Shown here piece by piece: positions 1 through 64,000 of a DNA stretch of 64,000 nucleotides (positions are counted from its first letter, which is position 1; the number at the start of each line of letters is the position of its first letter). Source of the DNA: Candidatus Aenigmatarchaeota archaeon. GTDB lineage: Archaea; Aenigmatarchaeota; Aenigmatarchaeia; GW2011-AR5; JACRAC01. The stretch lies in contig JACPJV010000039.1 in NCBI GenBank assembly GCA_016187395.1, positions 5,663 to 69,662 on the forward strand, given 5' to 3'. Made by a program: the position numbers and the translations under genes. The notes under the pieces were generated by a model. It worked only from the letters and a program-made list of their open reading frames with translations, was not told where the DNA came from and searched no databases.

Positions 1-81
1 AGTCCTCTTTGTTTTGATGTTTATCGAAGCCAGAAAATCCAGAGGATCCTTTCTCTTATCAGCCTTATTTGCGTCTTTCAT
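1..81 (-). CDS. partial CDS (N-terminus only, runs off left edge), hypothetical
   Basis: ATG at 81-79 on the minus strand opens a frame with no stop down to position 1 (MKDANKADKRKDPLDFLASINIKTKRT). Only 27 codons are visible and no family was recognised. Confidence 0.2.
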   Translation of the reverse strand, partial: MKDANKADKRKDPLDFLASINIKTKRT

Positions 82-131
82 GTTAAAGTATTCTAATCAA
101 ACAATTAAAAGTCTTTTGCCAATAGTCTGAC

Positions 132-593
132 ATGCCAACGCAGACCGCCACCTTTGCCGCAGGCTGTTTCTGGGGCGTGGAAGCGGCGTTCAGAAAGGCA
201 AAGGGCGTAATAGAGGTAACATCAGGGTATGCGGGCGGTTTTGTGCAAAAGCCTGCTTATGAGCAGGTATGCACAGGCAGGACAGGACACGCGGAGGCAG
301 TGCAGATAGAATTCGACCCGCAAAAAGTTTCTTATGAAGAACTGCTGCTGGTGTTCTGGGATATGCACGAGCCGACGCAGCTCAACAGGCAGGGCCCTGA
401 CATCGGCACGCAGTACAGGTCTGCGGTTTTTTATCACAGCGAGGCGCAGAGGAAGGCGGCGGAAAAATCAAAGGAGGAAGTGCAGAAGAAACACAGGGGG
501 AAAATAGTCACGGAGATAGTTCCTGCGAAAGAATTCTGGAGGGCTGAAGAATATCATCAGAGATATCTGGAGAAACACAATGCCGTATGCTGA
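132..593 (+). CDS. msrA: peptide methionine (S)-S-oxide reductase MsrA
   Basis: N-terminal GCFWG active-site motif, and full-length colinearity with the MsrA pattern (GYAGG, HAEAVQIEFDP, QYRSAVFY, YHQRYL). Confidence 0.95.
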   Translation: MPTQTATFAAGCFWGVEAAFRKAKGVIEVTSGYAGGFVQKPAYEQVCTGRTGHAEAVQIEFDPQKVSYEELLLVFWDMHEPTQLNRQGPDIGTQYRSAVFYHSEAQRKAAEKSKEEVQKKHRGKIVTEIVPAKEFWRAEEYHQRYLEKHNAVC

Positions 594-616
594 ATAGGTG
601 GTTTGGTTTTGCAATC

Positions 617-937
617 TCAGTAAAGCGAGAAGTCTGGCTGGGTCATCCTGCGCATCTGTTCCCTTTTTGAGGCATCTTCCATATGTTTCTCATGCTCGGC
701 ATCTGAAACAACCATCTTCTGGCCATTGCGGTACTTCAGGAAATCGTCAAGAATTCTCGCCTTTTGGTCAGGAGTCAGATAGTCATCGTAGCTGTCTATT
801 ATCTCCAGCACGCTTTCTGATACCCTTGGATCGCTTTTCTTTTCAAGAATTTTCAATATCCCAACCATCATGTTAAATTTGTCTTCCTGCATAACACCAC
901 ACCCTGAAGGTATGATTTGTTTCGTGGTTTCGCTCAT
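617..937 (-). CDS. hypothetical protein
   Basis: 106-aa ORF with plausible composition. The overlapping plus-strand ORF 598-876 looks like noise. No motif recognised. Confidence 0.4.
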   Translation of the reverse strand: MSETTKQIIPSGCGVMQEDKFNMMVGILKILEKKSDPRVSESVLEIIDSYDDYLTPDQKARILDDFLKYRNGQKMVVSDAEHEKHMEDASKREQMRRMTQPDFSLY

Positions 938-1177
938 ACCCCATCATATAGGAACATACCAAATGTCTAATTTAAAGTTAATATGGGATTAATGTGGGAG
1001 TATCATTATTCTTATCTGTAACCTCCAAGTGATTATACTAATAGGTTAAACATAGGTTAACCAAATAGTCAAATATATGACATCCGAATTTATCCTCCAT
1101 GGCAAGGAAATGCTAAATATTTTATTCAGATTGCACAAAGCCATGCGTTTTAAGTCAAGGTCTAGACAGATAAAAAT

Positions 1178-1570
1178 ATGCCTGTATCAGCAGACAGAAG
1201 CATGCAGAAGAAATATAGCATTGTCTTTATGATCATTATTGCAATTTTAGCGGCAGCCCTTTATTTCTCAGGATTTCTGGTTGATGAAGCGAAAATAGAT
1301 ATAGCGGGATGCGAAGCGAGCTATAACACGATACAGAAGGCAGTAAGATCGGACCTATGTCCGGATCCCCAGACGGAATGCATAGCAGAGCCTTTTGTTT
1401 CTGAACATAACGCCTTTGTTGAAGCCGCTTTATGTGCATGCGAGAAAACCAAGACAGACCCAAACGCAGCCAGAGCCCTTGAGGAGAAGTATAAGAACCG
1501 CTTTGATGCCGTCCGCACAGCAGAAGATATATGCAGCGGAAACGACCTTGTGAAGTGGACGTATGGGTGA
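1178..1570 (+). CDS. hypothetical membrane-anchored protein with conserved Cys
   Basis: One N-terminal hydrophobic helix (IVFMIIIAILAAALYFSGFL) followed by a soluble Cys-containing domain. Confidence 0.5.
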   Translation: MPVSADRSMQKKYSIVFMIIIAILAAALYFSGFLVDEAKIDIAGCEASYNTIQKAVRSDLCPDPQTECIAEPFVSEHNAFVEAALCACEKTKTDPNAARALEEKYKNRFDAVRTAEDICSGNDLVKWTYG

Positions 1571-1602
1571 AGTATTTATATATATGTATGTATATATACA
1601 CT

Positions 1603-1830
1603 ATGACAAAGATTGTTTCGCTTTCAGAAAGCGCTTACGAGGAGTTGTCCAGACTTAAAAGGGAAGGAGAATCGTTTTCTTCTGTTGTGAGGAGAATAGC
1701 AGAGAAAGAGAAAAGAAGATCAATCATGGAATTCTACGGAGCGTGGGCTGACAAGAAAGGGATGGATAAAATATTTCTGGAAATCTCTAAAGAGCGCGAG
1801 AAATCGAAGTTCAGGGAAGTCAGGATCTAG
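1603..1830 (+). CDS. vapB: VapB-type antitoxin (archaeal putative-antitoxin family pattern)
   Basis: Start moved to the ATG at 1603 (MTKIVSLSESAYEELSRLKREGESFSSVVRRI), a typical short archaeal antitoxin N-terminus. A PIN gene lies downstream. Confidence 0.7.
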   Translation: MTKIVSLSESAYEELSRLKREGESFSSVVRRIAEKEKRRSIMEFYGAWADKKGMDKIFLEISKEREKSKFREVRI

Positions 1831-1837
1831 CAGGGTG

Positions 1838-2060
1838 TATAGTGCTGCAAGGAATACAATGAGGAACTCCGTTCCTCATGTACAGCAGAAGCTTTGCTTC
1901 TGCTTGTAAATCAGGATTAGTCAGATATGATAATTCCTTGCGCACTACAAGGCGAATCAGAGATTCGCCTGTACAGCAGAAGCTTTGCTTCTGCTTGTAT
2001 ATGTGAAACAAGGATTATAAATATCCGACGTAGTCGGGATTAATTCCTTGTTTCACTATA
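1838..2060. repeat. composite hairpin repeat cluster (family F1, TATAGTG...CACTATA)
   Basis: TATAGTGCTGCAAGGAAT...ATTCCTTGCGCACTA encloses the perfect hairpins ATGAGGAAC/GTTCCTCAT and CAGCAGAAGC/GCTTCTGCTTG. A second unit ends GTTTCACTATA. Confidence 0.85.
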
Positions 2061-2104
2061 AATGCGTATTCGCGTTGCCTTTCGGCAACGCGAGGTGTGT
2101 GACG

Positions 2105-2497
2105 ATGGCGGTGATGGACACGGATATCCTGGTTGCATTCTTGAGAAAGGATGTGAATGCCAAGAAAAAAATAGAAAGCATGGTACAGCTCGGAATAAAG
2201 CTGTCAACTACATCTATAACAGCGGCAGAGCTTTTCAAAGGGGCATATAAATCAAGGGATGAAGACGCTGTTAAAACCGTTTATGAGCTGCTGGTTTCTA
2301 TGGAGGTTCTCGATTTCGGCATGGAAGCTGCTAATGTTGCAGGGAAAATCTCCTCGGAACTGGAGAAAGGCGGGAGGAAAATTGGCTCAATGGATACTAT
2401 GATAGCAGCGATTGTTATTTCGCATGGAGAATCCATTATAACCAGAAATGAAAGGCATTTCGGAAGAATTCCGTACCTTCATCCGGAGAAATGGTGA
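2105..2497 (+). CDS. vapC: PIN-domain ribonuclease toxin VapC
   Basis: Start moved to the ATG at 2105 (MAVMDTDILVAFL). PIN acidic residues are present (D at N-terminus, E, D, and the C-terminal SIITRNERHF pattern). Confidence 0.85.
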   Translation: MAVMDTDILVAFLRKDVNAKKKIESMVQLGIKLSTTSITAAELFKGAYKSRDEDAVKTVYELLVSMEVLDFGMEAANVAGKISSELEKGGRKIGSMDTMIAAIVISHGESIITRNERHFGRIPYLHPEKW

Positions 2498-2506
2498 AAT
2501 ATTAAA

Positions 2507-2773
2507 TCATTTTTCCCTCCAGTTTACTTCAGCTTCTTTCAGGAACCCTGTTTCAACCATATGGTCGATCTCTGCGTCTTGCAACCCGTATTCGCGAAGG
2601 TCCTCTCGCCTAAACCTTGTTTCCCTTTCCATGAGCGATAGCATCGCTAGTTTCTCTTCAGGCGGATTTGGCATCTGTTCAATCATCCTTCGCATTTTGG
2701 AAATTCTTCTCACTTGATAAACTAAATGCATGTCTATAAAGAAAGGGAGAAAAGTTATATGCGTGCTTTTCAA
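2507..2773 (-). CDS. hypothetical small protein (start uncertain; ATGs at 2731, 2695, 2686)
   Basis: ORF only. The track start is TTG. The charged helical C-terminal part looks protein-like. Confidence 0.3.
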   Translation of the reverse strand: MKSTHITFLPFFIDMHLVYQVRRISKMRRMIEQMPNPPEEKLAMLSLMERETRFRREDLREYGLQDAEIDHMVETGFLKEAEVNWREK

Positions 2774-2775
2774 TT

Positions 2776-5367
2776 CTACTTCATCTTCTTCCCTAATACT
2801 CGTGTGAATGCGAAAAGAACGGCTGCAGATACGATAATCATGCCCCAGTCGATCAAGGACAACGGCACCGTGCTGAAGGCGATCTGCAGCGGTTCTGTGT
2901 ATAAAACAAGCATTTGCAGAAAGAGCGAAGCAAAAACCGCTGCAAGCAGCTTTTTGTTTGACGAAAATGAGAGGTCGCTCTTGAGCCTTACAGAATAAAC
3001 ACGGACCATTTCAAAAACTACCAGCGAGGTAAATGCCACGGTCTGGGCCTTTGCAATGTCGCCTACATTAGCATAGAAAAGGACGAACGTGGCAGCAGCT
3101 ATCAGCGTTCCTATAATAAAAACATTTCTCAGCATGCTTCTGGACAGAGGCCTCTCCTGCGGATTTTTCGGCTTTCTTTTCATTATTTCCGGCGGTGCCG
3201 GGTCCAGTCCTAGCGCAGTGGCAGGGAGGCCGTCTGTCACAAGGTTTATCCATAGCAATTGCACTGCGGTTATTGGCAGAAATTCGGGCCCTAGTATGAG
3301 TATGGTAGCTGCTACAAGTATAACCTCGCCTATGTTGCTTGACAGGAGGTATTCAATAAAATTCTGAATATTACTGTATATAGTCCTTCCTTCCTTTACT
3401 GCGGACACGATCGTGGAAAAATTATCATCAGTAAGCACCATGTCGCTGGCTTCTTTTGCGACATCTGTTCCCTTAATTCCCATTGCAATGCCTACGTCTG
3501 CACGCTTGAGGGCAGGCGCGTCGTTTACGCCGTCGCCAGTCATTGCGATCACATGGCCCTTTTTCTTTAGTGCGTCAACAATACGCACCTTCTGTATCGG
3601 ATCAACGCGCGCATAGACGCGGGTCCTTTCCACAACAGACTCTAATTTTGCGTCGCTCATTCCTTCCAGTTCATTCCCGGTGACCACACTTTCGGAAGGG
3701 ATGCCTATCTGCCTTGCAATTGCACCGGCAGTGTTGGCATGGTCTCCTGTTATCATTATCACGCCGATCCCCGCTTCTTCGCAGAGTTTTACATCTTCAG
3801 AAACGCCTTCACGCGGGGGATCTATCATTCCTATCAGGCCAGCAAAGACGAGGTTTTTTTCCAACGTTTCATCCGCTTTCGGCGATTCTTTGCCTTCCAC
3901 ATCCCTGTAAGCCATGCACAGGACACGCAATGCATCTGATGCCATTCTTTCATTCTCTTTCATTACCTGTTTTTTATCAGCCGTAGAAATCGCAACAACT
4001 TTCCCGTTTTTCAATATTTTCGCGCATTTTTTCAGGACAATCTCCACGGCACCTTTTACGTAAAGGCGCCTTCTGATGCCGTATTCATTCAAAGTGCTCA
4101 TCATTTTTCTTTCAGAACTGAACGGCACTTCACCCAAGCGTTTTTCATGATATTGGTCAAGGGAAGATGCCTTTGATGCTGCAACAAGCAGGGCAAGCTC
4201 TGTGCTGTCTCCAATCATGCTGCTGTTTTCTATGTATGCGTTGTTGCAAAGCGCCGCTATCTTAAGGGAAAGCATGAGCTGGCTATAGGCCTTTGGTTCT
4301 ATCTCTTTGCCGCTGAGCAGAAAGGAGCCCTCTTTTGAGAAGCCGTGACCTGTAGTTTCAAAAAGATCTCCTGCGTAGATGCGTGTTACCGTCATCTCGT
4401 TTTTGGTCATTGTCCCTGTCTTGTCTGCACAGATAAAAGTCGTGCTGCCCAGCGCCTCCACCGCGGTAAGCCTTCTGACAATCGCATTTTTCTGCGACAT
4501 TCTCTGCATGCCAAATGCCATTGTGATTGTTACAATAGCCGGGAGCCCTTCAGGCACAGCGGCTACGGCGAGGGCAATCCCAAATTTTATCATCCCTAAA
4601 AACTCCCCTCCCCTCAGAAGGCCTGCTGCTATAATTGCAATGCTTATAGCTGCGACAAGAATTCCAATCCTTTTTCCAAAGGAGCCGAGGTTTTTCTGCA
4701 GAGGCGTTTGCTCATCGTGCTCTTCCTGAAGCATGCCGGCTATCTTGCCGAATTCCGTGGACATGCCTGTTGCGTAAACAACGCCTGTAGCACGGCCGTA
4801 CGTGACTACAGTTCCTGAAAAGGAGCTGTCTTCCGCCTTCTTTTCCACATCTTCAGATTCTCCTGTCAGCGACGCTTCGTTTACCTTAAGATTAACAACA
4901 GAAAGAAGCCTCATGTCAGCCGGAACACGGCTTCCTTCTTCTAAAAGCACGACATCTCCCGGAACCAGCTCGCTTGTATCTACCTGCCTATGCTTTCCGT
5001 CCCTTACTACAAGCGCATGCGGAGCTGCAAGTTTTTTCAAGGCAGCTAGTGCATTTTCAGCCTTGTATTCCTGGCGAAAACCGACCACGGCGTTTAAGAA
5101 AACTATGGCAAGGATAACGGCGCTGTCTATGAAATTCTCTATGAATGCCGAGAACAAAGCTGCAAAAATCAGAAGGACAATCAGGATGCTCTTGAACTGA
5201 CTGATTAAGATAAGAAGCGCGTTCACCCTTTTCTTCTCTGTTATTTCGTTCTTCCCGTATATTTTCAGCCTTTTCTGCGCGTCTGAACCAGTCAGGCCGC
5301 GCTCTGATGTACTCAGCTCTTTCATGAGTTCTTGAATAGATTTTTCATCTTCCTTCTGCTGAGCCAT
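2776..5367 (-). CDS. P-type cation-transporting ATPase (type IIA/Ca2+-ATPase-like)
   Basis: Motifs TGES (SLTGESEDV), PEGLPA, the phosphorylation site CADKTGTMT, and TGDGVNDAPAL. Start placed at ATG 5367 (MAQQKEDEK). Confidence 0.95.
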   Translation of the reverse strand: MAQQKEDEKSIQELMKELSTSERGLTGSDAQKRLKIYGKNEITEKKRVNALLILISQFKSILIVLLIFAALFSAFIENFIDSAVILAIVFLNAVVGFRQEYKAENALAALKKLAAPHALVVRDGKHRQVDTSELVPGDVVLLEEGSRVPADMRLLSVVNLKVNEASLTGESEDVEKKAEDSSFSGTVVTYGRATGVVYATGMSTEFGKIAGMLQEEHDEQTPLQKNLGSFGKRIGILVAAISIAIIAAGLLRGGEFLGMIKFGIALAVAAVPEGLPAIVTITMAFGMQRMSQKNAIVRRLTAVEALGSTTFICADKTGTMTKNEMTVTRIYAGDLFETTGHGFSKEGSFLLSGKEIEPKAYSQLMLSLKIAALCNNAYIENSSMIGDSTELALLVAASKASSLDQYHEKRLGEVPFSSERKMMSTLNEYGIRRRLYVKGAVEIVLKKCAKILKNGKVVAISTADKKQVMKENERMASDALRVLCMAYRDVEGKESPKADETLEKNLVFAGLIGMIDPPREGVSEDVKLCEEAGIGVIMITGDHANTAGAIARQIGIPSESVVTGNELEGMSDAKLESVVERTRVYARVDPIQKVRIVDALKKKGHVIAMTGDGVNDAPALKRADVGIAMGIKGTDVAKEASDMVLTDDNFSTIVSAVKEGRTIYSNIQNFIEYLLSSNIGEVILVAATILILGPEFLPITAVQLLWINLVTDGLPATALGLDPAPPEIMKRKPKNPQERPLSRSMLRNVFIIGTLIAAATFVLFYANVGDIAKAQTVAFTSLVVFEMVRVYSVRLKSDLSFSSNKKLLAAVFASLFLQMLVLYTEPLQIAFSTVPLSLIDWGMIIVSAAVLFAFTRVLGKKMK

Positions 5368-5452
5368 GATAATTATCTTCGGAAGCCTCCTCTTAAAACC
5401 CACGCCTTTAAAAATAGGTTTGGAGAAGGCATGGCTTAATTCAAGACTAATG

Positions 5453-6859
5453 TCAAGAATTCAGCTTCATGAATTTTGTGTTTTTCAACAAAGTTTCGTA
5501 ACTATTTCCGGTCATAGAGCATATTTTCTGCAGGAAATCCCTGGCTATGCCTTCGAATTGCACAAATGCTTTTGAGCCTATAAGTTCTATGCCGTGCGCA
5601 ATTATCGAATTATCGCGAATACGCACGGATCCCAAAAATCGCTTCAGGTCGTCAAAGGATTTTCCTTTCCACAATTCGTCTTGAAGCAGGGATAAGATTA
5701 TGTGACCGTCTTTGATGCCTATCTCTGCAGGCACGATTCTCTCTGTTCCGTATAGTTTTTTCGTCAACTCACCATATTTTATCTCTATTTCTGCAATCTT
5801 GCTGTACATAGGCTGGGAGGTGGTGATTCCATGCGTGCTCAGCCTGTACTGGGAAATCAGTTCCAGAAGCCGGTATAACCTGGTAATGGAATCTTCCTGC
5901 CGGTTCACTTCCTTTCTCCGCAACGCATTAAGGTACATGTCGATGAGCAGGTGAACAACAAAATCTTCATTTTTCAGGTTCTCCTCAAATTTCTGCCCGG
6001 GCTTAAGATTCGCCAGAAATTTCAATACCGCAAGATTATTTGCTATTTGCGCATGCTCAAACCTGATTCCGTATTGCCTTAATTTTCCCATCAATTCCTC
6101 CAGCTTTTTTTCAGCAGCTATGTAATTGAATGCATCCCACTGATCGTAGCCTTCAGCAAGCAGCGCCTTAATTTCGAATATTCTGGGATCTGCCACTTTT
6201 TTGCACAGGTCTCTGAATAAAATCGCTGCGGAATTAAACGAATACGTGTTGAACAGATAGGTTGCATGGTTATTCTCAAGCTCGCCAAAAACTTCATACG
6301 GATTTCTTACCCTTACAAGGGTTTCTGTTCCAGGCAGCCCCCGTTTTATTTCATCGATCCATTCCTCGTCAATGTAGACTATATCAAAACCAAAAAACGA
6401 TGCCATTATTCCTGCGCTCGCGGACATTATGCGCTTGCCTCTTGTCAGGTCTACGGCAACGCGCTTGCCTTCAAACAGCGGAAACCTGTCCTTTATTTTT
6501 CCATAAATTTCCGCCAAATCCATTCCAGAATATTCTATATCATCAATTTCATAATCCTCTCTTTTCAGACTTGCTTTTTGAATGATAAAATCAAGAAAAT
6601 AATTTCTGAACTCCTTTGTGCAGATAAAATAAACTTTCTTAGGTTTTAGGGCATTTATGAGGAGAATATAGTATCTTTTTTCCAACCCAGCCGGGATTAT
6701 CAGCCAATCGTACCGCGACATGCCCATTTCAGAGACTTTTTTTATAAGGGTTTTTTCTGAAATTTCATGCATATTTTCCCAATAAAGGACTTCGGCTTCA
6801 TTAAAATGACCTTTAAGGACAAGTTCTTTCCATTTTTCCCGTAACTGCCCAAGTTCCAT
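5453..6859 (-). CDS. CARF-domain protein with C-terminal HEPN-like motif (Cas02710-like), orphan
   Basis: N-terminal Rossmann-like pattern (WLIIPAG...VYFICT...VAVDLTRGKRIMSASAG). The C-terminal RIRDNSIIAHG fits the R-x4-6-H HEPN signature. ATG start at 6859; the track start is TTG. Confidence 0.6.
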   Translation of the reverse strand: MELGQLREKWKELVLKGHFNEAEVLYWENMHEISEKTLIKKVSEMGMSRYDWLIIPAGLEKRYYILLINALKPKKVYFICTKEFRNYFLDFIIQKASLKREDYEIDDIEYSGMDLAEIYGKIKDRFPLFEGKRVAVDLTRGKRIMSASAGIMASFFGFDIVYIDEEWIDEIKRGLPGTETLVRVRNPYEVFGELENNHATYLFNTYSFNSAAILFRDLCKKVADPRIFEIKALLAEGYDQWDAFNYIAAEKKLEELMGKLRQYGIRFEHAQIANNLAVLKFLANLKPGQKFEENLKNEDFVVHLLIDMYLNALRRKEVNRQEDSITRLYRLLELISQYRLSTHGITTSQPMYSKIAEIEIKYGELTKKLYGTERIVPAEIGIKDGHIILSLLQDELWKGKSFDDLKRFLGSVRIRDNSIIAHGIELIGSKAFVQFEGIARDFLQKICSMTGNSYETLLKNTKFMKLNS

Positions 6860-6927
6860 GGAAAAGATGGTAAACAAATTGTTATAAACCTTGTTTCTCA
6901 ATTAAATGCATGCCTCCGTAGCTCAGT

Positions 6928-7057
6928 TCCAATCCCTTTCAGAAGGCGAATGGACGTTCCTGCAGGAACGTCAGTTTGCAAACGAAAGAAAGGTCTTGGA
7001 GAACCCCAAAGAAAGGGAACGTTGCTTCGCAACGATAATATGGGATTGGAGAGAAAT
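6928..7057 (+). other. tRNA intron 1 (D-loop, non-canonical position, about 130 nt)
   Basis: A 9-bp closing helix (6928-6936 with 7042-7050) is flanked by unpaired triplets and a 3-bp helix, which is a relaxed BHB-like arrangement. Contains a copy of hairpin element E. Confidence 0.6.
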
Positions 7058-7079
7058 CTGGTAGAGCGGCTGCCTTGTA

Positions 7080-7252
7080 TCCAAGTGAAGCCGCCGAGCA
7101 AGGAAATTTCAAGCGGAAAAATGAAAGGAGCGTTCTCAAGGACGTAAGGGAGAACGCTCAGATTGCTTCCGAAGAAATTTCGCAGCGAGGCGAGCTGAAT
7201 GCGGAAGGAGTGCAGCGCTGCTGTTATGAGCAGTGTGCTATGAAAACAAGAC
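7080..7252 (+). other. tRNA intron 2 (canonical 37/38 position, about 173 nt)
   Basis: Anticodon-side CTTGT (7074-7078) pairs with intron ACAAG (7246-7250). A 3-nt bulge ACA (7251-7253) lies next to the anticodon stem, as expected for the 3' splice-site bulge. Confidence 0.7.
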
Positions 7253-7460
7253 AGCAGCAGGTCGTGAGTTCGATTCTCACCGGAGGCTTTGAGCAGGGAG
7301 TGCAAAGCCCCACCGACAGAGGCAAGAGGTTCGGGGTTCAAAGGATGAGCGTGGCGCATGTTTATCGGACAGATGTCAGGTATGCCCAGGCAGTGGCGCT
7401 CCTCAGGCGCGACCCGGCGGTTTCGTCCCGCGACAAGCAGATGATTTGCTCCGTATTATT

Positions 7461-7733
7461 ACCCACGCCTAAAGGTGTGGGTTTCTCAGAGCACAAGCAA
7501 GAGCGAAGCTCTTGCGGTGCAGCATGAATCTCCGATTCATGCTTGCAAAGCATGTCGGAAGCCTTCTGTATCATACAAGCAGGAGCATATCTCCTGCTGT
7601 ACAGGAGGAACGTTGTTCCTCCTTGTATCCTCCGCTTACAAGCAAGAGCGAAGCTCTTGCTGTACAGGTGAACCTTTGGTTCACCATGTAAAAGCGGAGG
7701 ATTTATGTGGAGGCTTCCGCCTATAATCCACAG
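7461..7733. repeat. composite hairpin repeat cluster (family F1)
   Basis: At least seven consecutive perfect hairpins, for example CAAGCAGGAGC/CTCCTGCTG, AGGAGGAAC/GTTCCTCCT, GGTGAACC/GGTTCACC. An outer stem ATCCTCCGCTT/AAGCGGAGGAT encloses two of them. Confidence 0.8.
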
Positions 7734-7908
7734 CCTTTCCTCCCACCAACTATTTAGGCATTTTGGTAGCAGAGTGTTGCCTGATTCTAGACAGGCAGGC
7801 ATGGAAATGCTCTTATACCAAAGGGCATTTTGTAGAAATTCGCCATAAATCCTGAAAATACTACCCTTTTATACTTATCGCCGGGTTAGTTTGGAAAGGT
7901 GACAATGT

Positions 7909-8289
7909 ATGAAAACTGAAAAGTGGGGCGAATACGCCGCATTGCTTGGTGTCATCGTAGCGGTCTTGGTAGGACTTGCTGCAGCAAGCGATGGGCTAGT
8001 CGCCGGAGCAACTTCTGCCTGGATCGCAGTGTTGCTAGTTGTGCTCGGAATAATTGTCGGGCTTACAACCATAGCAGAAAAGGAGGTTACATCCTTCCTT
8101 ATAGCTGCTATCGCGTTGGTTGTCAGCTCAGTCAGCGTACCTGCTTTTGGAGCATTCTCAGGCGTTCCTGAGCTTGCTGTCCTGGGCAGTATATTGACTG
8201 CGATTTTCCAGAACATAGCAACTCTGATCGCACCGGCAGCTGTTATCGTGGCGTTCAAGGCCGTTTGGTCATTGGCGTCTCGAAGATAG
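7909..8289 (+). CDS. hypothetical integral membrane protein (about 4 TM)
   Basis: 126 aa, almost entirely hydrophobic helices rich in A/V/L/G. The antisense ORF 7875-8309 is rejected. Confidence 0.6.
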   Translation: MKTEKWGEYAALLGVIVAVLVGLAAASDGLVAGATSAWIAVLLVVLGIIVGLTTIAEKEVTSFLIAAIALVVSSVSVPAFGAFSGVPELAVLGSILTAIFQNIATLIAPAAVIVAFKAVWSLASRR

Positions 8290-8292
8290 TCC

Positions 8293-8332
8293 AGGTCTTT
8301 GATGATCAAAGACCTTTTGTTTTTATTTTTTT
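8293..8332 (+). terminator. hairpin plus oligo-T terminator candidate
   Basis: An 11-bp perfect stem AGGTCTTTGAT/ATCAAAGACCT, followed by TTTTGTTTTTATTTTTTT directly after the stop at 8289. Confidence 0.45.
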
Positions 8333-8549
8333 CATAATTTATTACTTCAGAAATTCTACATCAGGAATGTCTCTGAAAGGATTGTGTTTACTTAGGGTGT
8401 GATTTGCTTCCTGTCAAATCAACTGATGAGCAATAGCGATATTGTCATAAATTCACTCATCAGTCATTCTGCACCGTGAGGCGGCATTTACAAAATGCCT
8501 CCCTGCTTTTTGATTCAATGAAATCATACGCCAAGTTAACAGAACCCTG

Positions 8550-9341
8550 CTACCACACCTTGAGATCTCCGTTATTCCCTACGATATGTATATCCTTTAC
8601 GTATACGTTCGCAAACTCGAACCCTATGGCTCCTATATTTGGGCTGTTAAAATCGAAGAAGTCTGATTCCTTGGTAAACCCGGTTATAGAGTGGTTAAAC
8701 TGGAGCCAGACGCCGCACTTCTTCTCCTCCTTAGACAGGGTGTATCCAGCGGCAATGAACCCCTCGCTATTGAAGCCCTCGGAATTCTGGCTGCTTACAA
8801 AGACTAGCTGGTCGTACAGTTTAGGTGCAGCCTCGTCAAAGCATTCAGAACCATCCTCGTAGAAAGGTATATTATACTTGAATTCGAGGCGCGCACTGTA
8901 TACGGGGTCAATATTGTTGTAATTTACCTCGTTTATGTATGCGTCTGCATAAGAACCTCTGGTAAATTTTCCATCAAAGTCCGTGAAAACAGGAACTTCG
9001 AAGAATATCGCATCCGCATAAAGGCAGAATCCAAGCTTTTTGTTGTCGTTGTAGCTCTCCTTCCAGGGGCCCGGAGGCACGCCGGGATCATTGGCGCAGC
9101 CAGGCCTCCAGGGAAGATTTTCATTATATAGCTCAAGAACAGGTGCAGGAACAGGCAGGGCAGGCTGCTCCGGAATCTCTGCGACAGGCTGTTCCAGAAC
9201 ATCAGGCGTCTGCTCAGCCTCTTGTGGAACAGCAGGTTCTTCCAGGGTTTCTGCTATAAAACCGGTTATATTCGGGTATACAATTATCAGAACCGCCATG
9301 GCAAGGACGACTGCATAAAACCTGTACATACCCGAAACCAT
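8550..9341 (-). CDS. secreted protein of unknown family (paralog of 9400-10074)
   Basis: N-terminal hydrophobic signal or anchor. Shares with its neighbour ENLPWRP-C-ND, ADAYIN, RLEF-Y--P-YEDG--CF, PKL-DQLVF and CG-W-QFN. Start at ATG 9341. Confidence 0.7.
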   Translation of the reverse strand: MVSGMYRFYAVVLAMAVLIIVYPNITGFIAETLEEPAVPQEAEQTPDVLEQPVAEIPEQPALPVPAPVLELYNENLPWRPGCANDPGVPPGPWKESYNDNKKLGFCLYADAIFFEVPVFTDFDGKFTRGSYADAYINEVNYNNIDPVYSARLEFKYNIPFYEDGSECFDEAAPKLYDQLVFVSSQNSEGFNSEGFIAAGYTLSKEEKKCGVWLQFNHSITGFTKESDFFDFNSPNIGAIGFEFANVYVKDIHIVGNNGDLKVW

Positions 9342-9399
9342 GCTATTAGAATCCAATGGAAATATTTATAACACGATATTACCAATAAAAATTAGCAAA

Positions 9400-10074
9400 T
9401 TACCATACTTGCGTCACAATTCCGTCGTAAGTTACAAAGCGTGCATTCCTGACGTACATGTTGCCTATCTCGAAGCTCAGAGCACCTACTGTTTTCTTGT
9501 TCGCATCAAATGATTTGCCGAACTCGTTCTTGAATGCACTTGCACTCTTGTTGAACTGCATCCACTCGCCACAGTTGCGTTCAGCAGAGGTCATTGTATA
9601 CCTGCCTGCGTTGAAGTCATCAGTGCCGAACGTGTCGGCTTCTTCATTGGCTATAAACACAAGCTGGTCCATCAGCTTCGGCCCTGTTTCATTAAAGCAC
9701 GTCACTCCGTCTTCATAAAGCGGGAAATAGTACTCGAATTCTAACCTAAGAAAGTTATTTGGATGGCCTATAGCAAAGGGACTGTTATCAGCTAGTTTAT
9801 GATTTATATAGGCATCAGCCCACGTTCTCTTGAACCAGTTTCCATCAAAATTTCTAGCAACACCTATCGGGAAGAACATAACCGTGTCATTATACTGGCA
9901 GAATTTCAGCCTCTTGGCTGAATTGAAGCTTTCGTTCCAGGGCGCTGGCGGCGGGCCATTAACATCGTTCTGGCATGTGGGTCTCCAAGGCAGATTCTCG
10001 ATATGCACTGCGCTTACGGCTGTGACAAATAAAATTGCTACCACAGCCATTGCAGCCAGAAGATGAATTTTCAT
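9400..10074 (-). CDS. secreted protein of unknown family (paralog of 8550-9341)
   Basis: Signal peptide MKIHLLAAMAVVAILFVTAVSA, and the same conserved blocks as the neighbouring gene. Confidence 0.7.
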   Translation of the reverse strand: MKIHLLAAMAVVAILFVTAVSAVHIENLPWRPTCQNDVNGPPPAPWNESFNSAKRLKFCQYNDTVMFFPIGVARNFDGNWFKRTWADAYINHKLADNSPFAIGHPNNFLRLEFEYYFPLYEDGVTCFNETGPKLMDQLVFIANEEADTFGTDDFNAGRYTMTSAERNCGEWMQFNKSASAFKNEFGKSFDANKKTVGALSFEIGNMYVRNARFVTYDGIVTQVW

Positions 10075-10211
10075 TTACTCACTACTTATTTTTAGGATTT
10101 GAAAATATTTATAGACGAAATGGAGCTAAAAAGCCCTTGTTTCTGCCTTGAGTTGTTTTAGTCTGTTTCATGCTTTCAGATATTTATTTGGCATGAAACC
10201 AATATCATCTG

Positions 10212-13200
10212 ATGGGTCATAGACTTTTGCTTGCATTAGTAGTCTTAGTTATATTCAGCTCTGCTGTTTACGGATATTCAAGAGAGGAAATCAATGTGAC
10301 ATCCTGCAGAGGCGTCACCTGTACTGTTGCGAACTTTAACATCAACACAAGCGCAACAATAGGAGCTTCGCCAGGAAAAGGTGATACAGTTTATACAGGG
10401 TGGTCTAACACCACTTTTCCTTCAGAAGCAACTATCCAGAAGGTCAGATTCAGGTTCAGATATACAGGGCAAAATGGTCTGGACAATTTATGGGAATTTG
10501 ATTTTAGAACAGAGAAATATGTAACTTCTTACTGTACAAACACACTAGTGCAGTGCGACGCAGCCTGCGATGTGTACTACGAAGCTAATCTAACAGAGCC
10601 CGGTTCTGTGTGCGACTGGACAAAATCAAAACTTGATGATCTGAACATATCTGTATTAAATAATGATGCAGGAGGAGGCAAGACAGGCGATGTAACCTTC
10701 ATGGACATGGAGGTGCAGTACGTCGTGGCGCCGAACGTCTCTGATCCTGTGACTGCGGACCTGGACGGAGTTGTCAAGAAAGAATTTCGCAACAGCGAGG
10801 AGGTGAATATCACCGTGAACGTGAGCGACTTCGAGGGTTCCGGCGATATAAGCACGGTTCGAATCACAATCATAGATTCGGCAAATACCGCAAGGGTGAA
10901 TAACGCTTCAATGACTGCAGGCCCTTCCATTGAAAAGGGCTTCATATACAATTTTACATACAACCTGAGCTTTCAGGGGCCTTCAGGCGAATGGAGGGCG
11001 AACATCTATGCCAACGACACAAACGGTTTCAACGGCACGAATTCAACCAGGTTCAACGTCACGGTGGTGCCTTATGTTAATGTGACGTTCATAAGCCCGA
11101 CGCCGGTAAACAACAGCAACATGACAGAGCTGGATATTTTGTTCATAAACACAAGCGCTTTCGGGGAAGTGAACAACATAGACGTATGCCTGCTGGAGTT
11201 TGACAGCGTTAATGAATCTATGACTAAAAACGCCTCAGGCAGAAGCGCCTACTGCGATAAGGCAAAAAGATCGCTTTCATTGGGGCAGCATTCGTACAAG
11301 GTCTACGCAAACGACACGAACAACAACTGGAACGTGACGGAGACAAGGAACATATCTGTAAATCCGCTCCAGTTCATAGCGATGCTGAATATCTCGCAGC
11401 TTCCCAGCCAGATAGGATGGACGTGCCAGTCATGTGTTGCAGGCGGAAAATTCTACGAGAGGCTTGTCAGGGGATTTGATGCGACAAATATCATGAGAGG
11501 TGTGCTTTCTGTGAGCCACAACTTCACGCAGATAAGCATCAACACGAGCGCACTCGCAGCACTTGCCCGTGGAGGAGGAGTAACATCTGCAACAAGCGCT
11601 TCGCACAGCCATTTGCCCGGAAGCGCAAGCACTACACAAACTCAAAGCATTATGCCTATATCAAAGAGCGTTATAGTTGCTAACAGGACGTATGCCAATG
11701 ACCTGATCATCCCTTCAGGCACGCTGCTTTTATTCAATTCGACGTCAGCTGTGCCTTCAGAGAACTGGACGATTGTCAACGGCTGGAATGATTTTCATCT
11801 TATAGGCAATGCAACATTCGGGCAGGAGATAGGAAGCAGGGCGCATAACCACACCCTGGTTGCAAACGGCACTAATACTTCAATAGACGATGCAGGAAGC
11901 GTTATAGTCGTAATCACTTCAGGGTTAGTTGCACTGGATGGCCACGTCCACCCGTTCCCAGAGGATGTTACAAGCACTCCATCTGCCCAAAGCTCGGCAA
12001 ACTTCGTGACTGCGATATTGGCGCAGGCTACATCAAATACGAATATTCCGGAACGCGCATATGCACTGTTTGACGGAACGCCGCCGCAGGGCTGGAAGGT
12101 GCAGAGCAACCCAGACAGCTGGTTCTACAACCGCACTATAATTCCGAACGGAACGTTTGGCGTGACAGGCGGCGATGAGAGCGGGCACAATCACACATCA
12201 CAGATATTGATAACAGGAACGACCACAACGGTCGTGGGAGACATCTCAGCACTATCTGAACCAGCTTCAGATGCAACGCATAAGCATGAGATGAACGTTT
12301 CTTACACAGAGGAAAAAGCCACACCTGCCTCGACAACGGTTATAGTCGCGCAGCGCAACGCAAAGCCGCGGGTCACGCAGCCGCAGTTCAACATCACAAA
12401 CGCAAACTGGTATCTGACTGCGAACACAACGGCCACAGACGCAGACCTTGAACCCCTTGAAGTCTATATCAACTGGACGATAAACGGAATATTCAGGGTG
12501 CAGAACAACTATACAGGCATCCTGAACGGCACGGTTGTGAACGATACGCTAAATCGTCTCAACGCAAGCTACGGCGGCGTGACGTACAAACCCGGCGATA
12601 ATATCACGGTCATGGTCTGGACAGGCGACACGTACGAAAACAGCACAAGCGCGCCAAATAACAGCATCATAGTGGATAATATCCCTCCCGCTATAACATA
12701 TCAATCACCAACGCCTGCGGAAGGCACGAACACAACGGAAAACTGGACAGCAGTCAACGCGACAATAAGCGACAATCTCTACAACACATCTGCTTTTATT
12801 GATTTCAACAGCTCTTTGATTGGCTACTGGTCGTTTGAAAATTTCGATAATTTGAATATATTCGACAATTCTTCATACGGTCTTAACGCATTCTACGCAA
12901 CGCAGGCAAACGCAAGAAACATAACCACAGGCTATTACGGAAACGGATTCCTGATGAACAGGAGCGGTGCATGCACAAGCTGCGGTCTGAATGCGACCAA
13001 TGCCACGCCTTTCTACTTCCAGAATGGATTGACACTCGAAGCATGGGTTATTGTGCATGAGAACACAACGCTTATAAAATATATAGTTGGAAAAAGAACG
13101 GCTTGGGACTTGACATCAGACAGGACTAATGAAATACAATTTTCTATAACAAACCAGACAGCGACAAGAGATCTTTCTTCAAACGCTGGGATAGACGGCG

Positions 13201-16200
13201 ACGGGAAATGGCATCATATAGCTGGAACGTGGAACGGAACGACCATGCGAGTGTATCTTGACGGAAACATAAAAAACAGCGCAGCCTTTGGCGGTTTAAT
13301 CAACTTATCTGAATGGCGTGTTTTTCTGGGCGGAAGAGATGGCTCGAACACTGGGTCAAACCAGACTTCAGACGAGGTAAAAATCTGGAGCCGTGCATTA
13401 AGTGCAGAGGAAATCAACGCAAGCATGAATACAGCAAAAACAAGCGGCAGCGTTTACAGCAACTTCACAGAACTCAGCGACGGAGTGCGCGCTTACCGCG
13501 TCTATGCCATTGACCAGGTCGGCAACCTGAATATCAGCAGCCAGCGCAGAGTCACAACAGACACAACGCCGCCGCAGGGCACGTACGTAAGCCCGACGCC
13601 CACAGACGGGGAAAATTCTACAAATACCACGTACACGTTCAATGCCACGGTTGACGATGCGCTGCTGCCTATAAGCGCAGTTCTGTTTGAGCTTGACGGG
13701 ACCAATTATACAGCCGGCACAAACGGCACAGGGATAAGCATTTATGCCAATTTCACGGCGTCAAGCCTTTCTGTGGACGTGCATTATTACAAGTTCTGGC
13801 TTAATGACACATTAAACAACAAAAACCAGACTCCGAGAAGAAACGTGACCGTGCAGGCTGCCGGGGCTGTGACAGGCCTGCTCATCGCTTCTCTGCTCAA
13901 TACAACGTACAACCTCACGGTACCGCAGAACGAGACGTTCTACATCAATGTGACGGTAGGGTGCCAGGGCGCAGGAAATATAACGTGCGGCACTGTCAAC
14001 GCAACAGCGCGCTACAATTTCACGTCAGCCACGGTCCCGGACACAGCGATTGATGATAAATTCTGGAACCAGACGCTGTACATCGTGAACGTGACGATGC
14101 GGAAGATGAGGAATTTGACTAGGGTGGGGAATTTGACACTTGAGCCGACTGAAAGTCTCTCTGTAGTTCTTATGGATTCTTATGGCAGTTTCTTATACGT
14201 GGCCACTGCTTCATCACCAAGCCATCTGATAAAAATAAATCTTATTGATTTCAAAAGAGCTGGAAATATTACTATTGAAAAACCCGGATTAGGAGAATAT
14301 AGTTTTCGTTCAGGAGTAATAGATACCAACAATGGCTTTCTATATCTAGGATCGCGTAATTCACAATCTCCTTCTGGAGAAATAATCAAGGTAAGACTTT
14401 CTGATCTAAAAGTAGTAGGAAACATTACTTTGAACCCCGGAGAACAAAATTTATCGTCGGCTGTTATAGATACAGAAAATGGTTTTGCGTACTTTGCGGC
14501 AACTGCACCACCAGGTATTATTGTAAAAATAAATCTTTTGAACTTTTCTAGAGTAGGTAATCTTACGCTCAATACCGGAGAGGATCAGATTATGACAGGC
14601 GTTATAGACATACAAAATCAATTTGCATATTTTGGAACTATAAGTTATGACGAGAGCAATACTGGAATCGTAAAGGTTAATCTATCTGATTTTACAAGAA
14701 TTGGAAATACGTCAGCGGCTCCTGGAGCTCCAGGATCATCTGTTATAGATGTCGATGCCGGATTTGCTTATTTTGGAACTGTACGAGGCGGTATTTTAAC
14801 TAACGATGTAATAAGAATAAATCTTTCTGACTTTAAGAGAGTCGGAAATGTTAGTATCGGTATAGGAGAATTGCAGTCAGCCGCTATAGATACAGTGAAT
14901 AAGATAGCATACTTTGCATGGGATGCGAATCCTTTAAATTTGACCAAGATAAACCTTTCAGATTTCACTTTGATTGGAAATGTTGAATTAAATGCAACGA
15001 AAATAGCATCATTAGGGATAAGCGATCCAAAAGCAGCTATTGATGTTTCCACTGGTTTTGCATATTTTGGCGCAGCAAACGATGATGTTACATTGGTAGT
15101 CAAAGTCAAAGTAGATCAAGTCCCGAAGCCGCGCAACGTGCTGGAGAGGGCTGGGAATTTGACGCTGGGCACAGGCGAGGACAACTTTACATATCAAGCA
15201 TCCGTAATTGATTCTGAGAAAGGAGTCGCATATTTCGGTACTGCTACCTCGCCTGCGAAAATAATAAAGGTTAATCTTTCTGACTTTAGGAAGATAGCAA
15301 CTATAACTTTGAATGCAGGCGAAAATAGTCTGCGCTCAGCTGCTATAGACGCCAAAAACGGTTTTGCATATTTTGGCACAGCCACAAATCCAGGTATTGT
15401 CGTCAAAATTAATCTTTCTGATTTTTCTAGGGTTGGAAATGTAACTTTGAATACGAATGAAGCCGATCTCAGATCCGCAGTTATAGATTCCGAGAAGAGA
15501 TTTGCTTATTTTGGCACCTTCACTCCACCGGCAATTATTGTGAAGATTAACCTCTCTGATTTCTCAAGATTAGGGAACTTAACCCTAAATACGGGCGAGG
15601 ATAACCTGACATCAGCTGTCATTGATACTGCAAGTGGTTTTGCTTACTTCGCTACACGGACAAATCCTGGCAAAATAATTAAGATTAACCTAACTGATTT
15701 CACTAGAGTAGGTTCAATTACACTGAATACAGGAGAGCGTACAATGGAATCGGGTGTAATTGATGTAACAAACGGCTTTGCTTATTTCGGTGGACTGTTC
15801 GGGAATGTTGTTAAGATAAATCTCTCAGATTTTACCAGAACAGATGGTATTGTGCTTCCAACAAGTATAGTATCCGGGGCGATTGATACACAAAACAATT
15901 TCATATATTTTGGGTCAGAAGACACTCCGGCTAATATAACAAGACTTAACTTATCAGATTTTGCCGGAAATATCACAATTAATTTAAATTCGAATGAAAA
16001 CTTTTCATATTCCGGATTTATAGATATAGAAAGAGGCTTTGCATATTTCGGTACGGATACTGCACCCGGAAGAATAATCAAAATCAACCTCCGCCAGCGG
16101 AACCCGGTGGATTGCGGCACGCTGTCGCAGGACGAGGGGGCGACGTGCCTGGTGAACTGGCTCGTAAGGGCACCTGGCCCGGTAGGCACGCAGCATTTTG

Positions 16201-16715
16201 TTGATGGGATGGCTAACTCATCGCTGGCAGGAGACAACCAGAGCGCAGATTTCCAGGTGAATATAACGGGAATTACGAAGTCAATCGCACTTGCTTTGTC
16301 GAATGCTCTCTCACGGCAGATACACTGGACAATTGATGTCTTACCTATATTCCAGCAGTTTGCTGATGGAAATAATGGAACAAATTCAACTGATTACAGG
16401 ATAAACGTATCAGCTACAGGCACTACTGTAGATGTCTATATACGCGCAAGCGGACCTCTCGCAACACCCGGAGGAACTGCCCTTATAGGACTTCCGAACG
16501 AAACGTTCAGCTACAACACGACCAATGTAAATGTTCCAAGCGCAAACAACCGTTCTCTAACCACAAGCTTTTCTGACAACAAGATAGGTGACAACCTGAT
16601 CAGTGGCTCTGGAATTTTCCTGAAATTCTTCTTGAACGTCAGCAGCGGTCAGGACGCAGGAACTTATAACAACACCGTCGAAATCAAGGCCGTGGAGGCT
16701 GGGCAGGCGCCTTAG
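10212..16715 (+). CDS. giant surface glycoprotein/adhesin (2167 aa): Ig-like domains, LamG-like lectin domain, 14 propeller-type repeats, C-terminal pilin-like domain
   Basis: Signal peptide and very many N-x-S/T sequons. The LamG/ConA-like block is GYYGNGF...LTLEAWV...GKWHHIAGTWNGTTMRVYLDGN...VFLGGR...DEVKIWSRALS. Long uninterrupted ORF. Confidence 0.9.
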   Translation: MGHRLLLALVVLVIFSSAVYGYSREEINVTSCRGVTCTVANFNINTSATIGASPGKGDTVYTGWSNTTFPSEATIQKVRFRFRYTGQNGLDNLWEFDFRTEKYVTSYCTNTLVQCDAACDVYYEANLTEPGSVCDWTKSKLDDLNISVLNNDAGGGKTGDVTFMDMEVQYVVAPNVSDPVTADLDGVVKKEFRNSEEVNITVNVSDFEGSGDISTVRITIIDSANTARVNNASMTAGPSIEKGFIYNFTYNLSFQGPSGEWRANIYANDTNGFNGTNSTRFNVTVVPYVNVTFISPTPVNNSNMTELDILFINTSAFGEVNNIDVCLLEFDSVNESMTKNASGRSAYCDKAKRSLSLGQHSYKVYANDTNNNWNVTETRNISVNPLQFIAMLNISQLPSQIGWTCQSCVAGGKFYERLVRGFDATNIMRGVLSVSHNFTQISINTSALAALARGGGVTSATSASHSHLPGSASTTQTQSIMPISKSVIVANRTYANDLIIPSGTLLLFNSTSAVPSENWTIVNGWNDFHLIGNATFGQEIGSRAHNHTLVANGTNTSIDDAGSVIVVITSGLVALDGHVHPFPEDVTSTPSAQSSANFVTAILAQATSNTNIPERAYALFDGTPPQGWKVQSNPDSWFYNRTIIPNGTFGVTGGDESGHNHTSQILITGTTTTVVGDISALSEPASDATHKHEMNVSYTEEKATPASTTVIVAQRNAKPRVTQPQFNITNANWYLTANTTATDADLEPLEVYINWTINGIFRVQNNYTGILNGTVVNDTLNRLNASYGGVTYKPGDNITVMVWTGDTYENSTSAPNNSIIVDNIPPAITYQSPTPAEGTNTTENWTAVNATISDNLYNTSAFIDFNSSLIGYWSFENFDNLNIFDNSSYGLNAFYATQANARNITTGYYGNGFLMNRSGACTSCGLNATNATPFYFQNGLTLEAWVIVHENTTLIKYIVGKRTAWDLTSDRTNEIQFSITNQTATRDLSSNAGIDGDGKWHHIAGTWNGTTMRVYLDGNIKNSAAFGGLINLSEWRVFLGGRDGSNTGSNQTSDEVKIWSRALSAEEINASMNTAKTSGSVYSNFTELSDGVRAYRVYAIDQVGNLNISSQRRVTTDTTPPQGTYVSPTPTDGENSTNTTYTFNATVDDALLPISAVLFELDGTNYTAGTNGTGISIYANFTASSLSVDVHYYKFWLNDTLNNKNQTPRRNVTVQAAGAVTGLLIASLLNTTYNLTVPQNETFYINVTVGCQGAGNITCGTVNATARYNFTSATVPDTAIDDKFWNQTLYIVNVTMRKMRNLTRVGNLTLEPTESLSVVLMDSYGSFLYVATASSPSHLIKINLIDFKRAGNITIEKPGLGEYSFRSGVIDTNNGFLYLGSRNSQSPSGEIIKVRLSDLKVVGNITLNPGEQNLSSAVIDTENGFAYFAATAPPGIIVKINLLNFSRVGNLTLNTGEDQIMTGVIDIQNQFAYFGTISYDESNTGIVKVNLSDFTRIGNTSAAPGAPGSSVIDVDAGFAYFGTVRGGILTNDVIRINLSDFKRVGNVSIGIGELQSAAIDTVNKIAYFAWDANPLNLTKINLSDFTLIGNVELNATKIASLGISDPKAAIDVSTGFAYFGAANDDVTLVVKVKVDQVPKPRNVLERAGNLTLGTGEDNFTYQASVIDSEKGVAYFGTATSPAKIIKVNLSDFRKIATITLNAGENSLRSAAIDAKNGFAYFGTATNPGIVVKINLSDFSRVGNVTLNTNEADLRSAVIDSEKRFAYFGTFTPPAIIVKINLSDFSRLGNLTLNTGEDNLTSAVIDTASGFAYFATRTNPGKIIKINLTDFTRVGSITLNTGERTMESGVIDVTNGFAYFGGLFGNVVKINLSDFTRTDGIVLPTSIVSGAIDTQNNFIYFGSEDTPANITRLNLSDFAGNITINLNSNENFSYSGFIDIERGFAYFGTDTAPGRIIKINLRQRNPVDCGTLSQDEGATCLVNWLVRAPGPVGTQHFVDGMANSSLAGDNQSADFQVNITGITKSIALALSNALSRQIHWTIDVLPIFQQFADGNNGTNSTDYRINVSATGTTVDVYIRASGPLATPGGTALIGLPNETFSYNTTNVNVPSANNRSLTTSFSDNKIGDNLISGSGIFLKFFLNVSSGQDAGTYNNTVEIKAVEAGQAP
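14106..16092 (+). repeat. 14 tandem about-42-47-aa coding repeats arranged 7+7
   Basis: The recurrent unit is (I/V)NLSDF-R(V/I/L)GN-TLN-GE--L-SAVID---GFAYFGT---PG-I(V/I)KI. A non-repeat linker (VKVDQVPKPRNVLE) lies near 15110-15160. Confidence 0.8.
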
Positions 16716-16720
16716 GAAAC
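16700..16720. repeat. 21-bp direct repeat, left copy (TGGGCAGGCGCCTTAGGAAAC)
   Basis: Exact match to 20455-20475. Covers the last codons and stop of the giant gene, and the stop of the convergent protease gene. Confidence 0.9.
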
Positions 16721-18082
16721 TTGCTGAAGGATATTCGGATCTATAAAGAGTCCAATCGGTCCAATTTTGTCACAGAGATAACAAGGGGGCGGCAGAAATG
16801 CCACATATATTGTTACTGAATCTTCATCATGCCTCAATTGAGTAATGCTGATTCTGTTTATACGGTCGTAGAAAAGTGAACCGTCTGAGAGCGCCTCGTC
16901 GTAGGCGTATTTCTTTGTTTTCGGCGTGGCATCGATGAGCTTCGTCTTGCTTGCAGAAATGCCGTCCCAGACATGAATAAGAGTGCCTTCTGTGATTGCG
17001 TCACTCAAAAGGTCATCAAAGCCGATAGGCCGCCTATACTCTAGAAAATAATGCTCATTAGTATCGGGCTTTGCTATCTTTAACACCTGCGTTCCGAAAG
17101 CTTGCGCTTCCAAAGGAAAATAAATTGTATAAATGCCACTTTTTGCTATTTCCTGCACGCTTTCTGGGCTTATCCACCCGGCTGCAATCTTGTGCGGGGC
17201 ATTCAGGTGATGGTAGCGGTTTCCCATCACGTCGTAAGAATCACCTTGCTCTGAAAAAATGCAATTAGCATAGTCGTCTATAGCACGAAAGCCGCAATCC
17301 AGGCTTCCTGAATGGTGCAGGCTGAATGTGTGGCCGATTTCATGCGCATACAGCTGTTCCCAATTTTCGCCGTTAATCCAGATTTTTCTTGGCGGGTCCC
17401 CGCCAAGCTGCCCCCTTCCTGCCCAATTGCAAACCTCTGACGAAGGGAAGAAATATATCACTCTGTCATAATTATTGACATCATAATTATCCTTTGCCGC
17501 CAGTTCTTCGGCAGCCTGTGACCACAAGCCATAATCACAAGTGACATCATTGGTGTTGTCTATAGTGTACCATCCTATAACATCACCAGAAAGCGAAACT
17601 TTGCCGAAGGAATTTTCCTGAAAGAAATTGTTCGGCGAAAATGTACCCTCAAACAATGTATAATTTATCTGTTCTGCGAGGTAGGGCTTACGCTGGTCGT
17701 TGATGAAGTTAAACATGATTACAAGAACACGAAGATTGTTATCTGCTGGATCTGGCTCTGGCAAGCGAATTACAACAAGATTCTCACCATCCACTGAAAT
17801 CTGCTGCCCGCTAATTTTTCCTCTTATTCTGATAATAGAATCAGGAATTAGCAAAGGATCTCCCCTGAATACTAATCTGTAAAAATCACCTTCTCCAGAC
17901 TCTAAATAGTATGCGTTTTCGCTATGCTGGCTAATGAAGTCATCGCTGTGTATTATGATAACTCTGCCCTCGACTTCTGCTGTGTCATATTCTTGCAGCG
18001 CAAAGACCGTTTGATTTGGCACAGCAATCAGAGCTGCTATCAGCAAAAGCATGAATGCCACGCTTGCATATTTCCATTTCAT
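16712..18082 (-). CDS. secreted zinc metallopeptidase (HExxH...H)
   Basis: N-terminal signal or anchor (MKWKYASVAFMLLLIAALIAVP). Active-site motif YAHEIGHTFSLHHSG. ATG start at 18082. Confidence 0.75.
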   Translation of the reverse strand: MKWKYASVAFMLLLIAALIAVPNQTVFALQEYDTAEVEGRVIIIHSDDFISQHSENAYYLESGEGDFYRLVFRGDPLLIPDSIIRIRGKISGQQISVDGENLVVIRLPEPDPADNNLRVLVIMFNFINDQRKPYLAEQINYTLFEGTFSPNNFFQENSFGKVSLSGDVIGWYTIDNTNDVTCDYGLWSQAAEELAAKDNYDVNNYDRVIYFFPSSEVCNWAGRGQLGGDPPRKIWINGENWEQLYAHEIGHTFSLHHSGSLDCGFRAIDDYANCIFSEQGDSYDVMGNRYHHLNAPHKIAAGWISPESVQEIAKSGIYTIYFPLEAQAFGTQVLKIAKPDTNEHYFLEYRRPIGFDDLLSDAITEGTLIHVWDGISASKTKLIDATPKTKKYAYDEALSDGSLFYDRINRISITQLRHDEDSVTIYVAFLPPPCYLCDKIGPIGLFIDPNILQQVS

Positions 18083-18140
18083 GTTTATCAAAAAGGTATA
18101 ATAGGCAATACCTTAAATAACTTCCGCAAATCCATTATAT

Positions 18141-18914
18141 ATGAATTCAGAAGAGATGTCCAAGCTTCAGATGAGCCGAAGCCAGGGAGCGGCAATGATT
18201 CTTTCGCGACAACTAGCAAGCCAGATTGCTCGCGATATTTCGCGGATTGCCGATGACTACAGGCGTGGCGCAACCGGAGAAGAGATAGTAAAAAAACACC
18301 GCATAGATATAAGATATTGCAAGGGATCGGAAAGCATCGCGCTGTCTTCTGTCTATTTCGCGCTTGCAGAGCTTATGCCGGAAGGCGAGAGGCACAGGCT
18401 TGCATACGAACATACGGTTGATGCAGCCATGCCTGTTATCAGAAAACAGCAAGACGACGGCACAGGCATATACGGATTTACAAGCAAGCAGCATTCTGAG
18501 GCAGGAAGAAAAGGCGGCTCAAAATCAGGAAGAATAGTATACGAGCAAAAGCTCGGCATACACGGTCTTTCTCATGAGGAGAGATCTAAGATAGGAAAAA
18601 AAGCTGGGAAAATCGGAGGGAGTTCTGCGCGAAGAATGAGAAAGGGCATTCATTCTCTGACGCCTGAACAAAGAAGAGAAATTTCCAGGAAAGCTGTCGC
18701 TGCCCGCGGTTATGCGCCATTTTCCGATGAGGAAAAGACTTATTTTCTGGAGTTATGTGCGGATCCGGAATTTCAGTACGGGTCAGGACCAAACAAGGGA
18801 AGGCCTGAACATCCCCGGATAGCAAAAGGACTTGAGCAAAGGTTCGGTATAGACCGGTCAGGCTCTGACCTGGCTTCTATGAAGTGCAGACTTGAAAGGA
18901 GGAAAGGTGCTTAG
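18141..18914 (+). CDS. hypothetical DNA-binding-like protein with three NUMOD3-like repeats
   Basis: Repeats GIYGFTSKQHSEAGRKGGSKSG, GIHGLSHEERSKIGKKAGKIGG and GIHSLTPEQRREISRKAVAARG resemble the NUMOD3 motif of homing-endonuclease DNA-binding modules. No nuclease motif was seen. Confidence 0.45.
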   Translation: MNSEEMSKLQMSRSQGAAMILSRQLASQIARDISRIADDYRRGATGEEIVKKHRIDIRYCKGSESIALSSVYFALAELMPEGERHRLAYEHTVDAAMPVIRKQQDDGTGIYGFTSKQHSEAGRKGGSKSGRIVYEQKLGIHGLSHEERSKIGKKAGKIGGSSARRMRKGIHSLTPEQRREISRKAVAARGYAPFSDEEKTYFLELCADPEFQYGSGPNKGRPEHPRIAKGLEQRFGIDRSGSDLASMKCRLERRKGA

Positions 18915-18916
18915 AA

Positions 18917-18983
18917 ATGTACAACAAACAGCCTGCACTTTACTCCATCCGCGGCATCAACTGCAGCGGGGAGGGGCTGTGAA
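18917..18983 (+). repeat. junction repeat J (diverged copy)
   Basis: Reads in frame as ...QPALYSIRGINCSGEGL*, compared with ...ELVLYSIRGRNRNGEGR* in other copies. Ends directly against the stop of the ATPase gene at 18984. Confidence 0.7.
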
Positions 18984-20402
18984 TTATCGCTTCATGGCTT
19001 TCTCGATGTCTTTCAGGTCAAAGCAATATGCTTTCTTCCCTTCGACTTTTGTTATTCTCTTTCTGAATGACTTTGCAAAAACAGCATAGATTTCTTTTCT
19101 CCTGTCGTTGTGCCATTTCACGAGCTTGGCTTTCTCAATGAGGTTTGCGGCAATTTTTCCCGCATCTACGTTATCCTTCCACTTGCATTCGCAGAACAAG
19201 ATTTTCATCTTGTTTTCATCAAGCGCTACTATGTCTATTTCCCTGTCCTTGTGCCACCATCTGCCGATTTTTTCAAAGCCGAAGCCTGCCAGAACAGCCT
19301 TTTCCCTTATCAGATGCTCGACCAGCCTTTCGAACATAAACCCGGAATAATTCTGGAAATCCTTTTTGATTGCAGACAGGATTTCCCCCTCCCTGTACGC
19401 CTCCAGTTCTATCTTGTTCGGATAAACGTACCTGAACCAGAAATTGAAATAAGGATCGACAAGAAAATACAACCTCCTTCGGAATTTCGGCGAAGCAGTG
19501 ACAGGAATTTCCTCTCTTATTATTCCAATGTTTTTGAGCGTTTCGAGATACTTTGACACCATGCCTTTGTCCAATCCGGTATAATTGCATATTTCTGCTG
19601 ACGTTGTTTTTCCAAGCGCAATAGCCTTGAAAATGAGAACATAATTTTTGGGTTCTCTAAATTCATCTTTCAGCAGGAATTCCGCTTCCCTGTAAAGATA
19701 GCAGCCTTTTCTTATGAAATTTTTCCTTATATTCTGCCAGAATCCCAGCTTTGGATCGAATTTCAGGATGTATTCCGGTATCCCGCCGATAACGAACCAT
19801 ATTCTTGCCAGTTCTTCCATGCTGCAATGCGGGAAAAATTTTCTCATGCGAGCAAATAACAGCGGCTGAAGCTCCCATTGACCTGTTCTTCTGCCGTACA
19901 GGGGACTCCCATAACCGAGAACCTTTTCTTCCATCACGCTGACCGACGAGCCTGAAAGTATCAGCATAACGTTTTTGTTCTTCAGTATAAGCTCCCATAT
20001 TCTCTGAAATATCGAAGGGATTGATGGGTTGCTGTGTATCAGAAAAGGAAATTCGTCAATGGCAACAATTACTTTTGTTTTCCTTGCCAGTTCTGCAAAT
20101 GCTATATTTTTTGCCAAAGAGTCGAATAGAAAAAACCAGTCTCCGAATTCAGCTCTTGAAAAATTCTCATCATCGATAAGCTCGGACGCTTTTCTCTTGA
20201 AATTAGCTAAGTTTTCCTTATCGCCTTCTGAAGAGGCAAGAAAGTAAAGCCCTTTCCTTCCCCTGAGGAACTCCAGAATAAGCTCCGTTTTTCCCACGCG
20301 CCTTCGGCCATAAATCACAACAAGTTCTGACTTGCCGGATGAATGCATTCGTTTTAGAAATGCAAGCTCCTTCTCTCTGTTCACAAATTTTGGTTGAGTC
20401 AT
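18984..20402 (-). CDS. archaeal AAA+ ATPase with C-terminal DUF234/PD-(D/E)xK-like domain
   Basis: Walker A GRRRVGKT and Walker B IVAIDEF. The C-terminal IGRWWHKDREIDIVALD...ILFCECKW forms a D...ExK nuclease-like motif. Confidence 0.85.
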   Translation of the reverse strand: MTQPKFVNREKELAFLKRMHSSGKSELVVIYGRRRVGKTELILEFLRGRKGLYFLASSEGDKENLANFKRKASELIDDENFSRAEFGDWFFLFDSLAKNIAFAELARKTKVIVAIDEFPFLIHSNPSIPSIFQRIWELILKNKNVMLILSGSSVSVMEEKVLGYGSPLYGRRTGQWELQPLLFARMRKFFPHCSMEELARIWFVIGGIPEYILKFDPKLGFWQNIRKNFIRKGCYLYREAEFLLKDEFREPKNYVLIFKAIALGKTTSAEICNYTGLDKGMVSKYLETLKNIGIIREEIPVTASPKFRRRLYFLVDPYFNFWFRYVYPNKIELEAYREGEILSAIKKDFQNYSGFMFERLVEHLIREKAVLAGFGFEKIGRWWHKDREIDIVALDENKMKILFCECKWKDNVDAGKIAANLIEKAKLVKWHNDRRKEIYAVFAKSFRKRITKVEGKKAYCFDLKDIEKAMKR

Positions 20403-20425
20403 AAGTAGTATACTTTACTATCAAC

Positions 20426-20433
20426 TATTTAAA
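20426..20433 (-). promoter_or_regulatory. TATA box (TTTAAATA on minus strand)
   Basis: Lies 24 nt upstream of the ATG at 20402. The same CTTTAAATA box with the same spacing is found upstream of the 27351 and 25691 genes. Confidence 0.5.
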
Positions 20434-20437
20434 GCTT

Positions 20438-20452
20438 GGGAGGGGCGGTGAG
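20438..20452 (+). repeat. junction repeat J (terminal 15 nt only, GGGAGGGGCGGTGAG)
   Basis: Identical to the ends of the J copies at 25021-25035 and 28966-28980. Confidence 0.6.
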
Positions 20453-20454
20453 AT

Positions 20455-20475
20455 TGGGCAGGCGCCTTAGGAAAC
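20455..20475. repeat. 21-bp direct repeat, right copy
   Basis: Exact match to 16700-16720. Confidence 0.9.
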
Positions 20476-20516
20476 CTTTAAAACTTATCGGCTTCTAACT
20501 AATTAGGTTCGATTTC

Positions 20517-22139
20517 ATGACTCGCAAATTCCGCCACCTGGTGGGAACTGCTGCCTTGGGACTTGGCGCTCTTTTGTTCAGCACGGGCGCTGCTTCTGCA
20601 GAGGAACTGAAACAGGAAACAGGCGTACCACAAAAAACTGATGGCAGAGAATTCGAGACAAAGGACAACCACTATGATTTTGGCTGCTTCAACGGGAATT
20701 ACAGGGCAGATCCTGGCGAGCTGCGAAGAGGCTGCAATCATGTTATAAATCCCGGAAAGCTGGTGCGTGTAGAGCCTTCTCTGCCTCCTTTCAGCGAGAT
20801 TTTTCAGCACGAATGGACTTGCACGGCGACTCCAAACGACGGCAGGGTTTCCGGGCCCTCTGCTTCAGATACGCTATCGCCGGATGGATTCATTGACGCC
20901 CGTGTTGACGGCGAAAACGTTTTATTTAAAATAGTTGATCCTGACGGCATATGGAGGTATGGCGCGGATTATGGCGGCGATGGATCCATGGATAAGATGG
21001 AATGGGCAGCTGGCGCGAATGTCGTAGAAGATTCATTTATTTTAACCCCGACCTTTTCCGGAAAACATCCAGTGAAGATAGTTTATTGGGACATGGGATA
21101 CAGATCTAAAGAAAAAAATCTTGTTGTTCAGGCAGGAAACGGCGAAGATGCTGATTTGGCATCATTCTTTTCCTGGATGGAAAGCCACGGATACTCTCCA
21201 GAGATTACCCATGTTTACAGAAAGCATCTGGACCATCCTTTAGTCAGAAAACAACTGTACAGAGATTTTGACATCCGCGAAGGAGGAGGAAATGAAACCG
21301 TGCAATCCTACAGACAGGGCGGGACATTCACGATGGTGCTTCACGACGTATTTCCTACTGATGATGGAGCTACGTCAACTTCCATGGAGGGCGATATTCC
21401 GGCATTGGAGAAAATAGCAGAGAGGATTTTTGGAAGAGATTTCTCCTTTGAATACAAGCCTGAGGACATATCATATTCAGATCTTATTGGGCAAGTCCTT
21501 GAAGACTGCGTTGTACTGGATGGAAATAGGGTAAGGGAAACCTTGAATGCGATGGTAGATGATAGAACTAAAGGCCATGTATTTCATCTTGCAGCTGAAA
21601 CCCTTGAATGGGGCATTCCGGTATGCAGCTTTACAGGCTCTTCACCAGCTTTTAGCACAGAGGAACTGGATGACGGAGAGGATTATGTTGGGGGACTTTA
21701 TTTGCATGAATGGGGGCACGACATTGAACTGCACCATCATCTGGTGAACCAAGCATATCCCTTTACAAACAGCTTCTACGGCACGGATGATATAATGGTT
21801 CATGATTATATCGGCTATGGAAACAGGGAAACAGGCAGGCTGGGAGATCCTTTGACGTTATACGCGCTCGAAACAGCAGACGGGTATTCTCCGGAAACGA
21901 CAGCCAGATACAATGAAGCCATGGAAAACAGCTGGATGCTGGAAGATGCTTACTATGGTATAACGAATCGCCCTCCAACAATGCCAAAGGTTTCTATAAA
22001 CGCTGATAATAGCAGCCAATGCATAACCTGCAATGCTTTCGGCAGCTTTGACAGAAATGGAGATCCAATAACTTACACATATACGTGGTCTATTGACGGT
22101 CAGCAGATGCCTTATACAGATAATCGAATTTGCTGGTGA
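20517..22139 (+). CDS. secreted HExxH metallopeptidase-like protein with C-terminal PKD-like segment
   Basis: Signal peptide (GTAALGLGALLFSTGAASA), the motif LYLHEWGHDIELHHH, and a C-terminal FDRNGDPITYTYTWSIDG pattern. Confidence 0.65.
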   Translation: MTRKFRHLVGTAALGLGALLFSTGAASAEELKQETGVPQKTDGREFETKDNHYDFGCFNGNYRADPGELRRGCNHVINPGKLVRVEPSLPPFSEIFQHEWTCTATPNDGRVSGPSASDTLSPDGFIDARVDGENVLFKIVDPDGIWRYGADYGGDGSMDKMEWAAGANVVEDSFILTPTFSGKHPVKIVYWDMGYRSKEKNLVVQAGNGEDADLASFFSWMESHGYSPEITHVYRKHLDHPLVRKQLYRDFDIREGGGNETVQSYRQGGTFTMVLHDVFPTDDGATSTSMEGDIPALEKIAERIFGRDFSFEYKPEDISYSDLIGQVLEDCVVLDGNRVRETLNAMVDDRTKGHVFHLAAETLEWGIPVCSFTGSSPAFSTEELDDGEDYVGGLYLHEWGHDIELHHHLVNQAYPFTNSFYGTDDIMVHDYIGYGNRETGRLGDPLTLYALETADGYSPETTARYNEAMENSWMLEDAYYGITNRPPTMPKVSINADNSSQCITCNAFGSFDRNGDPITYTYTWSIDGQQMPYTDNRICW

Positions 22140-22195
22140 TGTCCTCCATATCCTTCGCTGGATAAAGCCAGCGGCTTCCCTGGGAGGACAGCATC

Positions 22196-22250
22196 GCAAA
22201 AGAAAGCCATATTATTCATCCTCTATCTAAAGATGGAGGCTTTCTTTTGC
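22196..22250. repeat. 13-bp-stem hairpin related to family F1 (possible bidirectional terminator)
   Basis: GCAAAAGAAAGCC...GGCTTTCTTTTGC followed by TTGTAATCAGG. The same TACAAGCAAAAGAAAGCC string occurs at 61725-61742. Lies between convergent genes. Confidence 0.5.
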
Positions 22251-22256
22251 TTGTAA

Positions 22257-23207
22257 TCAGGCAACTGAAAGTTCCCTGTAAATTTCCATATAGGGCTTTG
22301 AAATTCCTGGATCGTCAAATATTGCTTTCAATGAATCTACCAGCGTTTTTTCCAGTTTCATCCCGCTTTTTCTATTTTCAACTGCAAAATGAACCGCCTC
22401 CAAATCTTTTGCCAGCAACCCTGATACTTCTTCTTCGCTTAAACCCATGTCCATGCCGTCATAAATCTGGCTTGCGTCCCGGCGAGTTAAAATTATAATA
22501 CCTGAGCTTTGCGGCCTCAGCTGCACCACAGGCTTTCTTTTTCTGGCCCTTCCTGTTTCCCGGTTAAGTTTTGCAAAGAAATACCCGATTTTCTTTTCCG
22601 GCAGCCCTGTGAAATGAGAGACATCAGCAGGGCTAAGATCAGTCTGGTAAGCCCGCCTCAACATCCTTCGGGCATCATCAGGCAGGCTTTCCCATCTCCA
22701 GCTCAGAATATCCTCTCCACCCTCTTTTAGGATAATATCCCTGACCGTGGCGTGGTATCCAATCCCTGATTTTCTGGAAAGGTCACGGAGGGTGGTTTTT
22801 GCCCCCCTTTCTCTGGTTATTCGAACTTCTCTAAATAATTTTATCAAATTCTCTACTGGAATGTAACCATTATGATCAGACGCCTTTTCAGGCCTCCCCT
22901 GATCATACTCAATCGCCTTTCCATATTCCCATCCTTCCCTTTCTGCCAGTTCATAAAGTCTGTTTCTAAGAAGATTCAGGATGCATCTTTGTTCTTCTTG
23001 CAATTCTTCACCAGCTTTTCTTCTATTTGAGAGGTAAGCGTTTCTTGCTTTTGAATATCTTTCCTGCTGGCCGGTTCGCCTTATATATTTCCATACCCCC
23101 TGTCTTGTTTTTGGCCCTTCACCTATCCTTTCACATTCTCTTGCAATACCTAGTGGGGAAAGGCTGCCTTGTCTTAGCAAAGAGTCTACGTGCCTGTAAT
23201 GTTCCAT
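22257..23207 (-). CDS. hypothetical protein with several HTH-like segments
   Basis: Start moved to ATG 23207, because the first 44 codons of the track ORF are the antisense reading of a J repeat. A TATA-like TATTTAT lies about 25 nt upstream. Confidence 0.5.
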   Translation of the reverse strand: MEHYRHVDSLLRQGSLSPLGIARECERIGEGPKTRQGVWKYIRRTGQQERYSKARNAYLSNRRKAGEELQEEQRCILNLLRNRLYELAEREGWEYGKAIEYDQGRPEKASDHNGYIPVENLIKLFREVRITRERGAKTTLRDLSRKSGIGYHATVRDIILKEGGEDILSWRWESLPDDARRMLRRAYQTDLSPADVSHFTGLPEKKIGYFFAKLNRETGRARKRKPVVQLRPQSSGIIILTRRDASQIYDGMDMGLSEEEVSGLLAKDLEAVHFAVENRKSGMKLEKTLVDSLKAIFDDPGISKPYMEIYRELSVA

Positions 23208-23243
23208 AAATGTATGTAACAATAAATGATAAATAGTTTTAAT

Positions 23244-23307
23244 GCCGCCGACGGCAACGAACTTGTGCTTTATTCTGTGAGAGGCAGAAACTGCAACGGG
23301 GAGGGGC
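23244..23307 (+). repeat. junction repeat J (3' 64 nt)
   Basis: Reads AADGNELVLYSVRGRNCNGEGP*. Differs from other copies mainly by synonymous changes. Confidence 0.8.
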
Positions 23308-23317
23308 CTTAGGCAAA

Positions 23318-24616
23318 TCATTTTGCTGCCAGCAGCCACTTCCAGAGGGGGATGAATGTGATATTGTAACTTCTGCCTTTATGCTTCACTTTTCTGCCGC
23401 CTTCTTTCTCTTCTGTTATGACAAGCCCTTCCCTCAATTTGCATTTTTTCATGGCTTCTAACAGACCTTTGACCTCGCGCTCTTCATTCTCCTTTATCTG
23501 GTAGGAAACCTGTATAGCCGTAACCTTTCGCCCCTCCTTTACCAGAAAGTCGCATTCCTGCCTGCCTTTGAAATAATAGATTTCTTTCCCTCTGTTGAGC
23601 AATGAAAGAAAAACTAGGTTTTCATACAGTTTCCCTATGTTGTCCAAAAATCTGAAGCTTACTGTATTTATGAGGCCGGAATCAATCCCATAGACCTTTC
23701 TCGGATTCACTTCCTGCTCTTTCAGGGAATATGAAAATTTCGGGACGAAAAACACCAGGCAGGCATCTGTCATATACAGCGAGAACCTTTCTACACTGTC
23801 CAGACTCAAGCCCGCAAACCTGGCAATTCTTCTGTACGAGATGGGAGATGAAAAATTTGTCAGGTAGTATTTGGCCAACGCCTTGAGTTTTCCCGTGTTT
23901 CTTATTCTGCGGCGCTCTGCGATATCTCTTCCCACTATATCGTCAAAATACCTTTCAAGTATTTCCTTTTTTTCGCCCTTTAATGCAACGAGAGGAAAAC
24001 CGCCGTATTCCATGTATTCTCTCAGAAGCTGCTTAATCTGAATTTTTCTGGAAAGCAAATCAAGCTTGCCTCCCAGCCGCAGTCCCTTAAAACGAAGGAA
24101 TTCCCTGAAATCCAGCGGGTATATTCTCATATCTACCCACCTTCCTGTGAGCAGGGTTCCGAATTCTTTGCTGAGCAATTTGGAAGTGGAACCAGAAATT
24201 AAAATACGCGCTTCCTTCTTTTCATGCAAAGCCCTCACAAACTTTTCCCATTTCGGGATACTTTGTATCTCATCCAGCAAGATGTAGGGAATGCCTTTCG
24301 GCTTCACTATTTCCATATAAGACTCATAAATCTGCTGCAGAAATTCCAAAGAGAGCATATCTGCAAATTTTGGTTCTTCGAAGTTTACATACAAAAAAGA
24401 TGTTCTGCCTTCACCTCTGCCAATATGCCGTTTTATGAACTGTTTCATTAAAGTGGATTTCCCGCTCCTTCGCACACCTGTTATTGCAATAACCTGGTCT
24501 GTGCGCACGAGTCTGTCCAGCTTGCTCAGGTATTCTTCTCTGGATATTCCAGTTTCATGGTCATCTTCCCAGAAATTCCAGCCGCTTAATACCTCTACAA
24601 TTTTTTCATTTTCCAT
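23318..24616 (-). CDS. AAA+ ATPase, AAA_14/DUF4143 type (COG1373-like)
   Basis: Walker A GVRRSGKST and Walker B ILLDEIQ. C-terminal QECDFLV...AIQVSY block. A TATA (TTATATA) lies 22 nt upstream of the ATG. Confidence 0.85.
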   Translation of the reverse strand: MENEKIVEVLSGWNFWEDDHETGISREEYLSKLDRLVRTDQVIAITGVRRSGKSTLMKQFIKRHIGRGEGRTSFLYVNFEEPKFADMLSLEFLQQIYESYMEIVKPKGIPYILLDEIQSIPKWEKFVRALHEKKEARILISGSTSKLLSKEFGTLLTGRWVDMRIYPLDFREFLRFKGLRLGGKLDLLSRKIQIKQLLREYMEYGGFPLVALKGEKKEILERYFDDIVGRDIAERRRIRNTGKLKALAKYYLTNFSSPISYRRIARFAGLSLDSVERFSLYMTDACLVFFVPKFSYSLKEQEVNPRKVYGIDSGLINTVSFRFLDNIGKLYENLVFLSLLNRGKEIYYFKGRQECDFLVKEGRKVTAIQVSYQIKENEEREVKGLLEAMKKCKLREGLVITEEKEGGRKVKHKGRSYNITFIPLWKWLLAAK

Positions 24617-24673
24617 AGGAAAATAAGTTTATCAAAGTATATAAGCTTATCGGTCATTTTCATGCCTTTTTGA

Positions 24674-25034
24674 CCGACATATTTAATAGGATGCCCAGTC
24701 CAATGCCTCGAAGTCTGCCCGTGCGATGTTCTGCCCGGAGAGATGCAGAATCTTCGCGCCAGAAGAAACGGCCGCAATGTCGAATTGTACTGGCCTACCG
24801 AGCCGCTTTCACAGGAATATGGCATAGACAGGGAGGTGAACGCCACACGCGCATCTGCTGACCAGAGCTTCAACCCGGCACGCGTAAACACGACAAGCGG
24901 CTTACAGTATACGGATGCCGGCGTTGCCGGCGACGGCAACGAGCTTGTGCTTTATTCTGTTAGGGGCAGAAAGGCGAATGGACGTTTGCCGCAGCAAACG
25001 TCAGTCTGCACTTCGCAACGGGGAGGGGCGGTGA
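24674..25034 (+). pseudogene. 3' fragment of an Fn3-like surface-protein gene (longest J copy), disrupted by hairpin element E
   Basis: Open from the stop at 24671. Encodes ...LPGEMQNLRARRNGRNVELYWPTEPLSQEYGIDREVNATRASADQSFNPARVNTTSGLQYTDAGVAGDGNELVLYSVRG (Fn3-like pattern). A 45-nt insert then shifts the frame before the conserved NGEGR* end. Confidence 0.6.
24970..25014. repeat. hairpin element E (GGCGAATGGAC...GTCAGTCTGC)
   Basis: 45 nt replace the GAACT found at the same place in intact J copies. It forms a long imperfect hairpin around GTTTGCCGCAGCAAAC. Confidence 0.75.
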
Positions 25035-25442
25035 CTACTTCGGTTCTGAGAGTTCTTTGGTTGCATAAACTTTGATAATATTTTGCTCTTTCAGCTTCTT
25101 GTCATTTGACCATATTGCGCAGCGGAGTTTCAATGCGAGCGCGAAGTAATGGACATCATCGGGATCAGGACATACAGATTCAGCTTGTTCAAAATATTCT
25201 ATGAATTCGCTGGAAGGGACTGATGTTATACTCGCTCTTATCATGAGCTCGGTAAAAAGATCCCTAACCTTTTCTTCTGAAAGACCCGTTTTTTCAGTGA
25301 TGACGTCCAGATTGTTCATAAGTTCCTCAAAAAGAAATTCAGGGATGTAGAAAGTCCAGCTGCTGCTCAAAATGAGATGGCGCGTATGGCTGTCTCTTAT
25401 CAATGCTGCGAAAAGTACGTTCGCATCGAGAACAAGATCCAT
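25035..25442 (-). CDS. vapC: PIN-domain toxin
   Basis: The MDLVLDANVLFAAL N-terminus and conserved acidic residues. Paralog of 60709-61152. Confidence 0.85.
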   Translation of the reverse strand: MDLVLDANVLFAALIRDSHTRHLILSSSWTFYIPEFLFEELMNNLDVITEKTGLSEEKVRDLFTELMIRASITSVPSSEFIEYFEQAESVCPDPDDVHYFALALKLRCAIWSNDKKLKEQNIIKVYATKELSEPK

Positions 25443-25691
25443 TTATCTCATCTCTTTGTATCTTTTTGCCAGCGCCTTATTAACCTTTCTGCCGAGTTCA
25501 ATTGCGTCTTCTTCGGTCAGTTTGCTCTCTGCGAGAAGCCTATCCATCTTCTTTAAGAGAATGACCCTCTCCCGGATTGCCTGCCTAGCTACTTCTGACC
25601 AGTTTAGCTCAGGATGTCTGTCCATTTCTTCTTTCAGCTCTTCCGGTACAGACAGAGTTATGCTTACCACAAAATCACCTATCACGTTCAT
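25443..25691 (-). CDS. vapB: antitoxin partner of PIN toxin
   Basis: 82 aa, abuts the PIN gene. Shares SKLTEEDA-ELGRKVN---A-(R/K)Y with 60436-60699. TATA TTTAAATA lies 29 nt upstream. Confidence 0.75.
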   Translation of the reverse strand: MNVIGDFVVSITLSVPEELKEEMDRHPELNWSEVARQAIRERVILLKKMDRLLAESKLTEEDAIELGRKVNKALAKRYKEMR

Positions 25692-25742
25692 TGTGTTTAA
25701 TATGTTTAATACGTGAACATATTTAAAGGTTGCGTTTCAACT

Positions 25743-25859
25743 CAGTTAGAGGCAGGGAGGCGAATGGACTGCGAGTGAGTAGACACTTTCTGCAGAAAGT
25801 GTCATTTGCCTCCGCTGCAGGAATGTCAGTCTGCATTCTGCAGCGGAGAGGGGCGGTAG
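25743..25859 (+). repeat. junction repeat J (short) carrying nested hairpin element E
   Basis: CAGTTAGAGGCAG, then an 89-nt E insert (25756-25844), then GGAGAGGGGCGGTAG. Confidence 0.7.
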
Positions 25860-25865
25860 GCTGAT

Positions 25866-25964
25866 TATATAGCAAACCAACTTGCTATATGGCGTTTATT
25901 AAGTTGGTTTGCTATATGGGAAAGCACAAATGACATGTTCCGTTTCATTTGTGGTTTCACTATA
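25866..25964. repeat. family F1 hairpin modules (two)
   Basis: TATATAGCAAACCAAC...GTTGGTTTGCTATAT and GCACAAATGA...TCATTTGTGGTTTCACTATA. The last heptamer contains the stop codon of the ATPase gene. Confidence 0.8.
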
Positions 25965-27351
25965 GCTTCATCGCCTTCTCCAGATCTTTCAGGTCAAAGC
26001 AATATGCTTTCTTCCCTTCGACTTTTGTTATTCTCTTTCTGAATGACTTTGCAAAAACAGCATAGATTTCTTTTCTCCTGTCGTTGTGCCATTTTACATA
26101 TTTGGCTTTCTCGCTCAGCATGGAAGCAATTTTTTCAGCGTTTACACCGTCCTTCCACTTGCATTCGCAGAACAAGATTTTCATTTTGTTTTCATCAAGC
26201 GCTACTATGTCTATTTCCCTGTCCTTGTGCCACCATCTGCCAATTTTTGTGGTTTCCATGATATTGAGCCTGGGTACCAATGACGCGACGAATGATTCGA
26301 ATTTTCTGCCTACATATTCCCCGCTCCTTTTCTTTATTTCATCCAGAACGGCATCAACATCCCCTCTTTCCAGCTGTTGTTTATTGAGGTATACAAATCT
26401 GAGCCAGAAATCAAAAAAATTATCCTTTAAAGCATATGAACCTCTCGCCTTTAGCTTGCTTTTATAGCTCTCGGTGATTATTTTTCTTTTTTCCAGAATC
26501 CCGAGTTTTTCCAGAATGAAAAGATATTTTGAAAGAAGGCTTTTGTCCAATTGCGTTTTTGAATGAATTTCGCCGGATGTCGCAGCCCCACCGGCGATGG
26601 CGGAAATTATTGACATATAATTCGACGGGTCTCTCAGCTCTTCTCTCAGAAGAATTTCCACCTCCTCGTATAAAAATTCGCCTTTGCTTAGAATCCTTTC
26701 CCTTACATTTTTCCACAGGCCGATTTTCGGAGAAAACTTTACCAGGTAACCTGGAATCATATCAAGAAAGGAATATACGAAAACCAGTTCTTCCATGGCG
26801 TATCCGGGGAAAAATTCCTTCAGATAGGTCACGTCCAGCTTATCGACCTGCCACTGGCCGGTTCTCCTGCCGTACAGAGGGCTTCTGTAGCTCAGGGCAT
26901 ATTTTTCCATCATACTGACTGACGAGCCTGACAGTATCATCATGAGTTTCGTGCCTTTGAAAGCCGAATCCCATTTGTCCTGCAGAACTGATATTATTTC
27001 CGGTGATCTCTCAATCAGGAAAGGAAACTCGTCAAAAATCAGCACAAGCCTCGATGCCGCCTTTTCAGCGAGGTAATCGAATATGCCATCCCAGCTCAGC
27101 AAAGGGGAGGTAAGAAGCCTCGCGTCCCCGAAAAATTCTACCAGCAGGTTATTAAACCTTCGCAGCGTGTCAGATTTTGATTCTAAACGTCCCAGAAAAT
27201 ACAGCATATTCTTGCCTTCAGAAAAATGCATAAGCAACTCTGTCTTCCCTATCCTCCGCCGCCCGTAAAGTATGACAAGTTCCGCCTTTCCGGAGCGGTA
27301 TTTCCTATTCAGGAAATTTAGTTCGTCGTCTCTATCAAAAAAATGCATCAT
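25960..27351 (-). CDS. archaeal AAA+ ATPase with C-terminal DUF234/PD-(D/E)xK-like domain
   Basis: Walker A GRRRIGKT. Start moved to ATG 27351 (MMHFFDRDDE) by alignment with the paralog at 18984-20402 and by TATA spacing. The C-terminal about 95 aa are nearly identical to that paralog. Confidence 0.85.
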   Translation of the reverse strand: MMHFFDRDDELNFLNRKYRSGKAELVILYGRRRIGKTELLMHFSEGKNMLYFLGRLESKSDTLRRFNNLLVEFFGDARLLTSPLLSWDGIFDYLAEKAASRLVLIFDEFPFLIERSPEIISVLQDKWDSAFKGTKLMMILSGSSVSMMEKYALSYRSPLYGRRTGQWQVDKLDVTYLKEFFPGYAMEELVFVYSFLDMIPGYLVKFSPKIGLWKNVRERILSKGEFLYEEVEILLREELRDPSNYMSIISAIAGGAATSGEIHSKTQLDKSLLSKYLFILEKLGILEKRKIITESYKSKLKARGSYALKDNFFDFWLRFVYLNKQQLERGDVDAVLDEIKKRSGEYVGRKFESFVASLVPRLNIMETTKIGRWWHKDREIDIVALDENKMKILFCECKWKDGVNAEKIASMLSEKAKYVKWHNDRRKEIYAVFAKSFRKRITKVEGKKAYCFDLKDLEKAMKL

Positions 27352-27373
27352 GAGTATATACTTATACTTCAAC

Positions 27374-27381
27374 TATTTAAA
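27374..27381 (-). promoter_or_regulatory. TATA box (TTTAAATA on minus strand)
   Basis: Lies 23 nt upstream of ATG 27351. The surrounding sequence TCAACTATTTAAAG is shared with 20421-20434. Confidence 0.5.
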
Positions 27382-27395
27382 GTTTTGCTTGGAGG

Positions 27396-27540
27396 CGCAT
27401 CCGCAGACAGAAGATTCAACCCGGCGCGCGCAAACACGACAAGCGGGCTGAGCTATACTGACGCCGGCGTCGCCGCCGACGGCAACGAGCTTGTGCTTTA
27501 TTCTGTTAGGGGCAGGAACTGCAACGGGGAAGGGAATTAG
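27396..27540 (+). repeat. junction repeat J (145 nt)
   Basis: Reads ASADRRFNPARANTTSGLSYTDAGVAADGNELVLYSVRGRNCNGEGN*. Its stop overlaps the stop of the convergent ATPase gene. Confidence 0.85.
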
Positions 27541-28784
27541 GCAGCAAGCAACCATTTCCACAGAGGCATGAACTTCACCTTGGCTTTTATTCCGAACCAC
27601 TTTACCTGTTTTTGCGCTTCATAGTCCTCTGTTATGATAACCAGATTTCTGCATTTGAGTTCTTTCCCCGCTTTTACAAGCGCCCTGACTTCCCTGTTCC
27701 TCGTCTTTATATCGCTGACGTCGCAGCAGACCTGAATCAGCTGCTTTACCTTGATACCTTTCTTTACAACAAAGTCGACTTCCTCCTGCTGCGGATTTTT
27801 CCAGTAATAAATCCTTGCAATGCCGTTCATTTCACGCTTTTTGAGCTCGATTGCAACGGCATTTTCATACAGCCTTCCCGTATCAGGGCTCAGCCTGAAA
27901 GCTTTTGCATAGACAAATCCGTTGTCGATGCAGTATATTTTCTTGCTGAAAGCTATCTGCTCTTTTACCTTTGGTGAAAATCTTTCTATCCTGAAGAAAA
28001 TAAAGGCTTCTTCCAGATAGTTCAGGTACCTCTCCACTGTATGAACGCTTTTGCATTTCGCGATTTTGCTCAGCGTGTTGTAGGAAAACTCCCTTGCTAT
28101 ATTGGAAACAAGATAAGCGGCAAGGTCCTCAATAGCGCGTACAGACCTTATCCTGTATCTTTTCACTATGTCTTTAAAGATTATGGAGCTGAACAGGGTT
28201 GAGAGATAATCCATGTGATCCAGTTTTTTAACCAGAGGTTCCGGATAGCCGCCGTGAGTAATGTAAAAAACCAACCTTTCCTTTATTTCGCTTTTCGTCA
28301 ATTCCCTGTTCTCAAGCATGAGAAATTCCTGAAAAGAAAACGGGAAGATGTTTATAAGGGTGTGCCTGCCAGTCAGATGCGTCGCCATCTCCCTGCTGAG
28401 CAGCTTTGAATTGCTCCCGGTAATAACAAGATTGTACCCCTGCCTCTGCAGCCTGTTTGCAAACAGTTCCCACTTGTCTATATTCTGAATCTCATCGAGC
28501 AGAAGGCATTTCGGAGCCTTATATATAGAGTTTAGCGCATCGATTATTTCATCATAATTTTTCACTTCCACAAGTTTTTCGTCATCAAAATTGGCGTACC
28601 CAAAAACTCCAAATCTGTTCAGTGCATGGGTGGCAAAAAATGATTTACCTGACCTTCTCGGTCCTATAATCACCTTTATCATAGTGCTGTCCAAGTTTTT
28701 GATATTCACGTTTCTTTCTACATAGCTTTCTTGCAGCTTTTTTTCAAGCTCCCTTTTCTGAATAAGCAGTATATCCCTCAGCAT
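27537..28784 (-). CDS. AAA+ ATPase, AAA_14/DUF4143 type (COG1373-like)
   Basis: Walker A GPRRSGKS and Walker B LLLDEIQ. C-terminal EEVDFVV...LIQVCC. Shares the C-terminal PLWKWLLAA with 23318-24616. Confidence 0.85.
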   Translation of the reverse strand: MLRDILLIQKRELEKKLQESYVERNVNIKNLDSTMIKVIIGPRRSGKSFFATHALNRFGVFGYANFDDEKLVEVKNYDEIIDALNSIYKAPKCLLLDEIQNIDKWELFANRLQRQGYNLVITGSNSKLLSREMATHLTGRHTLINIFPFSFQEFLMLENRELTKSEIKERLVFYITHGGYPEPLVKKLDHMDYLSTLFSSIIFKDIVKRYRIRSVRAIEDLAAYLVSNIAREFSYNTLSKIAKCKSVHTVERYLNYLEEAFIFFRIERFSPKVKEQIAFSKKIYCIDNGFVYAKAFRLSPDTGRLYENAVAIELKKREMNGIARIYYWKNPQQEEVDFVVKKGIKVKQLIQVCCDVSDIKTRNREVRALVKAGKELKCRNLVIITEDYEAQKQVKWFGIKAKVKFMPLWKWLLAA

Positions 28785-28845
28785 GGTTTATCATAGTGCA
28801 CAAAAGTATATAAATTTATGCATTATGAATCTTATGCATCAGCAG

Positions 28846-28979
28846 ACAGGAGCTTCAACCCGGCACGTGTAAATACGACAAGCGGACTTACTTATACTGA
28901 TGCTGTTGTCGTAGCCGACGGCAACGAGCTTGTGCTTTATTCTATCCGCGGCAGGAACCGCAACGGGGAGGGGCGGTGA
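28846..28979 (+). repeat. junction repeat J (134 nt)
   Basis: Reads ASADRSFNPARVNTTSGLTYTDAVVVADGNELVLYSIRGRNRNGEGR*. Confidence 0.85.
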
Positions 28980-28983
28980 GGAT

Positions 28984-29080
28984 TATAGTCATGCAAGAAA
29001 GAAATTAGTATTATATTTTCTTGCTGACTATATGTGAACCAAATAGTATAATATCCTGATTATTTATTTGGTTCACTATA
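28984..29080. repeat. family F1 hairpin modules (two)
   Basis: TATAGTCATGCAAGAAA...TTTCTTGCTGACTATA, followed by TGTGAACCAAATA...TATTTGGTTCACTATA. Confidence 0.8.
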
Positions 29081-29112
29081 AGACAGATGTCTTGAAATTA
29101 GCGAAGCAAAGG

Positions 29113-29142
29113 TATATAAACTTGAGTTGATATATATCAACT
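29113..29142 (+). promoter_or_regulatory. TATA box plus 18-bp perfect palindrome (candidate operator)
   Basis: TATATAAA at 29113-29120. AGTTGATATATATCAACT at 29125-29142, between the TATA box and the ATG at 29152. Confidence 0.5.
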
Positions 29143-29151
29143 GTGGTTTAG

Positions 29152-29691
29152 ATGTATAAACTGAAGTTGACAATATTGCAGCAGGAAATACTGCGTTTTC
29201 TCTTCATGAATGCCGGGAAATCGTTTAATGCGCGGGCCGTAGCAATCGGCCTTGAGGTTAGCCAAACAGCCGTCGCAAAAGCACTGCCAACACTGGAAAA
29301 ACAGGGGTTTTTGCATGTTACGAAGGACAAGAAATCAAAAAGAACGTCGATTGAATTAAACAGGGAAAACCACGCTGTCATAGGCATGAAAAGAGCTGAC
29401 AACCTCAGGCAGATATACGAATCAGGGCTTGATGAGTTTCTACGGGAAAGATTTCCGGGCTGCACTATTATCCTATTTGGCAGCTTCGCCAAAGGAGAGG
29501 ATACGTACTTATCTGACATTGACATCGCTATAATCGGTGCCAAAGGCAAATCTCTTGACATGAGCAGTTTCGAAAAATCGCTTGCTAAAGAGATAAGGAT
29601 TAGTTTCTATGAGTCTTTCAGAAAAATAGGCGATGAGCTCAGGAATAATATTATTGGAGGGATTCTCTTATCAGGGTGGATTGAATTATGA
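29152..29691 (+). CDS. wHTH-fused minimal nucleotidyltransferase (MNT)
   Basis: N-terminal wHTH-like segment, then the NTase motif GSFAKGEDTYLSDIDIAI (G-S...D-x-D). Overlaps the downstream HEPN gene by 4 nt. Confidence 0.8.
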   Translation: MYKLKLTILQQEILRFLFMNAGKSFNARAVAIGLEVSQTAVAKALPTLEKQGFLHVTKDKKSKRTSIELNRENHAVIGMKRADNLRQIYESGLDEFLRERFPGCTIILFGSFAKGEDTYLSDIDIAIIGAKGKSLDMSSFEKSLAKEIRISFYESFRKIGDELRNNIIGGILLSGWIEL

Positions 29692-30137
29692 TGCCTCTCA
29701 AAACATTCCGCGAATATCTGGCTGAAGGCACTGCAAGGAGACAGTCCCCTGACAAACTCAGGGCCAGATCGCTTATTGCCGGATCTGAGGACTCCTATAA
29801 AGTCCTTCTTTCATTTGCCGAAAAGATGGGTCTGGACGACAGCAATGCGAACCACATCATCAAGAATGCTTACGACATAATCATGGAGCTTATACGGGCA
29901 AAGATGTTTTCAGACGGATTTGCCACGACAGGAAAGGGCGCGCATGAAGCTGAAGTTTCGTACATGGCTGAAATAGGCTTTAGCGGCAGGGATGTGGAAT
30001 TTGCAAACGACGTGCGCTATTTCAGAAATGGAATCATGTACTATGGGAAAAGGTTTGACAAAGAATATGCGGAAAAGGTTCTGGGATTTTTAAAAATGAT
30101 TTATCCTGCGCTGAAGAAAATGTGCGAGCAAAAATGA
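29688..30137 (+). CDS. HEPN-domain protein (partner of MNT)
   Basis: All-helical 149 aa. ATGA overlap with the MNT gene. The motif region reads DVRYFRNGIMYYG. Confidence 0.7.
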   Translation: MMPLKTFREYLAEGTARRQSPDKLRARSLIAGSEDSYKVLLSFAEKMGLDDSNANHIIKNAYDIIMELIRAKMFSDGFATTGKGAHEAEVSYMAEIGFSGRDVEFANDVRYFRNGIMYYGKRFDKEYAEKVLGFLKMIYPALKKMCEQK

Positions 30138-30230
30138 AAGAGGCAGGGAGGTGAATGGACTGACGAGTAATTAATATCAATATTTTCTCTCGTCAGTCAA
30201 TCTGCATCCTGCAGCTGGAAGGGGCGTTAG
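30138..30230 (+). repeat. junction repeat J (short) carrying hairpin element E
   Basis: AAAGAGGCAG, then the E insert (30147-30215, GGAGGTGAATGGACTGACGAG...CTCGTCAGTCAATCTGC), then GGAAGGGGCGTTAG. Its stop overlaps the HxlR gene stop. Confidence 0.7.
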
Positions 30231-30571
30231 AAGAGAGGGCACGCGGTGCATCTGCGGGTTTTGCAACCAAGATTCTCGTAATATGAAGTCCATTCTTTTA
30301 GTGCGTCAAGGATTTTTAGGAATTCCGTTCCTCTTTCCGTCAGATAATACTCTGAATTTTTGCTGCCGGGCTTTCTTGTCCTTTTCAGGATCCCTTCGTT
30401 TTCCATGTCCCTTAGTTTTTTTGAAAGTACTTTCGGACTTATCCTGCATGTGCGCTTTAGCGTGTTGAATCTAGAACCTTTGCTTAAATGAATCTCCTGT
30501 ATGATTCCAAGGCTTCGTTTGCTGCCTGCGATTCTGGCGGCACGAAAGACCGGGCACGTGAGATTTTTCAT
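30227..30571 (-). CDS. HxlR-family winged-helix transcriptional regulator
   Basis: CPV...I-GSKRSL-II-----G--RFN-L------IS-KVLS-KLRDME-EGIL-R pattern over 114 aa. Confidence 0.85.
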   Translation of the reverse strand: MKNLTCPVFRAARIAGSKRSLGIIQEIHLSKGSRFNTLKRTCRISPKVLSKKLRDMENEGILKRTRKPGSKNSEYYLTERGTEFLKILDALKEWTSYYENLGCKTRRCTACPLF

Positions 30572-30715
30572 TGCCTTAATTTTGATTGCAAAGCTTTAAT
30601 GTGAAACAAGGAATATGGCTAATTTCTACTGGGCCAACATTATCGAGTTTCGGTATCTTTTTGGTAACTACATTCGAACCGAAATCTTTATTTGCCGCTA
30701 TTTCTTAGTCTAAGC

Positions 30716-31390
30716 ATGATTCCGCTATTAGCTATGGGTAGGCATATTAACACAAAGCCTCACATAAGTTCTTACATTCTGGGAGCAGCTGTTCTGGTTA
30801 TCTTTATATCAGCGCTTGGCATATTTGATTACGCTATAACTGGTTTTGCCACGGCGACGCAGAGCACGGGTTCTAACGTAACTATTTCAGGGTATATCGC
30901 CATAGCGCTTTCCACAAACTTGAGCAGGGGAATAGAATTCGGCACGATAACCCTGCTGCCGGCGAACCAGACGAATGCAACGGCAAGCTACCAGAACTAT
31001 ACAGGCGGGGGAGGGCCTGGCGGAGGGCTGAATTATACCCTGTACAACGCTTCTGTCTCAACAGACTCAAACCAGAACGTGGACTTCTGCGTAAAAGGCA
31101 GCGGGCCTTTTGCGACCTCAGGAGGCGCCAATTCGTTCGCGCTGGCAAACCTGACGTGGTACGACAACAAAACAATAAACAACGACACGCACCCGCCAGG
31201 CGGGCCTTTCAGGGGCTTTTTCGGAATATCTGCGACTACGAGCTATGTGAAGGGAGAAGTTGCTGTCAGCGCAGGCAATGAGAACAACTACAGGTTCTGG
31301 CTCAACGTAAGCGGAGGGCAGGCAGCAGGCGATTACAATACAACAATATCGTTCCGCGGCACTACTGCCGGAGACGCGTGCGGGTCGTAA
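30716..31390 (+). CDS. secreted pilin-like glycoprotein A1
   Basis: N-terminal hydrophobic segment. Blocks ITGFATATQST, IALSTNLSRGIEFGTITLLPANQTNATA and YRFWLNVSGGQAAGDYNTTISFR. Conserved C-terminal GDACGS. Paralog of 32133-32798. Confidence 0.75.
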   Translation: MIPLLAMGRHINTKPHISSYILGAAVLVIFISALGIFDYAITGFATATQSTGSNVTISGYIAIALSTNLSRGIEFGTITLLPANQTNATASYQNYTGGGGPGGGLNYTLYNASVSTDSNQNVDFCVKGSGPFATSGGANSFALANLTWYDNKTINNDTHPPGGPFRGFFGISATTSYVKGEVAVSAGNENNYRFWLNVSGGQAAGDYNTTISFRGTTAGDACGS

Positions 31391-31403
31391 AACAAATAGA
31401 AAT

Positions 31404-32090
31404 ATGAGGCGTCTTAGAGGTGGATGGATGAAAGCAAATAGGGGAAAATGTGCGGATTCAAGTCACTCTTTATTGCTACTGCTTCTGATGTTTTTAATTA
31501 TTACAGTGTTTAATTCTTTTCCAGCATACGCTGAAAGAGGCGTGGGCATAAAATGGTACACTGAAGCGGAGATTATGAAGGAAGAAACAACAAGGTGCCT
31601 GAACTACGGAATATACAGTCCGTGGAGCGAGTACGTGAACGCCATTTTAAGGGCTTCTGATGAATTCTCTCCTGTTGTCGCAGAACAGACAAGCGAGCCG
31701 GTTTTTGTGGCGGCAGGCACTTCCAGCTCAGACGCGCTTCATTCTGACCTGTGTTTTAAAATGGGGGATGTTTACGATGAGAACTGCCTTCTCGGGCCTT
31801 TGCTGTGCGAAAGGACGTGCCCTCAAGAGAGATTTGAATACGCAGGCCAGGTCATAGTCGAGGAGGCGCCGAGGGACGCAGAGCTGAGAGGGACCGGCTC
31901 GGGCACGACATTCGGCGTTGCAGCTCCGCTGAGGCTTATAGTAGACTGCCAGAATCTGCAAAGAGATTATACGCCGCTTTTGTTCGTAGGAGGGATCGTA
32001 GGAGGTGTGGCGACCGCTGTTGCAGTCAAAAGGCACCGCTCGCACGGGAAGAAAGGCAGGAAGAAATATCACTTTGTGATTAAGATATAA
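31404..32090 (+). CDS. signal-peptide protein B1 with C-terminal TM and basic tail
   Basis: Blocks GVGIKWYTE, YGIYSPW, YAGQVIVEEAP and VAAPLRLIVDC. C-terminus is TPLLFVGGIVGGVATAVAV plus KRHRSHGKKGRKK. Paralog of 32826-33521. Confidence 0.75.
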   Translation: MRRLRGGWMKANRGKCADSSHSLLLLLLMFLIITVFNSFPAYAERGVGIKWYTEAEIMKEETTRCLNYGIYSPWSEYVNAILRASDEFSPVVAEQTSEPVFVAAGTSSSDALHSDLCFKMGDVYDENCLLGPLLCERTCPQERFEYAGQVIVEEAPRDAELRGTGSGTTFGVAAPLRLIVDCQNLQRDYTPLLFVGGIVGGVATAVAVKRHRSHGKKGRKKYHFVIKI

Positions 32091-32132
32091 CTCTCGCAAT
32101 CTTTATTTACAGAATAAAACCAGTATTCACAC

Positions 32133-32798
32133 ATGACCTCACCGGCTATGGACAGAAACGCATCCGCAAAACCACATGTAAGAATTTACGCGATGGGTGT
32201 ATCGGTCATGCTGATCATGGTATCCGCAATTGGCGTATTGAACTACACAATAACAGGGTTTGCGAGCGCAACGCAAAGCACGAATACGAATGTCACGATA
32301 GCAGCTGCCATATCCATAGCGCTGTCCACAAACTTGAGCAAGGGAATAGAATTCGGCACGATAACCCTGCTGCCGGCAAACCAGACGAATGCAACGGCAA
32401 ACTACGCAAACACAACCGGAGGCGGGGGGCCGGGCGACCTGAACATCACGCTGTATAACGTTACGCTGTCCAGCGATTCGACTGAGAATGCGGACTTCTG
32501 CGTAAGGGCAAACGGCGATATGTGCACGTCAGCCTGCTCAAGCCGCATAGGAATCGCAAATATAACATGGGCAGCTAACACGACAAACAATCTCACTCAT
32601 CCGCCAACAGGCGTTTTCCGCGCGCTTTTTGGAAGAAGCATGGCAACGGGCTTTGACAAGGGAGATATCAACCTGGCCCCTGGAGGGGTGACTCACTACA
32701 GATTCTGGCTCAACGTCAGCGGCGCACAGGCGGCAGGAGATTACAACAACACCGTAGACTTCCGGGCTGTGTCTACAGGCGACGCGTGCGGCTCATAG
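32133..32798 (+). CDS. secreted pilin-like glycoprotein A2
   Basis: Colinear with A1 and has the same C-terminal GDACGS. Confidence 0.75.
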   Translation: MTSPAMDRNASAKPHVRIYAMGVSVMLIMVSAIGVLNYTITGFASATQSTNTNVTIAAAISIALSTNLSKGIEFGTITLLPANQTNATANYANTTGGGGPGDLNITLYNVTLSSDSTENADFCVRANGDMCTSACSSRIGIANITWAANTTNNLTHPPTGVFRALFGRSMATGFDKGDINLAPGGVTHYRFWLNVSGAQAAGDYNNTVDFRAVSTGDACGS

Positions 32799-32825
32799 AG
32801 AGGTGAATGCAAGAAAAGAAGATCG

Positions 32826-33521
32826 GTGATTAATGTGAAAATGATTGAAGAAAAGGAAATGAGAGGAATGAATAGAAAAGGGAATGCAGCCGTGCATGCC
32901 CTGTCAAAATCAGGCAGCCTGCTTGTTATTGCAGTTCTTGCATTCGCGTTCCTCATGCCTCCTGCCCATGCAGAAAAAGGTGTTGGCCTGAAATGGTTTA
33001 CAGAGAACGAGAATGTTGCAGAGGAGAGCATGCACTGCATAGACTATGGCATCTACAACCCATGGAATACCGACGTAAATGCTGTTCTGAAGGTTTCTGG
33101 TGAATTTTTGCAGGTTGCAGAGATGAAGAAAAGCGAACCTGTTTTCGTTAAGGCAGCCACTGCAAGCTCTGCTGCGCTGCCGTCCAGAATCTGCTTCAGA
33201 ATAGGCGACACCTATGAAGAAGAATGCCTGATAGGCAACTGGTTTTGCGACAGGACATGTCCAAAGGAGCAGCGTGAATATGCAGGGCAGGTCGTAGTCG
33301 AGGAAGCTCCGGAAGAAAGCACTGTGGGTGGCACAGGCGCCATGGTCACGTTCAGCGTTGCCGCGCCGCTGCGGCTTGTCGTGGAATGCAGGGATGAAAA
33401 ACGCGACTTAACGCCGCTTTATTATATTGGCGGCATCGCAACAGGTACGGTGATGTTCACGGTTGCGAAGAAATACGATCCTGAAAAAAAGCGGAGAAAG
33501 TCTCGTACCGTGATACAGTGA
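32826..33521 (+). CDS. signal-peptide protein B2 with C-terminal TM and basic tail (true start probably ATG 32841-32868)
   Basis: Colinear with B1. The track start is GTG. Confidence 0.7.
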   Translation: MINVKMIEEKEMRGMNRKGNAAVHALSKSGSLLVIAVLAFAFLMPPAHAEKGVGLKWFTENENVAEESMHCIDYGIYNPWNTDVNAVLKVSGEFLQVAEMKKSEPVFVKAATASSAALPSRICFRIGDTYEEECLIGNWFCDRTCPKEQREYAGQVVVEEAPEESTVGGTGAMVTFSVAAPLRLVVECRDEKRDLTPLYYIGGIATGTVMFTVAKKYDPEKKRRKSRTVIQ

Positions 33522-33540
33522 GCAGGGAAGTATCATACCC

Positions 33541-33915
33541 TGGTTTACAAGCAGGAACGAAGTTCCTGCTGTACATGGAAAACTGAAAGTTTTCCAGTAC
33601 TGATGAACCTTTGGTTCATCATGTACAGAATGAGCTTTGCTCATTCTTGTATTCCTTGCATCACTATGACATGCTTCTGATATGAACCACCGCATAAATG
33701 CGGTGGTTTCTTGAAGCATGGCATGCCAAAGAAGTTCGATATCTTATCCTCTGCTTATCTGTGAAGAACCGAAGGTTCTTCAAGACCTCAAAGAAGCTTT
33801 GCTTCTTTGCAGGAAAGCAGAGGTTTTAGAACTTCTTTGAGCATAAAGATATGATGCACAAAGAACTTCGTTCATTATAGTGAATCAATGAAATGACCCC
33901 GACAAGATTTCATTG
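33541..33915. repeat. composite hairpin repeat cluster (family F1, largest)
   Basis: Four tandem perfect hairpins, then ATTCCTTGCATCACTATG, further hairpins including the GCAGGAAAGCAGAGGTTTTAGA module, and a final TATAGTGAATCAATGAAAT...ATTTCATTG. Confidence 0.85.
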
Positions 33916-33954
33916 CCCTTCAAATTTATACCACCCTTTTCCTTAATATATTTC

Positions 33955-36069
33955 ATGGCTGACGAGGATCGCTACATTACGCATATCCTGGTTTTATCCA
34001 TACTTTTCATGTCTGTGACAGCGGTATACTTTCAGGTTTATTCAGGACTCTCGTCTACAGAGTCTACGCGGGCTACTGTTTCCGTAGTAGGAATAGCCGA
34101 GAATGTGAGCGAGAATATAACGCCTTCTGCTCCTGCAAAACCCTCTGCTGAACCGGTTCCGGGCGGTGCCAGACCAAGAAAAATTCCGCAGCCAGAATTC
34201 CAGAAACCTCCGCTTGAGGCAGACCTAAGGCTCTACCCATCCTGCACAGAAATACCTATTAGCGTTGCAAAGCACAGCGATTTTGTAAAGCTGCTTAGCG
34301 CTGTACGTGAGCCGAACTCAACTGTAAACAGCAGCATATATTTCCAGGATTTTCTGAACGCGAGCTTTGCATACGAACAGTCCGGGAATGTTGTTGGAAA
34401 AGATGAAATAACGCTGATTGTTTTTGACCTTAAAGGCGCGAGGGACATAGGCTCTATCGTCCTGGAATTAGAAATTCCCCGTTCTCGAATCAGGGAATAC
34501 GGAATAGATCCTGATACGCTAACGCTTTTGCACAGATATCCAGACGGCAGCTGGAGAGCCAGCGCAGGTGTGCTGCAAAAAATCGGGGAAAATTCTACCG
34601 CTCTCAGATACCTGGTTAGGATGGAAAAGCAGGAGTTTCGTTCATCCTTGTTTGCCGTGAGCGGAGGCCCGAGACCCCTGCTGTGTCAGCTGTGCGAAAG
34701 CGAACCGTGGAGCCAGTGCGTGAAAGGACAGGAAACAAGATTATACAACGAATGCGGCGAACATACAAGCTTCGCATGCAGGCCCATGGCGCAGACAAGG
34801 CTGTGCGGAGTGGCGGTTGCCCAGCCAGTCGCACCCCCTCTAGAGCCAATAATTTTTGCAGCTGTGGCCATACTTGTCAGCCTGGCCTTTGTAATAAGAG
34901 CTGCAACAAGAAACAGAGAGCGCCAAAGACCTCTGTACCTGATTATGGCGGCAATTTTTATAACATTATCCGCCGTGTTTACCATAACAGCATACAGCAG
35001 CGTAGAGCCGACAGCGGACACAATATTCCTGCAACCTGAAAATATCATCGTGTCTGCCTTTGCTGTCACAGAGCAGGTGCAAAATCCGTCTGCAGCCATG
35101 ACCCCGTTGCTGCTGGAGGCAGTGACGCTGAAGCCGGACTTCCAATACATTCCTGAAGAGGATGCGTACAGCGTTATTGCAAGCTCCAACATAACCAGCC
35201 TATGCGGATATGGAAACGCAGAGGCTTATTATGTATATTCAAAAGACGGGGGGCAGCTGACTGAAAAGAGTGAAACCGTGTCAGCTGAAATACCTTCGAC
35301 ATTCTCGATGAATATAACCACCGTGAAGGCATGCGACAAAATATCCTATTCTGTTATTGTTATAGACAAAAATAAACTGCCGGTATACGGAGGCCGCATT
35401 GATGCAGCAGCTCCATGCGAAGCCGAGACTCTGGAGATCGAGGCGGAATTGTTCATACCGGTTGACGGCCCTTCAGGGGAATTTTACGAAGCAGCTAATA
35501 TTTCAGAAAGGGCGCCGTTCAGAATCAAGGCAGGGAATTTCCTGGGATCTGACATGACCGTTATAAACAGAGGCGCTGCAAAGCCCGTGCAGCTTGAGCT
35601 GGAGTATGGGATAGCGGACCTGCAGAATAATTCTATCGTGTTTGTGCGCGAAAATATCACGCTAGACGAAAGGCTGGAGCTGCGCAGAAAAATACGCGTT
35701 CCGCCAGAAACGAAAGAAGGATTCTACTCCTTCTACGCCATGCTATTTGACCTGACAGGAAGGCGGAGAGCGGATACGTCAGAGATAATCTACGTATATG
35801 TCGTGGCAGTTCCAGGACCTGCATTCCCGCAGGACATCATCCTGATATTCATGCTATACGTGATACTTTTGCTCATACTGTTTTTTGCCTACTACAATAG
35901 AGACAGGTGCTATATATGCAAAAAAACGGGCGTTCAGAGGTGCAGTGTGTGCAGGAAATACGTCTGCAAGAGGCATCTGGTCAAGAAAAAGGAATTTTAT
36001 TGCATCAGGCATTCAGAGCCGGCATCAGACAAAGGGAGAAAGCCAGGCATTTGGAATTGGAAAATTTAG
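33955..36069 (+). CDS. multi-pass membrane protein with extracellular domains, TSP1-like Cys motif and C-terminal zinc ribbon
   Basis: ATG at 33955. TM segments lie near aa 20-40, 310-330, 345-365 and 625-650. Contains CQLCESEPWSQC...CG...AC...C. C-terminal CYICKKTGVQRCSVCRKYVCKRH...YCIRH. Confidence 0.7.
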   Translation: MADEDRYITHILVLSILFMSVTAVYFQVYSGLSSTESTRATVSVVGIAENVSENITPSAPAKPSAEPVPGGARPRKIPQPEFQKPPLEADLRLYPSCTEIPISVAKHSDFVKLLSAVREPNSTVNSSIYFQDFLNASFAYEQSGNVVGKDEITLIVFDLKGARDIGSIVLELEIPRSRIREYGIDPDTLTLLHRYPDGSWRASAGVLQKIGENSTALRYLVRMEKQEFRSSLFAVSGGPRPLLCQLCESEPWSQCVKGQETRLYNECGEHTSFACRPMAQTRLCGVAVAQPVAPPLEPIIFAAVAILVSLAFVIRAATRNRERQRPLYLIMAAIFITLSAVFTITAYSSVEPTADTIFLQPENIIVSAFAVTEQVQNPSAAMTPLLLEAVTLKPDFQYIPEEDAYSVIASSNITSLCGYGNAEAYYVYSKDGGQLTEKSETVSAEIPSTFSMNITTVKACDKISYSVIVIDKNKLPVYGGRIDAAAPCEAETLEIEAELFIPVDGPSGEFYEAANISERAPFRIKAGNFLGSDMTVINRGAAKPVQLELEYGIADLQNNSIVFVRENITLDERLELRRKIRVPPETKEGFYSFYAMLFDLTGRRRADTSEIIYVYVVAVPGPAFPQDIILIFMLYVILLLILFFAYYNRDRCYICKKTGVQRCSVCRKYVCKRHLVKKKEFYCIRHSEPASDKGRKPGIWNWKI

Positions 36070-36099
36070 GTTTTTAAGTTTACTTAACAAAATCAGGCA

Positions 36100-36516
36100 A
36101 TGGATGAATGCATATTTTGCCAAATAGCTTCAGGAAAAATGGAGTCGTTTAAGGTGTACGAAGACGACGACTCATTTGCATTTTTAGACATACACCCGGC
36201 AGCCCCTGGGCACACTCTTGTTGTGCCTAAAAAACACACAGCCGATATATTTGACATAGATGAAATATCGCTGCGCAGGCTGGCAGGATCTCTCAGGCAC
36301 ATAGCTTCTAAGATAAAGAATGCAATAGGCAGCGATATCATGATAATGCAGAACAACGGCCGTGCAGCAGGACAGATCGTTGATCACATACATTTTCACG
36401 TCATCCCCCGAACAGAGGGTGACGGCATAGGCCTTATGCGCGGCATGGCGGAACTGACAAAAGAGCAGATGGAGGAGATCCAAAACAAGATAAAAGAAGC
36501 TTCTTCAGATGATTGA
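36100..36516 (+). CDS. HIT-family nucleotide hydrolase/transferase
   Basis: CIFC N-terminus, HTLVVPKKH, and the histidine triad DHIHFHVIPR. Confidence 0.9.
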   Translation: MDECIFCQIASGKMESFKVYEDDDSFAFLDIHPAAPGHTLVVPKKHTADIFDIDEISLRRLAGSLRHIASKIKNAIGSDIMIMQNNGRAAGQIVDHIHFHVIPRTEGDGIGLMRGMAELTKEQMEEIQNKIKEASSDD

Positions 36517-36625
36517 GCAGTATGCCAAAAGTCCCTGGAGAAACCGTTATAGTTTTAACATCCTTTAAGCAGAATTTGAGGATTTCTGTACTTCGAAAGA
36601 TACATTCAGTAGCAGACTGTATGAT

Positions 36626-36795
36626 GTGCACCTATACTCCCCTGCCTAAAGGCAGGGGTTTCCCTGTGTGCACAGCATCTCGAAAGCCCCGGTATCTTAC
36701 AAGAAGGAGCAAAGCTCCTTCTGTACAGGAGAACTCTTCGAGTTCTCCTTGTATCCTCTGCTTAAAAGCAGAGGTTTTAGAGGGGCTTTCGAAGA
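36626..36795. repeat. composite hairpin repeat cluster (family F1)
   Basis: CCCCTGCC-TAAA-GGCAGGGG, then the outer stem TCTCGAAAGCCCC/GGGGCTTTCGAAGA enclosing three perfect hairpins in a cloverleaf-like layout. Confidence 0.8.
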
Positions 36796-37003
36796 TAAAA
36801 AAGCCTTCTATTCCTATTTAGAAACGATGTCAAATGCGTTTGTTAGCCACATCAAGATTTAACAAACAAGCAGAAGGCTTCGGTTTTCCGCCTTAATGAA
36901 TTGCTTTCTGCGCATCGGCTATTTTGTAAAAGATAGAAAGGTCAGTTTTGGCACATGGCCAGATGATTGAGATGCTTTTATAATTTTATGATCAATCCTA
37001 ATC

Positions 37004-37315
37004 ATGGACCAGAAGTACCAGAGATTTCCAGCTGTTCAAAGATCTATAAACAATATCAACGTAGAAACTGACATACGCGTCAGGATTATAGGAAGGATTG
37101 CAGATAAGCTTCCTGACGGCATAGTCCTGCAGGATCTGGAAGGAGCGCAAGCAGAAGTTCGCTTTGACAGGCCAATATATCATGATGCAGGCGCATTCGT
37201 GAGGATATTTGCGCGTGTTTTGCCTCTGGAAAACGGCTTTGAGCTGAGCGGGGAACTTATACAGCCCGTGAATAACCTGGATATGGAGCTGCATAGAAAG
37301 GTTTTTTCTTACTAG
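37004..37315 (+). CDS. hypothetical small protein (possibly OB-fold)
   Basis: 103-aa ORF with beta-rich composition. No diagnostic motif. Confidence 0.4.
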   Translation: MDQKYQRFPAVQRSINNINVETDIRVRIIGRIADKLPDGIVLQDLEGAQAEVRFDRPIYHDAGAFVRIFARVLPLENGFELSGELIQPVNNLDMELHRKVFSY

Positions 37316-37614
37316 CCAAAGAAAATGTAGCCCATTATTACAGAGATTATCATGGATATTACGGAAAGCACAGATATTATTATCCTCAACGCGCGATTAT
37401 GCAAAGAGGTGCGGATGTATATAGCGAAAAGAATTGCCGGGAGTATCATTACTAACAGAAGAAGCTGCGATTCAAAGAATGCATAAGCCTGATAGCTCAA
37501 TGACAGGGACCAGACGAGAATGATTATGTACAGTATGAACATGTAGAAGAAATGCGCAGGGTATTTTTCAGGGTCAAGTTCAATGGGCATATGATAGTTG
37601 ATATAATTAAGCAA
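37312..37614 (-). CDS. hypothetical membrane protein (3 TM)
   Basis: 100 aa, three hydrophobic helices. Confidence 0.45.
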   Translation of the reverse strand: MLNYINYHMPIELDPEKYPAHFFYMFILYIIILVWSLSLSYQAYAFFESQLLLLVMILPAILFAIYIRTSLHNRALRIIISVLSVISMIISVIMGYIFFG

Positions 37615-37673
37615 ATAAAGATAATTAGTCTAAAACCGAAACCTTTAATTATACTTCCAGCCATGAATAGAAC

Positions 37674-39620
37674 ATGAAATACCATTATCTGGCGTTACTT
37701 GCGTTTCTAATTGCAGCTGGGATTTCTTATGCTTCGCATATAGAGGTTCCTGCAGGATTTGCATCGCCTGACGCTATTTCGTACCCTGCTAACGTACAAG
37801 TACCTGCAAGCGGGTCTGCTTCTCTCACCATAAACATAGATCACGATATCGTATGGGGGAATGTTTATTATCTTGATGACGGAAGATGGATTCCGTATCA
37901 GCTAAGCGGCACGTTTATAGGAAGCACAGACTGGATTGAAGGCCCTGCTACAACAACTATAAGCATACCTTCAAGCGCGTTAAGCGATCAAAATAATCTT
38001 ATTATTATAACTTACGGCTGTGACGGATCATTTACGGCAGGATGGTCGTGCAGCAGCGCAGACGGCGACCCTGCATGGGAAGTACTGATTATTCCGATAT
38101 CGACGCAGCCTGCTGTGCCACCGCTGCCATCAGGAGCTATATGCGGAGATGATGTCTGCGAATTAGGCGAGGATGAAAACAGCTGCCCTGCTGATTGTGC
38201 ATCAGGATCAATCACAGAACCTATACCAGAAGGCTGGCCCACTTTCCTGCACGACGACCAGAGGACAGGCGTGGCTGACGGCGACGGGCCGCAGCAAGGA
38301 ACGGTAGCGTGGACAAAAGCAGGCGAAGTGCTGGCACGGGATAGCACCGGTGCGCCTACAAAAACCAAATATTTCGGGGATGAAGGGGTTTTGGCTGCAG
38401 ATGCTGGCAGGGTCTACGTGCATACAACGGTGTGGCAAAGGGGCGATCACTGGGATTATATTACAGCTTTGAATCCGGCAACAGGCGCGATGAAATGGGA
38501 ATACCGGATGCCTTTGTGCACAGACGGTTTCGCGGACAGACGCAGCGACAAAACTACAAATGTGCGCGATATAATCCTGGAAGGCGGAACGCTCTATGTG
38601 CCGCAGGACGGGGCTAAGTGCGGTTTTGATTACGGAACATTTACATCAGACGCGATGACCGGCTCAGGCGGAGGATTTATTGTGCTGGGCGCGGAAACAG
38701 GTTCCCTTGAAAGGACTCTCCACAAAACAGAATACAAGTTCTATGATGTGCCTTCGTCTGCAGAGAATATTATAGTATCAGGCAACAGAATCTATTATTA
38801 TTCGCAAAAGGACTATCTGGTTGCTTTAGATTCTTTCACAGGCGCAATCATATTCAAGACCCCGATTGCTAATCTTGGAGAGGGCGGCTCAATATCTTCC
38901 CTTTCTTTGTCCCCTGACGGCATACTGTATGCCAACGGCGTAAAAGAAGAAGTTGTGGGTGAGGATGAGGTACGCAAGAGCTATATTATAGGCTTTGACA
39001 CAACAACAGGGGCAAAGGTATTTGAGAAGACCTTCGAGTTGACTGAAGCGGGAAGGATATCGGCACCGCTTGTGATAGATGGCGACTATCTCTACGCCAA
39101 AGCCGGAGAAAGATCAACATTTGCGGCTGGAAGCGGTCCTGGAAGCGAGCTGGTGAGGATTAACAGGAAAGACGGGACTTCTTCAATAGTCTATTCTGAC
39201 CAGAAATACACGCTTTTCTTTGTGGGGCCTGACGGCACAAGCTATGGCATGGGAAGCAATGCGAGGATTGGGCCAAAGAAGACTGCCGGCAACAGGGCAA
39301 TCTACCGCTATCAGAGCGGAGACACAGACGCATATATCGGAGTGGGGGACGCGGGCAAGATAGTGTGGGTTGCTGGCGCTCCATCCGGCGATGAGGTTGG
39401 TGTGGTTGCCGCAGCAGACGCGATATTCGACACAAGAGACGCCAGCGGTGGCACGGGCATAGATAAAACTGAATTTTATAGTTATAGCCCGATGGACAGC
39501 ACTTTTGGGTGGAAACTAATGCAAGACGGAGAATTTGATATTGCCTTTGCATCGAACGGCGCGCTTTACGTGACTAATAACGAGGAAGGCGAAGGCAGGA
39601 CGCTGACAGCCATAAAGTAG
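37674..39620 (+). CDS. secreted PQQ-like beta-propeller repeat protein
   Basis: Signal peptide, a Cys knot CGDDVCELGEDENSCPADC, and a WPTFLHDDQRTG entry motif typical of PQQ-like propellers, followed by repeated strands. Confidence 0.7.
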   Translation: MKYHYLALLAFLIAAGISYASHIEVPAGFASPDAISYPANVQVPASGSASLTINIDHDIVWGNVYYLDDGRWIPYQLSGTFIGSTDWIEGPATTTISIPSSALSDQNNLIIITYGCDGSFTAGWSCSSADGDPAWEVLIIPISTQPAVPPLPSGAICGDDVCELGEDENSCPADCASGSITEPIPEGWPTFLHDDQRTGVADGDGPQQGTVAWTKAGEVLARDSTGAPTKTKYFGDEGVLAADAGRVYVHTTVWQRGDHWDYITALNPATGAMKWEYRMPLCTDGFADRRSDKTTNVRDIILEGGTLYVPQDGAKCGFDYGTFTSDAMTGSGGGFIVLGAETGSLERTLHKTEYKFYDVPSSAENIIVSGNRIYYYSQKDYLVALDSFTGAIIFKTPIANLGEGGSISSLSLSPDGILYANGVKEEVVGEDEVRKSYIIGFDTTTGAKVFEKTFELTEAGRISAPLVIDGDYLYAKAGERSTFAAGSGPGSELVRINRKDGTSSIVYSDQKYTLFFVGPDGTSYGMGSNARIGPKKTAGNRAIYRYQSGDTDAYIGVGDAGKIVWVAGAPSGDEVGVVAAADAIFDTRDASGGTGIDKTEFYSYSPMDSTFGWKLMQDGEFDIAFASNGALYVTNNEEGEGRTLTAIK

Positions 39621-39748
39621 ATGTTCTGTTTCTATGTTGCGGTATATGTGCAATGCCAGAAACAAACAGAACCTTTCTGCTAACAAGATTTCTACAATCT
39701 GCCAGCCCTCTATTTCCTTCTTTAATCCTTCTCCTGAAAAATATTGTC

Positions 39749-40774
39749 ATGCCACGAATAATCATGCACATAGACATGGACGCCTTCTATGCAGCTGTTG
39801 AGGAGCGCGATTCCCCTGAGCTGAAAGGCAGGCCTGTCGTTGTCGGTGCGAGCCCGAAAGGCGGGAAAGGTCGCGGCGTGGTGAGCACGGCGAATTATCT
39901 GGCGCGAAAATATGGCATCCACAGCGGCATGCCGATTTCTATTGCGTACAGAAAATGTCCTTCTGCTGTATTTCTTCCTGTAAACATGCGCAAGTACCAC
40001 GCAGTGTCACAGGAGATTATGGGGATAGTAAGAAAACACGGAGAAAAGTTTGAACAGGTTAGCGTAGACGAGGCTTTTCTAGAATTGCATAAAAGTTACG
40101 ATGAGGCAGCTGAAATAGCAAAGAAGGTGAAGGAAGAGATAAAGGAAAGGGAAAGATTGACGTGCTCGATAGGCATAGGACCTAACAAACTTGTTGCCAA
40201 AATAGCTTCAGATTACCGGAAACCAGACGGGCTTACTGTGGTTAAGCCGGAGGATGTGCTCAGTTTCTTGTCGCCCCTTAATGTGCGCAAGATTCCGGGC
40301 ATAGGCCCGAAGACAGAGGCTGCTCTGAAGGCAAGAGGAATAGAAACGGTAAGGCAGCTTCGCGCCACGCCTTTGTTTGCGCTAAAGGAGTGGTTCGGAG
40401 ATAAGTTCGGCGGATATTTTCATGAAATGGCGCGGGGCATTGATGAAAGCCCGCTGGAAGAGGAAAGGGAGGCAAAATCAGCGGGCGCTGAGCATACATT
40501 TGACGAAGACACAAACGACAGGACAAAAATATACGGCGTGCTGGCGCAGATGGCCCGTGCGGTGGTCAAGCCACTGAAAAATCAGAAATTCAAAACAATC
40601 GCAATAAAAATCAGGTATGAAAACTTTGAGACGCATACGGCGCAGCGCACGCTAAAACATTATTCGGGCAGCTATGAAGAATCCCTGGAAGTTGCAAAAA
40701 AGCTTCTGGAACCTTTTCTGCAGAAAAACAGGAAGATAAGATTGATCGGTCTCAGTGTCAGGAAGTTCGGGTGA
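39749..40774 (+). CDS. dinB: Y-family DNA polymerase IV (DinB/Dpo4-like)
   Basis: Start at ATG 39749 (MPRIIMHIDMDAFYAAVEE). Also SVDEAFLE and SIGIGPNKLVAKIASD. Confidence 0.9.
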   Translation: MPRIIMHIDMDAFYAAVEERDSPELKGRPVVVGASPKGGKGRGVVSTANYLARKYGIHSGMPISIAYRKCPSAVFLPVNMRKYHAVSQEIMGIVRKHGEKFEQVSVDEAFLELHKSYDEAAEIAKKVKEEIKERERLTCSIGIGPNKLVAKIASDYRKPDGLTVVKPEDVLSFLSPLNVRKIPGIGPKTEAALKARGIETVRQLRATPLFALKEWFGDKFGGYFHEMARGIDESPLEEEREAKSAGAEHTFDEDTNDRTKIYGVLAQMARAVVKPLKNQKFKTIAIKIRYENFETHTAQRTLKHYSGSYEESLEVAKKLLEPFLQKNRKIRLIGLSVRKFG

Positions 40775-40892
40775 TGCAAAAATAATTTTGATGTGATTTG
40801 TGTGCCAAAAGTCACGCGATGGGCAAGAGCAAAAAAAACGGGCTGAAGGTCTTTACAACATTGATAGAGGGTTACAAAGTTGGACTCTCTTT

Positions 40893-41043
40893 TATAGTGA
40901 TGCAAGGAATACAAGAATGAGCGAAGCTCATTCTGTACAGCAGGAACTTCGTTCCTGCTTGTAAATCAGGATATAATACTTCCTTGCTCACTATATGTGA
41001 AACCACAAGTATGATATCCTGTTTATTTTGTGGTTTCACTATA
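40893..41043. repeat. family F1 full unit (about 150 nt)
   Basis: TATAGTGATGCAAGGAAT, two hairpins, AAATCAGGAT...CTTCCTTGCTCACTATA, then TGTGAAACCACAA...TTGTGGTTTCACTATA. This is the inverted counterpart of 61942-62100. Confidence 0.85.
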
Positions 41044-41063
41044 ACGAAAAGTATATATATCGA

Positions 41064-42191
41064 ATGAAGCGATTTCAATGCATGAAAAAGGAGCCGTCGC
41101 CGAAGAATTTCATTCTGCTGATGGTAGCGCTGATGGCCATGGCTACGTCATACACCCTGATAACAGACAACAGCAGCTTTACAGGATTCGTGACAGAAGA
41201 CGATTACGGGGTCACCAGCCCGTACGCGGAGGACATAACGCCAAACGAACAGGAATTGCAGCAAGGCGCTCCTGTATTCACATCATTGAGCGTAAGCCCG
41301 GGAGCGACGACGAGGTGCGGCACTGGCCTAACCGGGGAACATGCTGCGGAGAACTGTGGAACGCACAATCCGAAGAGTCCAGTGCAGACAACGTTTTCAG
41401 CTGAAGGTTATTCTCCTGACGGCCTTTCGGTGAAACTGGAATGCAAATACAAGGCACTTGCAGGCGCCAGGATAGACATATGCGAGAGCGACTTTGTTGA
41501 AGAGAATCCTTCATGTTCAACGAGCAGAATTGGCGGGTACGCTCCGTATCTATACTCCCTAGGCACAGCAGACGGATGGAAGAGATTTAATGTTCACTGT
41601 TTCCTCACGGACTCGGAAGGAAAGGTTTCCGACTGGACGAGCGCCGAATACAGAAGCGTTGACTTCAAGCTGGCAGATACGGATTACTATAAAAAGGCAG
41701 GGTATGCCATGTGCACTGAAATATCTGACGATGCCAATGACCCGGCTGTGAAGGGAGTGGCAACGACTTTGAATCCAGCGCGCACGTATACAGACAGCTG
41801 TTCAGGGACAAAGCTTGCAGGCGGCACGACCAGGGTTACGCAATATTACTGCCCAGGTCCGATGACTCCCAGCCCGTATGTGAAATCCCAGGAGTGTCCG
41901 ATAGGACAGGCGTGCATTGACGGAGCATGCCAGACCGTCACGCTCAGTTCAAGCGATATTCCCAAGTGTACAGACACAGACCCTGCAAATGACCTTGCTG
42001 TGAAAGGCGAATTAAAAGTTGTAAGGAACGGGCGCACGTCTGTGCTCAAGGACTCCTGCTATCCAAAGACGGTAGCTAACCCGCGGGTATTGCAGTATTC
42101 CTGCGCTTCTACGTATCAGGGCTATTCAAGCGCCATCAAGCCGTGCCCGAGTGGAAAGATGTGCTCGGATGGTGCCTGTGTTGCCAGATAA
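41064..42191 (+). CDS. secreted Cys-rich repeat protein
   Basis: Signal or anchor sequence. Two copies of the module C-(T/E)-D-D...G...D-C...QY-C...C-G--C-DGAC. Start at ATG 41064 or 41082. Confidence 0.7.
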   Translation: MKRFQCMKKEPSPKNFILLMVALMAMATSYTLITDNSSFTGFVTEDDYGVTSPYAEDITPNEQELQQGAPVFTSLSVSPGATTRCGTGLTGEHAAENCGTHNPKSPVQTTFSAEGYSPDGLSVKLECKYKALAGARIDICESDFVEENPSCSTSRIGGYAPYLYSLGTADGWKRFNVHCFLTDSEGKVSDWTSAEYRSVDFKLADTDYYKKAGYAMCTEISDDANDPAVKGVATTLNPARTYTDSCSGTKLAGGTTRVTQYYCPGPMTPSPYVKSQECPIGQACIDGACQTVTLSSSDIPKCTDTDPANDLAVKGELKVVRNGRTSVLKDSCYPKTVANPRVLQYSCASTYQGYSSAIKPCPSGKMCSDGACVAR

Positions 42192-42318
42192 ATTCTCCAG
42201 GTGCAATGCACAAACCATATTTCTGAAATTTGGATTTTTCACAGAAGGCGTTTTCTTCTCGAACAGAACGTGAAATGATTTGCTTCTATATATGTCACGC
42301 AGGCGAAGGCCTGCCGGG

Positions 42319-42661
42319 TCTTGAAGCAAAGCCTTGGAAGAGCGAAGCTCTTCAAGGTCCCGAAGAAGCTTTGCTTCTTTGCAGGAAAGCAGAGGTTTTA
42401 GAGGGCTTCCGAAGATATAGTGAAGCAAATTAATAATCCCGACTAGAAATTTGCTTCACATATAGTGCGCAAGGAATTATCATATAGCGATTTATTCCTT
42501 GCAGCACTATAAATATGCAGCGAGGGCAAACTGGTTTTGTCCCAAAGCCAACACTACCAAAAGAGATAAATTAGCAGATACAGCAGGAGCTTCGCTCCTG
42601 CTTGTAGTGCGCAAGGAATTATTATATCAGACTAATCCTATTTATTCCTTGCAGCACTATA
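42319..42661. repeat. composite hairpin repeat clusters (family F1, two adjacent)
   Basis: Contains a 40-nt block identical to 33791-33830. Modules include TATAGTGAAGCAAAT...ATTTGCTTCAC and TATAGTGCGCAAGGAAT...ATTCCTTGCAGCACTATA (the latter twice). Confidence 0.85.
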
Positions 42662-42716
42662 TCCAAATTGTTCCGACGGTGATAGCTTGCCCGTGTACCA
42701 TGACAAGAGTCCGGCG

Positions 42717-45680
42717 ATGAGGGCGTACCTGCTGATTCTGCTGGTTGCGGTTGTTGGAATCATCGGCATGAGCATGCCTGACTGGGCATTCAGCTTTACA
42801 GGCTTTGCGGCAGAAAACATCTCGCAGCAGCAAGGCCCTGAAAACTGCAAAGACGGCAATGCAGATGGAATGCCGGACGGCTACAGAATAGGCGCGGACG
42901 GCTACAAGTACTGCATGGAAATGATAACGTCTGGGGTGTTTGCCGGAAAGCCGGGCAGACTTTATTTCTATGCGTGGCACGAAGACGGAATCGACAGCAT
43001 AAGTTTGTATTCTGATGATAACATCATTACAGGCATAAAATACAAGGCATGCAAGCTTTCAAAAGAGTGCAGCGTTCTTAACACTATCTCTGCAAATTAC
43101 CCGGACAGGTACATTATCAGGGGGACTCTTTACACACGAGTAAAAAGACCTGTTCCCACGGTAAAAATCATAAACGCAGGGTGCGAATCAGAGTACTGCG
43201 AACCAAACCCCGCATATACAGACTTTTTCAGCTGGCTCAGGTCAGCGGGGTATAGGGAATGCGTCGCGGGATTTTACCTTGATAAACTGAAGAATCACAA
43301 TCAAAGCGCTGCTGTTAGAAGCATGCTGTCGAAAAAAGTTAATGTTGCACAGCCGCTTGCCGTGAATTTCTATGACATCATACCGGATGACATCAATGCA
43401 ACTTACAGCCCGATGGCTGAAGGCGAGGGCGTGAGTTGCAATGCCAGTGAGCAGAATCCTGGATTCTGCCTTGCACCGGTCACTGCTGACTACAAATTTG
43501 CTGAAAGCCATTTTGAAGGCACGTTCGGGATAGATTTTGAATTTGCCTACAATCAGGTGCGTATAAATTACAGCCAGTCCATTGGAAGGCCGCAGCTTGT
43601 CAGGATTAACTCAACAAACTTCTACAAATATCCTTCCAGGAGCAGTTTTGCCGCCGGATTCACAGAGCCCTATTCTATTCTGCATTATGCGATAGAGACA
43701 TTGAACGGAATTCCGGTGCATGATATGACAGGCTTTCTTTCAAACAAGAGAATGGAAATAAGCTTGGAGCCTTTGGATGCGGATTCTGCAAGGATATACG
43801 CAAGGGAGTTCGGCCGCGCACTCGGGCTGCAGGAACTTCCCAGAAACGCGGGAAGCCAGCTGGAACTTCCCGGCATCATGGACAGCCTGCGGCGCAACTC
43901 TTCGCTTGACGTGACAAGCCCAATCGAGAGGTATGTCACCGCGCCTGAAGATGGATTCCTGGATGAAGCCACGTATGCGGACAGATATAACAGCATTCTG
44001 CAGCCTGCGTGCGGAAACGCAGACCCTGCTATATTATACGGAAAGACTGCTGAACAGAACAGTACAGAAACTACATACGAACTGACGCTGACTAACCATG
44101 GCGAGACGCCAACAGGATTCTTCAAGGTCGCTGTTTTTGACAGCCCTGCTAGTGCCAACCCTGCTGAGGAAAGGCTCGTGGAACTCATAGAGCCGGGCAA
44201 AACCATGAAATTCAATTTCACTATTTTGAATTCAAGATTCGCAGGCAGTCCAGTCTTTGTCCTGGACAGTGAAAACCAGATCGCAGGAGAAAACGCGCAG
44301 AACAACCGCTGGCCTCTCAGGAAGCAGAAGAGAAAATTCTTTGTTCCCAGTCTGCCAGATATCCGGGCATATGTTTCTGATGAGATGCCCGGCAATGATG
44401 TGGAGTATGAAAATGACGAAAACGTAATATTGATGGATGAGATCGGAAGGAGGTATGCGGAGCTGGTTGGGATGTTCTCAAAAGGCAATGTTGACATCCA
44501 ACGCCTCAGGATAAGCGTGGATATAGGCAGAATTGCCATAGACACAAATGGCACGTCAGGCGTTTCACCGATGCATACGTTGTTTGTTGAGAATGACAAC
44601 AGTGGCGCAGGCGTTTACGTATGCCCGCTGGCTAAGGACGCGGCTGATGTCTACGTTGGCTGCGAAAATGAAACGGTTTTCACAGGCCAGTTTCCCCAGA
44701 CGATAGGCGGTGTGACTGTGAGCATCGACGGCAATGAATATAAAATCGAAGGCCTTACAGGAAGCGGCGCAGGGTCGCTGCCGCTGCCAGACTCTACAGG
44801 GCCACTGGTCGAATTAACGGCTCCGACTCCTGATGATTATGCCTTTGCTGGAAGCAATGAAGTTATAACAATAAGAGCCTCTGCAAATTCGGCTTTCCAG
44901 AGAACCGTGGCGCGATGCGTGCTGGAGTGGAACGAGCAAAATGAAAGCATGACTATGCAGGGAGGCGGAAGCAACGCCGTGTGCGAAAAGGCAAAGAGCG
45001 GCCTTGAACAGGGGCTTCACCAGTACAGGGTTTTTGCGGTGGACTCGGCAGGATATGCCGGCGAGAGCGAAATAAGATTCCTCGAGATTGTGCAATCCCA
45101 GGAATGCCCGCCTGAGCCTGAACTGCCTCTTTGCGACGGCATCCTTGTTCCGCTCTACGATGAGTCATTCTGCATCGCAGAATACAGCTGCGAATCAGAA
45201 TCTTTTGATATTGCCGCAGAGACTGCCGAAAGCGAAGAACTGACGAACACAGACGAAGAAACTATCACAGATATGCCCGGCGAAACAGCAGAAGAAGAAA
45301 TGCCTGCAGGAGATGCAGAAACAGAAGTTTCTCAGGAAGTCAGCACAGAAACGACATGCCATTCATGCCTTCAACCCGGCTCATGGTCTGGCTGTTCTGA
45401 AGGCACGCAGCAGCGCGCAAATTACAGGTGCGGCGCAGACACAGGGTACGCCTGCGAGGCGTTCACAGAAAGCCGGGAATGCCATGTTGCAGAAAAAACG
45501 CCGCAAGAAGCATCTCAAATCAATATTGAGAATATGGGAAAACTTGCAGCAGCCGTGTGCGCAGGCGGACTGGGATGCAGGACGGTTTCTGCGGTAACGC
45601 TGGTTGCAGACGTAATCGGGGTTCTGGATTTTTCCATTCGTGCCGTTGTTTTTCTCCAGGCAGGCATGGCATACGTATAA
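42717..45680 (+). CDS. large secreted protein with degenerate metzincin-like motif, Ig-like domain shared with the giant proteins, TSP1-like Cys motif and C-terminal hydrophobic tail
   Basis: ATG at 42717 (MRAYLLILLVAVVG). Contains REFGRALGL, plus CVLEWNEQNESM...CEKAKSGLEQGLHQYRVFAVD, which resembles CLLEFDSVNESM...CDKAKRSLSLGQHSYKVYAND in the 2167-aa protein. Confidence 0.8.
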   Translation: MRAYLLILLVAVVGIIGMSMPDWAFSFTGFAAENISQQQGPENCKDGNADGMPDGYRIGADGYKYCMEMITSGVFAGKPGRLYFYAWHEDGIDSISLYSDDNIITGIKYKACKLSKECSVLNTISANYPDRYIIRGTLYTRVKRPVPTVKIINAGCESEYCEPNPAYTDFFSWLRSAGYRECVAGFYLDKLKNHNQSAAVRSMLSKKVNVAQPLAVNFYDIIPDDINATYSPMAEGEGVSCNASEQNPGFCLAPVTADYKFAESHFEGTFGIDFEFAYNQVRINYSQSIGRPQLVRINSTNFYKYPSRSSFAAGFTEPYSILHYAIETLNGIPVHDMTGFLSNKRMEISLEPLDADSARIYAREFGRALGLQELPRNAGSQLELPGIMDSLRRNSSLDVTSPIERYVTAPEDGFLDEATYADRYNSILQPACGNADPAILYGKTAEQNSTETTYELTLTNHGETPTGFFKVAVFDSPASANPAEERLVELIEPGKTMKFNFTILNSRFAGSPVFVLDSENQIAGENAQNNRWPLRKQKRKFFVPSLPDIRAYVSDEMPGNDVEYENDENVILMDEIGRRYAELVGMFSKGNVDIQRLRISVDIGRIAIDTNGTSGVSPMHTLFVENDNSGAGVYVCPLAKDAADVYVGCENETVFTGQFPQTIGGVTVSIDGNEYKIEGLTGSGAGSLPLPDSTGPLVELTAPTPDDYAFAGSNEVITIRASANSAFQRTVARCVLEWNEQNESMTMQGGGSNAVCEKAKSGLEQGLHQYRVFAVDSAGYAGESEIRFLEIVQSQECPPEPELPLCDGILVPLYDESFCIAEYSCESESFDIAAETAESEELTNTDEETITDMPGETAEEEMPAGDAETEVSQEVSTETTCHSCLQPGSWSGCSEGTQQRANYRCGADTGYACEAFTESRECHVAEKTPQEASQINIENMGKLAAAVCAGGLGCRTVSAVTLVADVIGVLDFSIRAVVFLQAGMAYV

Positions 45681-45714
45681 AAGATTTAGCTGCCATTTTA
45701 TACTCCTGAGAATT

Positions 45715-46464
45715 ATGCCTTTTTCAGCAGAGCTAAGGGATATAGACATTCTTCGGGAGAGCCTGTCAGCTATAGCAGAGATCATAGACGAAACAGAGAT
45801 AATAATCCGGGAGGACGGCATATACATGCTGGCAGCTGACCGCGCGGTTGTGGCTGTGGTGGATTTCTTTTTGTCCAGAGGTGTGTTTTCTGAATATTCC
45901 TTTGAAGGCGAGCAACGCATAGGGATGAACCTGATGAATCTGCTGCGGATACTCAGAAGAGCGAGTCCAGGAGATATCCTAAGGTTCACGATTGAAGACG
46001 GCAAGATGAAATTCAGGCTGTCCGGAGAATCTGTACGAACCTTTTCGCTACCTATAATAGATGTATCCAAGCAGGAAATGCCTGACCTTGAAAAGCTTTC
46101 ATTCGCGTCTTCCTTTGACATAAGCAGCGAGGTTCTCGGCAGTGGCATAGAAGATTCTGATCTTATTACGGATAGCCTTGTTTTCTCGGTAAGTTCAGAC
46201 CGTGTTTTGATGGCTGCGGACAGCGATCTTGCCAGCTTTAACATGGAGCTGAAGGCAGGAAGCCCTGCACTCAGGATGCTAAACGGCGAAAGGGCAGCAC
46301 GCGCAAGATACTCCCTGGATTACCTAAAGCGGATAATGAAGGCAAGAAGGCTTTCTGATACAGTTAAGGTTCAGTTAGGCCCGGAATATCCTGCGAAATT
46401 CACGTACGATATACCTGAAAAGGCGCGCCTTTCTTTTGTCGTGGCGCCGAGAAGGGATGAGTAG
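45715..46464 (+). CDS. pcn: DNA polymerase sliding clamp PCNA
   Basis: 249 aa from ATG 45715. Colinear with the archaeal PCNA pattern (FSAELRDIDILRESLSAIAEIIDE..., IGMNLMNLLRILRRA, YSLDYLKRIMKA). Confidence 0.9.
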   Translation: MPFSAELRDIDILRESLSAIAEIIDETEIIIREDGIYMLAADRAVVAVVDFFLSRGVFSEYSFEGEQRIGMNLMNLLRILRRASPGDILRFTIEDGKMKFRLSGESVRTFSLPIIDVSKQEMPDLEKLSFASSFDISSEVLGSGIEDSDLITDSLVFSVSSDRVLMAADSDLASFNMELKAGSPALRMLNGERAARARYSLDYLKRIMKARRLSDTVKVQLGPEYPAKFTYDIPEKARLSFVVAPRRDE

Positions 46465-46477
46465 TTTCCTGCGCCTA

Positions 46478-46666
46478 TCACCTTTCAATTTTTAGCTGCG
46501 GAATTCTCGAGAAGTCCGAGATATTTCTTGTTATTATTTTTTCATCTTTCGCAATGCAGATAGAGGCTATCAGGACATCGAAAACATCTATGATTCTCCC
46601 TGTTTTACGATTTTTCGCGAATATGTCAGCTGCTATAGTGCTCCAAGGAATAAATCGGCATATCAT
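46478..46666 (-). pseudogene. PIN-domain toxin remnant (C-terminal half only)
   Basis: Encodes ...IIDVFDVLIASICIAKDEKIITRNISDFSRIPQLKI, a PIN C-terminal pattern. The N-terminal half with the first catalytic Asp is absent, and the upstream sequence is an F1 repeat. Confidence 0.6.
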
Positions 46667-46785
46667 ACTTCCTTGGGCACTACAAGCAGGAGCGAAGCTC
46701 CTGCTGTACAGCAGAACTCTTCGAGTTCTGCTTGTATATGTGAAACAATGAAATCATATCGGGATTATTTCATTGTTTCACTATA
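46667..46785. repeat. family F1 cluster
   Basis: ACTTCCTTGGGCACTA, two perfect hairpins, then TATATGTGAAACAATGAAAT...ATTTCATTGTTTCACTATA. Confidence 0.8.
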
Positions 46786-46825
46786 TCCTCAATCAGGTTT
46801 TATCCTTTTGTTCCATTTCATTATC

Positions 46826-48061
46826 ATGGCTTTTGAATGGCTGAAAGGCATTTTTAACAAAAAACAAGAAGTGCAGAGAGAAAGGGTGAGATTAAGCATA
46901 GAGGAAGCGGCAAAAATCCTTTCTGATGTTCAGAACGAAGGGAGGAAAAAAGTGCTCTCTGATATAACCAGCATAAGAACGGATGCCCTCAGGATACTGG
47001 AAAAAGTTCAGAAAGAATTTGGGCTTTTGCTCAAAGCATCTCCTGAAGAGCCGCGTGCTCAGGCTTCCAAGCAGATAAAGGACACGTTTGCAGGGAAATC
47101 CCTTGGTATTATTCGATCTTTTGCTAAAAACAACGTGGAATGCACCAGCATGGAGGAATATGAAGCGTTTGCTGGGGAATGCAGCAAGCTCGTATCGTCT
47201 ATAAGCATAAGCCCTACCGAGGCTTCTCACATGAAATTTTTCTTTGATGAGCAGATAAAAAATGCGGCTGGATCAATAAAGGATTTTTCTGTTTCCGTGG
47301 AAATGATTAAAGGCAAGATACGGGAACATAAGAATAAATTTATAAATTCTGATGAACAGCTTCGGCTTATAGAACAAAAACAGCTTGATATGGAAAAAAT
47401 TTCATCGGAAGCCGGCGCCTTGGAAGAAAACGCGGAAAAGTCCTCCAAGGAGGCGGAATCACTCCTGCTGGAAATAAAGAACGTTGAGGGATTGGAAGAG
47501 TCGAAGGAGCTTCTAAGGAGGGCGGAGGACTCTGCTAAAAGAAGGGAGGAAGAAGTTAATTCACAATTCTATACAATATCCAAGGTTCTCAGGAAATACA
47601 TCCATAAAATTGCAACAAAAGAGGAATCACTTCTTATAGCCAGGTATTTATCCTCGCCTAAAACTGCTTTCATAGAGGACGGAAATCTCGCTATAGCTGA
47701 TATCATTGAGAATGCAATGAAGCATTTTGCAGAATTAGAGCTGGACGAGAAGAGTTTTGAAAAAATCAGGCTGTTTCCAGACAAGTTGCGATTAACCGCT
47801 CTTAGAGAGGAGCTGTTAAACGCAGAGAGGGAAAGGCAGGATAAACAGGCAGAAATGTTTCCTCTGGAGAAAATGGAACTCCTGAACACAGAAAGAAAGA
47901 GAAATGCGAAAGAAATGAAGGAAAACTCCCAAAAAATGAAACAGGAAGCGGTTAATTTGAGAAACGCCATAGAAAAGAAACAATCGGAATTAGAAGAGGC
48001 TAAGGCAAAATTATCGGAAGAATTAGGCAAATTAGTCAATAAAGAAATAATCATATATTGA
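46826..48061 (+). CDS. coiled-coil protein, function unknown
   Basis: ATG at 46826, downstream of the repeat. 411 aa, E/K-rich heptad-like sequence. Confidence 0.6.
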   Translation: MAFEWLKGIFNKKQEVQRERVRLSIEEAAKILSDVQNEGRKKVLSDITSIRTDALRILEKVQKEFGLLLKASPEEPRAQASKQIKDTFAGKSLGIIRSFAKNNVECTSMEEYEAFAGECSKLVSSISISPTEASHMKFFFDEQIKNAAGSIKDFSVSVEMIKGKIREHKNKFINSDEQLRLIEQKQLDMEKISSEAGALEENAEKSSKEAESLLLEIKNVEGLEESKELLRRAEDSAKRREEEVNSQFYTISKVLRKYIHKIATKEESLLIARYLSSPKTAFIEDGNLAIADIIENAMKHFAELELDEKSFEKIRLFPDKLRLTALREELLNAERERQDKQAEMFPLEKMELLNTERKRNAKEMKENSQKMKQEAVNLRNAIEKKQSELEEAKAKLSEELGKLVNKEIIIY

Positions 48062-48133
48062 CCTTCGAAAGCGCCGTTTGGATTCTCTTCTAAATCCACA
48101 AACTTAATATATACAGAAAAGGCTAGGTTATAT

Positions 48134-49753
48134 ATGAAAAGGGGCGGCGCATCCCGAAAGAGAAGGAAGAAGACTGTTGAACGCAAAACACTCAGCAGCC
48201 AGCTGAAAAAATACGTTCTTACTTACGTAGCTCCGGCGCCTGCTGCAAAGCCGAGAAAGAAGAAGGCAAAGCCTCTGCGCAAAAGGAAGCCTCGTGCAAC
48301 GGCCAGGAAGATACAGAAAATTCACAAAACGGCAGCTATAAAACGCAGAAAAGCAAGCGGGAGACATAAAAAGGTGAAGACTGAATACAGAAAAGCCGGT
48401 GTGAAACACAAAAAAATGAGGGTGAAAAATAAAAGGGCAGGCATAAAACACAAAAAAGTCAAAACGAAATACAAAAGTGTGGCAATAAGGCGCAAAAAGC
48501 GTAAAACAAGAATAAAAACAAAACAGCGGCGGGCTGGAAAGCCTAGAAAGATGAGAAAGAAGAGAGAGAGAAAATCAGAGATTCTTAGAAAGGCTAAACT
48601 AAAGAGACTGGAATATATTAAAAAGGCCGGGATCAAGCGGATTGAGATGCTTAAAAGGAAAAGGCAAAAAAAACTTGAAAGTATGAAAAGGGCAAGGATT
48701 AAAAAATTCAAAAGGGCGAAGGAAGAAAGAGAAAGACGGGAAAAACTGATAAAACTGGAAAAGATAAGAAAAGCAAAGCACATAAAAGATCTGAGAAAGG
48801 CAAGAAAAATTCAATCCGCAAGAACTGCAAGAAAGGCAAAAAAGATAAATGCCTTAAAAGCCATGAAGAACAGGCATGCGGCAAAGAAAAGGGAAACAGT
48901 TGCTGCAAAGATGGCGGCAGAAATCAAGAATGCCATGACTGCAAAGGCGAAGAAAGCTGCAAAGAAACCGGAGGCGCAGACAAAGGGAAAAGAAGAGGTC
49001 TCTTATTTCAAGACAGACATACCCGGCTTTGATTCACTGCTGAAAAGCGGCATACCTTCTGCCAGTTCTGTGCTGATAGAAGGCGGACCTGGCTCAGGAA
49101 AAACAATATTCTGCCTCCAGACTGCGTACAATGCGTGCAGGCAGGGAAAGAAGGTCCTTTACATGAGCTTTGAGGAGCCTGAACAAAGGCTGCGAAGGCA
49201 CATGAAGAATTTTGGCTGGGACACCACGCCTTATGAAAAGAAAGGCACCTTTATGATAAAGCGCTTTGACGCGCTTGACATCGCAAGAAGCGTTGAGGCG
49301 CTTCTGAGCGAGGCGAAGAAGGAACTGCTTATAGATGTGCAGCCAATACTCATCCCCGCCAAGTTCAAGCCTGATGTTGTTCTTGTCGACTCACTCACTT
49401 CTATAGCATCTGCCTTTTCAGGCGAAGAAAGCCGCTTCCGCATATACATGGAGCAGCTCTTTCGCTATCTCGAGTATTCAAAGATAACCTCGTTTCTCAT
49501 CCGCGAGGTCTCCAATCCCACGCACATAGGCAAGAACTTTGTTGAGAAGTATGAGGCAGTAAGCTTCCTCTCTGACGGAATTATAATATTGTACAGTGTA
49601 GCGTATCCCAACGGAACAAGAGGCTCTGCTGTAGAGGTTCTGAAGATGCGGGGCTCCAGTATAAATAAAAAGATCGTGCGCATGGACATAACAGGCCGCG
49701 GCCTTGTCGTCCATCCTGATGTCCTTATCAAGGGAAATATCGAGTTCACATAG
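48134..49753 (+). CDS. KaiC/RecA-superfamily ATPase with about 290-aa polybasic N-terminal extension
   Basis: The C-terminal domain has IPGFDSLL, Walker A GGPGSGKT, Walker B VVLVDSLT and VLKMRGS. The N-terminus is mostly K/R. Confidence 0.8.
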   Translation: MKRGGASRKRRKKTVERKTLSSQLKKYVLTYVAPAPAAKPRKKKAKPLRKRKPRATARKIQKIHKTAAIKRRKASGRHKKVKTEYRKAGVKHKKMRVKNKRAGIKHKKVKTKYKSVAIRRKKRKTRIKTKQRRAGKPRKMRKKRERKSEILRKAKLKRLEYIKKAGIKRIEMLKRKRQKKLESMKRARIKKFKRAKEERERREKLIKLEKIRKAKHIKDLRKARKIQSARTARKAKKINALKAMKNRHAAKKRETVAAKMAAEIKNAMTAKAKKAAKKPEAQTKGKEEVSYFKTDIPGFDSLLKSGIPSASSVLIEGGPGSGKTIFCLQTAYNACRQGKKVLYMSFEEPEQRLRRHMKNFGWDTTPYEKKGTFMIKRFDALDIARSVEALLSEAKKELLIDVQPILIPAKFKPDVVLVDSLTSIASAFSGEESRFRIYMEQLFRYLEYSKITSFLIREVSNPTHIGKNFVEKYEAVSFLSDGIIILYSVAYPNGTRGSAVEVLKMRGSSINKKIVRMDITGRGLVVHPDVLIKGNIEFT

Positions 49754-49855
49754 AATCAGGGTGAATCAAGCAAAGAATCACCACGTGGTTTACTTGTGCT
49801 CAAGCAAGCAAAGCCTGTTTGGCATTTTTCTTGTTTTGCTGCAAAAGGTGAAAGC

Positions 49856-50851
49856 ATGAACGCCAGGATGGTCTTATTGCTGTCAGTTATTCTTCTTTCT
49901 GCCGGAGCTTATGCGCTTTCCGAAGACGCGAAAAAAGCTTCTATAGCAGTGGAAGATGCCTCGGCAGCTGTTCAGGAGATGATAGACGAAGGAATCAGCA
50001 CGCAGCGCGTTGAGGACATACTTTCAGAAGCCCGGATAATCCTGGAGGTCCAGACGCAGCAGGAAGGGAACGGAAGCTCTCCGGACTTTTCCGGCATCAT
50101 CAAAAAAACGCAGGAAATAATCTCCATCAAGGACCATGCATTCAAAACTGATGACGAATTAAAAGCCCTGCATCTTTCAATAGAAGAAAGCAGGACACGG
50201 ATAGATGTATCGGGAGCCGAAAGGCTTTTTGAAGAGGCTTCCACGGAATTCAGGGATGAGCGCTACGACAGGGCAGACCAGCTTATAGAAGCCTCTTATT
50301 CAAAGCTGTTCGAGCTGGAGGCGAGGAGCACGACAGCCGCTGCTCTCTACGATGCCGCAACTGCGACTGTCGGCAATTTCTTCAGCACTTTCTGGAAAGA
50401 GATACTCGTCCTCATAGCAATCCTGTCCATGCTGTTCCTTGTCTCTTACAAGCAAATTTCTATTTACAGGCTCAGGAGAAAAATGATGAAACTGGAGCTT
50501 GAAAAAGCCTCGTTGGAGAAGCTTATACAAAGAACCCAGAGGGATTATTTTGAGAAGGGAAATCTCCCTGAAAGCACGTATACGATAAGGATAAAAAAAT
50601 TCGGCGACCTTATACGCGACATAAACCGCCAGGTGCCGCTCCTCAAAGAGCAGATTGAGCACAAGAAGGGAAAACGTCCGGGAAAGCTGATATACGAAAA
50701 GCGCCTCAGGTTTGACTATGCGACGTCATCACCGAGGCGCGTGAAAACCAGGACATCAGACAGGCATAGTATTTTGCAGGATGCAAAATCTGCAGTTTCT
50801 TCGCTCGTCTCTCACAGCCGCAGAAGAAACGAACGTCATGGCAGGGAGTGA
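49856..50851 (+). CDS. signal peptide - helical ectodomain - TM - cytoplasmic coiled-coil protein
   Basis: ATG at 49856 (MNARMVLLLSVILLSAGAYA). The architecture matches the C-terminal anchor of the 3181-aa protein. Confidence 0.65.
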   Translation: MNARMVLLLSVILLSAGAYALSEDAKKASIAVEDASAAVQEMIDEGISTQRVEDILSEARIILEVQTQQEGNGSSPDFSGIIKKTQEIISIKDHAFKTDDELKALHLSIEESRTRIDVSGAERLFEEASTEFRDERYDRADQLIEASYSKLFELEARSTTAAALYDAATATVGNFFSTFWKEILVLIAILSMLFLVSYKQISIYRLRRKMMKLELEKASLEKLIQRTQRDYFEKGNLPESTYTIRIKKFGDLIRDINRQVPLLKEQIEHKKGKRPGKLIYEKRLRFDYATSSPRRVKTRTSDRHSILQDAKSAVSSLVSHSRRRNERHGRE

Positions 50852-53800
50852 TTTGTGGAATTGTCTGGTGAATAAGGAAAAAAGAAATACGGAGGCTTGT
50901 CAATATATTCGTCATCTGTTTCATCGGCGCATCCGAGGTCTTTCGGATAATCTGTCTTTCCGTCGCGGTCGTTGTCCACGCCGTCAGAGCATTGAGGAGC
51001 CTTGTGCAGAAAATTGGAGGCTTCATGCAGGACAGACCCGGCGATTCCCGGATTATTCAGCAAAACCATTCCCGCGACTCCTATTATGATGGCGAAAACG
51101 ACGACATAAGTCAGCGCAGGCGGCGGCACTTTCTTCACCCCTGCCTCCTTCGCCATCTCCGGGAGGAACTTAAATTTCTTCTTCAGCGCCCTTTCTGCAT
51201 CCGCCAGCGCTATCTGTTCCTCGATTTCGCTGATTCTTGATGCGAATGAGTGCATGCGGTTCTCATACACGCGGGTCTCTACGATCCTGAGTTCAACGTA
51301 CTTTCGCTGGAGGTCCTGCACCATCCTGAGCAGGTTCTCGCGCTCCTGCAGCAGCGTGATGCGCCTTGACGTGAAATGCAGGACGTTCTTTTTCATGGTC
51401 TCCAGTTCGATAGACCTCTGAACAACCTTGCTCAGGCGGTCTTCGTACTGCTCGAGCGCGGTCTTGTACTCGTCGATGCTCATCTTCTTCTTCCTGAACG
51501 CATCCACCTGGAGCTCCTTTATCATGCCAAGCAGAATCCCCTGCTCTTTTTTCAGTCCTCTCAGCGATTTCCTGATGACAAACAGCCGTATTTGCACGAA
51601 CAGGATTATTCCTGCGACGATTAACGCTACTGCCATGGCGCCGACATAAAGCCAGTTCTCCCCGAGATAGAATCCCAGATTGAACGCCCCTTTTGTCTCC
51701 AGCGCATACGTGAGATGGCCCTCTTTGGCTCTCTCGACGGCAAGCTGGAAATTCTCGCGTTCTGCAGATGCCTTTGCAAGATTGAGCAGGCGGGAGCTCT
51801 GCCTGATATCGAAACTGCGCTCCCTGGCGTATTCGACATTAATCTCCAGCGAGCCTATGGCAGCAGCCAATTCCTGTGACTGACCCTTCAGCTGAAGCAT
51901 CTGCTCTATCGCTTCCCGGGCTGCGTTGTAGTCTCTGTCCTCGATGCTGGCCCGTATCCTGGCTGCAAGGCTTTCTGCTGTGCGCGTTCCCAGTCCCATG
52001 CTTCGCATATACTCTGGAACAGCGAGCGACTCGTTGAGCCTGCCCAGAACCTCCCCAGGAGGCACGTCGAACACGACCAGCGTTACTGTCCTTTTGTCAA
52101 CAAGCTTCGTATATTTTATCACTTCTGCTGTTTCGCTTATCTTCCTGCTCTGGTTGATTATACCCTCGATCGTGAATTCAAGCACGTGCTTTCCTGCCGT
52201 GAAATAGCGGGGGGTTTCGATCGTGATTTTTATAGGTATAGTCTGGCCCCGTTCTATTGTCCTTACGATTTCAGGCTCTATCTTTACATACCTGGAAAGA
52301 ACGCCTTCAACGCTGATGCGCACGTTTTCAAGCCTGCCGTCAAACGGGTTTCCGAAGCTGAGCTGGAACGCGGTGTCCATTCCGCGCACAAGTTCGAACT
52401 TCTCAGCGGTTTTGAGCAGCTTTTCTTTCTCTTCAGGCGTAAGACCTCCTGCTGCGGCAGGCGCAGCGCCTCCGCCGCCACCGCTGCTGACAGTTGTTGT
52501 CGTGGTTGTTGTAACTGTGGTGGTTGTGTTGGCGCTCAGTGCGCTTACAACAACGCTCTTGCTGTCTGTGCCGGTCTTGTTCTCGGCAGAGCCTGCGAAT
52601 GCTGTTATTGTTTTCGTGCCAGTGTCTGCAGTGCTTGCTATGCTGACTACGACGCGGTTGGACGTAATGGCATTGACAGAAAGATTTCCGATGCTCCTGT
52701 TCTGCGAGCCGTTGCTCACTGACCAGCCGCTGGGCAGCCGCCACTCAAGCCACGCGCTTGTTGCTGATTCGTTGCCGCGGTTCTGGACTGTTGCGTTGAG
52801 CACGATGCCGGTGTCATTCTGAGTCACAGAGATGTTGTATTCTGCTATTGCCACGGACATGAACGGCCCGCCTGCGATGCTTGTGATTGTAGCATTGCTC
52901 GTTGCAGACGAGGGCGTAGCGCTGCTGTTCAGCGCGTCTATTGTTATGACGAGCGAGTCGCTGCGCTCGCTTGTCTTTGCCGTGACTGTAATATTAAACG
53001 TGGAGTTCACTCCGGGCGCGAGCGTGAACGAATAGCCATCTGTGCCTTCAGCTGTGCCGTTGTAGAATATTTCGTTCTTGTCCTCCCAGTCCGAAGTGAC
53101 TTTAAAATCCAGGCTCAGGTCGCCTGTGTTGTTCACTGTTACATTTCCCAAGCTGCCGTTCGTATTGAGCACCACCTGCAGCGTGCCAAAGCTCTCTGGC
53201 CCGGAAACCCATGTCGTATCCAGGCTTATGGTAAGGTTTGTGGTTGCAGATGTCGCGTTATTGCCTAAAGTATCATTGGCGAAGACGCGATACTGCCACG
53301 TGCTTTCGTTTGCCGGCGTAAACGAGGCGTTCCAGAGGTTTGTATAGGGAAGGCCTGTGCTGTTGGTCATGGTGACAAGCGTAAATGCACTTGCATTCAC
53401 TTCCTTGTATTCGAGGCGGACCAATGAAATGTTTGTAAATTCAGAAATATTCGCAGTAACTGCAATTGCACGATTGGGATCCAGTTCTGCACTCACATTG
53501 GGCGTGTTGTTGACTGCGTTGAATGACGGCGCTGAAACGTCTGTGACGTTGAATCTTATTGTGGTGCTGTTGCTCAGGCCTGCCACGTCAGTTACTGTGA
53601 TTATGCACGAGCCGCCTCCTGCCTCGAGCGTGGAGGCGTTTATTGTGGCATTCACCCTTGTGGAGTTCTGCCCGATAAGGCTCTGCGTGAGCAGGGCGTT
53701 GTAATTTGTCGCATTCACTGTAATCGTGGCTGTGTCGAGCTCTATGTTGTCAGTCCAGAAGCTGTTGCACGTGACTGCAGCGCTGTCATTAGGCGACGCA

Positions 53801-56800
53801 GGCGAGAAGGAGCTCTCGTTGAATACCGGGTTCAGGTTGTCGTTCGTCTGGTTCACGCCGAAACCTGTCATCAGCGCATTTGAAAGCTGGGTGTATGTTT
53901 CATTAAGGACTGTAAAGTCTCCATGGCCGTTCCAGATTACGCGCGCATTGCGCGACCAGAAGTAATCCGTGATACCTACCGACACCGATGAGGCAGTTTT
54001 TCTGATGTAGTTTTCATTGTCGCTGTTGTCAGATATATCAACAGAAGGTGTGCCGCTTATGCTCTGCGACCTGTTTAAGAATACCTCTCCTACAGCATTC
54101 GCAGTGGAATTGCTGTAGAAGCCGGCGAAAAGAATGCCGTTCTGGCTCAGGTAATCAGTCCCGTCGCCGCTGCCAACTGTATTTGTAAATATGCCGCTTG
54201 AGTTGCGCCATACGACGTTGTTGAAAAAGCCGTCCTGACCGAAGATTTTTGTGTCAAAGTATGATACCCAGCTTGACGACTCGCGCGAGCTTGTATTTAT
54301 CTCAAGCATGAAGTAAGGCGCCTGCACGAAGAATGCATAGGTGATGTTATAATCTATTGAGCACGTTCCCATCGTGCCTTTCACGCGGTAGCGCACCATG
54401 ACAGGGCCGTTGTCTATAGTAACAGTTGGAGCAGTATCCTGCGCTGCGCCGCACGTTCCCGCAGCTTTCTCCACCTGCGGCGTAATCTGCATCGGGTTGT
54501 TGCCGCGCAGGTCGCTGCTGTTGCCGAGCTTGCTGAAGGCTGACTGCATCACGCCGCCCGCAGAGTTGTTCAGCGTGACGTTATAGCCAAGGGCGCTTAT
54601 TGTGTAATACGTACTGACGTTCGTGATGCTCATGTTTGGACTGTAGTAATTTCCTGAGCCGCGGTCGCTGCGGGCGTAATGAATAAAGTATGTTCTGTTT
54701 TCATTTTTGCCAAGGCTGTCCACGAACACGAGGCGCGAATGGTTGACGCGGTCGCCTCCCTGATAGAGGTCGTATATTTGCACAGGTATCTCAAGGTCGT
54801 GAGTGCCATTGAAGATTGTCAGGCGCACGGAGTTGTTGTGCGTGCCGTAGGTGTAATTTACCAAAACATCGACAAAATCCCAGTAGCGTTCTGTTGTATT
54901 AGGTTCGCGCACATTCAGCTCCAGGCGGAAGGGGAATGAGCTGCCGTCAGCGTCAGTAAAGTTGCTCTGCCAGAGGCGGCCGACGTAGAACACCTGGCTG
55001 CGCTCTGTCGTGCCTATGGTCACGTTCCACCAGCCGTATGTGCCATTAATGACGTAGGTGTAGAAGAACTCTGCGGCTGAGTCGTTTGACATCGCTGCTG
55101 CTGATGCTTTCACAGAACCACTGGAATCCTTGATAGTGATTCGCGGCGCGATTTTTCCTGTATAGTCACCGAGCGCCAGTATCTTGACTCTGCTGCTGTT
55201 TGCGAAATAGCTGTTGCTGACGTTGCTGTCGTTGACGTAGGTCTTGATGCTGTAGAGATTCGGGTAAATGCCTGTGACGTTTCTTTTTGCGGACTGCACG
55301 CTGTTGCCTGCCGAATCATTAGCCCAGAAGCTGTAGTTGTGCGTGCCGAATGTGAGGCTCTTGGTCACGTTGCTGTATGCGCTTATGCCTGTTCCATTCT
55401 TTGGCGCGCTCTCGTTAACGCCATTAAATTCCAGCAGCACGGCGTCTATGGGCAGCAGGCTGTCTGAAACCGTCACGTTCAGCACGATTGTTGCGTTGCT
55501 TGTGTTCGTGCCGTCCGCCGGAGTCGGGCTTGTGAAAGAAACAGTTGGCGCGGTTATGTCCACGGTGATGTTCCTCATTGCCGAATCCCTGTTGTTGCCT
55601 GCCGTGTCATTTGCCCAGAGCTTCACGCGATGCGTTCCTTCGCTCAGCGTTGTGGAATTATAACAGCTGCCTGTGTTTCCGCTCTTCGAAGACTGGGCGC
55701 TGCTGTTGCTGCCATCTATTTCAATGCGGCACGAGTCCAGAGGCAGCAGCGCATCCACGTAGCTTGCATTAAACGTCTGCGCCTGCGTCGAGGTATTCAA
55801 ACCTTCAGCAGGCGTTGGCGAAGCCAGCGTAACGTTGGGCGCGGTTGCGTCAACGGTTATATTCCGCAGTTCGCTCTGGTTCAGATTGCCAAGCGTGTCG
55901 TTGAACCAGAATTTGTAGACGTATGTTCCATCGGCAATGGAGGAATTGGTGAAGTTGGAGTAGATGCTAAGACCGCTGGCGTTCTTTGCCGTGCTGATGT
56001 TGGCTCTGTTCCACTCAAATAGCACAGAATCTATGTACAGGAAATTGTCTGTGATTGTCACGTTGAACGTATAGCCTGCCGTGCTTGTATTAATTCCGCT
56101 TGCAGGGGTTGGCGAGACGTAGGTGCCCTGCGGCGCTGTCGTGTCAATAGTGATAGTCGTGCTTGCATTCGCTGCATTGGCAGCGCGGTCCCTGCCTTCA
56201 ACGCGGATCGTATATGTTCCATCGGACTGGCTTGTCAGATTGTATCTTGTGATTGTGCTATTTGTTGTGTTGCCTTCGCCATTGAGCGTGCTATCCACGT
56301 ACACGCGGTACGCGAGGTCTGTGAATATGTTGTCGGTTATGTTGAATGTAACTTCAGGCGTGGTGTCTGTCGTATTCGTGCCTGCGGCAGGGCTTGTTAT
56401 TGTGGATGTCGGGTTTGTGTCGTCCACTGTAATGTTAATCGGAGTAGAGTTGGCGGAATTGCCTGCGCGGTCGCGGCCTTCGACACGGATTGCGAAGGTG
56501 CCATTGGATTGTGCAGTCAGATTGAACTTCGTGACTGTGTTGTTTGTGGTGTTGCCCTGGCCATTCAGGGCGGTATTGACATAAACACGGTACTCAATGC
56601 CGTTCGTGCCGGCGAAGACGTTGTCTGTGATGTTAAACGTGATTTCAGGCGTCGTATCTGATGTATTCGTGCCGTGCGCAGGGCTTGTTATTGTGGACGT
56701 GGGTACGGTATCGTCTACTGTTATGTTGATGGATGTTGTGTTGGCAGCATTCCCTGCGCGGTCTCTTCCCTCAACCCTTATGGCATAAGTGCCGTTGGCC

Positions 56801-59800
56801 TGCGCTGAAACGTTCGCCTTGGTAGCTGTGTTGTTCGTGGTATTGCCTTCTGCGCGGATGGTGCTATCAACATAAACGCGGAATTCTATGCCATTTGTGC
56901 CTGCGAACACATTATCAGTGAAGTTGAATGATACCTCAGGCGTTGTGTCTGATGTGTTCGTGCCTGCGGCAGGGCTTGTTATCTCGCCGGCAGGCGCTGC
57001 AGTGTCTATGGTAATCGTCGTGCTCGCGTTCCTGGAATTCCCGGCGCGGTCCCTTCCCTCCACGCGCACCGTGTATGTGCCATCTGCCTGGCTTGTCAGG
57101 TTGTACCTTGTGATTGTGCTGTTTGTGGTGTTGCCTTCGCCATTGAGCGTGCTGTCAGCATAGACGCGATAAGCGAGGTCTGTGAATATGTTGTCGGTTA
57201 TATTGAATGTTACTTCAGGCGTCGTGTCTGTCGTATTGGTTCCGTTTGCAGGGATTGTCATCGTGATGTTGGGCAATGTTGCGTCAATGGTTATACTCTG
57301 CAATCCGCTCTGGTTGACGTTGTTCAGCGTGTCGTTTGCAAAAAACTTGTAGACGTACGTGCCATCAGCAAGCGAGGATTTGGTGACATTTGAATACACG
57401 CTTATGCCGCTGCTGTTCTTTGGCGCGCTTTCATTCGCTCTGTTCCATTCAAACACAACAGCGTCAATATTTGTCGCTGCGTCTATAACAGTCACGTTGA
57501 ACGTGTACGCAGTCGTGCTGGTGTTCAAGCCTGAGGCAGGCGTGGGCGAGACAAAGGTTATGGCAGGCCCTGAAGTGTCAGGATTCAGAACCGTAAAGTT
57601 CCTTCTCGGCGTGTTGTTCACATTGTTCGCTGTGTCGTTGAACCAGAAGGTATAATTGTGCGTGGCTATTGAAAGGCCTGACGCTGTGAAGTTTGCATAC
57701 ACGCTTCTTCCTGTGCCGTTCGTGGAGGCGGTATAGTTCGTGCTGTCCAGCTCAAAGAGAACCACGTTAATGTTTGTGAGAGTGTCGTCTATCGTAGCGT
57801 TGAACGTCCATGTAGTGTTTGTTGAATTTTCGCCATTTGCAGGCGTGGGAAATACATAACTGCCTGATGGAAGGGCTGTATCAACAGTCATTGTGCGAAG
57901 CGCGGTTATGTTAAGGTTTCCTGCCTGGTCTATGGCGTAAACGGAATAATTATGAATCCCGTTCGACAAGCCTGTGAAATTCCTGTAAACCGTATTCTGC
58001 GTTTCCGCGCTCCTCATCGAGGCGTTGATTTCCTGTTCTGAAAGAGCGCGTGACCAGATTTTCACCTCGTCTAGGGTTGCATTTGCCACGTTAGTTCCGA
58101 CTTGTGCACCTCCAATTCCTACTGAACCTGTCGATACATTCAAGAGTCCGCCGAAAGCAACCGAAGCGTCTACCACACCATTAACATAAATCATCTTATT
58201 GGTGCCGTTCCATACGGCGGCTACATGATACCATTGATTGTTGTTTAGTGAAGATGAGGAAGACAAAGTTTGAAGAGATGTTTCATTTCTTGTTTGAAAT
58301 TGAACGGTTCCTGTGGAGGTCGCCACCACTCTGAAAGGATTGACAGTTGAACCTGTGTCTTTAGAGATGTATACATCATTCCCAACAGCAGAATATCTTA
58401 TAACCCAAAACTCTATTGTGAGCGCAGATAAAATATTGAATGATGAATGATTGCTGACAACTGCCCTACCTGTGTCTGAACTATCGTATTCGACAAATCT
58501 CAATCCTTTTCCATAATAACCGGTTGTCAGATTTCCTTCACTTGAAACTCCTCCAAATGAAGTCAGGTTGTTTCCATATGTTGAATTGTCGAATGTTCCA
58601 TTGCCGTATTCAAAAGACAAATACATGACCAGCAACCTGTTGAAATCAATGAACGCCGATGTGTTGTAGAGATTGTCCGAAACGCTGGCATTGATGAACG
58701 CCCACGTCTGCGTTGTGTTCGTGCCGTGTGCTGGGGTCTGGCCCTGGAAGGTTATTGCTGGCGGGATGTTGTCTACGATTATGCTGTTGTTTAGCGGAGT
58801 CGAATTTGTCAAGCCATCTTCTGCCCATGCTGTCACGGTTATGTTGTCGCCGGGCTTGTAGGATACACCCGGACCGCCAAATGCAGAGCTGTTTATGCGG
58901 TTGAATGTTGAATTGACTACAGTGCCGCTGGCAATGCCGGTGTAGTTCAGCTGGCAACAGAACACGCTGTTCACCGACCAGTTGAAGTAGACGCTCAGGC
59001 TGCTCGCCAAGTTATCGGTTGTCGTTGTGTTCGCAGTTATGTAGTCATTTGCATTCGTGATGTTGAACAACGGCTGGGTAACTGTAGGCGGTGTCGTATC
59101 CACGGTCACAGTCCTCAAAGGCGTTATGTTCAGGTTTCCTGCCTGGTCTATGGCGTACACGGAATAATTATGCCTGGCGTCAGAAAGCCCTGTGAAATTC
59201 GCAAACACGCTTCCCGTGCTGCCGTAGAAGCGGCTGTTCATGCTTGCATTTATTTCCTCTGCGCTCAGTGCCCTGCTCCAGATTCTCACTTCGTCAGAAG
59301 TCTGGTTTGAACCAGTATTAATGTTATCTCGTCCACCAAGAAAAACACGCCATTGGGACAAGTTGAGCAAGCCGCCCAAGGCTCTGCTGTTTTTTATGTT
59401 CCCGTCAAGATATACCAACATGGTCGTTCCGTTCCACGTTCCAGCTATATGATGCCATTTCCCATCGCCGTCTATCCCTGCGTTTGAAGAAAGGGACGTC
59501 GAGCCTGTCTGGTTTATTATGGTAAGTTGTATTTCATTTGTTCTATCCGAAGTCAACTCCCATGCCTGTCTTTTTCCAACTATATATTTTACAAGCGTTG
59601 TGTTCTCATGCATAATGACCCATGCTTCGAGCGTCAACCCTGTCTGGAAATAGAAAGGCGTGGCATTGGTCGCATTCAGGCCGCAGCTTGAGCACGAGCC
59701 GCTTATATTCACTATGAAGCCGTTTCCGTAATAGCCTGCGACGATGTTGTTTGCGCTTGCCTGCGTGGCGTATGTTGCTTTCAGCTTGTATGTGGAATTG

Positions 59801-60381
59801 TCATAAACCGCAATACTATCGTAGCTTTCAAATGACCAGTAGCCAATCAGAGAATTGTTGAAGTCTATGAACATTGAGGTGTTTGAGTCGTCTGTCACGG
59901 ATGCGTTGATTTCAGCGTAGGTTTTGCTCGTGTTTGTGCCGTCTGCTGGCGTCAAGCCCTGGTATGAGATGGACGGAGGCACTGTATTGCGCGTGAAGTT
60001 TACTGTCGCGCCTGTTGCGTTCTCATCAGCGCTGCTTGTATTTGACCTTATGTAAGCGGTAAAATTATGCCTGCCGTCTGACGAGAAGTTTATCTGCATC
60101 CATGCGACAGTGCCGCTGAACGGAATCAACGAGAAGTTCTGCCTGTTGCCGCTCTGGTTTGTCCATTCTACCCTTGTCCCGACTGTATCTGTAAAATTAA
60201 TCGTCTCGTTGCTTGTTATATTGACGGTGAAGTTGTTGCGGTTTGTAAAGGAGTTTTCAAGAGGCGTGGGTGTTGCGTAATCAACGCTCGGCGCAGCGAA
60301 GACAGGCATTGCCAGCACGAGCAGCGCCAGCAGCATCAGTAGTGCTACGCTGCTGCCTGCTGTTTTGCTGTTCCTTTTCAT
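50836..60381 (-). CDS. giant surface glycoprotein/adhesin (3181 aa): two LamG-like domains, many Ig-like domains, Thr/Gly stalk, two TM segments with cytoplasmic coiled coil, C-terminal Cys/Asp-rich motif
   Basis: Signal peptide and an uninterrupted 9.5-kb ORF. The LamG block is about 80 percent identical in protein to the one in the 2167-aa protein. Very many N-x-S/T sequons. C-terminal CSDGVDNDRDGKTDYPKDLGC. Confidence 0.9.
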   Translation of the reverse strand: MKRNSKTAGSSVALLMLLALLVLAMPVFAAPSVDYATPTPLENSFTNRNNFTVNITSNETINFTDTVGTRVEWTNQSGNRQNFSLIPFSGTVAWMQINFSSDGRHNFTAYIRSNTSSADENATGATVNFTRNTVPPSISYQGLTPADGTNTSKTYAEINASVTDDSNTSMFIDFNNSLIGYWSFESYDSIAVYDNSTYKLKATYATQASANNIVAGYYGNGFIVNISGSCSSCGLNATNATPFYFQTGLTLEAWVIMHENTTLVKYIVGKRQAWELTSDRTNEIQLTIINQTGSTSLSSNAGIDGDGKWHHIAGTWNGTTMLVYLDGNIKNSRALGGLLNLSQWRVFLGGRDNINTGSNQTSDEVRIWSRALSAEEINASMNSRFYGSTGSVFANFTGLSDARHNYSVYAIDQAGNLNITPLRTVTVDTTPPTVTQPLFNITNANDYITANTTTTDNLASSLSVYFNWSVNSVFCCQLNYTGIASGTVVNSTFNRINSSAFGGPGVSYKPGDNITVTAWAEDGLTNSTPLNNSIIVDNIPPAITFQGQTPAHGTNTTQTWAFINASVSDNLYNTSAFIDFNRLLVMYLSFEYGNGTFDNSTYGNNLTSFGGVSSEGNLTTGYYGKGLRFVEYDSSDTGRAVVSNHSSFNILSALTIEFWVIRYSAVGNDVYISKDTGSTVNPFRVVATSTGTVQFQTRNETSLQTLSSSSSLNNNQWYHVAAVWNGTNKMIYVNGVVDASVAFGGLLNVSTGSVGIGGAQVGTNVANATLDEVKIWSRALSEQEINASMRSAETQNTVYRNFTGLSNGIHNYSVYAIDQAGNLNITALRTMTVDTALPSGSYVFPTPANGENSTNTTWTFNATIDDTLTNINVVLFELDSTNYTASTNGTGRSVYANFTASGLSIATHNYTFWFNDTANNVNNTPRRNFTVLNPDTSGPAITFVSPTPASGLNTSTTAYTFNVTVIDAATNIDAVVFEWNRANESAPKNSSGISVYSNVTKSSLADGTYVYKFFANDTLNNVNQSGLQSITIDATLPNITMTIPANGTNTTDTTPEVTFNITDNIFTDLAYRVYADSTLNGEGNTTNSTITRYNLTSQADGTYTVRVEGRDRAGNSRNASTTITIDTAAPAGEITSPAAGTNTSDTTPEVSFNFTDNVFAGTNGIEFRVYVDSTIRAEGNTTNNTATKANVSAQANGTYAIRVEGRDRAGNAANTTSINITVDDTVPTSTITSPAHGTNTSDTTPEITFNITDNVFAGTNGIEYRVYVNTALNGQGNTTNNTVTKFNLTAQSNGTFAIRVEGRDRAGNSANSTPINITVDDTNPTSTITSPAAGTNTTDTTPEVTFNITDNIFTDLAYRVYVDSTLNGEGNTTNSTITRYNLTSQSDGTYTIRVEGRDRAANAANASTTITIDTTAPQGTYVSPTPASGINTSTAGYTFNVTITDNFLYIDSVLFEWNRANISTAKNASGLSIYSNFTNSSIADGTYVYKFWFNDTLGNLNQSELRNITVDATAPNVTLASPTPAEGLNTSTQAQTFNASYVDALLPLDSCRIEIDGSNSSAQSSKSGNTGSCYNSTTLSEGTHRVKLWANDTAGNNRDSAMRNITVDITAPTVSFTSPTPADGTNTSNATIVLNVTVSDSLLPIDAVLLEFNGVNESAPKNGTGISAYSNVTKSLTFGTHNYSFWANDSAGNSVQSAKRNVTGIYPNLYSIKTYVNDSNVSNSYFANSSRVKILALGDYTGKIAPRITIKDSSGSVKASAAAMSNDSAAEFFYTYVINGTYGWWNVTIGTTERSQVFYVGRLWQSNFTDADGSSFPFRLELNVREPNTTERYWDFVDVLVNYTYGTHNNSVRLTIFNGTHDLEIPVQIYDLYQGGDRVNHSRLVFVDSLGKNENRTYFIHYARSDRGSGNYYSPNMSITNVSTYYTISALGYNVTLNNSAGGVMQSAFSKLGNSSDLRGNNPMQITPQVEKAAGTCGAAQDTAPTVTIDNGPVMVRYRVKGTMGTCSIDYNITYAFFVQAPYFMLEINTSSRESSSWVSYFDTKIFGQDGFFNNVVWRNSSGIFTNTVGSGDGTDYLSQNGILFAGFYSNSTANAVGEVFLNRSQSISGTPSVDISDNSDNENYIRKTASSVSVGITDYFWSRNARVIWNGHGDFTVLNETYTQLSNALMTGFGVNQTNDNLNPVFNESSFSPASPNDSAAVTCNSFWTDNIELDTATITVNATNYNALLTQSLIGQNSTRVNATINASTLEAGGGSCIITVTDVAGLSNSTTIRFNVTDVSAPSFNAVNNTPNVSAELDPNRAIAVTANISEFTNISLVRLEYKEVNASAFTLVTMTNSTGLPYTNLWNASFTPANESTWQYRVFANDTLGNNATSATTNLTISLDTTWVSGPESFGTLQVVLNTNGSLGNVTVNNTGDLSLDFKVTSDWEDKNEIFYNGTAEGTDGYSFTLAPGVNSTFNITVTAKTSERSDSLVITIDALNSSATPSSATSNATITSIAGGPFMSVAIAEYNISVTQNDTGIVLNATVQNRGNESATSAWLEWRLPSGWSVSNGSQNRSIGNLSVNAITSNRVVVSIASTADTGTKTITAFAGSAENKTGTDSKSVVVSALSANTTTTVTTTTTTTVSSGGGGGAAPAAAGGLTPEEKEKLLKTAEKFELVRGMDTAFQLSFGNPFDGRLENVRISVEGVLSRYVKIEPEIVRTIERGQTIPIKITIETPRYFTAGKHVLEFTIEGIINQSRKISETAEVIKYTKLVDKRTVTLVVFDVPPGEVLGRLNESLAVPEYMRSMGLGTRTAESLAARIRASIEDRDYNAAREAIEQMLQLKGQSQELAAAIGSLEINVEYARERSFDIRQSSRLLNLAKASAERENFQLAVERAKEGHLTYALETKGAFNLGFYLGENWLYVGAMAVALIVAGIILFVQIRLFVIRKSLRGLKKEQGILLGMIKELQVDAFRKKKMSIDEYKTALEQYEDRLSKVVQRSIELETMKKNVLHFTSRRITLLQERENLLRMVQDLQRKYVELRIVETRVYENRMHSFASRISEIEEQIALADAERALKKKFKFLPEMAKEAGVKKVPPPALTYVVVFAIIIGVAGMVLLNNPGIAGSVLHEASNFLHKAPQCSDGVDNDRDGKTDYPKDLGCADETDDEYIDKPPYFFFPYSPDNSTNHSLP
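56125..57270 (-). repeat. four tandem about-96-aa coding repeats (pattern A-B-B-A)
   Basis: Unit is ITSPAAGTNT-DTTPE(V/I)-FN-TDN-F...RVEGRDRAGN. The first and fourth units are nearly identical to each other, as are the second and third. Confidence 0.8.
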
Positions 60382-60435
60382 GCGGTCACCTCTTTGTTTA
60401 AATATTCTTCGGGATTATGATTATTGGTGATTATC

Positions 60436-60699
60436 ATGGCTGAACTGAAAGTGGAGATACCTGAGGAGCTTGAGAAGGAGATCAGGGGACTTCCCGAAGA
60501 CGTTTCCAAATTTGTCAGGGAGGCGGTAGAGGAGAGACTTGCAGAATCAAGGTTGGAGAGGTCAAAGGATTTCAGAAAACTGCTGTTATCGGTGTTCAAC
60601 AGGATGACAGAGAACAGCAAACTCACTGAAGAGGACGCACTGGAGCTTGGACGGAAGGTAAATGAATCCGTGGCCAGAAAATACGGGTTGGTTAAATAA
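60436..60699 (+). CDS. vapB: antitoxin partner of PIN toxin
   Basis: ATG at 60436. Paralog of 25443-25691. Confidence 0.75.
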   Translation: MAELKVEIPEELEKEIRGLPEDVSKFVREAVEERLAESRLERSKDFRKLLLSVFNRMTENSKLTEEDALELGRKVNESVARKYGLVK

Positions 60700-60708
60700 G
60701 GTGTGCAA

Positions 60709-61152
60709 ATGAAGCTCGTTGTGGATGCGAATGTCCTGTTTTCTTTTTTCAAGAAAGACAGCACAACCAGGAGAATAATTCTGGATCCTGATTTCAAATA
60801 CAATCTGGAATTATACGCTCCTGAATTTGTGATGGAAGAAATTGGCAGGCACAAAGATGAAATCTGTTCCATGTTTGGCATTGCTACGAAAGATTTTGAT
60901 ACGATGTTCATGGCAATAAAGTTGTTTGTTAGAATAGTTCCAAAAAACTCTTTTGAGGCATTCCTTCCGAAGGCAACCGAGGCGCTGTCGCCCCATATCA
61001 AAGATGCGCCATATGTAGCCCTTTCATTATGGCTGTATAGTGAAGGACACAAAATTAGACTCTGGTCTAATGAGAAGAGGCTGAGAACATTGGAGGAGCA
61101 TGGAGTAAGTGTAATTTCCACTTCCGGGCTTGTTGAAGAGTTTGGCTTATAG
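60709..61152 (+). CDS. vapC: PIN-domain toxin
   Basis: The MKLVVDANVLFSFF N-terminus. Paralog of 25035-25442. Confidence 0.85.
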   Translation: MKLVVDANVLFSFFKKDSTTRRIILDPDFKYNLELYAPEFVMEEIGRHKDEICSMFGIATKDFDTMFMAIKLFVRIVPKNSFEAFLPKATEALSPHIKDAPYVALSLWLYSEGHKIRLWSNEKRLRTLEEHGVSVISTSGLVEEFGL

Positions 61153-61284
61153 GTCTTTGCACCATGAAAATAGGCGTGGATGTTCTCATGGACTGCCCTT
61201 CGGGCAATAGGTCTGCTTTTCTTCAGATGCCTTTCTTTGCTCATTTCGTAGCTGTACTTCATACTTCCACCTCTTTCTTTTTCA

Positions 61285-61590
61285 TCATGAGCCACCACCT
61301 GCCTGGCTACCCTGCGAGATCCCGGGCGCTTCAGGCAATCCAAAGGATTCTGCCATCCCCTTTACCGCGGATTCCGGATGCTTCAGCTTGTAGATGCGCC
61401 TGCGGCTGTCTCCTGGGTCAAGGCGAATCTCAAGCCAGCCGTGCTTGTTCAGATGCGAAAGAATGAGGCTCACGAGGGCAGAGGGTTTCAGCGCATACTG
61501 CGCCTGCGCATAGGTGAATTCCTTGTCGCTGTAGAGAGAATAGAGTAGAGAATAGCGCTGCATCAGCCATTTTGGCAATGGTTTTGTCAC
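61285..61590 (-). CDS. hypothetical winged-helix-like protein (start GTG 61590 or ATG 61563)
   Basis: The ALVSLILSHLNKHGWLEIRLDPGDSRRRIYKL pattern resembles a wHTH recognition helix plus wing. The C-terminus is low complexity, so a frameshift is possible. Confidence 0.45.
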   Translation of the reverse strand: MTKPLPKWLMQRYSLLYSLYSDKEFTYAQAQYALKPSALVSLILSHLNKHGWLEIRLDPGDSRRRIYKLKHPESAVKGMAESFGLPEAPGISQGSQAGGGS

Positions 61591-61827
61591 TAAAACTACC
61601 GCCTGACCACACTTTTCAGATTGTGTTAGATCATTATTGCATATCAGTTATGCAAGTTGTATAGATATTATACTGGATTTTGCCGGGATATATAAAATTA
61701 TCGGTGCTGTGAAGCTGGGTTTACAAGCAAAAGAAAGCCTCTGGCTTGAGTCAGAGGATGGATGCATAGGATTGCGTTTACTTAGGGTATGATAGATAGG
61801 AAGCCTCGGTCAAATCGATGAGGCTTG

Positions 61828-61906
61828 AAAGGCGAATGGACGTGATTGAATGGACATTCCTGCAGGAATGTCGGTTTGCCTTCGCTGCAGGAACTTCAGT
61901 TTGTAA
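61828..61906. repeat. hairpin element E (with internal duplication)
   Basis: GAAAGGCGAATGGACGTGATTGAATGGACATTCCTGCAGGAATGTCGGTTTGCC...CTGCAGGAACTTCAGTTTGT. Confidence 0.7.
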
Positions 61907-61941
61907 CTCGAGGCTGTCGGGCTAATGAAGCAACCACCCTA

Positions 61942-62189
61942 TATAGTGAAACCACAAAATAAACAGGATATCATATTTGTGGTTTCACCGATAGTAAGCA
62001 AGGAATTATTATATCCTGATTTACAAGCAGTAACGAAGTTCCTGCTGTACAGAATGAGCTTCGCTCATTCTTGTATTCCTTGCATCACTATAACTGAGCA
62101 TTTCTACAGAGCCCTGATTTACAAGCAGAAGCAAAGCTTCTGCGGTACATGAGGAACGGAGTTCCTCATTGTATTCCTTGCATGACTAT
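61942..62189. repeat. family F1 cluster (full unit plus second partial unit)
   Basis: Reverse-oriented counterpart of 40893-41043, followed by a second pair of hairpins ending ATTCCTTGCATGACTATG. Contains the stop codon of the gene at 62186. Confidence 0.85.
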
Positions 62190-62662
62190 GAAAGGCGATT
62201 TTGCCGCTTCATTGATTTGCCCTTCTTCCTGACCTTTGGCGGAAGGCCGAACTTTTTGCGCATGAGCTTTATTGCGCGCTTCTGCGCGTTTTCTATGCTC
62301 ATTCGTGGCTCCTCATGATGCCTTTCTTTGGCAGGATGGTTTGTCTGTGTAGGCTTGATATTCATCGTCTGCAGAAGCTCTCTACTGGTGTTCATCATAT
62401 TCTTTTCTGTTTCTTTACCCGTACCTGTGATGAAAACTTCTGCTGGCAAAGCGCTTGTTGCGTTCGGCATGAACGGCTCCAGGGAATTTCTCGCTGCCTT
62501 CAGCTTAAGGCTGTCGTTTTCCTCGCGGAGCCTCAGAATAATATCTTTCATGCTTGCTGCGGCGTCTTCGAACCCTGCATGCTTTTGCGTGGCATTCGCA
62601 ATGCGGGAAAGGCGCTCGTCTGCGCCTGCCGCCCTGCCAGCGGTGGTTTTGCCGGGCTTCAT
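62186..62662 (-). CDS. hypothetical basic protein
   Basis: 158-aa ORF with an ATG start and a K/R-rich C-terminus. No motif recognised. Confidence 0.4.
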   Translation of the reverse strand: MKPGKTTAGRAAGADERLSRIANATQKHAGFEDAAASMKDIILRLREENDSLKLKAARNSLEPFMPNATSALPAEVFITGTGKETEKNMMNTSRELLQTMNIKPTQTNHPAKERHHEEPRMSIENAQKRAIKLMRKKFGLPPKVRKKGKSMKRQNRLS

Positions 62663-62772
62663 GGACAGGATATGTTATTTTGGCGATATAAAGATGCTGC
62701 GAAATCTTTATGCTGCGTCATTTCCAACTATAGGCAAGAAAGCCTGGTGATTACTTGGCGGATTCGCGGCAA

Positions 62773-64000
62773 GTGCCTGTGAGAAGCTACGCAGTTGTGT
62801 TTCTGGTTCTCGTGGCAGGCGTTGTGATAGTTTCTGTGGCAGAGCTGAATCTGACAGCCGGCGTAACTGCTGGCGGCTGCACTGACCCGGATGGAAACAA
62901 CACCTACGCACCAGGAACAGCGAAGGTTTACAGCTATGGAAGAGAAACCGCCTATGAGGACAGATGCATCAGCAATTTCGCCGTCATCGAATACAGCTGC
63001 AAGGCGTTCTACAGGCATGCAACGCGAAAATACGAGAAAAGACTTTTCTCAAATGCATATGAATGCCCCTTCGGGTGCTATAAGGGCGCGTGCCTGAGGC
63101 AGGACGAAGGCCCAAAATGTCTTGAAACAGACGCAGCGGATTTTGATGCCTACAAAGAAGGTGCCACAAGGGTTGCAGGCGGGAATGAACGATGGGATTA
63201 CTGTGAGGGAAATACGCTTGTTGAATACTCCTGCGATGCCGGCGGCCAGTATCTCGGAGAGAAGCGTTTTGACTGCGACTATGGCTGCGAATTTGGCGCA
63301 TGCCTCAGGCAGCCGAAAATTGTAACCGCACAATTCCGTGCATCCATTGCCGGGGTTTCAGACGACAATAAGCTCCTGAAGAACAGCCTGAAGAGTGGAA
63401 GCATCACAGGATACGTAAGGTACAGCCACAGGGCGCTTGCCGCAGCGCCGCCAACTGCTGTTTATGACTTTGGCGATTCGTTTCATCTTAATCTTCAGAT
63501 AGACGGCTATGGAGATCTGTCAAGAACAGAGGAGAGCGTAGGCCCGTATCCTTCTGAAGGCGGAGAGGCTGAAACTGTCGCAACAAATTATGTGCAATAC
63601 AGGCTTGGAACAGAAGAAGATTCAGGGGGTTTTGAAAGCGGCTCATTGGAAGTAACTGACAACGGGGAAAGCGGCGATGCTATTTCCATAGGCACAAAAG
63701 GCACAAGGCCGCTTTTCTGGTCGCAATCCGGAGACACGAACATCGTTGTAGAATCCATTTTCATTAATCTCAGGGATGAAAGCGGCGGCGCAATTTTGGA
63801 TAGCAGCCTTCCGCTTTCTTTTGATATTGATGCGTGGAAAAGCAGGGATTTAATTATACAATTTGCGTCTGCAAGCGACCCCCTGCAGAAAGGAACTATA
63901 AAGGCTGCTATAGACTGGCAGATGCGTGACTGCATCGATGCAGAGAATGGAAGGGACTATTATCGCGACATGGACGTATACCAGACTAACTTTAAGCAGG
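62773..64000 (+). CDS. partial CDS (not in supplied ORF track): secreted Cys-rich repeat protein, continues past window end
   Basis: I translated frame 1 from GTG 62773 to 64000 (409 codons) and found no stop. The N-terminus is hydrophobic (VPVRSYAVVFLVLVAGVVIVSVA). It has two copies of the same Cys module as the 41064-42191 protein. Confidence 0.7.
   Translation, partial: MPVRSYAVVFLVLVAGVVIVSVAELNLTAGVTAGGCTDPDGNNTYAPGTAKVYSYGRETAYEDRCISNFAVIEYSCKAFYRHATRKYEKRLFSNAYECPFGCYKGACLRQDEGPKCLETDAADFDAYKEGATRVAGGNERWDYCEGNTLVEYSCDAGGQYLGEKRFDCDYGCEFGACLRQPKIVTAQFRASIAGVSDDNKLLKNSLKSGSITGYVRYSHRALAAAPPTAVYDFGDSFHLNLQIDGYGDLSRTEESVGPYPSEGGEAETVATNYVQYRLGTEEDSGGFESGSLEVTDNGESGDAISIGTKGTRPLFWSQSGDTNIVVESIFINLRDESGGAILDSSLPLSFDIDAWKSRDLIIQFASASDPLQKGTIKAAIDWQMRDCIDAENGRDYYRDMDVYQTNFKQ

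Follow-up and report, generated by a model that had tools for sequence, protein, structure and literature searches.

Structure-conserved hairpin repeats of an Aenigmatarchaeal genome as candidate REP-like mobile DNA elements

Hairpin clusters and their building units

The 64-kb stretch of DNA analysed here (the window), from a Candidatus Aenigmatarchaeota archaeon, contains ~30 small hairpins and ~15 big modules, all of them intergenic (Table 1). They make up ~3% of the window and occur in both orientations, as the initial annotation stated, and they take up at least a quarter of the intergenic space. The ten clusters and the hairpin at 22196-22250 that it listed are likewise present as described, apart from two starts: the cluster given from 46667 begins at 46634, where the first TATAGTG module begins, and the one given from 33541 begins at ~33513. 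Genes bracketed by the clusters include FEN1, FKBP, a Na+/H+ exchanger, a subtilase and LysRS. These bracketed ORFs were considered as autonomous elements and rejected, as all encode housekeeping or secreted proteins. A Pfam search of 50 ORFs of the window returned no transposase of any kind, and no tRNA-like genes were found. The elements sit inside operons, supply stop codons and break short-read assemblies of these MAGs; together with their intergenic share, this makes them matter for Aenigmarchaeota genome annotation and binning.

Table 1. Hairpin elements of the window, with nested units
Feature	Position	Strand	Details
Composite, both insertion sites filled: module A, module B, two dimers	1838..2060	+	Neighbours: vapB-like ORF 1604-1829; PIN/vapC gene 2105-2497
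Module A of 1838..2060			TATAGTGC[T]GCAAGGAAT...ATTCCTTGCGCACTA; dimer 1854-1909 nested between 5' arm and loop
Second dimer of 1838..2060	1945-2000		At A-B junction
Module B of 1838..2060	2000-2060
Monomers in 1838..2060	1854-1883(-), 1880-1909(+), 1945-1974(-), 1971-2000(+)		From covariance model
Second composite family, C/D type	7461..7733	.	Hairpin CCCACGCC-TAAA-GGTGTGGG; outer stem GGAAGCCT/GGCTTCC
Dimers of 7461..7733	7491-7548 (variant); 7573-7628 (canonical)
Hairpin C in 7461..7733			ATCCTCCGCT..AGCGGAGGAT; dimer 7636-7691 inserted at TA of TAAA loop
Related long hairpin	22196..22250	+	ACAG..GCAAAAGAAAGCC...GGCTTTCTTTTGC..TTGTA; between convergent genes; flanks family-like, interior different
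Diverged A-B composite, no dimers	25866..25964	+	Terminal CTATA provides stop codon of minus-strand gene 25960-27372
Empty 97-nt A-B composite	28984..29080	+	Divergent intergenic region; TATAGTCA[T]GCAAGAAA...TTTCTTGCTGACTATA, then TGTGAACCAAATA...TATTTGGTTCACTATA; 76-81% identity to other composites
Reversed module A with nested small-hairpin tetramer 33545-33652	33513..33670	-	DNA fold z = -9.1; tetramer bulge order 5',5',3',3' = dimer inserted in central TA of another dimer
Further hairpins	33685..33915	.	Includes AACCACCGCA-TAAA-TGCGGTGGTT
C-type hairpin of 33685..33915			CCTCTGCT..AGCAGAGG; inserted variant dimer 33762-33809; 33777-33830 is 93% identical to 42349-42402
TATAGTG module	33876-33915		Abuts start of next gene
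C/D-type composite	36626..36795	.	Hairpin CCCCTGCC-TAAA-GGCAGGGG; outer stem CGAAAGCCCC/GGGGCTTTCG encloses dimer 36697-36754 and empty C hairpin 36755-36774; 80% identity to 7544-7644
Composite A[dimer]B	40893..41043	+	Dimer 40909-40964 nested in module A; A-B junction CACTATATGTG empty
Mixed cluster	42319..42661	.	C/D-type remnant with variant dimer 42337-42379; reversed empty B-A composite 42416-42511; solo monomer 42578-42607; empty A module 42606-42661
Composite A-[dimer]-B	46634..46785	+	Dimer 46680-46737 at A-B junction; fold of four consecutive hairpins, DNA fold -45.1 kcal/mol vs -13.2 in shuffles, z = -11.9; aligns at 73-76% to composites of three other species
Inverted near-identical copy of composite 40893-41043	61942..62093	-	Unrelated gene context
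Module A with nested dimer	62113..62189	-	Abuts stop of gene 62186-62662(-)

The units come in two size classes: small ones measure 2 x 24 nt, and the big modules, bounded by TATAG...CTATA, measure 2 x ~48 nt. Members of both classes have a base of 3 bp (TAY/RTA), a single extrahelical A/T, a stem whose sequence varies freely but stays complementary, and a conserved apex. Two 24-nt hairpins make up the basic unit, a dimer with the layout TA-CA[A]G-N7-loop-N7-CTG-TA-CAG-N7-loop-N7-CT[T]G-TA, in inverted orientation with the bulges facing the outer sides. With hairpins coded F for a 5' bulge and R for a 3' bulge, the order of adjacent small hairpins is FR in 53 cases, RF in 0, FF in 2 and RR in 1. 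Stem bases are TAC/GTA and TAT/ATA, with TGC/GCA, CAC/GTG or CGC/GCG in variant dimers, and the elements are always flanked by TA or TATA. Only 5-7 terminal bases are constant while the stems vary, and particular stem pair combinations recur among dimers. In the big modules this design comprises the 3-bp base, a single A/T bulge, a stem that varies with compensation, and the conserved loop AATCNGGAYATG.

A single bulged nucleotide is present as first described, but it is not always T: it reads as T or as A depending on the strand, and the side on which it lies is correlated with the polarity of the loop (46 vs 18 and 42 vs 14), with ~1/4 of loops flipped relative to the bulge. Loops of the small hairpins are nearly all 3 nt, many with a GCGAAGC apex, which Hirao and colleagues reportedly described as an exceptionally stable DNA minihairpin. 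The cloverleaf-like layouts proposed initially prove to be nested insertions, not one designed fold.

Several familiar classes were considered and set aside. Integron attC sites have R''/L''...L'/R' boxes, occur once per gene cassette and adjoin an integrase. The clusters lack RYYYAAC/GTTRRRY cores and form arrays flanked by ordinary genes on either strand, and none of the ORFs tested encodes an integrase. A CRISPR array was rejected because the units are inverted and abutting, and the variable parts are palindromic, not unique spacers between identical direct repeats. Terminator and promoter (TATA) readings were also weighed and dropped.

Compensated stems and lineage distribution

The window has 23 perfect hairpins in which a 3-nt loop is closed by 9 bp or more of stem, whereas 30 dinucleotide-preserving shuffles of it contain 0.47 on average and 3 at most; all 23 fall within the reported intergenic clusters. 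TATAGTG/CACTATA occurs 20 times against 4.3 expected, a count reached in 0 of 100 shuffles. A covariance model, with training monomers picked by flanks alone and not by stems, recovers 22 full-length monomer copies in the window (E < 1e-4; 11 per strand), each within a reported cluster; further copies exist elsewhere.

Small-hairpin copies were selected solely by the flanks ACAG...CTTGT, the stems playing no part in the choice. Across the window and related loci (391 kb), this yields 123 copies, 95 with perfect stems and 20 with one mismatch; 28 of the perfect stems are distinct. In a set of 60 distinct sequences, pairing holds for 97.6% of cells and falls to 31-47% when the stem partners are shifted. 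Double-sided changes affect 130 cells compared with 36.8 in shuffles, none of 500 shuffles being as high. The compensated stem variation reported initially is thus real, and the covariation is significant. Stem mismatches cluster at the loop-closing pair. For the big modules, a hand-written structure laid on a MAFFT alignment gives 35 double-sided cells against 10.7, again reached in 0 of 500 shuffles; RNAalifold on the same alignment returns no structure, the arms being misregistered by MAFFT. The column-4 A is unpaired in 20/30 big modules, and the loop motif is conserved. Structure, not sequence, is what stays conserved in this hairpin family.

Conserved loops combined with compensated stems are a classical RNA signature, and the elements could be functional structured RNA modules of mRNA untranslated or inter-cistronic regions, acting in stability, processing or protein binding, with selection on RNA folding preserving the stems and DNA spread serving only as the vehicle. 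Elements lie inside operons and beside gene ends, for example between vapB and vapC, and must therefore be transcribed; bacterial REP, BIME and Correia elements do have secondary RNA roles. Nevertheless, this explanation is improbable. G-U pairs are almost absent from the small-hairpin stems (8/720 cells), 3-nt loops suit DNA hairpins better than RNA hairpins, and the flipped quarter of the loops also speaks against it. Dimers are strand-symmetric, composites occur in both orientations relative to flanking genes, and positions are not conserved between species. Rfam gives no match at gathering score over the whole window and, at E <= 1 (33400-47000), just two sub-threshold chance matches. With no orientation bias, no Rfam match, strand-symmetric units, 3-nt loops and rare G-U pairs, the dedicated structured ncRNA family that the initial annotation had listed among its readings is not upheld. 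RNA-level effects on read-through transcripts, if any, would be secondary.

All 48 genome-scan matches (loci L001-L048) lie in Aenigmatarchaeota/DPANN MAGs, and the family is found only in a subclade of Aenigmatarchaeota, in ~15 species. Between the window and these loci of other species, DNA-level similarity is found only in the elements themselves. A relative with a 67%-identical DinB carries a 760-nt intergenic stretch packed with the same hairpin families. No family match was obtained in a relative with a 60%-identical DinB and 54% GC, nor in 746 kb of control metagenome contigs carrying DinB relatives (best matches ~55% identical), and a dimer-pattern scan of viral contigs gave none. As noted at the outset, the repeats match no described repeat or RNA family, and no description of this REP/BIME- and MITE-like family was found in the literature searched.

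Insertion, nesting and copying

Three types of site are seen both empty and dimer-filled, each filled site with one extra TA. Site 1, at the arm/loop border of module A, is empty at 42461-42511 and filled at 40893-40995, 1838-1948 and 61990-62092. Site 2, the A-B junction CACTATATGTG, is empty at 40989-41000 and filled at 46680-46740 and 1944-2003, and site 3, in the loop of hairpin C, is empty at 36755-36774 and filled at 7627-7704. All three are unpaired in the folded host module. New copies arise at TA dinucleotides, and insertion favours unpaired loops or junctions of older copies, building nested mosaics.

Whole composites are also copied as units. The element at 61942-62093 is 96.05% identical over 152 nt to 41043-40892 (inverted) in unrelated flanks, and the homology stops exactly at TATAG...CTATA; 62113-62189 is 96% identical to 1915-1839 (inverted). 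Element positions differ between species in orthologous intergenic regions. AR5 and RIFCS carry a composite in one such region, of which the SMAG_U8133 ortholog is only 76 nt, and one gene upstream the presence/absence is reversed. Short-read contigs stop inside or just before elements, as does a 3.7-kb Logan contig that breaks within composite 40893-41043. AR5 and RIFCS do not differ at the elements of their loci, and this pair therefore reveals no recent polymorphism. Apparent indels between the near-identical relatives L132, L133 and L134 are scaffold gaps (runs of N), and the near-identical genomes compared (AR5/RIFCS; L132/L133) provide no very recent empty/filled pair.

The empty and filled sites, 96%-identical composites, presence/absence differences, assembly breaks, restriction to one lineage and the occurrence of an IS200-type Y1 transposase in hairpin-bearing relatives (see below) favour the REP/BIME-like or MITE-like element mobilised in trans that was among the initial readings. 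The elements are, with good confidence, lineage-specific, non-autonomous mobile DNA hairpins. The opposing explanation, in which non-mobile palindromes arise in place and stay perfect through template switching or foldback synthesis, or are retained as cruciform or protein-binding sites, is very improbable. It would accommodate loops in both polarities and mismatches concentrated at the loop-closing pair, and quasi-palindrome correction via intrastrand template switching yields compensated changes in one step. However, the constant flanks, bulge and apex positions and the recurrent stem pairings indicate common descent of the copies; the strict FR order and the existence of empty and filled sites also count against it. 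Dispersed near-identical copies, up to the 152-nt pair in unrelated places, largely refute it, and it survives as a stem-maintenance mechanism alone: template-switch correction may help to keep stems perfect. A purely foldback origin, also suggested initially, does not account for the constant parts that the copies share, nor for the stem combinations that recur.

The TA at the flanks admits a different mobile element, namely conventional MITEs of an IS630/Tc1-mariner-type DDE transposase, with TA as target-site duplication, ends of the form TA-CAG.. and TA-TAG.., and the big-module loop motif as a double-stranded transposase-binding site, inverted at both ends. The flanks are always TA and filled sites gain one; the termini YAG...CTR beside TA resemble the TA-CAGT ends of Tc1/IS630 elements; and the loop motif AATCNGGATAT lies ~19-35 nt from each A-B composite end, inverted. 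Archaeal IS630-derived MITEs with TA duplication exist, such as Sulfolobus SM1. Yet the putative terminal inverted repeat varies freely and is complementary within one end, not between ends. A sequence-reading DDE transposase needs no within-end complementarity, which therefore counts against this origin. At 50 nt for dimers and 24 nt for monomers, the units offer very little length for rigid duplex DNA to form a paired-end complex, and none of the 81 ORFs scanned encodes a DDE transposase. The extra TA at filled sites fits a target-site duplication, but the same sequence would arise from TA duplication, blunt T^A insertion or insertion 3' of TA; the variant dimers (TGC/GCA, CAC/GTG, CGC/GCG) fit blunt insertion between two TAs better than duplication. 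We consider IS630/Tc1-mariner MITEs quite unlikely.

A candidate enzyme and comparison with known systems

An IS200-type Y1 transposase, a search suggested by the initial annotation, is absent from the window and present in related hairpin-bearing genomes. A phmmer search with an IS608 TnpA sequence as query identified a gene in the hairpin-bearing locus L044, which Pfam confirmed as Y1_Tnp (PF01797, E = 5.7e-20) and whose Y motif is YVKDQG. It has ~190 relatives, several named Aenigmarchaeota by NCBI, and the transposase occurs in at least three hairpin-bearing relatives (co1_151, SMAG_U8133 and UBA10154). An identical protein is found with several different flanks, with SMAG_U8133 and UBA10154 among its hosts, and the IS is therefore multicopy. 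Its LE/RE hairpins have 9-10-bp perfect stems and 3-nt loops, and the stems differ by compensated changes. The end hairpin, CCACCAGTC-TGT-GACTGGTGG, has no bulge and no TAY/RTA base. No hairpin of this type lies in the window; a solo one sits inside a small-hairpin array of another species (L016, 6647-6667). The 459 kb sampled contain a single Y1 gene, IS200-type with its own ends, and no RAYT (class 2 TnpA_Y1). IS200/IS605 TnpA binds folded ssDNA hairpins only, and inserts 3' of a short target, which must be single-stranded, without duplication (PMC5027513).

The elements are probably moved as single-stranded hairpins. The moving form would be folded single-stranded DNA, and an enzyme specific for hairpins would recognise it in trans; the best candidate for this enzyme is the IS200-type Y1 (HUH) transposase, multicopy in related hairpin-bearing Aenigmatarchaeota. 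If propagation were limited to well-paired copies, this would explain the perfect stem compensation. As a whole, the proposal of structure-defined mobile DNA elements, an archaeal counterpart of REP/BIME/REPIN with Y1 as the best candidate enzyme, stands at an even balance. The specific Y1 step, which we infer, falls slightly short of that. Counting against it, no transposase lies in the window, a single Y1 gene occurs in the 459 kb sampled, and the units are strand-symmetric with inverted hairpins, whereas IS200/IS605 ends are direct and on one active strand.

Another host or element-encoded activity could move mobile hairpins. All the mobility evidence fits it as well, no transposase adjoins any cluster, the bracketed genes are housekeeping, and the family hairpins differ from the IS200 ends. 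Organellar hairpin elements behave similarly in nesting and merging, show short duplications or none, and have no known enzyme (PMC4478555, PMC2800124). Such a mover is nonetheless unlikely: a multicopy ssDNA transposase specific for hairpins already resides in this lineage and is the simpler candidate, and an unnamed enzyme predicts nothing specific.

With the Y1 candidate, a more far-reaching reading can be put forward tentatively: a first REP/REPIN-like system in Archaea, built of minimal 24-nt bulged ssDNA hairpins, persistent and vertically inherited, moved in trans by an IS200-type Y1 or a domesticated derivative, and self-nesting to ~3% of a reduced DPANN genome. Its enzyme would recognise nothing but the base of 3 bp, the lone extrahelical nucleotide and the apex of the hairpin, and its preferred integration sites would be the single-stranded loops of copies already present. 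Across dozens of natural stem variants only base, bulge and apex stay constant, which makes the elements unusually informative about the features read by the mobilising machinery; its target, to judge from the nested insertions, is unpaired DNA. Overall, the initial observation is confirmed and its interpretation partly supported.

Among known systems, organellar elements (Allomyces double-hairpin elements, sponge mitochondrial RHEs and yeast mitochondrial GC clusters) are likewise tiny mobile single or double hairpins in intergenic regions of a reduced genome, with stems kept as structure, merging and nesting, and no known enzyme (PMC4478555, PMC2800124). Their genetic system and sequences are unrelated, and the analogy is one of behaviour only. 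The IS630/Tc1-mariner MITEs (Correia, RUP, Nezha and Sulfolobus SM1) are also small, intergenic, non-autonomous, hairpin-forming and TA-flanked, and the composites of 97-223 nt fall within their size range. However, the terminal repeats of the archaeal family are kept in structure rather than sequence, its units are far smaller, and no parent IS is known.

Extrahelical T residues near the base are a feature of IS608 end hairpins, which the family hairpins recall. Hairpins are the recognised feature of IS200/IS605 and PATE-type MITEs alike, and the resident Aenigmarchaeal IS200 ends share the 9-10-bp stem, 3-nt loop and compensated LE/RE differences. The data are consistent with insertion next to a short AT-rich motif that leaves no clear duplication, and insertion sites unpaired in the host module would fit a single-stranded target. 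In contrast, the family hairpins are unlike the IS ends in sequence, carry a bulge absent from the Aenigmarchaeal IS200, are inverted rather than direct, and do not show the IS target T(A/T)TAAAT at their left flanks.

The REP/BIME/REPIN systems share short (20-40 nt) extragenic imperfect palindromes in high copy number, with unit orientation set by an asymmetry, in the archaeal family a bulge. Both also have inverted pairs that build mosaic clusters and are copied as doublets, a lineage-specific family persistent across species, and a hairpin structure likely recognised by a Y1 HUH enzyme. The differences are that the host is an archaeon, that stems are far more variable and units only 24 nt, that one inverted arrangement only is used (FR, nested FFRR, never RF), that copies insert within each other's loops, and that the 459 kb sampled contain no RAYT, which in REP systems is a single-copy gene flanked by its REPs. 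REP palindromes have a conserved GTAG or CGTC tetranucleotide at one end (PMC3733652), a tag that the archaeal family does not carry. RAYT/REP systems have been reported in Bacteria only, and the only TnpA reported in Archaea is that of IS200 subclass 1.1 (PMC6006769). As REP/RAYT-type repeats are regarded as bacterial, an analogous long-lived DPANN family would extend the phenomenon to a second domain, and would prompt the question whether the TnpA of an ordinary IS200 is able to drive REP-like repeats.

Anatomy and compensation of the repeat units

The repeat family in the window is defined by structure, dimeric and associated with TA; it has been copied to new places and nests in the unpaired parts of older copies. 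Every repeat cluster listed in the initial annotation was found, and the TATAGTG/CACTATA motifs are abundant, as it had claimed (20 occurrences against 4.3 expected). The window contains 23 hairpins with a 3-nt loop and a perfect stem of 9 bp or more, whereas 30 shuffles that preserved dinucleotide content averaged 0.47.

The small unit is a 24-nt hairpin flanked by TA dinucleotides. It opens with C, A, an extra A (T on the other strand) and G; a 7-8-nt arm and its complement then enclose a 3-nt loop, and CTG closes the unit. Because the flanking TA is paired as well, the stem has a TAC/GTA base of 3 bp, then one extrahelical base, then 9-10 bp. The variable arm almost always has A at position 5, and its closing pair is C-G. 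The unit is polar, with a 5′ bulge (A) accompanying RAA loops (46 vs 18) and a 3′ bulge (T) accompanying TTY loops (42 vs 14). With hairpins bulged on the 5′ arm denoted F and those bulged on the 3′ arm denoted R, neighbouring small hairpins are ordered FR in 53 cases, FF in two, RR in one and RF in none. This near-invariant order defines the true unit as an outward-bulge dimer, TA-CAAG..CTG-TA-CAG..CTTG-TA, which reads alike on both strands. The stems differ between the two hairpins of one dimer, and certain stem pairs recur. The single tetramer, FFRR, is a dimer inside the central TA of a second dimer.

To remove the bias toward perfect hairpins, copies were selected solely on the flanks ACAG and CTTGT, 17 or 19 nt apart. 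Among the 123 copies obtained from the window and related loci (391 kb), perfect stems occur in 95 (28 distinct) and a single mismatch in 20, often in the pair that closes the loop. The proposed stem compensation is borne out across 60 distinct sequences, with 97.6% of cells paired and 130 cells altered on both sides; column shuffles gave 36.8, and none of the 500 reached 130. Sliding the partner columns lowers pairing to 31-47%. A covariance model made from this 60-sequence flank-chosen alignment recovers 22 full-length copies in the window, equally divided between the strands (11 each) and all within the reported clusters.

The TATAGTG...CACTATA modules follow the small-unit design on a larger scale. 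Oriented by their loop, they consist of TAT, an A that is bulged (20 of 30 modules leave it unpaired), G and a variable, compensated 8-17-bp arm, followed by the conserved loop AA(A/T)RAATC-NGG-AYATG, the complementary arm and ATA. Compensation also holds here, with 35 cells altered on both sides; the shuffles gave 10.7, and none of the 500 reached 35. The big modules likewise form F-then-R pairs, whose members are called modules A and B. The A-B composite, 97 nt when empty, folds as consecutive hairpins (z ~ -12). A second composite family combines the hairpin CCTCYGCT-TAAA-AGCRGAGG with an outer stem.

Insertion, copying and distribution

Three kinds of site are present in the window both empty and dimer-filled. 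All three are unpaired in the folded host module, and each filled site holds exactly one additional TA. The footprint is ambiguous, since TA duplication, blunt insertion of ACAAG...CTTGT into T^A and insertion 3′ of TA yield identical sequence; variant dimers with bases TGC/GCA, CAC/GTG or CGC/GCG are a better fit to blunt insertion between two TAs. At a larger scale, two composites in unrelated gene contexts share 96% identity over 152 nt, with homology ending exactly at TATAG...CTATA, and a further pair also shares 96%. Such pairs indicate that whole composites are copied as units.

Presence also varies among species. In GW2011_AR5 and RIFCSPLOWO2_01_FULL_48_10, a composite occupies an intergenic region that is only 76 nt long in the SMAG_U8133 orthologue; SMAG_U8133 has a composite one gene upstream, where GW2011_AR5 has none. 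Roles at the RNA level, on read-through transcripts, are possible and look secondary, because orientation bias and positional conservation are both absent. Short-read contigs end within or just ahead of elements.

The family is confined to one archaeal subclade. A genome scan with the dimer pattern found 48 loci, all in Aenigmatarchaeota/DPANN MAGs of ~15 GTDB species, including GW2011_AR5. DNA similarity between the window and these loci is confined to the elements. In a relative whose DinB is 67% identical, all families crowd a 760-nt intergenic stretch. No copies occur in 21 kb of a more distant Aenigmatarchaeote (DinB 60% identity, 54% GC), in 746 kb of unrelated DinB-bearing metagenome contigs, or in a viral collection scanned with the dimer pattern. 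No Rfam family matches the elements, and full-text literature searches found no account of them.

Two further observations concern the relatives. GW2011_AR5 and RIFCSPLOWO2_01_FULL_48_10 are listed as separate species representatives and show stretches of 99-100% identity beside others of 70-94% (L005/L031, L027/L041 and L009/L029, paired loci from the scan), a mosaic that suggests recent recombination or shared contigs. Pyrimidine-then-purine hairpins, CTTTTCTT-nnn-AAGAAAAG, also recur and could be terminator-like structures or members of another repeat family.

Features of the window and of related loci (positions are in the window unless preceded by an L number, which denotes a locus of a related genome)
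Feature	Position	Detail
Empty/filled site 1		border of arm and loop in module A
Empty/filled site 2		A-B junction; empty CACTATATGTG, filled CACTA[CAAG...CTTGTA]TATGTG
Empty/filled site 3		hairpin C (second composite type), TAAA loop
Empty A-B composite	28984-29080	
FFRR tetramer	33545-33652	
Second composite family	7461-7733, 33750-33830, 36626-36795, 42319-42415	
Copied composite pair	61942-62093 and 41043-40892	
Further copied pair	62113-62189 and 1915-1839	
vapB-like ORF; PIN/vapC partner	1604-1829; 2105-2497	split by 223-nt hairpin composite
GC hairpin	2070-2093	between the same two genes
Gene with stop codon in element	25960-27372(-)	terminus CTATA, 25960-25964
Gene with stop codon in element	32826-33521(+)	terminus CAGTGA, 33513-33521
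Csm6-type CARF-HEPN gene	5453-6901(-)	
Giant ORFs	10212-16715(+); 50836-60381(-)	2167 and 3181 aa
Stretch common to giant ORFs	59237-59952 and 13429-12711	720 nt, 79% identity
Separate intergenic repeat	23244-23315, 24849-24972, 27395-27534, 28836-28973; also 6945-6990, 25750-25862, 61830-61903	hairpins GGCGAATGGAC...TGCAG...GTC, motif GGGGAGGGGCGGTGA
Possible replication origin	~28000-29200	
IS200-type IS	L044 5340-5975; L136-L151, L153-L158	target T(A/T)TAAAT, 8 nt, left hairpin CCACCAGTC-TGT-GACTGGTGG, tnpA, AATA, right hairpin, ~10 nt ending TTTATA
Minihairpin in left-end loop	L144-L149, L153-L158	
Minihairpin in right-end loop	L136-L143, L153-L158	
Solo IS-type hairpin	L016 6647-6667	within small-hairpin array
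tnpA, then 398-aa ORF	L152 2501-4530	ORF without recorded Pfam hit
Pyrimidine-then-purine hairpins (examples)	L011 5164; L021 900/1753/3774; L030 3611; L044 5245; L047 823	

Genomic setting

The gene content of the window is consistent with a DPANN archaeon and includes PCNA and DinB, archaeal ATPases of the KaiC-like and DUF234/DUF4143 kinds, Csm6 and PIN toxins, as well as two giant proteins of surface type; the 64 kb hold no tRNA genes, and none of 50 ORFs tested encodes a transposase. A composite and a GC hairpin separate the vapB-like antitoxin gene from its vapC partner, so the operon must be transcribed through the element or re-promoted downstream. Two genes have their stop codons inside element termini, and insertions thus abut or reshape gene ends.

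The giant ORFs, both with internal repeats, may encode surface proteins of a kind typical for DPANN archaea. The Csm6-type gene is accompanied by no visible CRISPR array and no further cas genes in the window. A separate intergenic repeat family, with 82-90% identity among copies, adjoins paralogous DUF4143 and DUF234 ATPase genes and PIN toxin pairs; the A-B composites at 25866 and 28984 begin immediately after copies of it. Where genes shift from mostly minus to mostly plus strand, cumulative GC skew reaches its minimum, and this region could be a replication origin; no Orc1/Cdc6 gene was identified.

Mobility and candidate mobiliser

We infer that the elements move as single-stranded DNA in folded form, with recognition by an enzyme specific for hairpins. 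Complementarity lies within each end, not between ends, and would not be required by a sequence-reading DDE transposase, were that the mover. The extrahelical base and conserved apex, the 3-nt small-hairpin loops with G-U pairs nearly absent, and the unpaired targets also point to single-strand mobility. The unpaired targets match what is known of IS200/IS605 TnpA, which binds folded ssDNA ends only, requires a single-stranded target and makes no duplication (PMC5027513). Propagation limited to well-paired copies would explain why so many stems are perfectly compensated.

The presence of a Y1 enzyme in the lineage adds to this argument. Cluster-bracketed genes in related loci are housekeeping genes. 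The initial annotation suggested looking for an IS200/IS605-type Y1 gene elsewhere in the genome; a phmmer probe found a Y1 gene in a relative, at L044 5395-5815, a locus of the hairpin-bearing bin ERP125453_co1_151 (Pfam Y1_Tnp, E = 5.7e-20). The protein family is compact (~190 proteins), and several members are labelled Aenigmarchaeota by NCBI. The identical protein lies next to several different flanking genes, which makes the IS multicopy; its hosts include UBA10154 and SMAG_U8133, in the latter of which hairpin loci are most numerous. These differing neighbours among assemblies suggest several active copies together with IS-mediated rearrangement or assembly chimeras.

The IS boundaries were set by flank comparison. 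Its end hairpins have a 9-10-bp perfect stem and a 3-nt loop, the geometry of the small family hairpins, and differences between left and right stems are compensated. A solo IS-type hairpin lies within a small-hairpin array of a relative; the window contains none. Some IS copies carry, in place of the TGT loop, TAGCGAAGCG(T), an 8-nt GCGAAGC minihairpin within the loop that resembles the loop-nesting of the repeat family. In locus L152, tnpA has its own right-end-like hairpin ahead of the 398-aa ORF, and a complete composite (big F, small F, small R, big R) lies ~200 nt past that ORF.

In contrast to the family hairpins, the IS ends lack the bulge and the TAC/GTA base, and the IS target is not found at the flanks of family elements. 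Given this mismatch and the strand symmetry of the units, we consider it somewhat doubtful that the mobiliser is specifically a Y1 transposase. The main alternative would be another mover, a situation with parallels in GC clusters and the double-hairpin elements of organelles.

The repeats flagged initially are genuine and were well characterised in that annotation. REP/RAYT systems are described as bacterial, and from Archaea only IS200 subclass 1.1 TnpA is reported (PMC6006769). The family is best filed with small palindromic mobile elements of the REP/BIME/MITE kind, and it is the first of this style that we can find for DPANN archaea. Several traits are unusual among such elements: the units are minimal in size, the dimers strictly have their bulges outward, copies nest in one another's loops, and one design is shared by two size classes.

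Follow-up and report, generated by a model that had tools for sequence, protein, structure and literature searches.

A tRNA-Thr(UGU) gene interrupted by two long introns with relaxed bulge-helix-bulge motifs in an archaeon of the Candidatus Aenigmarchaeota (DPANN)

A review gives the length of archaeal tRNA introns as 'less than 100 nt' (PMC4033280), and a 121-nt intron in Aeropyrum pernix tRNA-Asp has been termed 'unusually long' (PMC4307357). The intron of Haloferax volcanii tRNA-Trp, which hosts a box C/D RNA, measures 103 nt (PMC7714728). Multi-intron tRNAs (with up to three introns), D-arm intron positions and relaxed splice motifs have been described in Crenarchaeota, Nanoarchaeum, Korarchaeum and ARMAN (PMC4033280, PMC4090602, PMC8450103); in A. 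pernix, splicing in vivo has been shown for the D-arm intron of tRNA-Thr(UGU) (PMC4307357). Relaxed introns (hBH, HBh' and BHL) at non-canonical positions are cut by the (alpha-beta)2 and epsilon2 EndAs, and DPANN alpha4 EndAs with an L3 loop accompany more disrupted tRNA genes (PMC3239211, PMC5829648, PMC12397907). Because the same endonuclease excises rRNA precursors of 1.6-3 kb, the EndA mechanism has no inherent length limit (PMC7714728). Multi-intron, D-arm and relaxed-motif tRNA genes are already known, including in DPANN archaea, and the gene described below is not of a new kind.

This gene lies in a 64-kb stretch of DNA that was analysed as a whole (hereafter the window), and is most probably a functional archaeal tRNA-Thr(UGU) gene with two endonuclease-spliced introns of the bulge-helix-bulge (BHB) type. 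Like the multi-intron tRNAs of Thermoproteales and Crenarchaeota (for example, Pyrobaculum tRNA-Pro with its three introns), it has more than one intron, combines position 37/38 with the D-arm and uses relaxed HBh' and hBH motifs; protein-dependent splicing by EndA and a ligase, as in those tRNAs, is presumed here. A. pernix offers the same isoacceptor, Thr-UGU, with a D-arm intron (PMC4307357, PMC4090602), although the D-loop intron here is at position 15/16 (or 16/17) and not 22 nt from the 5' end. The present case further differs from the crenarchaeal ones in its host, which belongs to DPANN (Aenigmarchaeota) and not to TACK, in its introns of 130 and 173 nt, whereas theirs are typically tens of nt (121 nt in A. 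pernix tRNA-Asp), and in the dispersed genomic repeat that intron 1 holds. ARMAN-2 (Micrarchaeota, with an epsilon2 endonuclease) is likewise a DPANN archaeon with non-canonical intron positions and two-intron tRNAs, and cleavage of its relaxed hBH (BHL) motif has been demonstrated in vitro (PMC3239211, PMC12397907); however, the introns tested there are short (13 and 25 nt) and reside in the T-loop or at 37/38. What sets the present gene apart is that introns of 130 and 173 nt make up 80% of it, that it comes from this lineage, that in both introns a canonical splice site is combined with a relaxed one, and that intron 1 contains a repeat. A first-pass annotation of this DNA had called the introns exceptionally long; they do exceed the published cases of 103 and 121 nt, and would push the known lengths of endonuclease-spliced tRNA introns beyond those of the published cases found.

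The assignment of the host to the archaeal lineage Candidatus Aenigmarchaeota (DPANN) is supported by the genes flanking the locus. A P-type ATPase and a TIGR02710/Csm6-family protein match MBI2584168.1 and MBI2584169.1 of a Candidatus Aenigmarchaeota metagenome-assembled genome (MAG) at 100% identity, and their next-best homologues, at ~55% identity, belong mostly to other DPANN archaea. The contigs of these ~55%-identity homologues share no gene neighbourhood with the locus and lack a tRNA. Several 'archaeal ATPase' genes (PF01637/DUF234) are found in the window as well. Counting Aenigmarchaeota among the lineages with multi-intron tRNAs would imply that they have an EndA of broad specificity; no EndA or RtcB was found among the window ORFs scanned, the window being part of the genome.

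The tRNA sequence is distributed over three exons, separated by two introns:

6912..6926, plus strand: exon 1 (15 nt; alternative end T6927), comprising the acceptor 5' strand, U8, A9, the D-stem 5' strand, A14 and G15
6927..7056, plus strand: intron 1 (130 nt), in the D-loop at position 15/16; by sequence equivalent to 6928-7057 at 16/17
7057..7079, plus strand: exon 2 (23 nt), comprising the remainder of the D-loop (U16...G18 G19), the D-stem 3' strand, G26, the anticodon-stem 5' strand and the anticodon loop to A37, with the anticodon TGT at 7076-7078
7080..7252, plus strand: intron 2 (173 nt), at the canonical position 37/38
7253..7288, plus strand: exon 3 (36 nt), comprising A38, the anticodon-stem 3' strand, the variable loop AGGTC, the T-arm GTGAG TTCGATT CTCAC, the acceptor 3' strand and the discriminator T; CCA is not encoded

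Joined, exons 1, 2 and 3 give a tRNA of 74 nt, GCCTCCGTAGCTCAGTCTGGTAGAGCGGCTGCCTTGTAAGCAGCAGGTCGTGAGTTCGATTCTCACCGGAGGCT, in which the exon 1/exon 2 join reads GCTCAG/TCTGGTAG and the exon 2/exon 3 join CCTTGTA/AGCAGC (here and below a slash within a sequence marks a join or a cut). A 74-nt cloverleaf built from 6912-6927, 7058-7079 and 7253-7288 had been proposed in the first-pass annotation; its coordinates are right, and two programs agree with it. RNAfold returns the cloverleaf as the minimum-energy fold of the joined 74 nt (-30.7 kcal/mol), and ARAGORN identifies the joined exons as a tRNA-Thr(tgt) of 74 nt. As read off the sequence, all conserved and tertiary positions are present (U8-A14, G15-C48, G18G19, A21 and G26-A44), as are U33, A37, G53:C61, T54-T55-C56 and A58. 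The joined tRNA also has G1:C72, C2:G71 and U73 as discriminator, a combination that we take to be consistent with archaeal tRNA-Thr identity.

The exon-2 20-mer GGTAGAGCGGCTGCCTTGTA occurs in 113 uninterrupted phage and bacterial tRNA-Thr(UGU) genes of IMG/VR, and AGCAG stands directly 3' of it in 12 of the 12 commonest variants among the matches listed. Joining exon 2 to exon 3 thus restores an anticodon arm that natural tRNA-Thr(UGU) genes carry uninterrupted. A search for relatives with a 20-mer of exon 3 led to two unrelated bacterial tRNAs among genome contigs and to one phage tRNA among viral contigs; neither DNA-pattern scans nor synteny searches returned relatives from which covariation could be read. 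With all three tRNA pieces collinear and on the same strand, within a span of 377 nt, a split or permuted tRNA gene is ruled out.

On native DNA, ARAGORN calls no tRNA in the whole 64-kb window, with intron mode on or off, and Rfam gives no match at the locus at the gathering score (whole-window search) and no tRNA at E<=10 over 6700-7600. The ARAGORN intron search that the first-pass annotation had named as a check is therefore negative on the native sequence but positive once intron 1 is removed: with intron 1 alone deleted, ARAGORN -i reports tRNA-Thr(tgt) and places an intron of 173 nt adjacent to the anticodon. A custom scan of both strands for a 5-bp T-stem with a TTCRANN loop and a 7-nt acceptor strand whose complement lies at most 1.2 kb upstream had the tRNA-Thr locus as its sole match in the 64-kb window (128 kb of strand). 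No hidden additional tRNAs were detected in the window, and relaxed scan rules yielded noise only. The tRNA-Thr(UGU) gene is thus confirmed as real yet unannotated, having been missed by standard tRNA finders. Incomplete tRNA sets of DPANN and Asgard archaea have been suspected to hide disrupted genes (PMC5829648), and this locus, missed by both ARAGORN and Rfam, is a worked example of one. It argues for higher intron-length limits and relaxed motifs when tRNA sets are derived from such MAGs, and likewise when completeness or the genetic code is inferred from these sets.

ORFs of 153 aa (minus strand) and 150 aa (plus strand) run over the locus. Their existence is the one point in favour of reading it as a coding region, with one of them a real gene and the tRNA a chance resemblance. 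However, codon log-odds of the locus ORFs range from -0.08 to 0.02, as opposed to 0.24-0.40 in ten confident genes, the locus ORFs have no Pfam match, and the 153-aa ORF (the sole ORF searched) has no homologue among 5.8 billion proteins; these results bear out the earlier suspicion that the overlapping ORFs are artefacts. Mere resemblance, for its part, is contradicted by the collinearity of the pieces, by the perfect cloverleaf and by its uniqueness in the 128 kb of strand scanned. The probability of this alternative is close to nil, and the tRNA gene lies in a non-coding stretch that extends from ~6860 to 7870.

A BHB motif is cut after the second base of a 3-nt bulge. The splice sites of the two introns, described by a central helix H and outer helices h and h', consist of the following elements, all on the plus strand:

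6925-6927: intron-1 5' splice site, bulge AGT cut A-G/T, between H and h'
6922-6924 with 7051-7053: intron-1 H, CTC pairing with GAG; the fourth pair is G.A (3/4 pairs)
6928-6936 with 7042-7050: intron-1 h', TCCAATCCC pairing with GGGATTGGA, a perfect 9 bp
7055-7057: intron-1 3' splice site, bulge AAT with no outer helix h closing it (h 0)
7078-7080: intron-2 5' splice site, bulge TAT cut T-A/T, after the central helix; contiguous h' 0
7074-7077 with 7247-7250: intron-2 H, CTTG (tRNA positions 32-35) pairing with CAAG, 4/4 pairs
7251-7253: intron-2 3' splice site, bulge ACA cut A-C/A, between H and the 5-bp anticodon stem
7081-82 with 7203-04: possible intron-2 h', CC pairing with GG, the start of a long imperfect helix

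Intron 1 is a relaxed HBh' motif and intron 2 a relaxed hBH (BHL-like) motif. Each has one textbook site, with a 3-nt bulge between two helices, and one relaxed site without a closing helix. Explicit scoring thereby upholds the partial BHB geometry that had been noted at both junctions, and the two pairings on which that geometry had been based, the 9-bp helix of 6928-6936 with 7042-7050 and CTTGT (7074-7078) with ACAAG (7246-7250) beside a 3-nt bulge, are found in the sequence. The strict hBHBh' motif (two 3-nt bulges, a 4-bp helix and outer helices on both sides) is absent at the splice sites of both introns; both show the relaxed motif, and the predicted cuts coincide with the junctions defined by the cloverleaf.

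Because T6927 and T7057 are identical, the boundary of intron 1 is ambiguous by 1 nt. The BHB ruler fits cuts at 6926/6927 and 7056/7057 (position 15/16) and not at 6927/6928, the mature sequence being unchanged. The intron of ~130 nt that had been placed in the D-loop is therefore retained, but its assignment to position 16/17 gives way to 15/16. The 3' cut given by the ruler (end of h' plus 4 plus 2 nt) is also the cut that the D-loop requires. In intron 2, the pairing of positions 32-35 with the intron is canonical in pre-tRNAs (PMC4090602). A 42-nt stretch (7205-7246) with a hairpin at 7212-7238 separates the possible h' of this intron from H on the opposite strand. A lone BHB-like motif around exon 2 (TGG 7059-61 with CCA 7081-83), by which the two relaxed sites would be joined, is given no weight, as it has only 3+3 bp and forms a pseudoknot across the anticodon stem.

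Chance rates for these geometries were obtained from two million random site pairs in the window. The geometry of intron 1 (H>=3, h'>=9) occurs at a rate of 3.5e-5 and that of intron 2 (H=4, h>=5) at 1.9e-4. A looser pairing test, which allows any partner within 450 nt, is passed by 4% (intron 1) and 17% (intron 2) of random positions. Since the looser test is far less telling, the evidential weight rests on the positional match with the cloverleaf.

Group I introns are known from DPANN archaea, among them one in an rRNA gene of Aenigmarchaeota (PMC6125680), and both introns here are highly structured, as self-splicing group I or group II introns of the kind found in bacterial and organellar tRNA genes would be. 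However, no Rfam intron family was matched at the gathering score in the window or at E<=10 over 6700-7600, lengths of 130 and 173 nt fall below that of a group I core with its paired regions, and the splice sites match BHB geometry. In addition, all 39 archaeal group I introns of one survey reside in rRNA genes (PMC6125680). Self-splicing is accordingly a very improbable explanation, and endonuclease-spliced introns are preferred.

The long, structured 37/38 intron also recalls Haloferax tRNA-Trp, whose intron, once cut out by EndA, is set free as an RNA that is stable or circular (PMC7714728). That system needs the strict hBHBh' motif, whereas the 5' site of intron 2 is relaxed, and the gene described here has a second intron in the D-loop and no C/D box pair. 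No C-box-like motif (RUGAUGA) is present in either intron and a single CUGA occurs, in intron 2; an intron-hosted box C/D sRNA is ruled out by the lack of a C and D box pair. The two introns are not significantly alike (local alignment score of 20 versus 16.1 +/- 2.3 for shuffles).

The precursor is far more stable than its shuffles (z = -7.8), and its minimum-energy fold retains the acceptor, D and T stems. This unconstrained minimum (-154.3 kcal/mol) mispairs the anticodon stem and lies 11-12 kcal/mol below the splicing-competent folds. The central helix of intron 1 takes the D-stem 5' strand, so the precursor must alternate between two conformers; in constrained folds these are equally stable (-143.1 kcal/mol for the HBh' conformer and -141.8 kcal/mol for the D-stem conformer).

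From this geometry a maturation pathway may be proposed. A precursor of ~377 nt, of which 80% is intron, would be transcribed, presumably from the TATA-like element described below, and a broad-specificity EndA would cut it at 6926/6927, 7056/7057, 7079/7080 and 7252/7253. In each intron the canonical site would be cut after the second bulge base, while the relaxed site would be placed by the 4-bp ruler helix. An RtcB-type ligase may then join the exons of 15, 23 and 36 nt, and the introns would probably be circularised, with the ends of intron 1 meeting as ...GGAGAGAAA/TTCCAATCC... and those of intron 2 as ...AACAAGAC/TCCAAGTG... End processing would follow, and a CCA-adding enzyme would complete the tRNA.

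Both introns owe their length to stacked hairpins, and intron 1 includes a repeat that is dispersed in the window:

6944..6979, plus strand: hairpin repeat module inside intron 1, reading AGGCGAATGGAC, stem-loop, GTCAGTTTGC

The module has the consensus GGYGAATGGAC, stem-loop, GTCARTYTGC and is present in five copies in the window, all on the plus strand, four of which lie outside the tRNA gene (24972, 25758, 30149 and 61830). The tops of the stems differ among copies in a compensatory way. A 12-mer of the module has six occurrences at <=1 mismatch, four of them exact, against 0.23 expected, and five of the six are module copies. Between 18.9 and 30.2 kb, a repeat of ~150 nt in seven copies separates toxin-antitoxin and ATPase gene cassettes; its slot GGCAGRRA^CYGCARCGG (the caret marks the point of insertion) is filled by the module in 3/7 copies and empty in 4/7. 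About 10 nt of the flanking host repeat, CTTCGCAACG, recur at 7025-7034 in intron 1 and are common to the copy at 24.97 kb. As the module and CTTCGCAACG both occur outside the tRNA gene, intron 1 is partly common to non-tRNA repeats. A search of metagenome contigs with the module pattern gave 11 matches, all of them chance matches in high-GC bacterial sequence, and no recombinase was seen in the window.

Two further readings of these sequences were rejected. The start of intron 1 resembles a CRISPR repeat (Rfam CRISPR-DR35), with a score of 18.7 bits against a gathering score of 35 and E = 1; this segment is absent from the other module copies, and there is no array in the window. Strict BHB candidates on the plus strand around the non-tRNA module copies compete with much stronger hairpins and were judged coincidental, and excision of the candidate at the 25.8-kb copy would not restore the 'empty' repeat sequence. 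The window as a whole is rich in short hairpin repeats, some of which lie ~200 nt downstream of the tRNA gene.

A module that has filled and empty sites elsewhere in the window and is carried by intron 1 could also mean that the locus is a pseudogene, namely a formerly intact tRNA-Thr(UGU) gene into which repeat or mobile DNA inserted twice and whose function passed to a copy elsewhere. The abundance of short hairpin repeats, including those 200 nt downstream of the gene, and the incompleteness of the BHB motifs of both introns agree with such a history. However, the 74 exonic nucleotides contain zero deviations from the canonical cloverleaf, and the module sits in the interior of intron 1, not at the intron ends. 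The ends themselves provide a tRNA-restoring geometry (chance rates of 3.5e-5 and 1.9e-4) that random insertion would not supply, and intron 2 is found at the universal 37/38 site, where positions 32-35 pair with the intron in the canonical manner. A pseudogene is thus unlikely, and a functional gene with two spliced introns remains the preferred interpretation.

Within that interpretation, the repeat in intron 1 bears on the origin and growth of non-canonical tRNA introns, whether by transposition, mobile-element integration or another route. In the intron families of Thermoproteales and at the tRNA-Thr(GGU) locus of Caldiarchaeum, where gain by transposition or mobile elements has been described, intron sequence is likewise found elsewhere in the genome, and at the latter locus the host is again a threonine tRNA (PMC3293823, PMC4033280). 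In contrast to these families, the module described here recurs in intergenic toxin-antitoxin/ATPase repeats and not in other tRNA introns, and it is interior and does not form the splice motif, with no recombinase seen in the window. As a tentative suggestion with a rather low chance of being correct, the great length of the introns may capture a stage of intron growth, or gain, in which a mobile structured element is the driving agent. If the module were mobile or recombinogenic, or a protein-binding RNA on the circular intron, DPANN tRNA introns would be linked to the cassette-array repeat system.

Upstream of exon 1, the tRNA gene faces a divergently oriented neighbour across a symmetric element:

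6872..6897: promoter-like element, AAACAA-ATTG-TTATAA-ACCT-TTGTTT, with a TATA-like TTATAA at 6882-6887
6859, minus strand: ATG of the Csm6-family gene, divergent from the tRNA across the promoter-like element

The TATA-like centre precedes tRNA position 1 by ~27 nt and, in the other direction, the Csm6 ATG by ~26 nt, and from its sequence the element looks like a putative bidirectional archaeal TATA/BRE promoter. No oligo-T terminator directly follows the tRNA gene. Over the promoter region, exon 1 and the initial 51 nt of intron 1, an independent Logan contig of 1.6 kb (SRR12113424) shows an identical sequence; thus, the exon 1/intron 1 junction is not an artefact of MAG assembly. The Logan contig terminates within the hairpin module, as expected for a multi-copy repeat.

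The 130-nt D-loop intron of the tRNA-Thr(UGU) gene (intron 1) holds one of five copies of a short hairpin module, built of GGYGAATGGAC, a variable stem-loop (frequently with a CTGCAG loop) and GTCARTYTGC. The copies in the window are:

6944-6979, plus strand, hairpin module in intron 1
24972-25012, plus strand, hairpin module
25758-25837, plus strand, hairpin module
30149-30210, plus strand, hairpin module
61830-61905, plus strand, hairpin module

The stems of these five copies show compensatory differences, and a conserved 12-mer of the family occurs six times at one mismatch or fewer (four exact), compared with 0.23 occurrences expected by chance. No member of the family was found in the JGI metagenome collection. 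An independent 1.6-kb assembly from the same population, Logan contig L139 (SRR12113424_83151), corresponds to 5376-6977 and stops exactly within the intron 1 module, which would fit a module present in multiple genomic copies.

The module also fills a fixed slot in three of the seven copies of a longer repeat (up to about 150 nt), the slot being empty in the other four. This repeat follows the pattern ...CTTGTGCTTTATTCTGT.AG.GGCAG[slot]CYGCARCGGGGAGGGGCGGT, and all of its copies share one orientation:

18925-18982, repeat with slot
23244-23315, repeat with slot
24851-25030, repeat with slot
25750-25860, repeat with slot
27397-27543, repeat with slot
28836-28982, repeat with slot
30140-30225, repeat with slot

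Between the copies lie genes on either strand, namely paralogous archaeal ATPases, one PIN toxin pair and one MNT-like nucleotidyltransferase pair. The layout of repeats and interposed genes recalls a cassette array, despite which no integrase or recombinase was noticed in the window.

The members of a second repeat family are tandem sets of two or three hairpins within the frame TACAAG ... CTGTACAG ... CTTGTA, usually shortly 3' of genes:

1838-2008, second-family repeat
7492-7693, second-family repeat, 200 nt 3' of the tRNA
33539-33667, second-family repeat
36698-36754, second-family repeat
40893-40979, second-family repeat
42579-42606, second-family repeat
46681-46737, second-family repeat
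62015-62189, second-family repeat

The CTTGTA of the frame is identical to the anticodon-loop sequence of the tRNA, a match that is probably coincidental. The approximately 580 nt 3' of the tRNA (7289-7870) lack a coding signal (the ORF at 7362-7802 scores -0.085), and 7289-7720 folds very strongly (z = -8.4); an Rfam scan of this side as far as 7600 returned no matches.

Upstream, the tRNA diverges from a solitary gene:

5453-6859, minus strand, Csm6/TIGR02710-family CARF-HEPN gene

The scanned ORFs showed no further cas genes, nor did the 64-kb window show a CRISPR array; most homologues of the gene, at 45-55% identity, belong to DPANN archaea. Midway between the two genes, 6872-6897 reads AAACAA-N4-TTATAA-N4-TTGTTT with perfect symmetry and, from its sequence, resembles a bidirectional archaeal TATA/BRE promoter, in which case the Csm6-family mRNA would be leaderless.

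Other ORFs include two giant ones, probably encoding surface proteins, and four tandem paralogues:

10212-16715, plus strand, 2167-aa ORF with a Laminin_G_3 domain
50836-60381, minus strand, 3181-aa ORF containing internal repeats roughly 290 nt long
30692-33521, plus strand, four ORFs in tandem, paralogous to one another and each about 220-232 aa long

The 2167-aa ORF contains about 12 tandem units, each of about 138 nt, from 14.2 to 16.0 kb. The four paralogues matched nothing in Pfam or NCBIfam, and the first is 74% identical to the third at the DNA level across 270 nt.

Follow-up and report, generated by a model that had tools for sequence, protein, structure and literature searches.

Introns at non-canonical positions of archaeal tRNA genes have been described as gained, and as 'transposed', at the DNA level (Fujishima et al. 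2010, as summarised in PMC4090602; Sugahara et al. 2012, PMC3293823). Published models of their origin, which is still unsettled, invoke either DNA-level transposition of introns or the integration or recombination of mobile DNA (PMC4090602, PMC3293823). DPANN lineages are known for their disrupted tRNA genes (PMC5829648). The locus analysed here, in a 64-kb stretch of a DPANN genome (the window), resembles these cases, as they are outlined there, in that a non-canonical tRNA-Thr intron carries sequence also found elsewhere in the genome, beside mobilome-type genes; it is consistent with an intron gained or remodelled when genomic or mobile DNA was inserted or recombined, such DNA being tolerated because a BHB-like motif allows splicing. 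It departs from them, so far as these accounts describe them, in that the common sequence is a palindromic insert in orphan protein-gene fragments rather than a tRNA intron or a recombinase-bearing element, and in that the common part is interior and without BHB-forming ends, with no recombinase seen in the window.

The genomic sequence of the tRNA gene is missed by ARAGORN and by Rfam. Spliced in silico, 6912–7288 is called by ARAGORN as tRNA-Thr(tgt) with a perfect cloverleaf, and BHB-type motifs are present at both introns, as in archaeal intron-containing tRNA genes.

6912–7288, + strand: tRNA-Thr(UGU) gene with two introns; exons 6912–6926, 7057–7079 and 7253–7288
6927–7056, + strand: intron 1, 130 nt, interrupting the D-loop between positions 15 and 16, with a relaxed HBh' motif (BHB scan and folds)
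7080–7252, + strand: intron 2, 173 nt, at canonical position 37/38, with an hBHB motif, central helix CTTG/CAAG and outer helix GCTGC/GCAGC

Intron 2, whose helices pair at 4/4 and 5/5 bp, has no repeat relatives in the window and is the positive control that validates the BHB definition used. The splice motif of intron 1 combines a central helix GCUC/GAGA (3/4 bp) with an 8-bp inner helix, TCCAATCC/GGATTGGA. This terminal helix does not mark the ends of a repeated element, as TCCAATCCC has 14 matches in the window against 13.5 expected. In the interior of intron 1, at 6945–6979, lies the element that we call E, which consists of a left arm GGCGAATGGAC, a hairpin and a right arm GTCAGTYTGC; the splice sites, in the unrelated 8-bp helix, fall outside it. 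On this point the preliminary description needs correction. An 8-mer common to the right arm and the spliced exon 1–exon 2 junction, TCAGTCTG, is taken as coincidence because matches as long or longer arise in 10–12% of shuffles.

We find five copies of E in the window, all on the + strand: one within the D-loop intron (copy T) and four within repeats termed J (copies A to D, starting at 24973, 25759, 30150 and 61831).

6940–6984, + strand: copy T, in tRNA intron 1; J-like left flank CAGAA (6940–6944), left arm GGCGAATGGAC (6945–6955), palindromic core GTTCCTGCAGGAAC (6956–6969), right arm GTCAGTTTGC (6970–6979), then AAACG
7025–7034, + strand: apparently J-derived right flank CTTCGCAACG, 45 nt downstream of the copy T hairpin and identical to 25011–25020 at copy A
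24973–25012, + strand: copy A, a clean 40-nt insertion with a 9-bp stem, GACGTTTGC/GCAAACGTC
25759–25837, + strand: copy B, a nested 79-nt insertion within a J remnant (25730–25859); left arm, spacer, inner hairpin ending GTCATTTGC, second J-left segment CTCCGCTGCAGGAAT, right arm GTCAGTCTGC
30150–30208, + strand: copy C, 59 nt within a J remnant (30142–30230) between two convergent genes; left arm GGTGAATGGAC, 10-bp stem GACTGACGAG/CTCGTCAGTC with an AT-rich loop, right arm GTCAATCTGC
61831–61906, + strand: copy D, nested, within a degenerate J remnant (about 61820–61928); left arm, inner module GAATGGAC-ATTCCTGCAGGAAT-GTCGGTTTGC, CTTCGC, second J-left segment TGCAGGAAC, right arm TTCAGTTTGT

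The link between the tRNA intron and the J repeats, first pointed out in the preliminary description, is real. The left arm is exact at 6945, 24973, 25759 and 61831 and has one mismatch (GGTG...) at 30150; a sixth match, at 10986 within a large gene, is a chance one. Six matches compare with 1.0 expected, and no shuffle reaches six. BLAST of the tRNA intron against the window returns 61848–61879 (E = 7.5e-7, 29/32 identical) and 24967–25010 (E = 1e-5, 37/44), and the 10-mer CTTCGCAACG, which at 7025–7034 is part of a small hairpin, CGTTGC-TTC-GCAACG, is common to the intron and copy A. Copies B and D are sisters that have the upstream sequence TTGCGTTT in common. E is not an assembly artefact: a Logan assembly of SRR12113420, made independently, contains 24608–25557, and copy A with it, 100% identical; further Logan contigs recovered are short and all identical to the window. 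The organism occurs in three SRA runs, SRR12113420, SRR12113424 and SRR12113425. Within the window E is confined to J contexts and the intron. Outside it, the pattern GGCGAATGGACN{10,40}GTCAGTYTGC has 9 matches in genome contigs and 12 in metagenome contigs, all unrelated and mostly in high-GC bacterial contexts, while looser E and J-core patterns give 105 and 13 matches in viral contigs, all by chance. Relatives of E are thus absent from every genome, metagenome and viral collection searched, and the element looks lineage-specific.

The J repeats had been taken for cassette recombination junctions. We find instead that J is coding sequence, namely the 3' end of orphan fragments, truncated on the 5' side, that encode the C-terminal domain of a giant surface-protein family, and no recombinase is present among the roughly 40 window ORFs scanned.

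24674–25034, + strand: J25000, the orphan 3' fragment of greatest length; its annotation is a 110-aa hypothetical protein, and E shifts its frame
18917–18982, + strand: J18950, an E-free J end of 21 codons, ending LYSIRGINCSGEGL and stop
23226–23312, + strand: J23290, an E-free J end of 28 codons, ending LYSVRGRNCNGEGP and stop
27397–27540, + strand: J27520, an E-free J fragment
28818–28979, + strand: J28960, an E-free J fragment of 53 aa, with a TATA-like box 20–29 nt upstream of its ATG
20434–20449, + strand: a J reduced by internal deletion, CTTGG-GAGGGGCGGTGAG, directly after the TATA box of a DUF234 ATPase gene

The C-terminal peptide follows ...LYS[VI]RG[RI]N[CR][NS]GEGx before the stop, and substitutions among J copies fall 10/13/42 on the three codon positions, with the peak shifting in other frames; homology of J25000 extends upstream of its own ATG. 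A profile search of 1.84 billion representatives yields a single outside homolog of J, P0124 (E = 1.5e-12), which at its N-terminus matches the 46-aa repeats found in a 2167-aa protein of the window and whose gene ends ...CGCGGCAGGAACTGCAACGGAGAAGGGCCCTGA, without E; no further relatives of P0124 were found. Pfam is silent on the J domain, its structure prediction (mean pLDDT 32) is unusable, and our impression that it is fibronectin-III-like comes from motif resemblance only. ATPase and toxin-antitoxin genes stand between the fragments. Identity between two DUF234 ATPase paralogues is about 55% over 1100 nt and about 90% in the last 290 nt, adjoining J, a step that points to active recombination beside J ends. 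Among possible close relatives of the genome, the best P-type ATPase homolog is only 55% identical.

The J fragments recall orphan gene-end arrays such as polymorphic toxin C-terminal modules and serial-integration att fragments: they repeat the 3' end of one gene in direct orientation, are cut back to different extents on the 5' side, all finish at the stop codon, and alternate with accessory genes downstream of a giant surface-protein gene that belongs to their own family. They differ in being conserved at the extreme 3' end rather than in a 5' homology block, in pairing divergently with ATPase genes, and in having no integrase found in the window. An integron attC or cassette array was rejected by eye, CTGCAAC and GTTAGGG each failing the R''(RYYYAAC)/R'(GTTRRRY) consensus at 1–2 positions, and no tyrosine recombinase is present in the scanned ORFs. 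Template and variable repeats of a DGR were set aside as well (the J differences lie at third codon positions and involve all bases, and the roughly 40 ORFs hold no RT), as was a CRISPR-like reading.

Copies A, B and C occupy the same site, GGCAGRRA^E^YYGCARCNG, as clean insertions of 40, 79 and 59 nt, with the GGC codon 8 nt upstream and the end of the stop codon 22 nt downstream. The insertion is a pure one between GGCAGRRA and YYGCARCNG and does not replace GAACT as had been proposed; the net gain of 40 nt and the +1 frameshift assigned to copy A are correct. The site is the loop of J's own quasi-palindrome, GCAG-RAA-CTGC. The E apex in T and D and the second J-left segment in B and D consist of J codons (GCAGGAAY) and their own inverted complement, and copy T holds the J-derived GCAGGAAC...TGCAA(A)CG and TCGCAACG; the unit CAGGAAY-KTCRGTYTG recurs four times. 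E-free J is therefore the ancestral state, because the apex is an inverted duplicate of J codons, and E derives from J, since E-free J is conserved coding sequence and the only outside homolog lacks E. The resemblance of E-free J to a collapsed right arm (GCAGGAAC-TGCAAC against GCAGGAAC-GTCAGTT-TGCAAAC), pointed out earlier, is thus real, with the polarity reversed. The flanks of copy A are nearest to E-free J27520 and J28960 (83–87% identity) and its arms match B and T, incongruent relationships which imply that recombination added or removed E as a block. The J-derived flanks on the intron copy make J to intron the most likely direction of transfer, a step that rests on a common flank of 5 and 8–10 nt only.

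We therefore lean, by a little more than an even chance, towards E as a lineage-specific palindromic outgrowth of J that was spread by recombination and became a passenger in the tRNA intron, and that is not itself an intron. E would have arisen once, by inverted duplication at the J quasi-palindrome through template switching or snap-back repair, with turnover of the apex since and retention of the arms GGCGAATGGAC and GTCAGTYTGC. Its spread and loss among J paralogues would have proceeded by homologous recombination or gene conversion and not by transposition. One fragment of J with E (CAGAA-E-...-CTTCGCAACG) would then have been copied into the tRNA-Thr(UGU) gene, where it either helped to create the 130-nt D-loop intron or entered an existing one; there E would be a harmless passenger, the splicing endonuclease removing the intron via the relaxed HBh' formed by other intron sequence. 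Quasi-palindrome template switching and snap-back palindrome formation match E in several respects: J codons and an exact inverted copy of them meet at the apex (GTTCCTGC/GCAGGAAC), stems of differing sequence are nonetheless perfect, growth took place at a pre-existing GCAG-RAA-CTGC, and other local inverted duplications lie nearby, such as AAGCCTC...GAGGCTT at 61802–61826. They differ in that for E the process is deduced, and in that simple templated correction leaves the conserved imperfect outer arms unexplained. This history is drawn from five copies in one genome, which therefore offer no phylogenetic test of it.

A non-autonomous transposable hairpin of the MITE, PATE or REP kind, which a hairpin-recognising enzyme encoded elsewhere in the genome would have placed at a specific site in the J stem-loop and, on one occasion, in the tRNA intron, would account for the single insertion site and conserved termini in A, B and C, for an imperfect palindrome with conserved mismatches like those of IS200/IS605 and REP hairpins, and for presence or absence varying among closely related J copies. 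We nevertheless consider it improbable. The junctions (AAA/GGC...ACT/TCG, GGA/GGC...ATT/CTG and GGA/GGT...ATC/CTG) contain no direct repeat and hence no target-site duplication; the cores resemble one another in neither sequence nor length, so copy-and-paste did not produce them; and every copy, that in the intron included, carries J-derived flanks. Neither the window nor the collections searched hold dispersed near-identical copies in unrelated contexts, no copy lying outside a J context in the 64 kb, and no transposase, integrase or reverse transcriptase is present among the roughly 40 window ORFs scanned. Transposases or further E copies may be encoded elsewhere in the MAG, beyond the window. 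Compared with REP/BIME, MITE and PATE repeats generally, E is likewise a short imperfect palindrome with conserved arms and mismatches at gene 3' ends, in a nested or clustered arrangement with strand-biased folding, but it has only five copies, all tied to the host sequence J and with unrelated cores, no target duplications, and no RAYT or TnpA-type enzyme found in the window. A second hairpin family in the window, TACAAG...CTTGTA, is much more abundant than E and fits the REP analogy better.

Measured against dinucleotide shuffles, the hairpins of copies T (z = −4.6), B (−4.7) and C (−4.7) are real, and those of A (−2.4) and D (−1.8) are weaker. The earlier picture of an expandable, partly nested hairpin holds, given the 40-, 79- and 59-nt insertions and the nesting of B and D; its assertion that all are centred on CTGCAG applies to three of the five, copy A having CCGCAG and copy C an AT-rich loop. 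In a five-module hairpin alignment 92.9% of cells are paired and three upper-stem pairs are changed on both sides; one G-U pair is invariant (5/5 copies), and the arms conserve G-U and U-G pairs and a G-A mismatch. The left arm, of 11 nt, is identical in four copies despite diverged cores and J flanks. Four copies are more stable when folded from the + strand than from the − strand (T, −19.8 against −13.3 kcal/mol; B, −45.1 against −36.5; C, −27.7 against −24.2; D, −26.2 against −18.6), and the fifth, copy A, is equal on both. A K-turn or C/D-box reading of GGCGAAUGGAC was ruled out, as the arms form a continuous wobble-pair helix without C or D boxes. The TATA box upstream of copy B belongs to an antitoxin-PIN operon on the − strand, which rules it out as a promoter of an E RNA.

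The conserved left arm, the wobbles, the G-A mismatch and the + strand bias speak against a neutral scar and would be better explained by specific recognition of a sequence or structure, whether it is an RNA that is recognised or an enzyme that binds the hairpin. E might accordingly be a functional + strand RNA hairpin, whether a 3'-end stabiliser or terminator for convergent genes (REP/BIME-like), a protein-binding site, or a trans-acting element by which a stable or circular tRNA intron pairs with E in J transcripts. This possibility, which is compatible with the palindromic outgrowth proposed above, we regard as unlikely though well worth weighing. Beyond the strand bias, the invariant G-U pair and the two-sided changes in the upper stem, it gains from arms better conserved than the J flanks and from the position of A, B and C at the ends of convergent genes, and little of J beyond the hairpin part survives around B, C and D, a hint that the hairpin is under selection. 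On the other side, the wobble pairs are common by descent and not independent events, inverted duplication yields perfect stems without any selection, T-tracts do not consistently follow the hairpins, copy A has no strand preference, and there are five copies only. Rfam 15 covariance models give no match at gathering thresholds in the window, and E-value scans of 18800–30400 and 6800–7800 return nothing relevant.

It had also been suggested that the inserts are spliceable BHB-type introns or intron-derived mobile elements, so that the tRNA splicing endonuclease would excise E from J and restore the frame. BHB introns of archaeal protein-coding genes (cbf5; PMC2738675) are the obvious precedent; like them, E is a short coding insert whose removal restores a conserved frame, and unlike them it has no convincing hBHBh' or HBh' motif at the frame-restoring boundaries and resides in orphan fragments. 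We scanned with strict and relaxed BHB definitions around the tRNA gene and at every offset within ±12 nt of E in A, B and C. With E taken out exactly, A and B again read ...G R N/D R/C N/S G E G R followed by the stop codon; a 4-bp GCAG/CUGC helix with three unpaired nt on each strand and correct polarity occurs at d = −1 in A, B and C; the organism evidently splices a relaxed motif in tRNA intron 1; and forcing a BHB-like fold costs 5.8–15 kcal/mol against 6–8.5 for the genuine tRNA introns. This forcing does not discriminate, however, and the helix is J's own pre-existing stem, the only one to appear in the scan. Its flanking helices are 1–2 bp (inner, 1 bp before mismatches; outer, 2 bp, G-U and G-C, before a 2x2 loop), too short for the second helix of several base pairs that the motif requires; about 40% of such scans would contain a 4/4 helix by chance at one offset or another, and the minimum-free-energy folds of E in J do not form the motif. 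Excision at d = −1 swaps a conserved Asn codon for Ile, Val or Ala and so does not yield the conserved product; the register that brings back Asn or Asp, d = 0, lacks a BHB. The J copies are orphan and 5'-truncated, and B, C and D have no usable upstream ORF, so there is nothing for splicing to rescue; in the tRNA, E lies away from the splice sites and takes no part in their motif. Splicing of E as a BHB-type or bulge-helix-loop (BHL-type) intron is therefore very doubtful.

Equally far-fetched, in our estimate, is a variant in which E would be a relaxed bulge-helix-loop substrate on GCAG/CUGC, cut from J transcripts by a broad-specificity DPANN endonuclease with the same module in the tRNA-Thr intron, or in which the circularised tRNA intron would act in trans on E-bearing J transcripts by arm-to-arm pairing. 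Excision would be expected to join GGCAGAAA to TCGCAACGG, or GGCAGAA to TTCGCAACGG. If the relaxed-substrate reading were true, protein-coding sequence and a tRNA intron would have in common a family of endonuclease-dependent inserts.

Bypass elements (T4 gene 60 and the mitochondrial 'byps') are likewise hairpin-forming inserts, here of 40–80 nt, that interrupt coding sequence. Copy A differs from them in having no matched take-off and landing codons at any 40-nt offset (40-nt gaps after GGC, AGA and AAG end in TCT, GCA and CTT) and no stop codon after the would-be take-off site, and translational bypass was rejected for it.

These results set right an appealing interpretation, that of mobile BHB introns in coding genes, which lacks support, and they make part of a D-loop intron traceable to a probable donor in its own genome, a palindromic outgrowth in orphan surface-protein fragments, with the polarity set by the E-free outside homolog. 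They suggest a DPANN genome that generates palindromes actively at gene ends. If the palindromic outgrowth of J is the true origin of E, this tRNA gene would be a concrete case in which captured genomic repeat DNA built or enlarged an intron and is tolerated because unrelated ends supply the splice motif.

A tRNA-Thr(UGU) gene with two introns escapes the ARAGORN and Rfam scans of the genomic window, which detect no tRNA; with both introns deleted in silico, ARAGORN calls a tRNA-Thr(tgt) whose stems are fully paired.

6912-7288, + strand: tRNA-Thr(UGU) gene with two introns, recognised by eye and called by ARAGORN only after in-silico splicing
6927-7056, + strand: intron 1, 130 nt, D-loop position 15/16, relaxed HBh' motif
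7080-7252, + strand: intron 2, 173 nt, position 37/38, CTTG/CAAG central helix and GCTGC/GCAGC outer helix

We defined the archaeal bulge-helix-bulge (BHB) splice motif as a 4-bp central helix with a 3-nt bulge 3' of the helix on each strand, cut after the second bulge nucleotide, and validated this definition on intron 2, which is canonical. Intron 1 has a GCUC/GAGA central helix (3/4 bp) and an 8-bp inner helix (TCCAATCC/GGATTGGA), and the BHB scan finds no outer helix; multiple and non-canonical tRNA introns are expected in DPANN lineages (PMC5829648). A Csm6-like CARF/HEPN gene (Pfam Cas_Cas02710, Csm6_6H; 5453-6859, − strand) lies divergently ~50 nt from the tRNA gene, and the window's main repeat families include no CRISPR array.

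Well inside intron 1, at 6945-6979, and taking no part in its splice motif, is copy T of a hairpin element, E (left arm, palindromic apex, GTCAGTYTGC), whose other copies (A to D, starting at 24973, 25759, 30150 and 61831) lie in the repeated sequence J. The preliminary description had the intron and J share this hairpin, and the sharing is well founded: GGCGAATGGAC, with at most one mismatch, occurs six times in the window against 1.0 expected, five of the six matches being followed by a hairpin and then GTCAGTYTGC or a near variant, and BLAST of the intron against the window returns 61848-61879 (E = 7.5e-7) and 24967-25010 (E = 1e-5). Intron 1 (7025-7034) and copy A (25011-25020) also have CTTCGCAACG in common, and neither intron 2 nor the remainder of intron 1, outside its E- and J-like parts, has relatives within the window.

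Folding and alignment of the five copies bear the hairpin out, with z-scores of −4.6 (T), −2.4 (A), −4.7 (B), −4.7 (C) and −1.8 (D), 92.9% of aligned cells paired, three upper-stem pairs altered on both sides and an arm G-U pair in every module. Four copies share an identical left arm despite diverged cores and flanks, the arms keep their imperfections, folding favours the + over the − strand in four of five copies, and remnants B, C and D retain hardly anything but the hairpin. Such traits would suit a role at the RNA level or recognition by a hairpin-binding protein, but they are not independent evidence, coming from five related copies in one genome. E and the J core have no copies in the genome, metagenome and viral collections searched, and Rfam gives no match. 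A near-identical stretch on two contigs of one Legionella MAG (L005 4641-4678; L010 6517-6554) matches the E search pattern by chance; these are apparently paralogues of each other with no relation to E. Two window stretches recur at 100% identity in Logan assemblies of SRR12113420 and SRR12113424, and the closest homolog of the window's conserved P-type ATPase is only 55% identical, so there is no genome of a close relative to compare.

Judged from its sequence, J is coding on the + strand and not the cassette junction it had been taken for. Three long copies differ at 10, 13 and 42 first, second and third codon positions, with Leu TTA/CTG/CTT and Arg AGG/CGC switches among the differences, and in all copies an in-frame stop directly follows ...LYS[VI]RG[RI]N[CR][NS]GEGx. 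Matches to the J peptides are the hypothetical proteins HYW25_05930, HYW25_05950 and HYW25_05960, encoded on a 71,345-bp contig of a Candidatus Aenigmarchaeota (DPANN) MAG, and a word-based homolog search finds nothing outside this contig. A profile search of 1.84 billion representatives yields one outside homolog, P0124 (E = 1.5e-12), whose N-terminus matches many times the 46-aa AVIDxxxGFAYFGT repeats of the window's 2167-aa surface protein (10212-16715) and whose C-terminus is a J domain ending YRIRGRNCNGEGP*; its gene, on a 532-bp ENA contig, reads CGCGGCAGGAACTGCAACGGAGAAGGGCCCTGA and lacks E. Homology to P0124 of J25000, the J copy that hosts E copy A, extends upstream of its annotated ATG (CLEVCPCDVLPGEM versus CMEVCPCGSVMPNEV), back to a stop at 24671. 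Together with the coding pattern and the P0124 match, this indicates that the J copies are orphan fragments from the 3' ends of genes in a giant surface-protein family. Truncated to varying degrees at the 5' end, they keep from 21 codons up to ~107 codons not counting E (24674-25034), and one copy is internally deleted:

20434-20449: J copy with an internal deletion

The copies lie downstream of such a giant gene, with genes for DUF234 and AAA_14/DUF4143 ATPases, a PIN-antitoxin pair and a nucleotidyltransferase pair set between them, and a scan of ~40 window ORFs finds no integrase, transposase or reverse transcriptase. J direct-repeat ends number nine, eight in 18917-30230 (+) and one at 61820-61928, most of them divergent from an adjoining DUF234 or AAA_14/DUF4143 ATPase gene; the array may have arisen by serial integration, Campbell-type recombination or gene-targeted insertion. 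Four tandem paralogous genes of ~230 aa each, lacking a Pfam match (30692-33521, +), share a C-terminal motif, NVSGGQAAGDYNTT..., that resembles the C-terminus of the 2167-aa protein. An 82-aa antitoxin-like ORF (25443-25691, −) lies upstream of the PIN gene (25035-25442, −); the TATA box at 25722-25729 is placed as expected for leaderless transcription of this operon rather than for an RNA beginning at E copy B. Two further repeat families occur in the window:

1838-2008, 7492-7693, 33539-33667, 36698-36754, both orientations in family: TACARG...CTKGTA hairpins (families D10, D11, D14, D18)
40893-40979, 42579-42606, 46681-46737, 62015-62189, both orientations in family: TACARG...CTKGTA hairpins (same families)
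2028-2060, 25932-25964, 29048-29080, 41011-41043, 46753-46785, + strand: 33-nt repeat ending TGTGGTTTCACTATA (family D19)
~61940-61975, − strand: the same 33-nt repeat

The abundant hairpins are tandem TACARG-N7-(GAAG/TTCG/TTTG)-N7'-CTKGTA units, mostly just downstream of genes, with variable but compensated upper stems, and look REP-like; the 33-nt repeat often sits beside TACAAG hairpins or J ends.

Within J, copies A, B and C of E are clean insertions (40, 79 and 59 nt) at one site, between GGCAGRRA and YYGCARCNG, 8 nt after the GGC codon and 22 nt short of where the stop codon ends, in the loop of a small quasi-palindrome belonging to J itself, GCAG-RAA-CTGC. The two outer arms of E (GGYGAATGGAC, GTCARTYTGC) form a stem that includes two wobble pairs and one G-A mismatch and closes with GAC/GTC beneath a variable apex. 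Copies T and D have an apex of the type GTTCCTGC|GCAGGAAC, J codons GGC AGG AAC joined to an exact inverted complement of themselves; CAGGAAY-KTCRGTYTG, a unit made of J-left and the right arm, occurs four times; and B and D hold a second J-left segment within E (CTCCGCTGCAGGAAT and CTTCGCTGCAGGAAC). The proposal that the hairpin is expandable holds. The resemblance drawn earlier between insert-free J (GCAGGAAC-TGCAAC) and the right arm (GCAGGAAC-GTCAGTT-TGCAAAC) holds too, but its polarity, J as a collapsed element, is reversed: the right side of E is J plus insert, and J is conserved and ancestral. A perfect 17-bp inverted repeat (ATATAGCAAACCAACTT/AAGTTGGTTTGCTATAT, 25867-25883/25901-25917) lies between J remnant B and a DUF234 gene stop, and a local inverted duplication, AAGCCTC...GAGGCTT (61802-61826), just left of copy D.

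That E is itself a BHB-type intron excised from J transcripts, or intron-derived, had been raised in the preliminary description, and exact deletion of E does bring back the conserved peptide and stop codon. The search at the insert boundaries finds only GCAG/CUGC with three unpaired nucleotides per strand, which has the correct BHB polarity; however, this helix is J's own pre-existing stem, its flanking helices are only 1-2 bp, its register (d = −1) turns a conserved Asn codon into Ile, Val or Ala, and the register that keeps Asn (d = 0) has no BHB motif. A chance 4/4 helix at some offset is not unusual. Forcing the BHB-like fold costs 5.8-15 kcal/mol for E in J versus 6-8.5 kcal/mol for the real tRNA introns, so energy does not settle the matter. 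The J copies are orphan fragments, and B, C and D have no usable upstream ORF, so splicing would rescue nothing; we regard E as an intron, or as intron-derived, as very improbable. Readings as a translational bypass element, attC site, DGR, K-turn or C/D box were rejected for want of the features that define them.

The J flanks of copy A are closest to E-free J27520 and J28960 (83-87% identity) and its arms are those of B and T, so J paralogues have acquired or dropped E as one unit. Next to J ends, a pair of paralogous DUF234 ATPase genes shares ~90% identity across the final 290 nt (18985-19272 and 25961-26248, −) against ~55% across 1100 nt; the 290 nt are a gene-conversion tract, and gene conversion is demonstrably at work here. 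The promoters of both carry CAACTATTTAAAG...CTTGG. Copy-and-paste transposition of E is disfavoured, as cores are unrelated, target duplications are absent and every copy lies within J sequence.

Copy T brings J-derived sequence with it, CAGAA on the left and GCAGGAAC...TGCAA(A)CG within E, and TCGCAACG, 45 nt downstream, is identical to copy A. A J+E fragment would thus have been copied into the tRNA gene or into its intron, J-to-intron transfer being the simplest reading because J is conserved coding sequence and E-free in its outside homolog. Such a capture fits DNA-level models of intron gain in archaeal tRNA genes (PMC3293823; PMC4090602, citing Fujishima 2010). We somewhat favour E as a palindromic, lineage-specific outgrowth of orphan gene ends that recombination spread and that a non-canonical tRNA intron took up as a passenger; the donor of one part of an archaeal tRNA intron could then be traced, in a lineage without sequenced close relatives.
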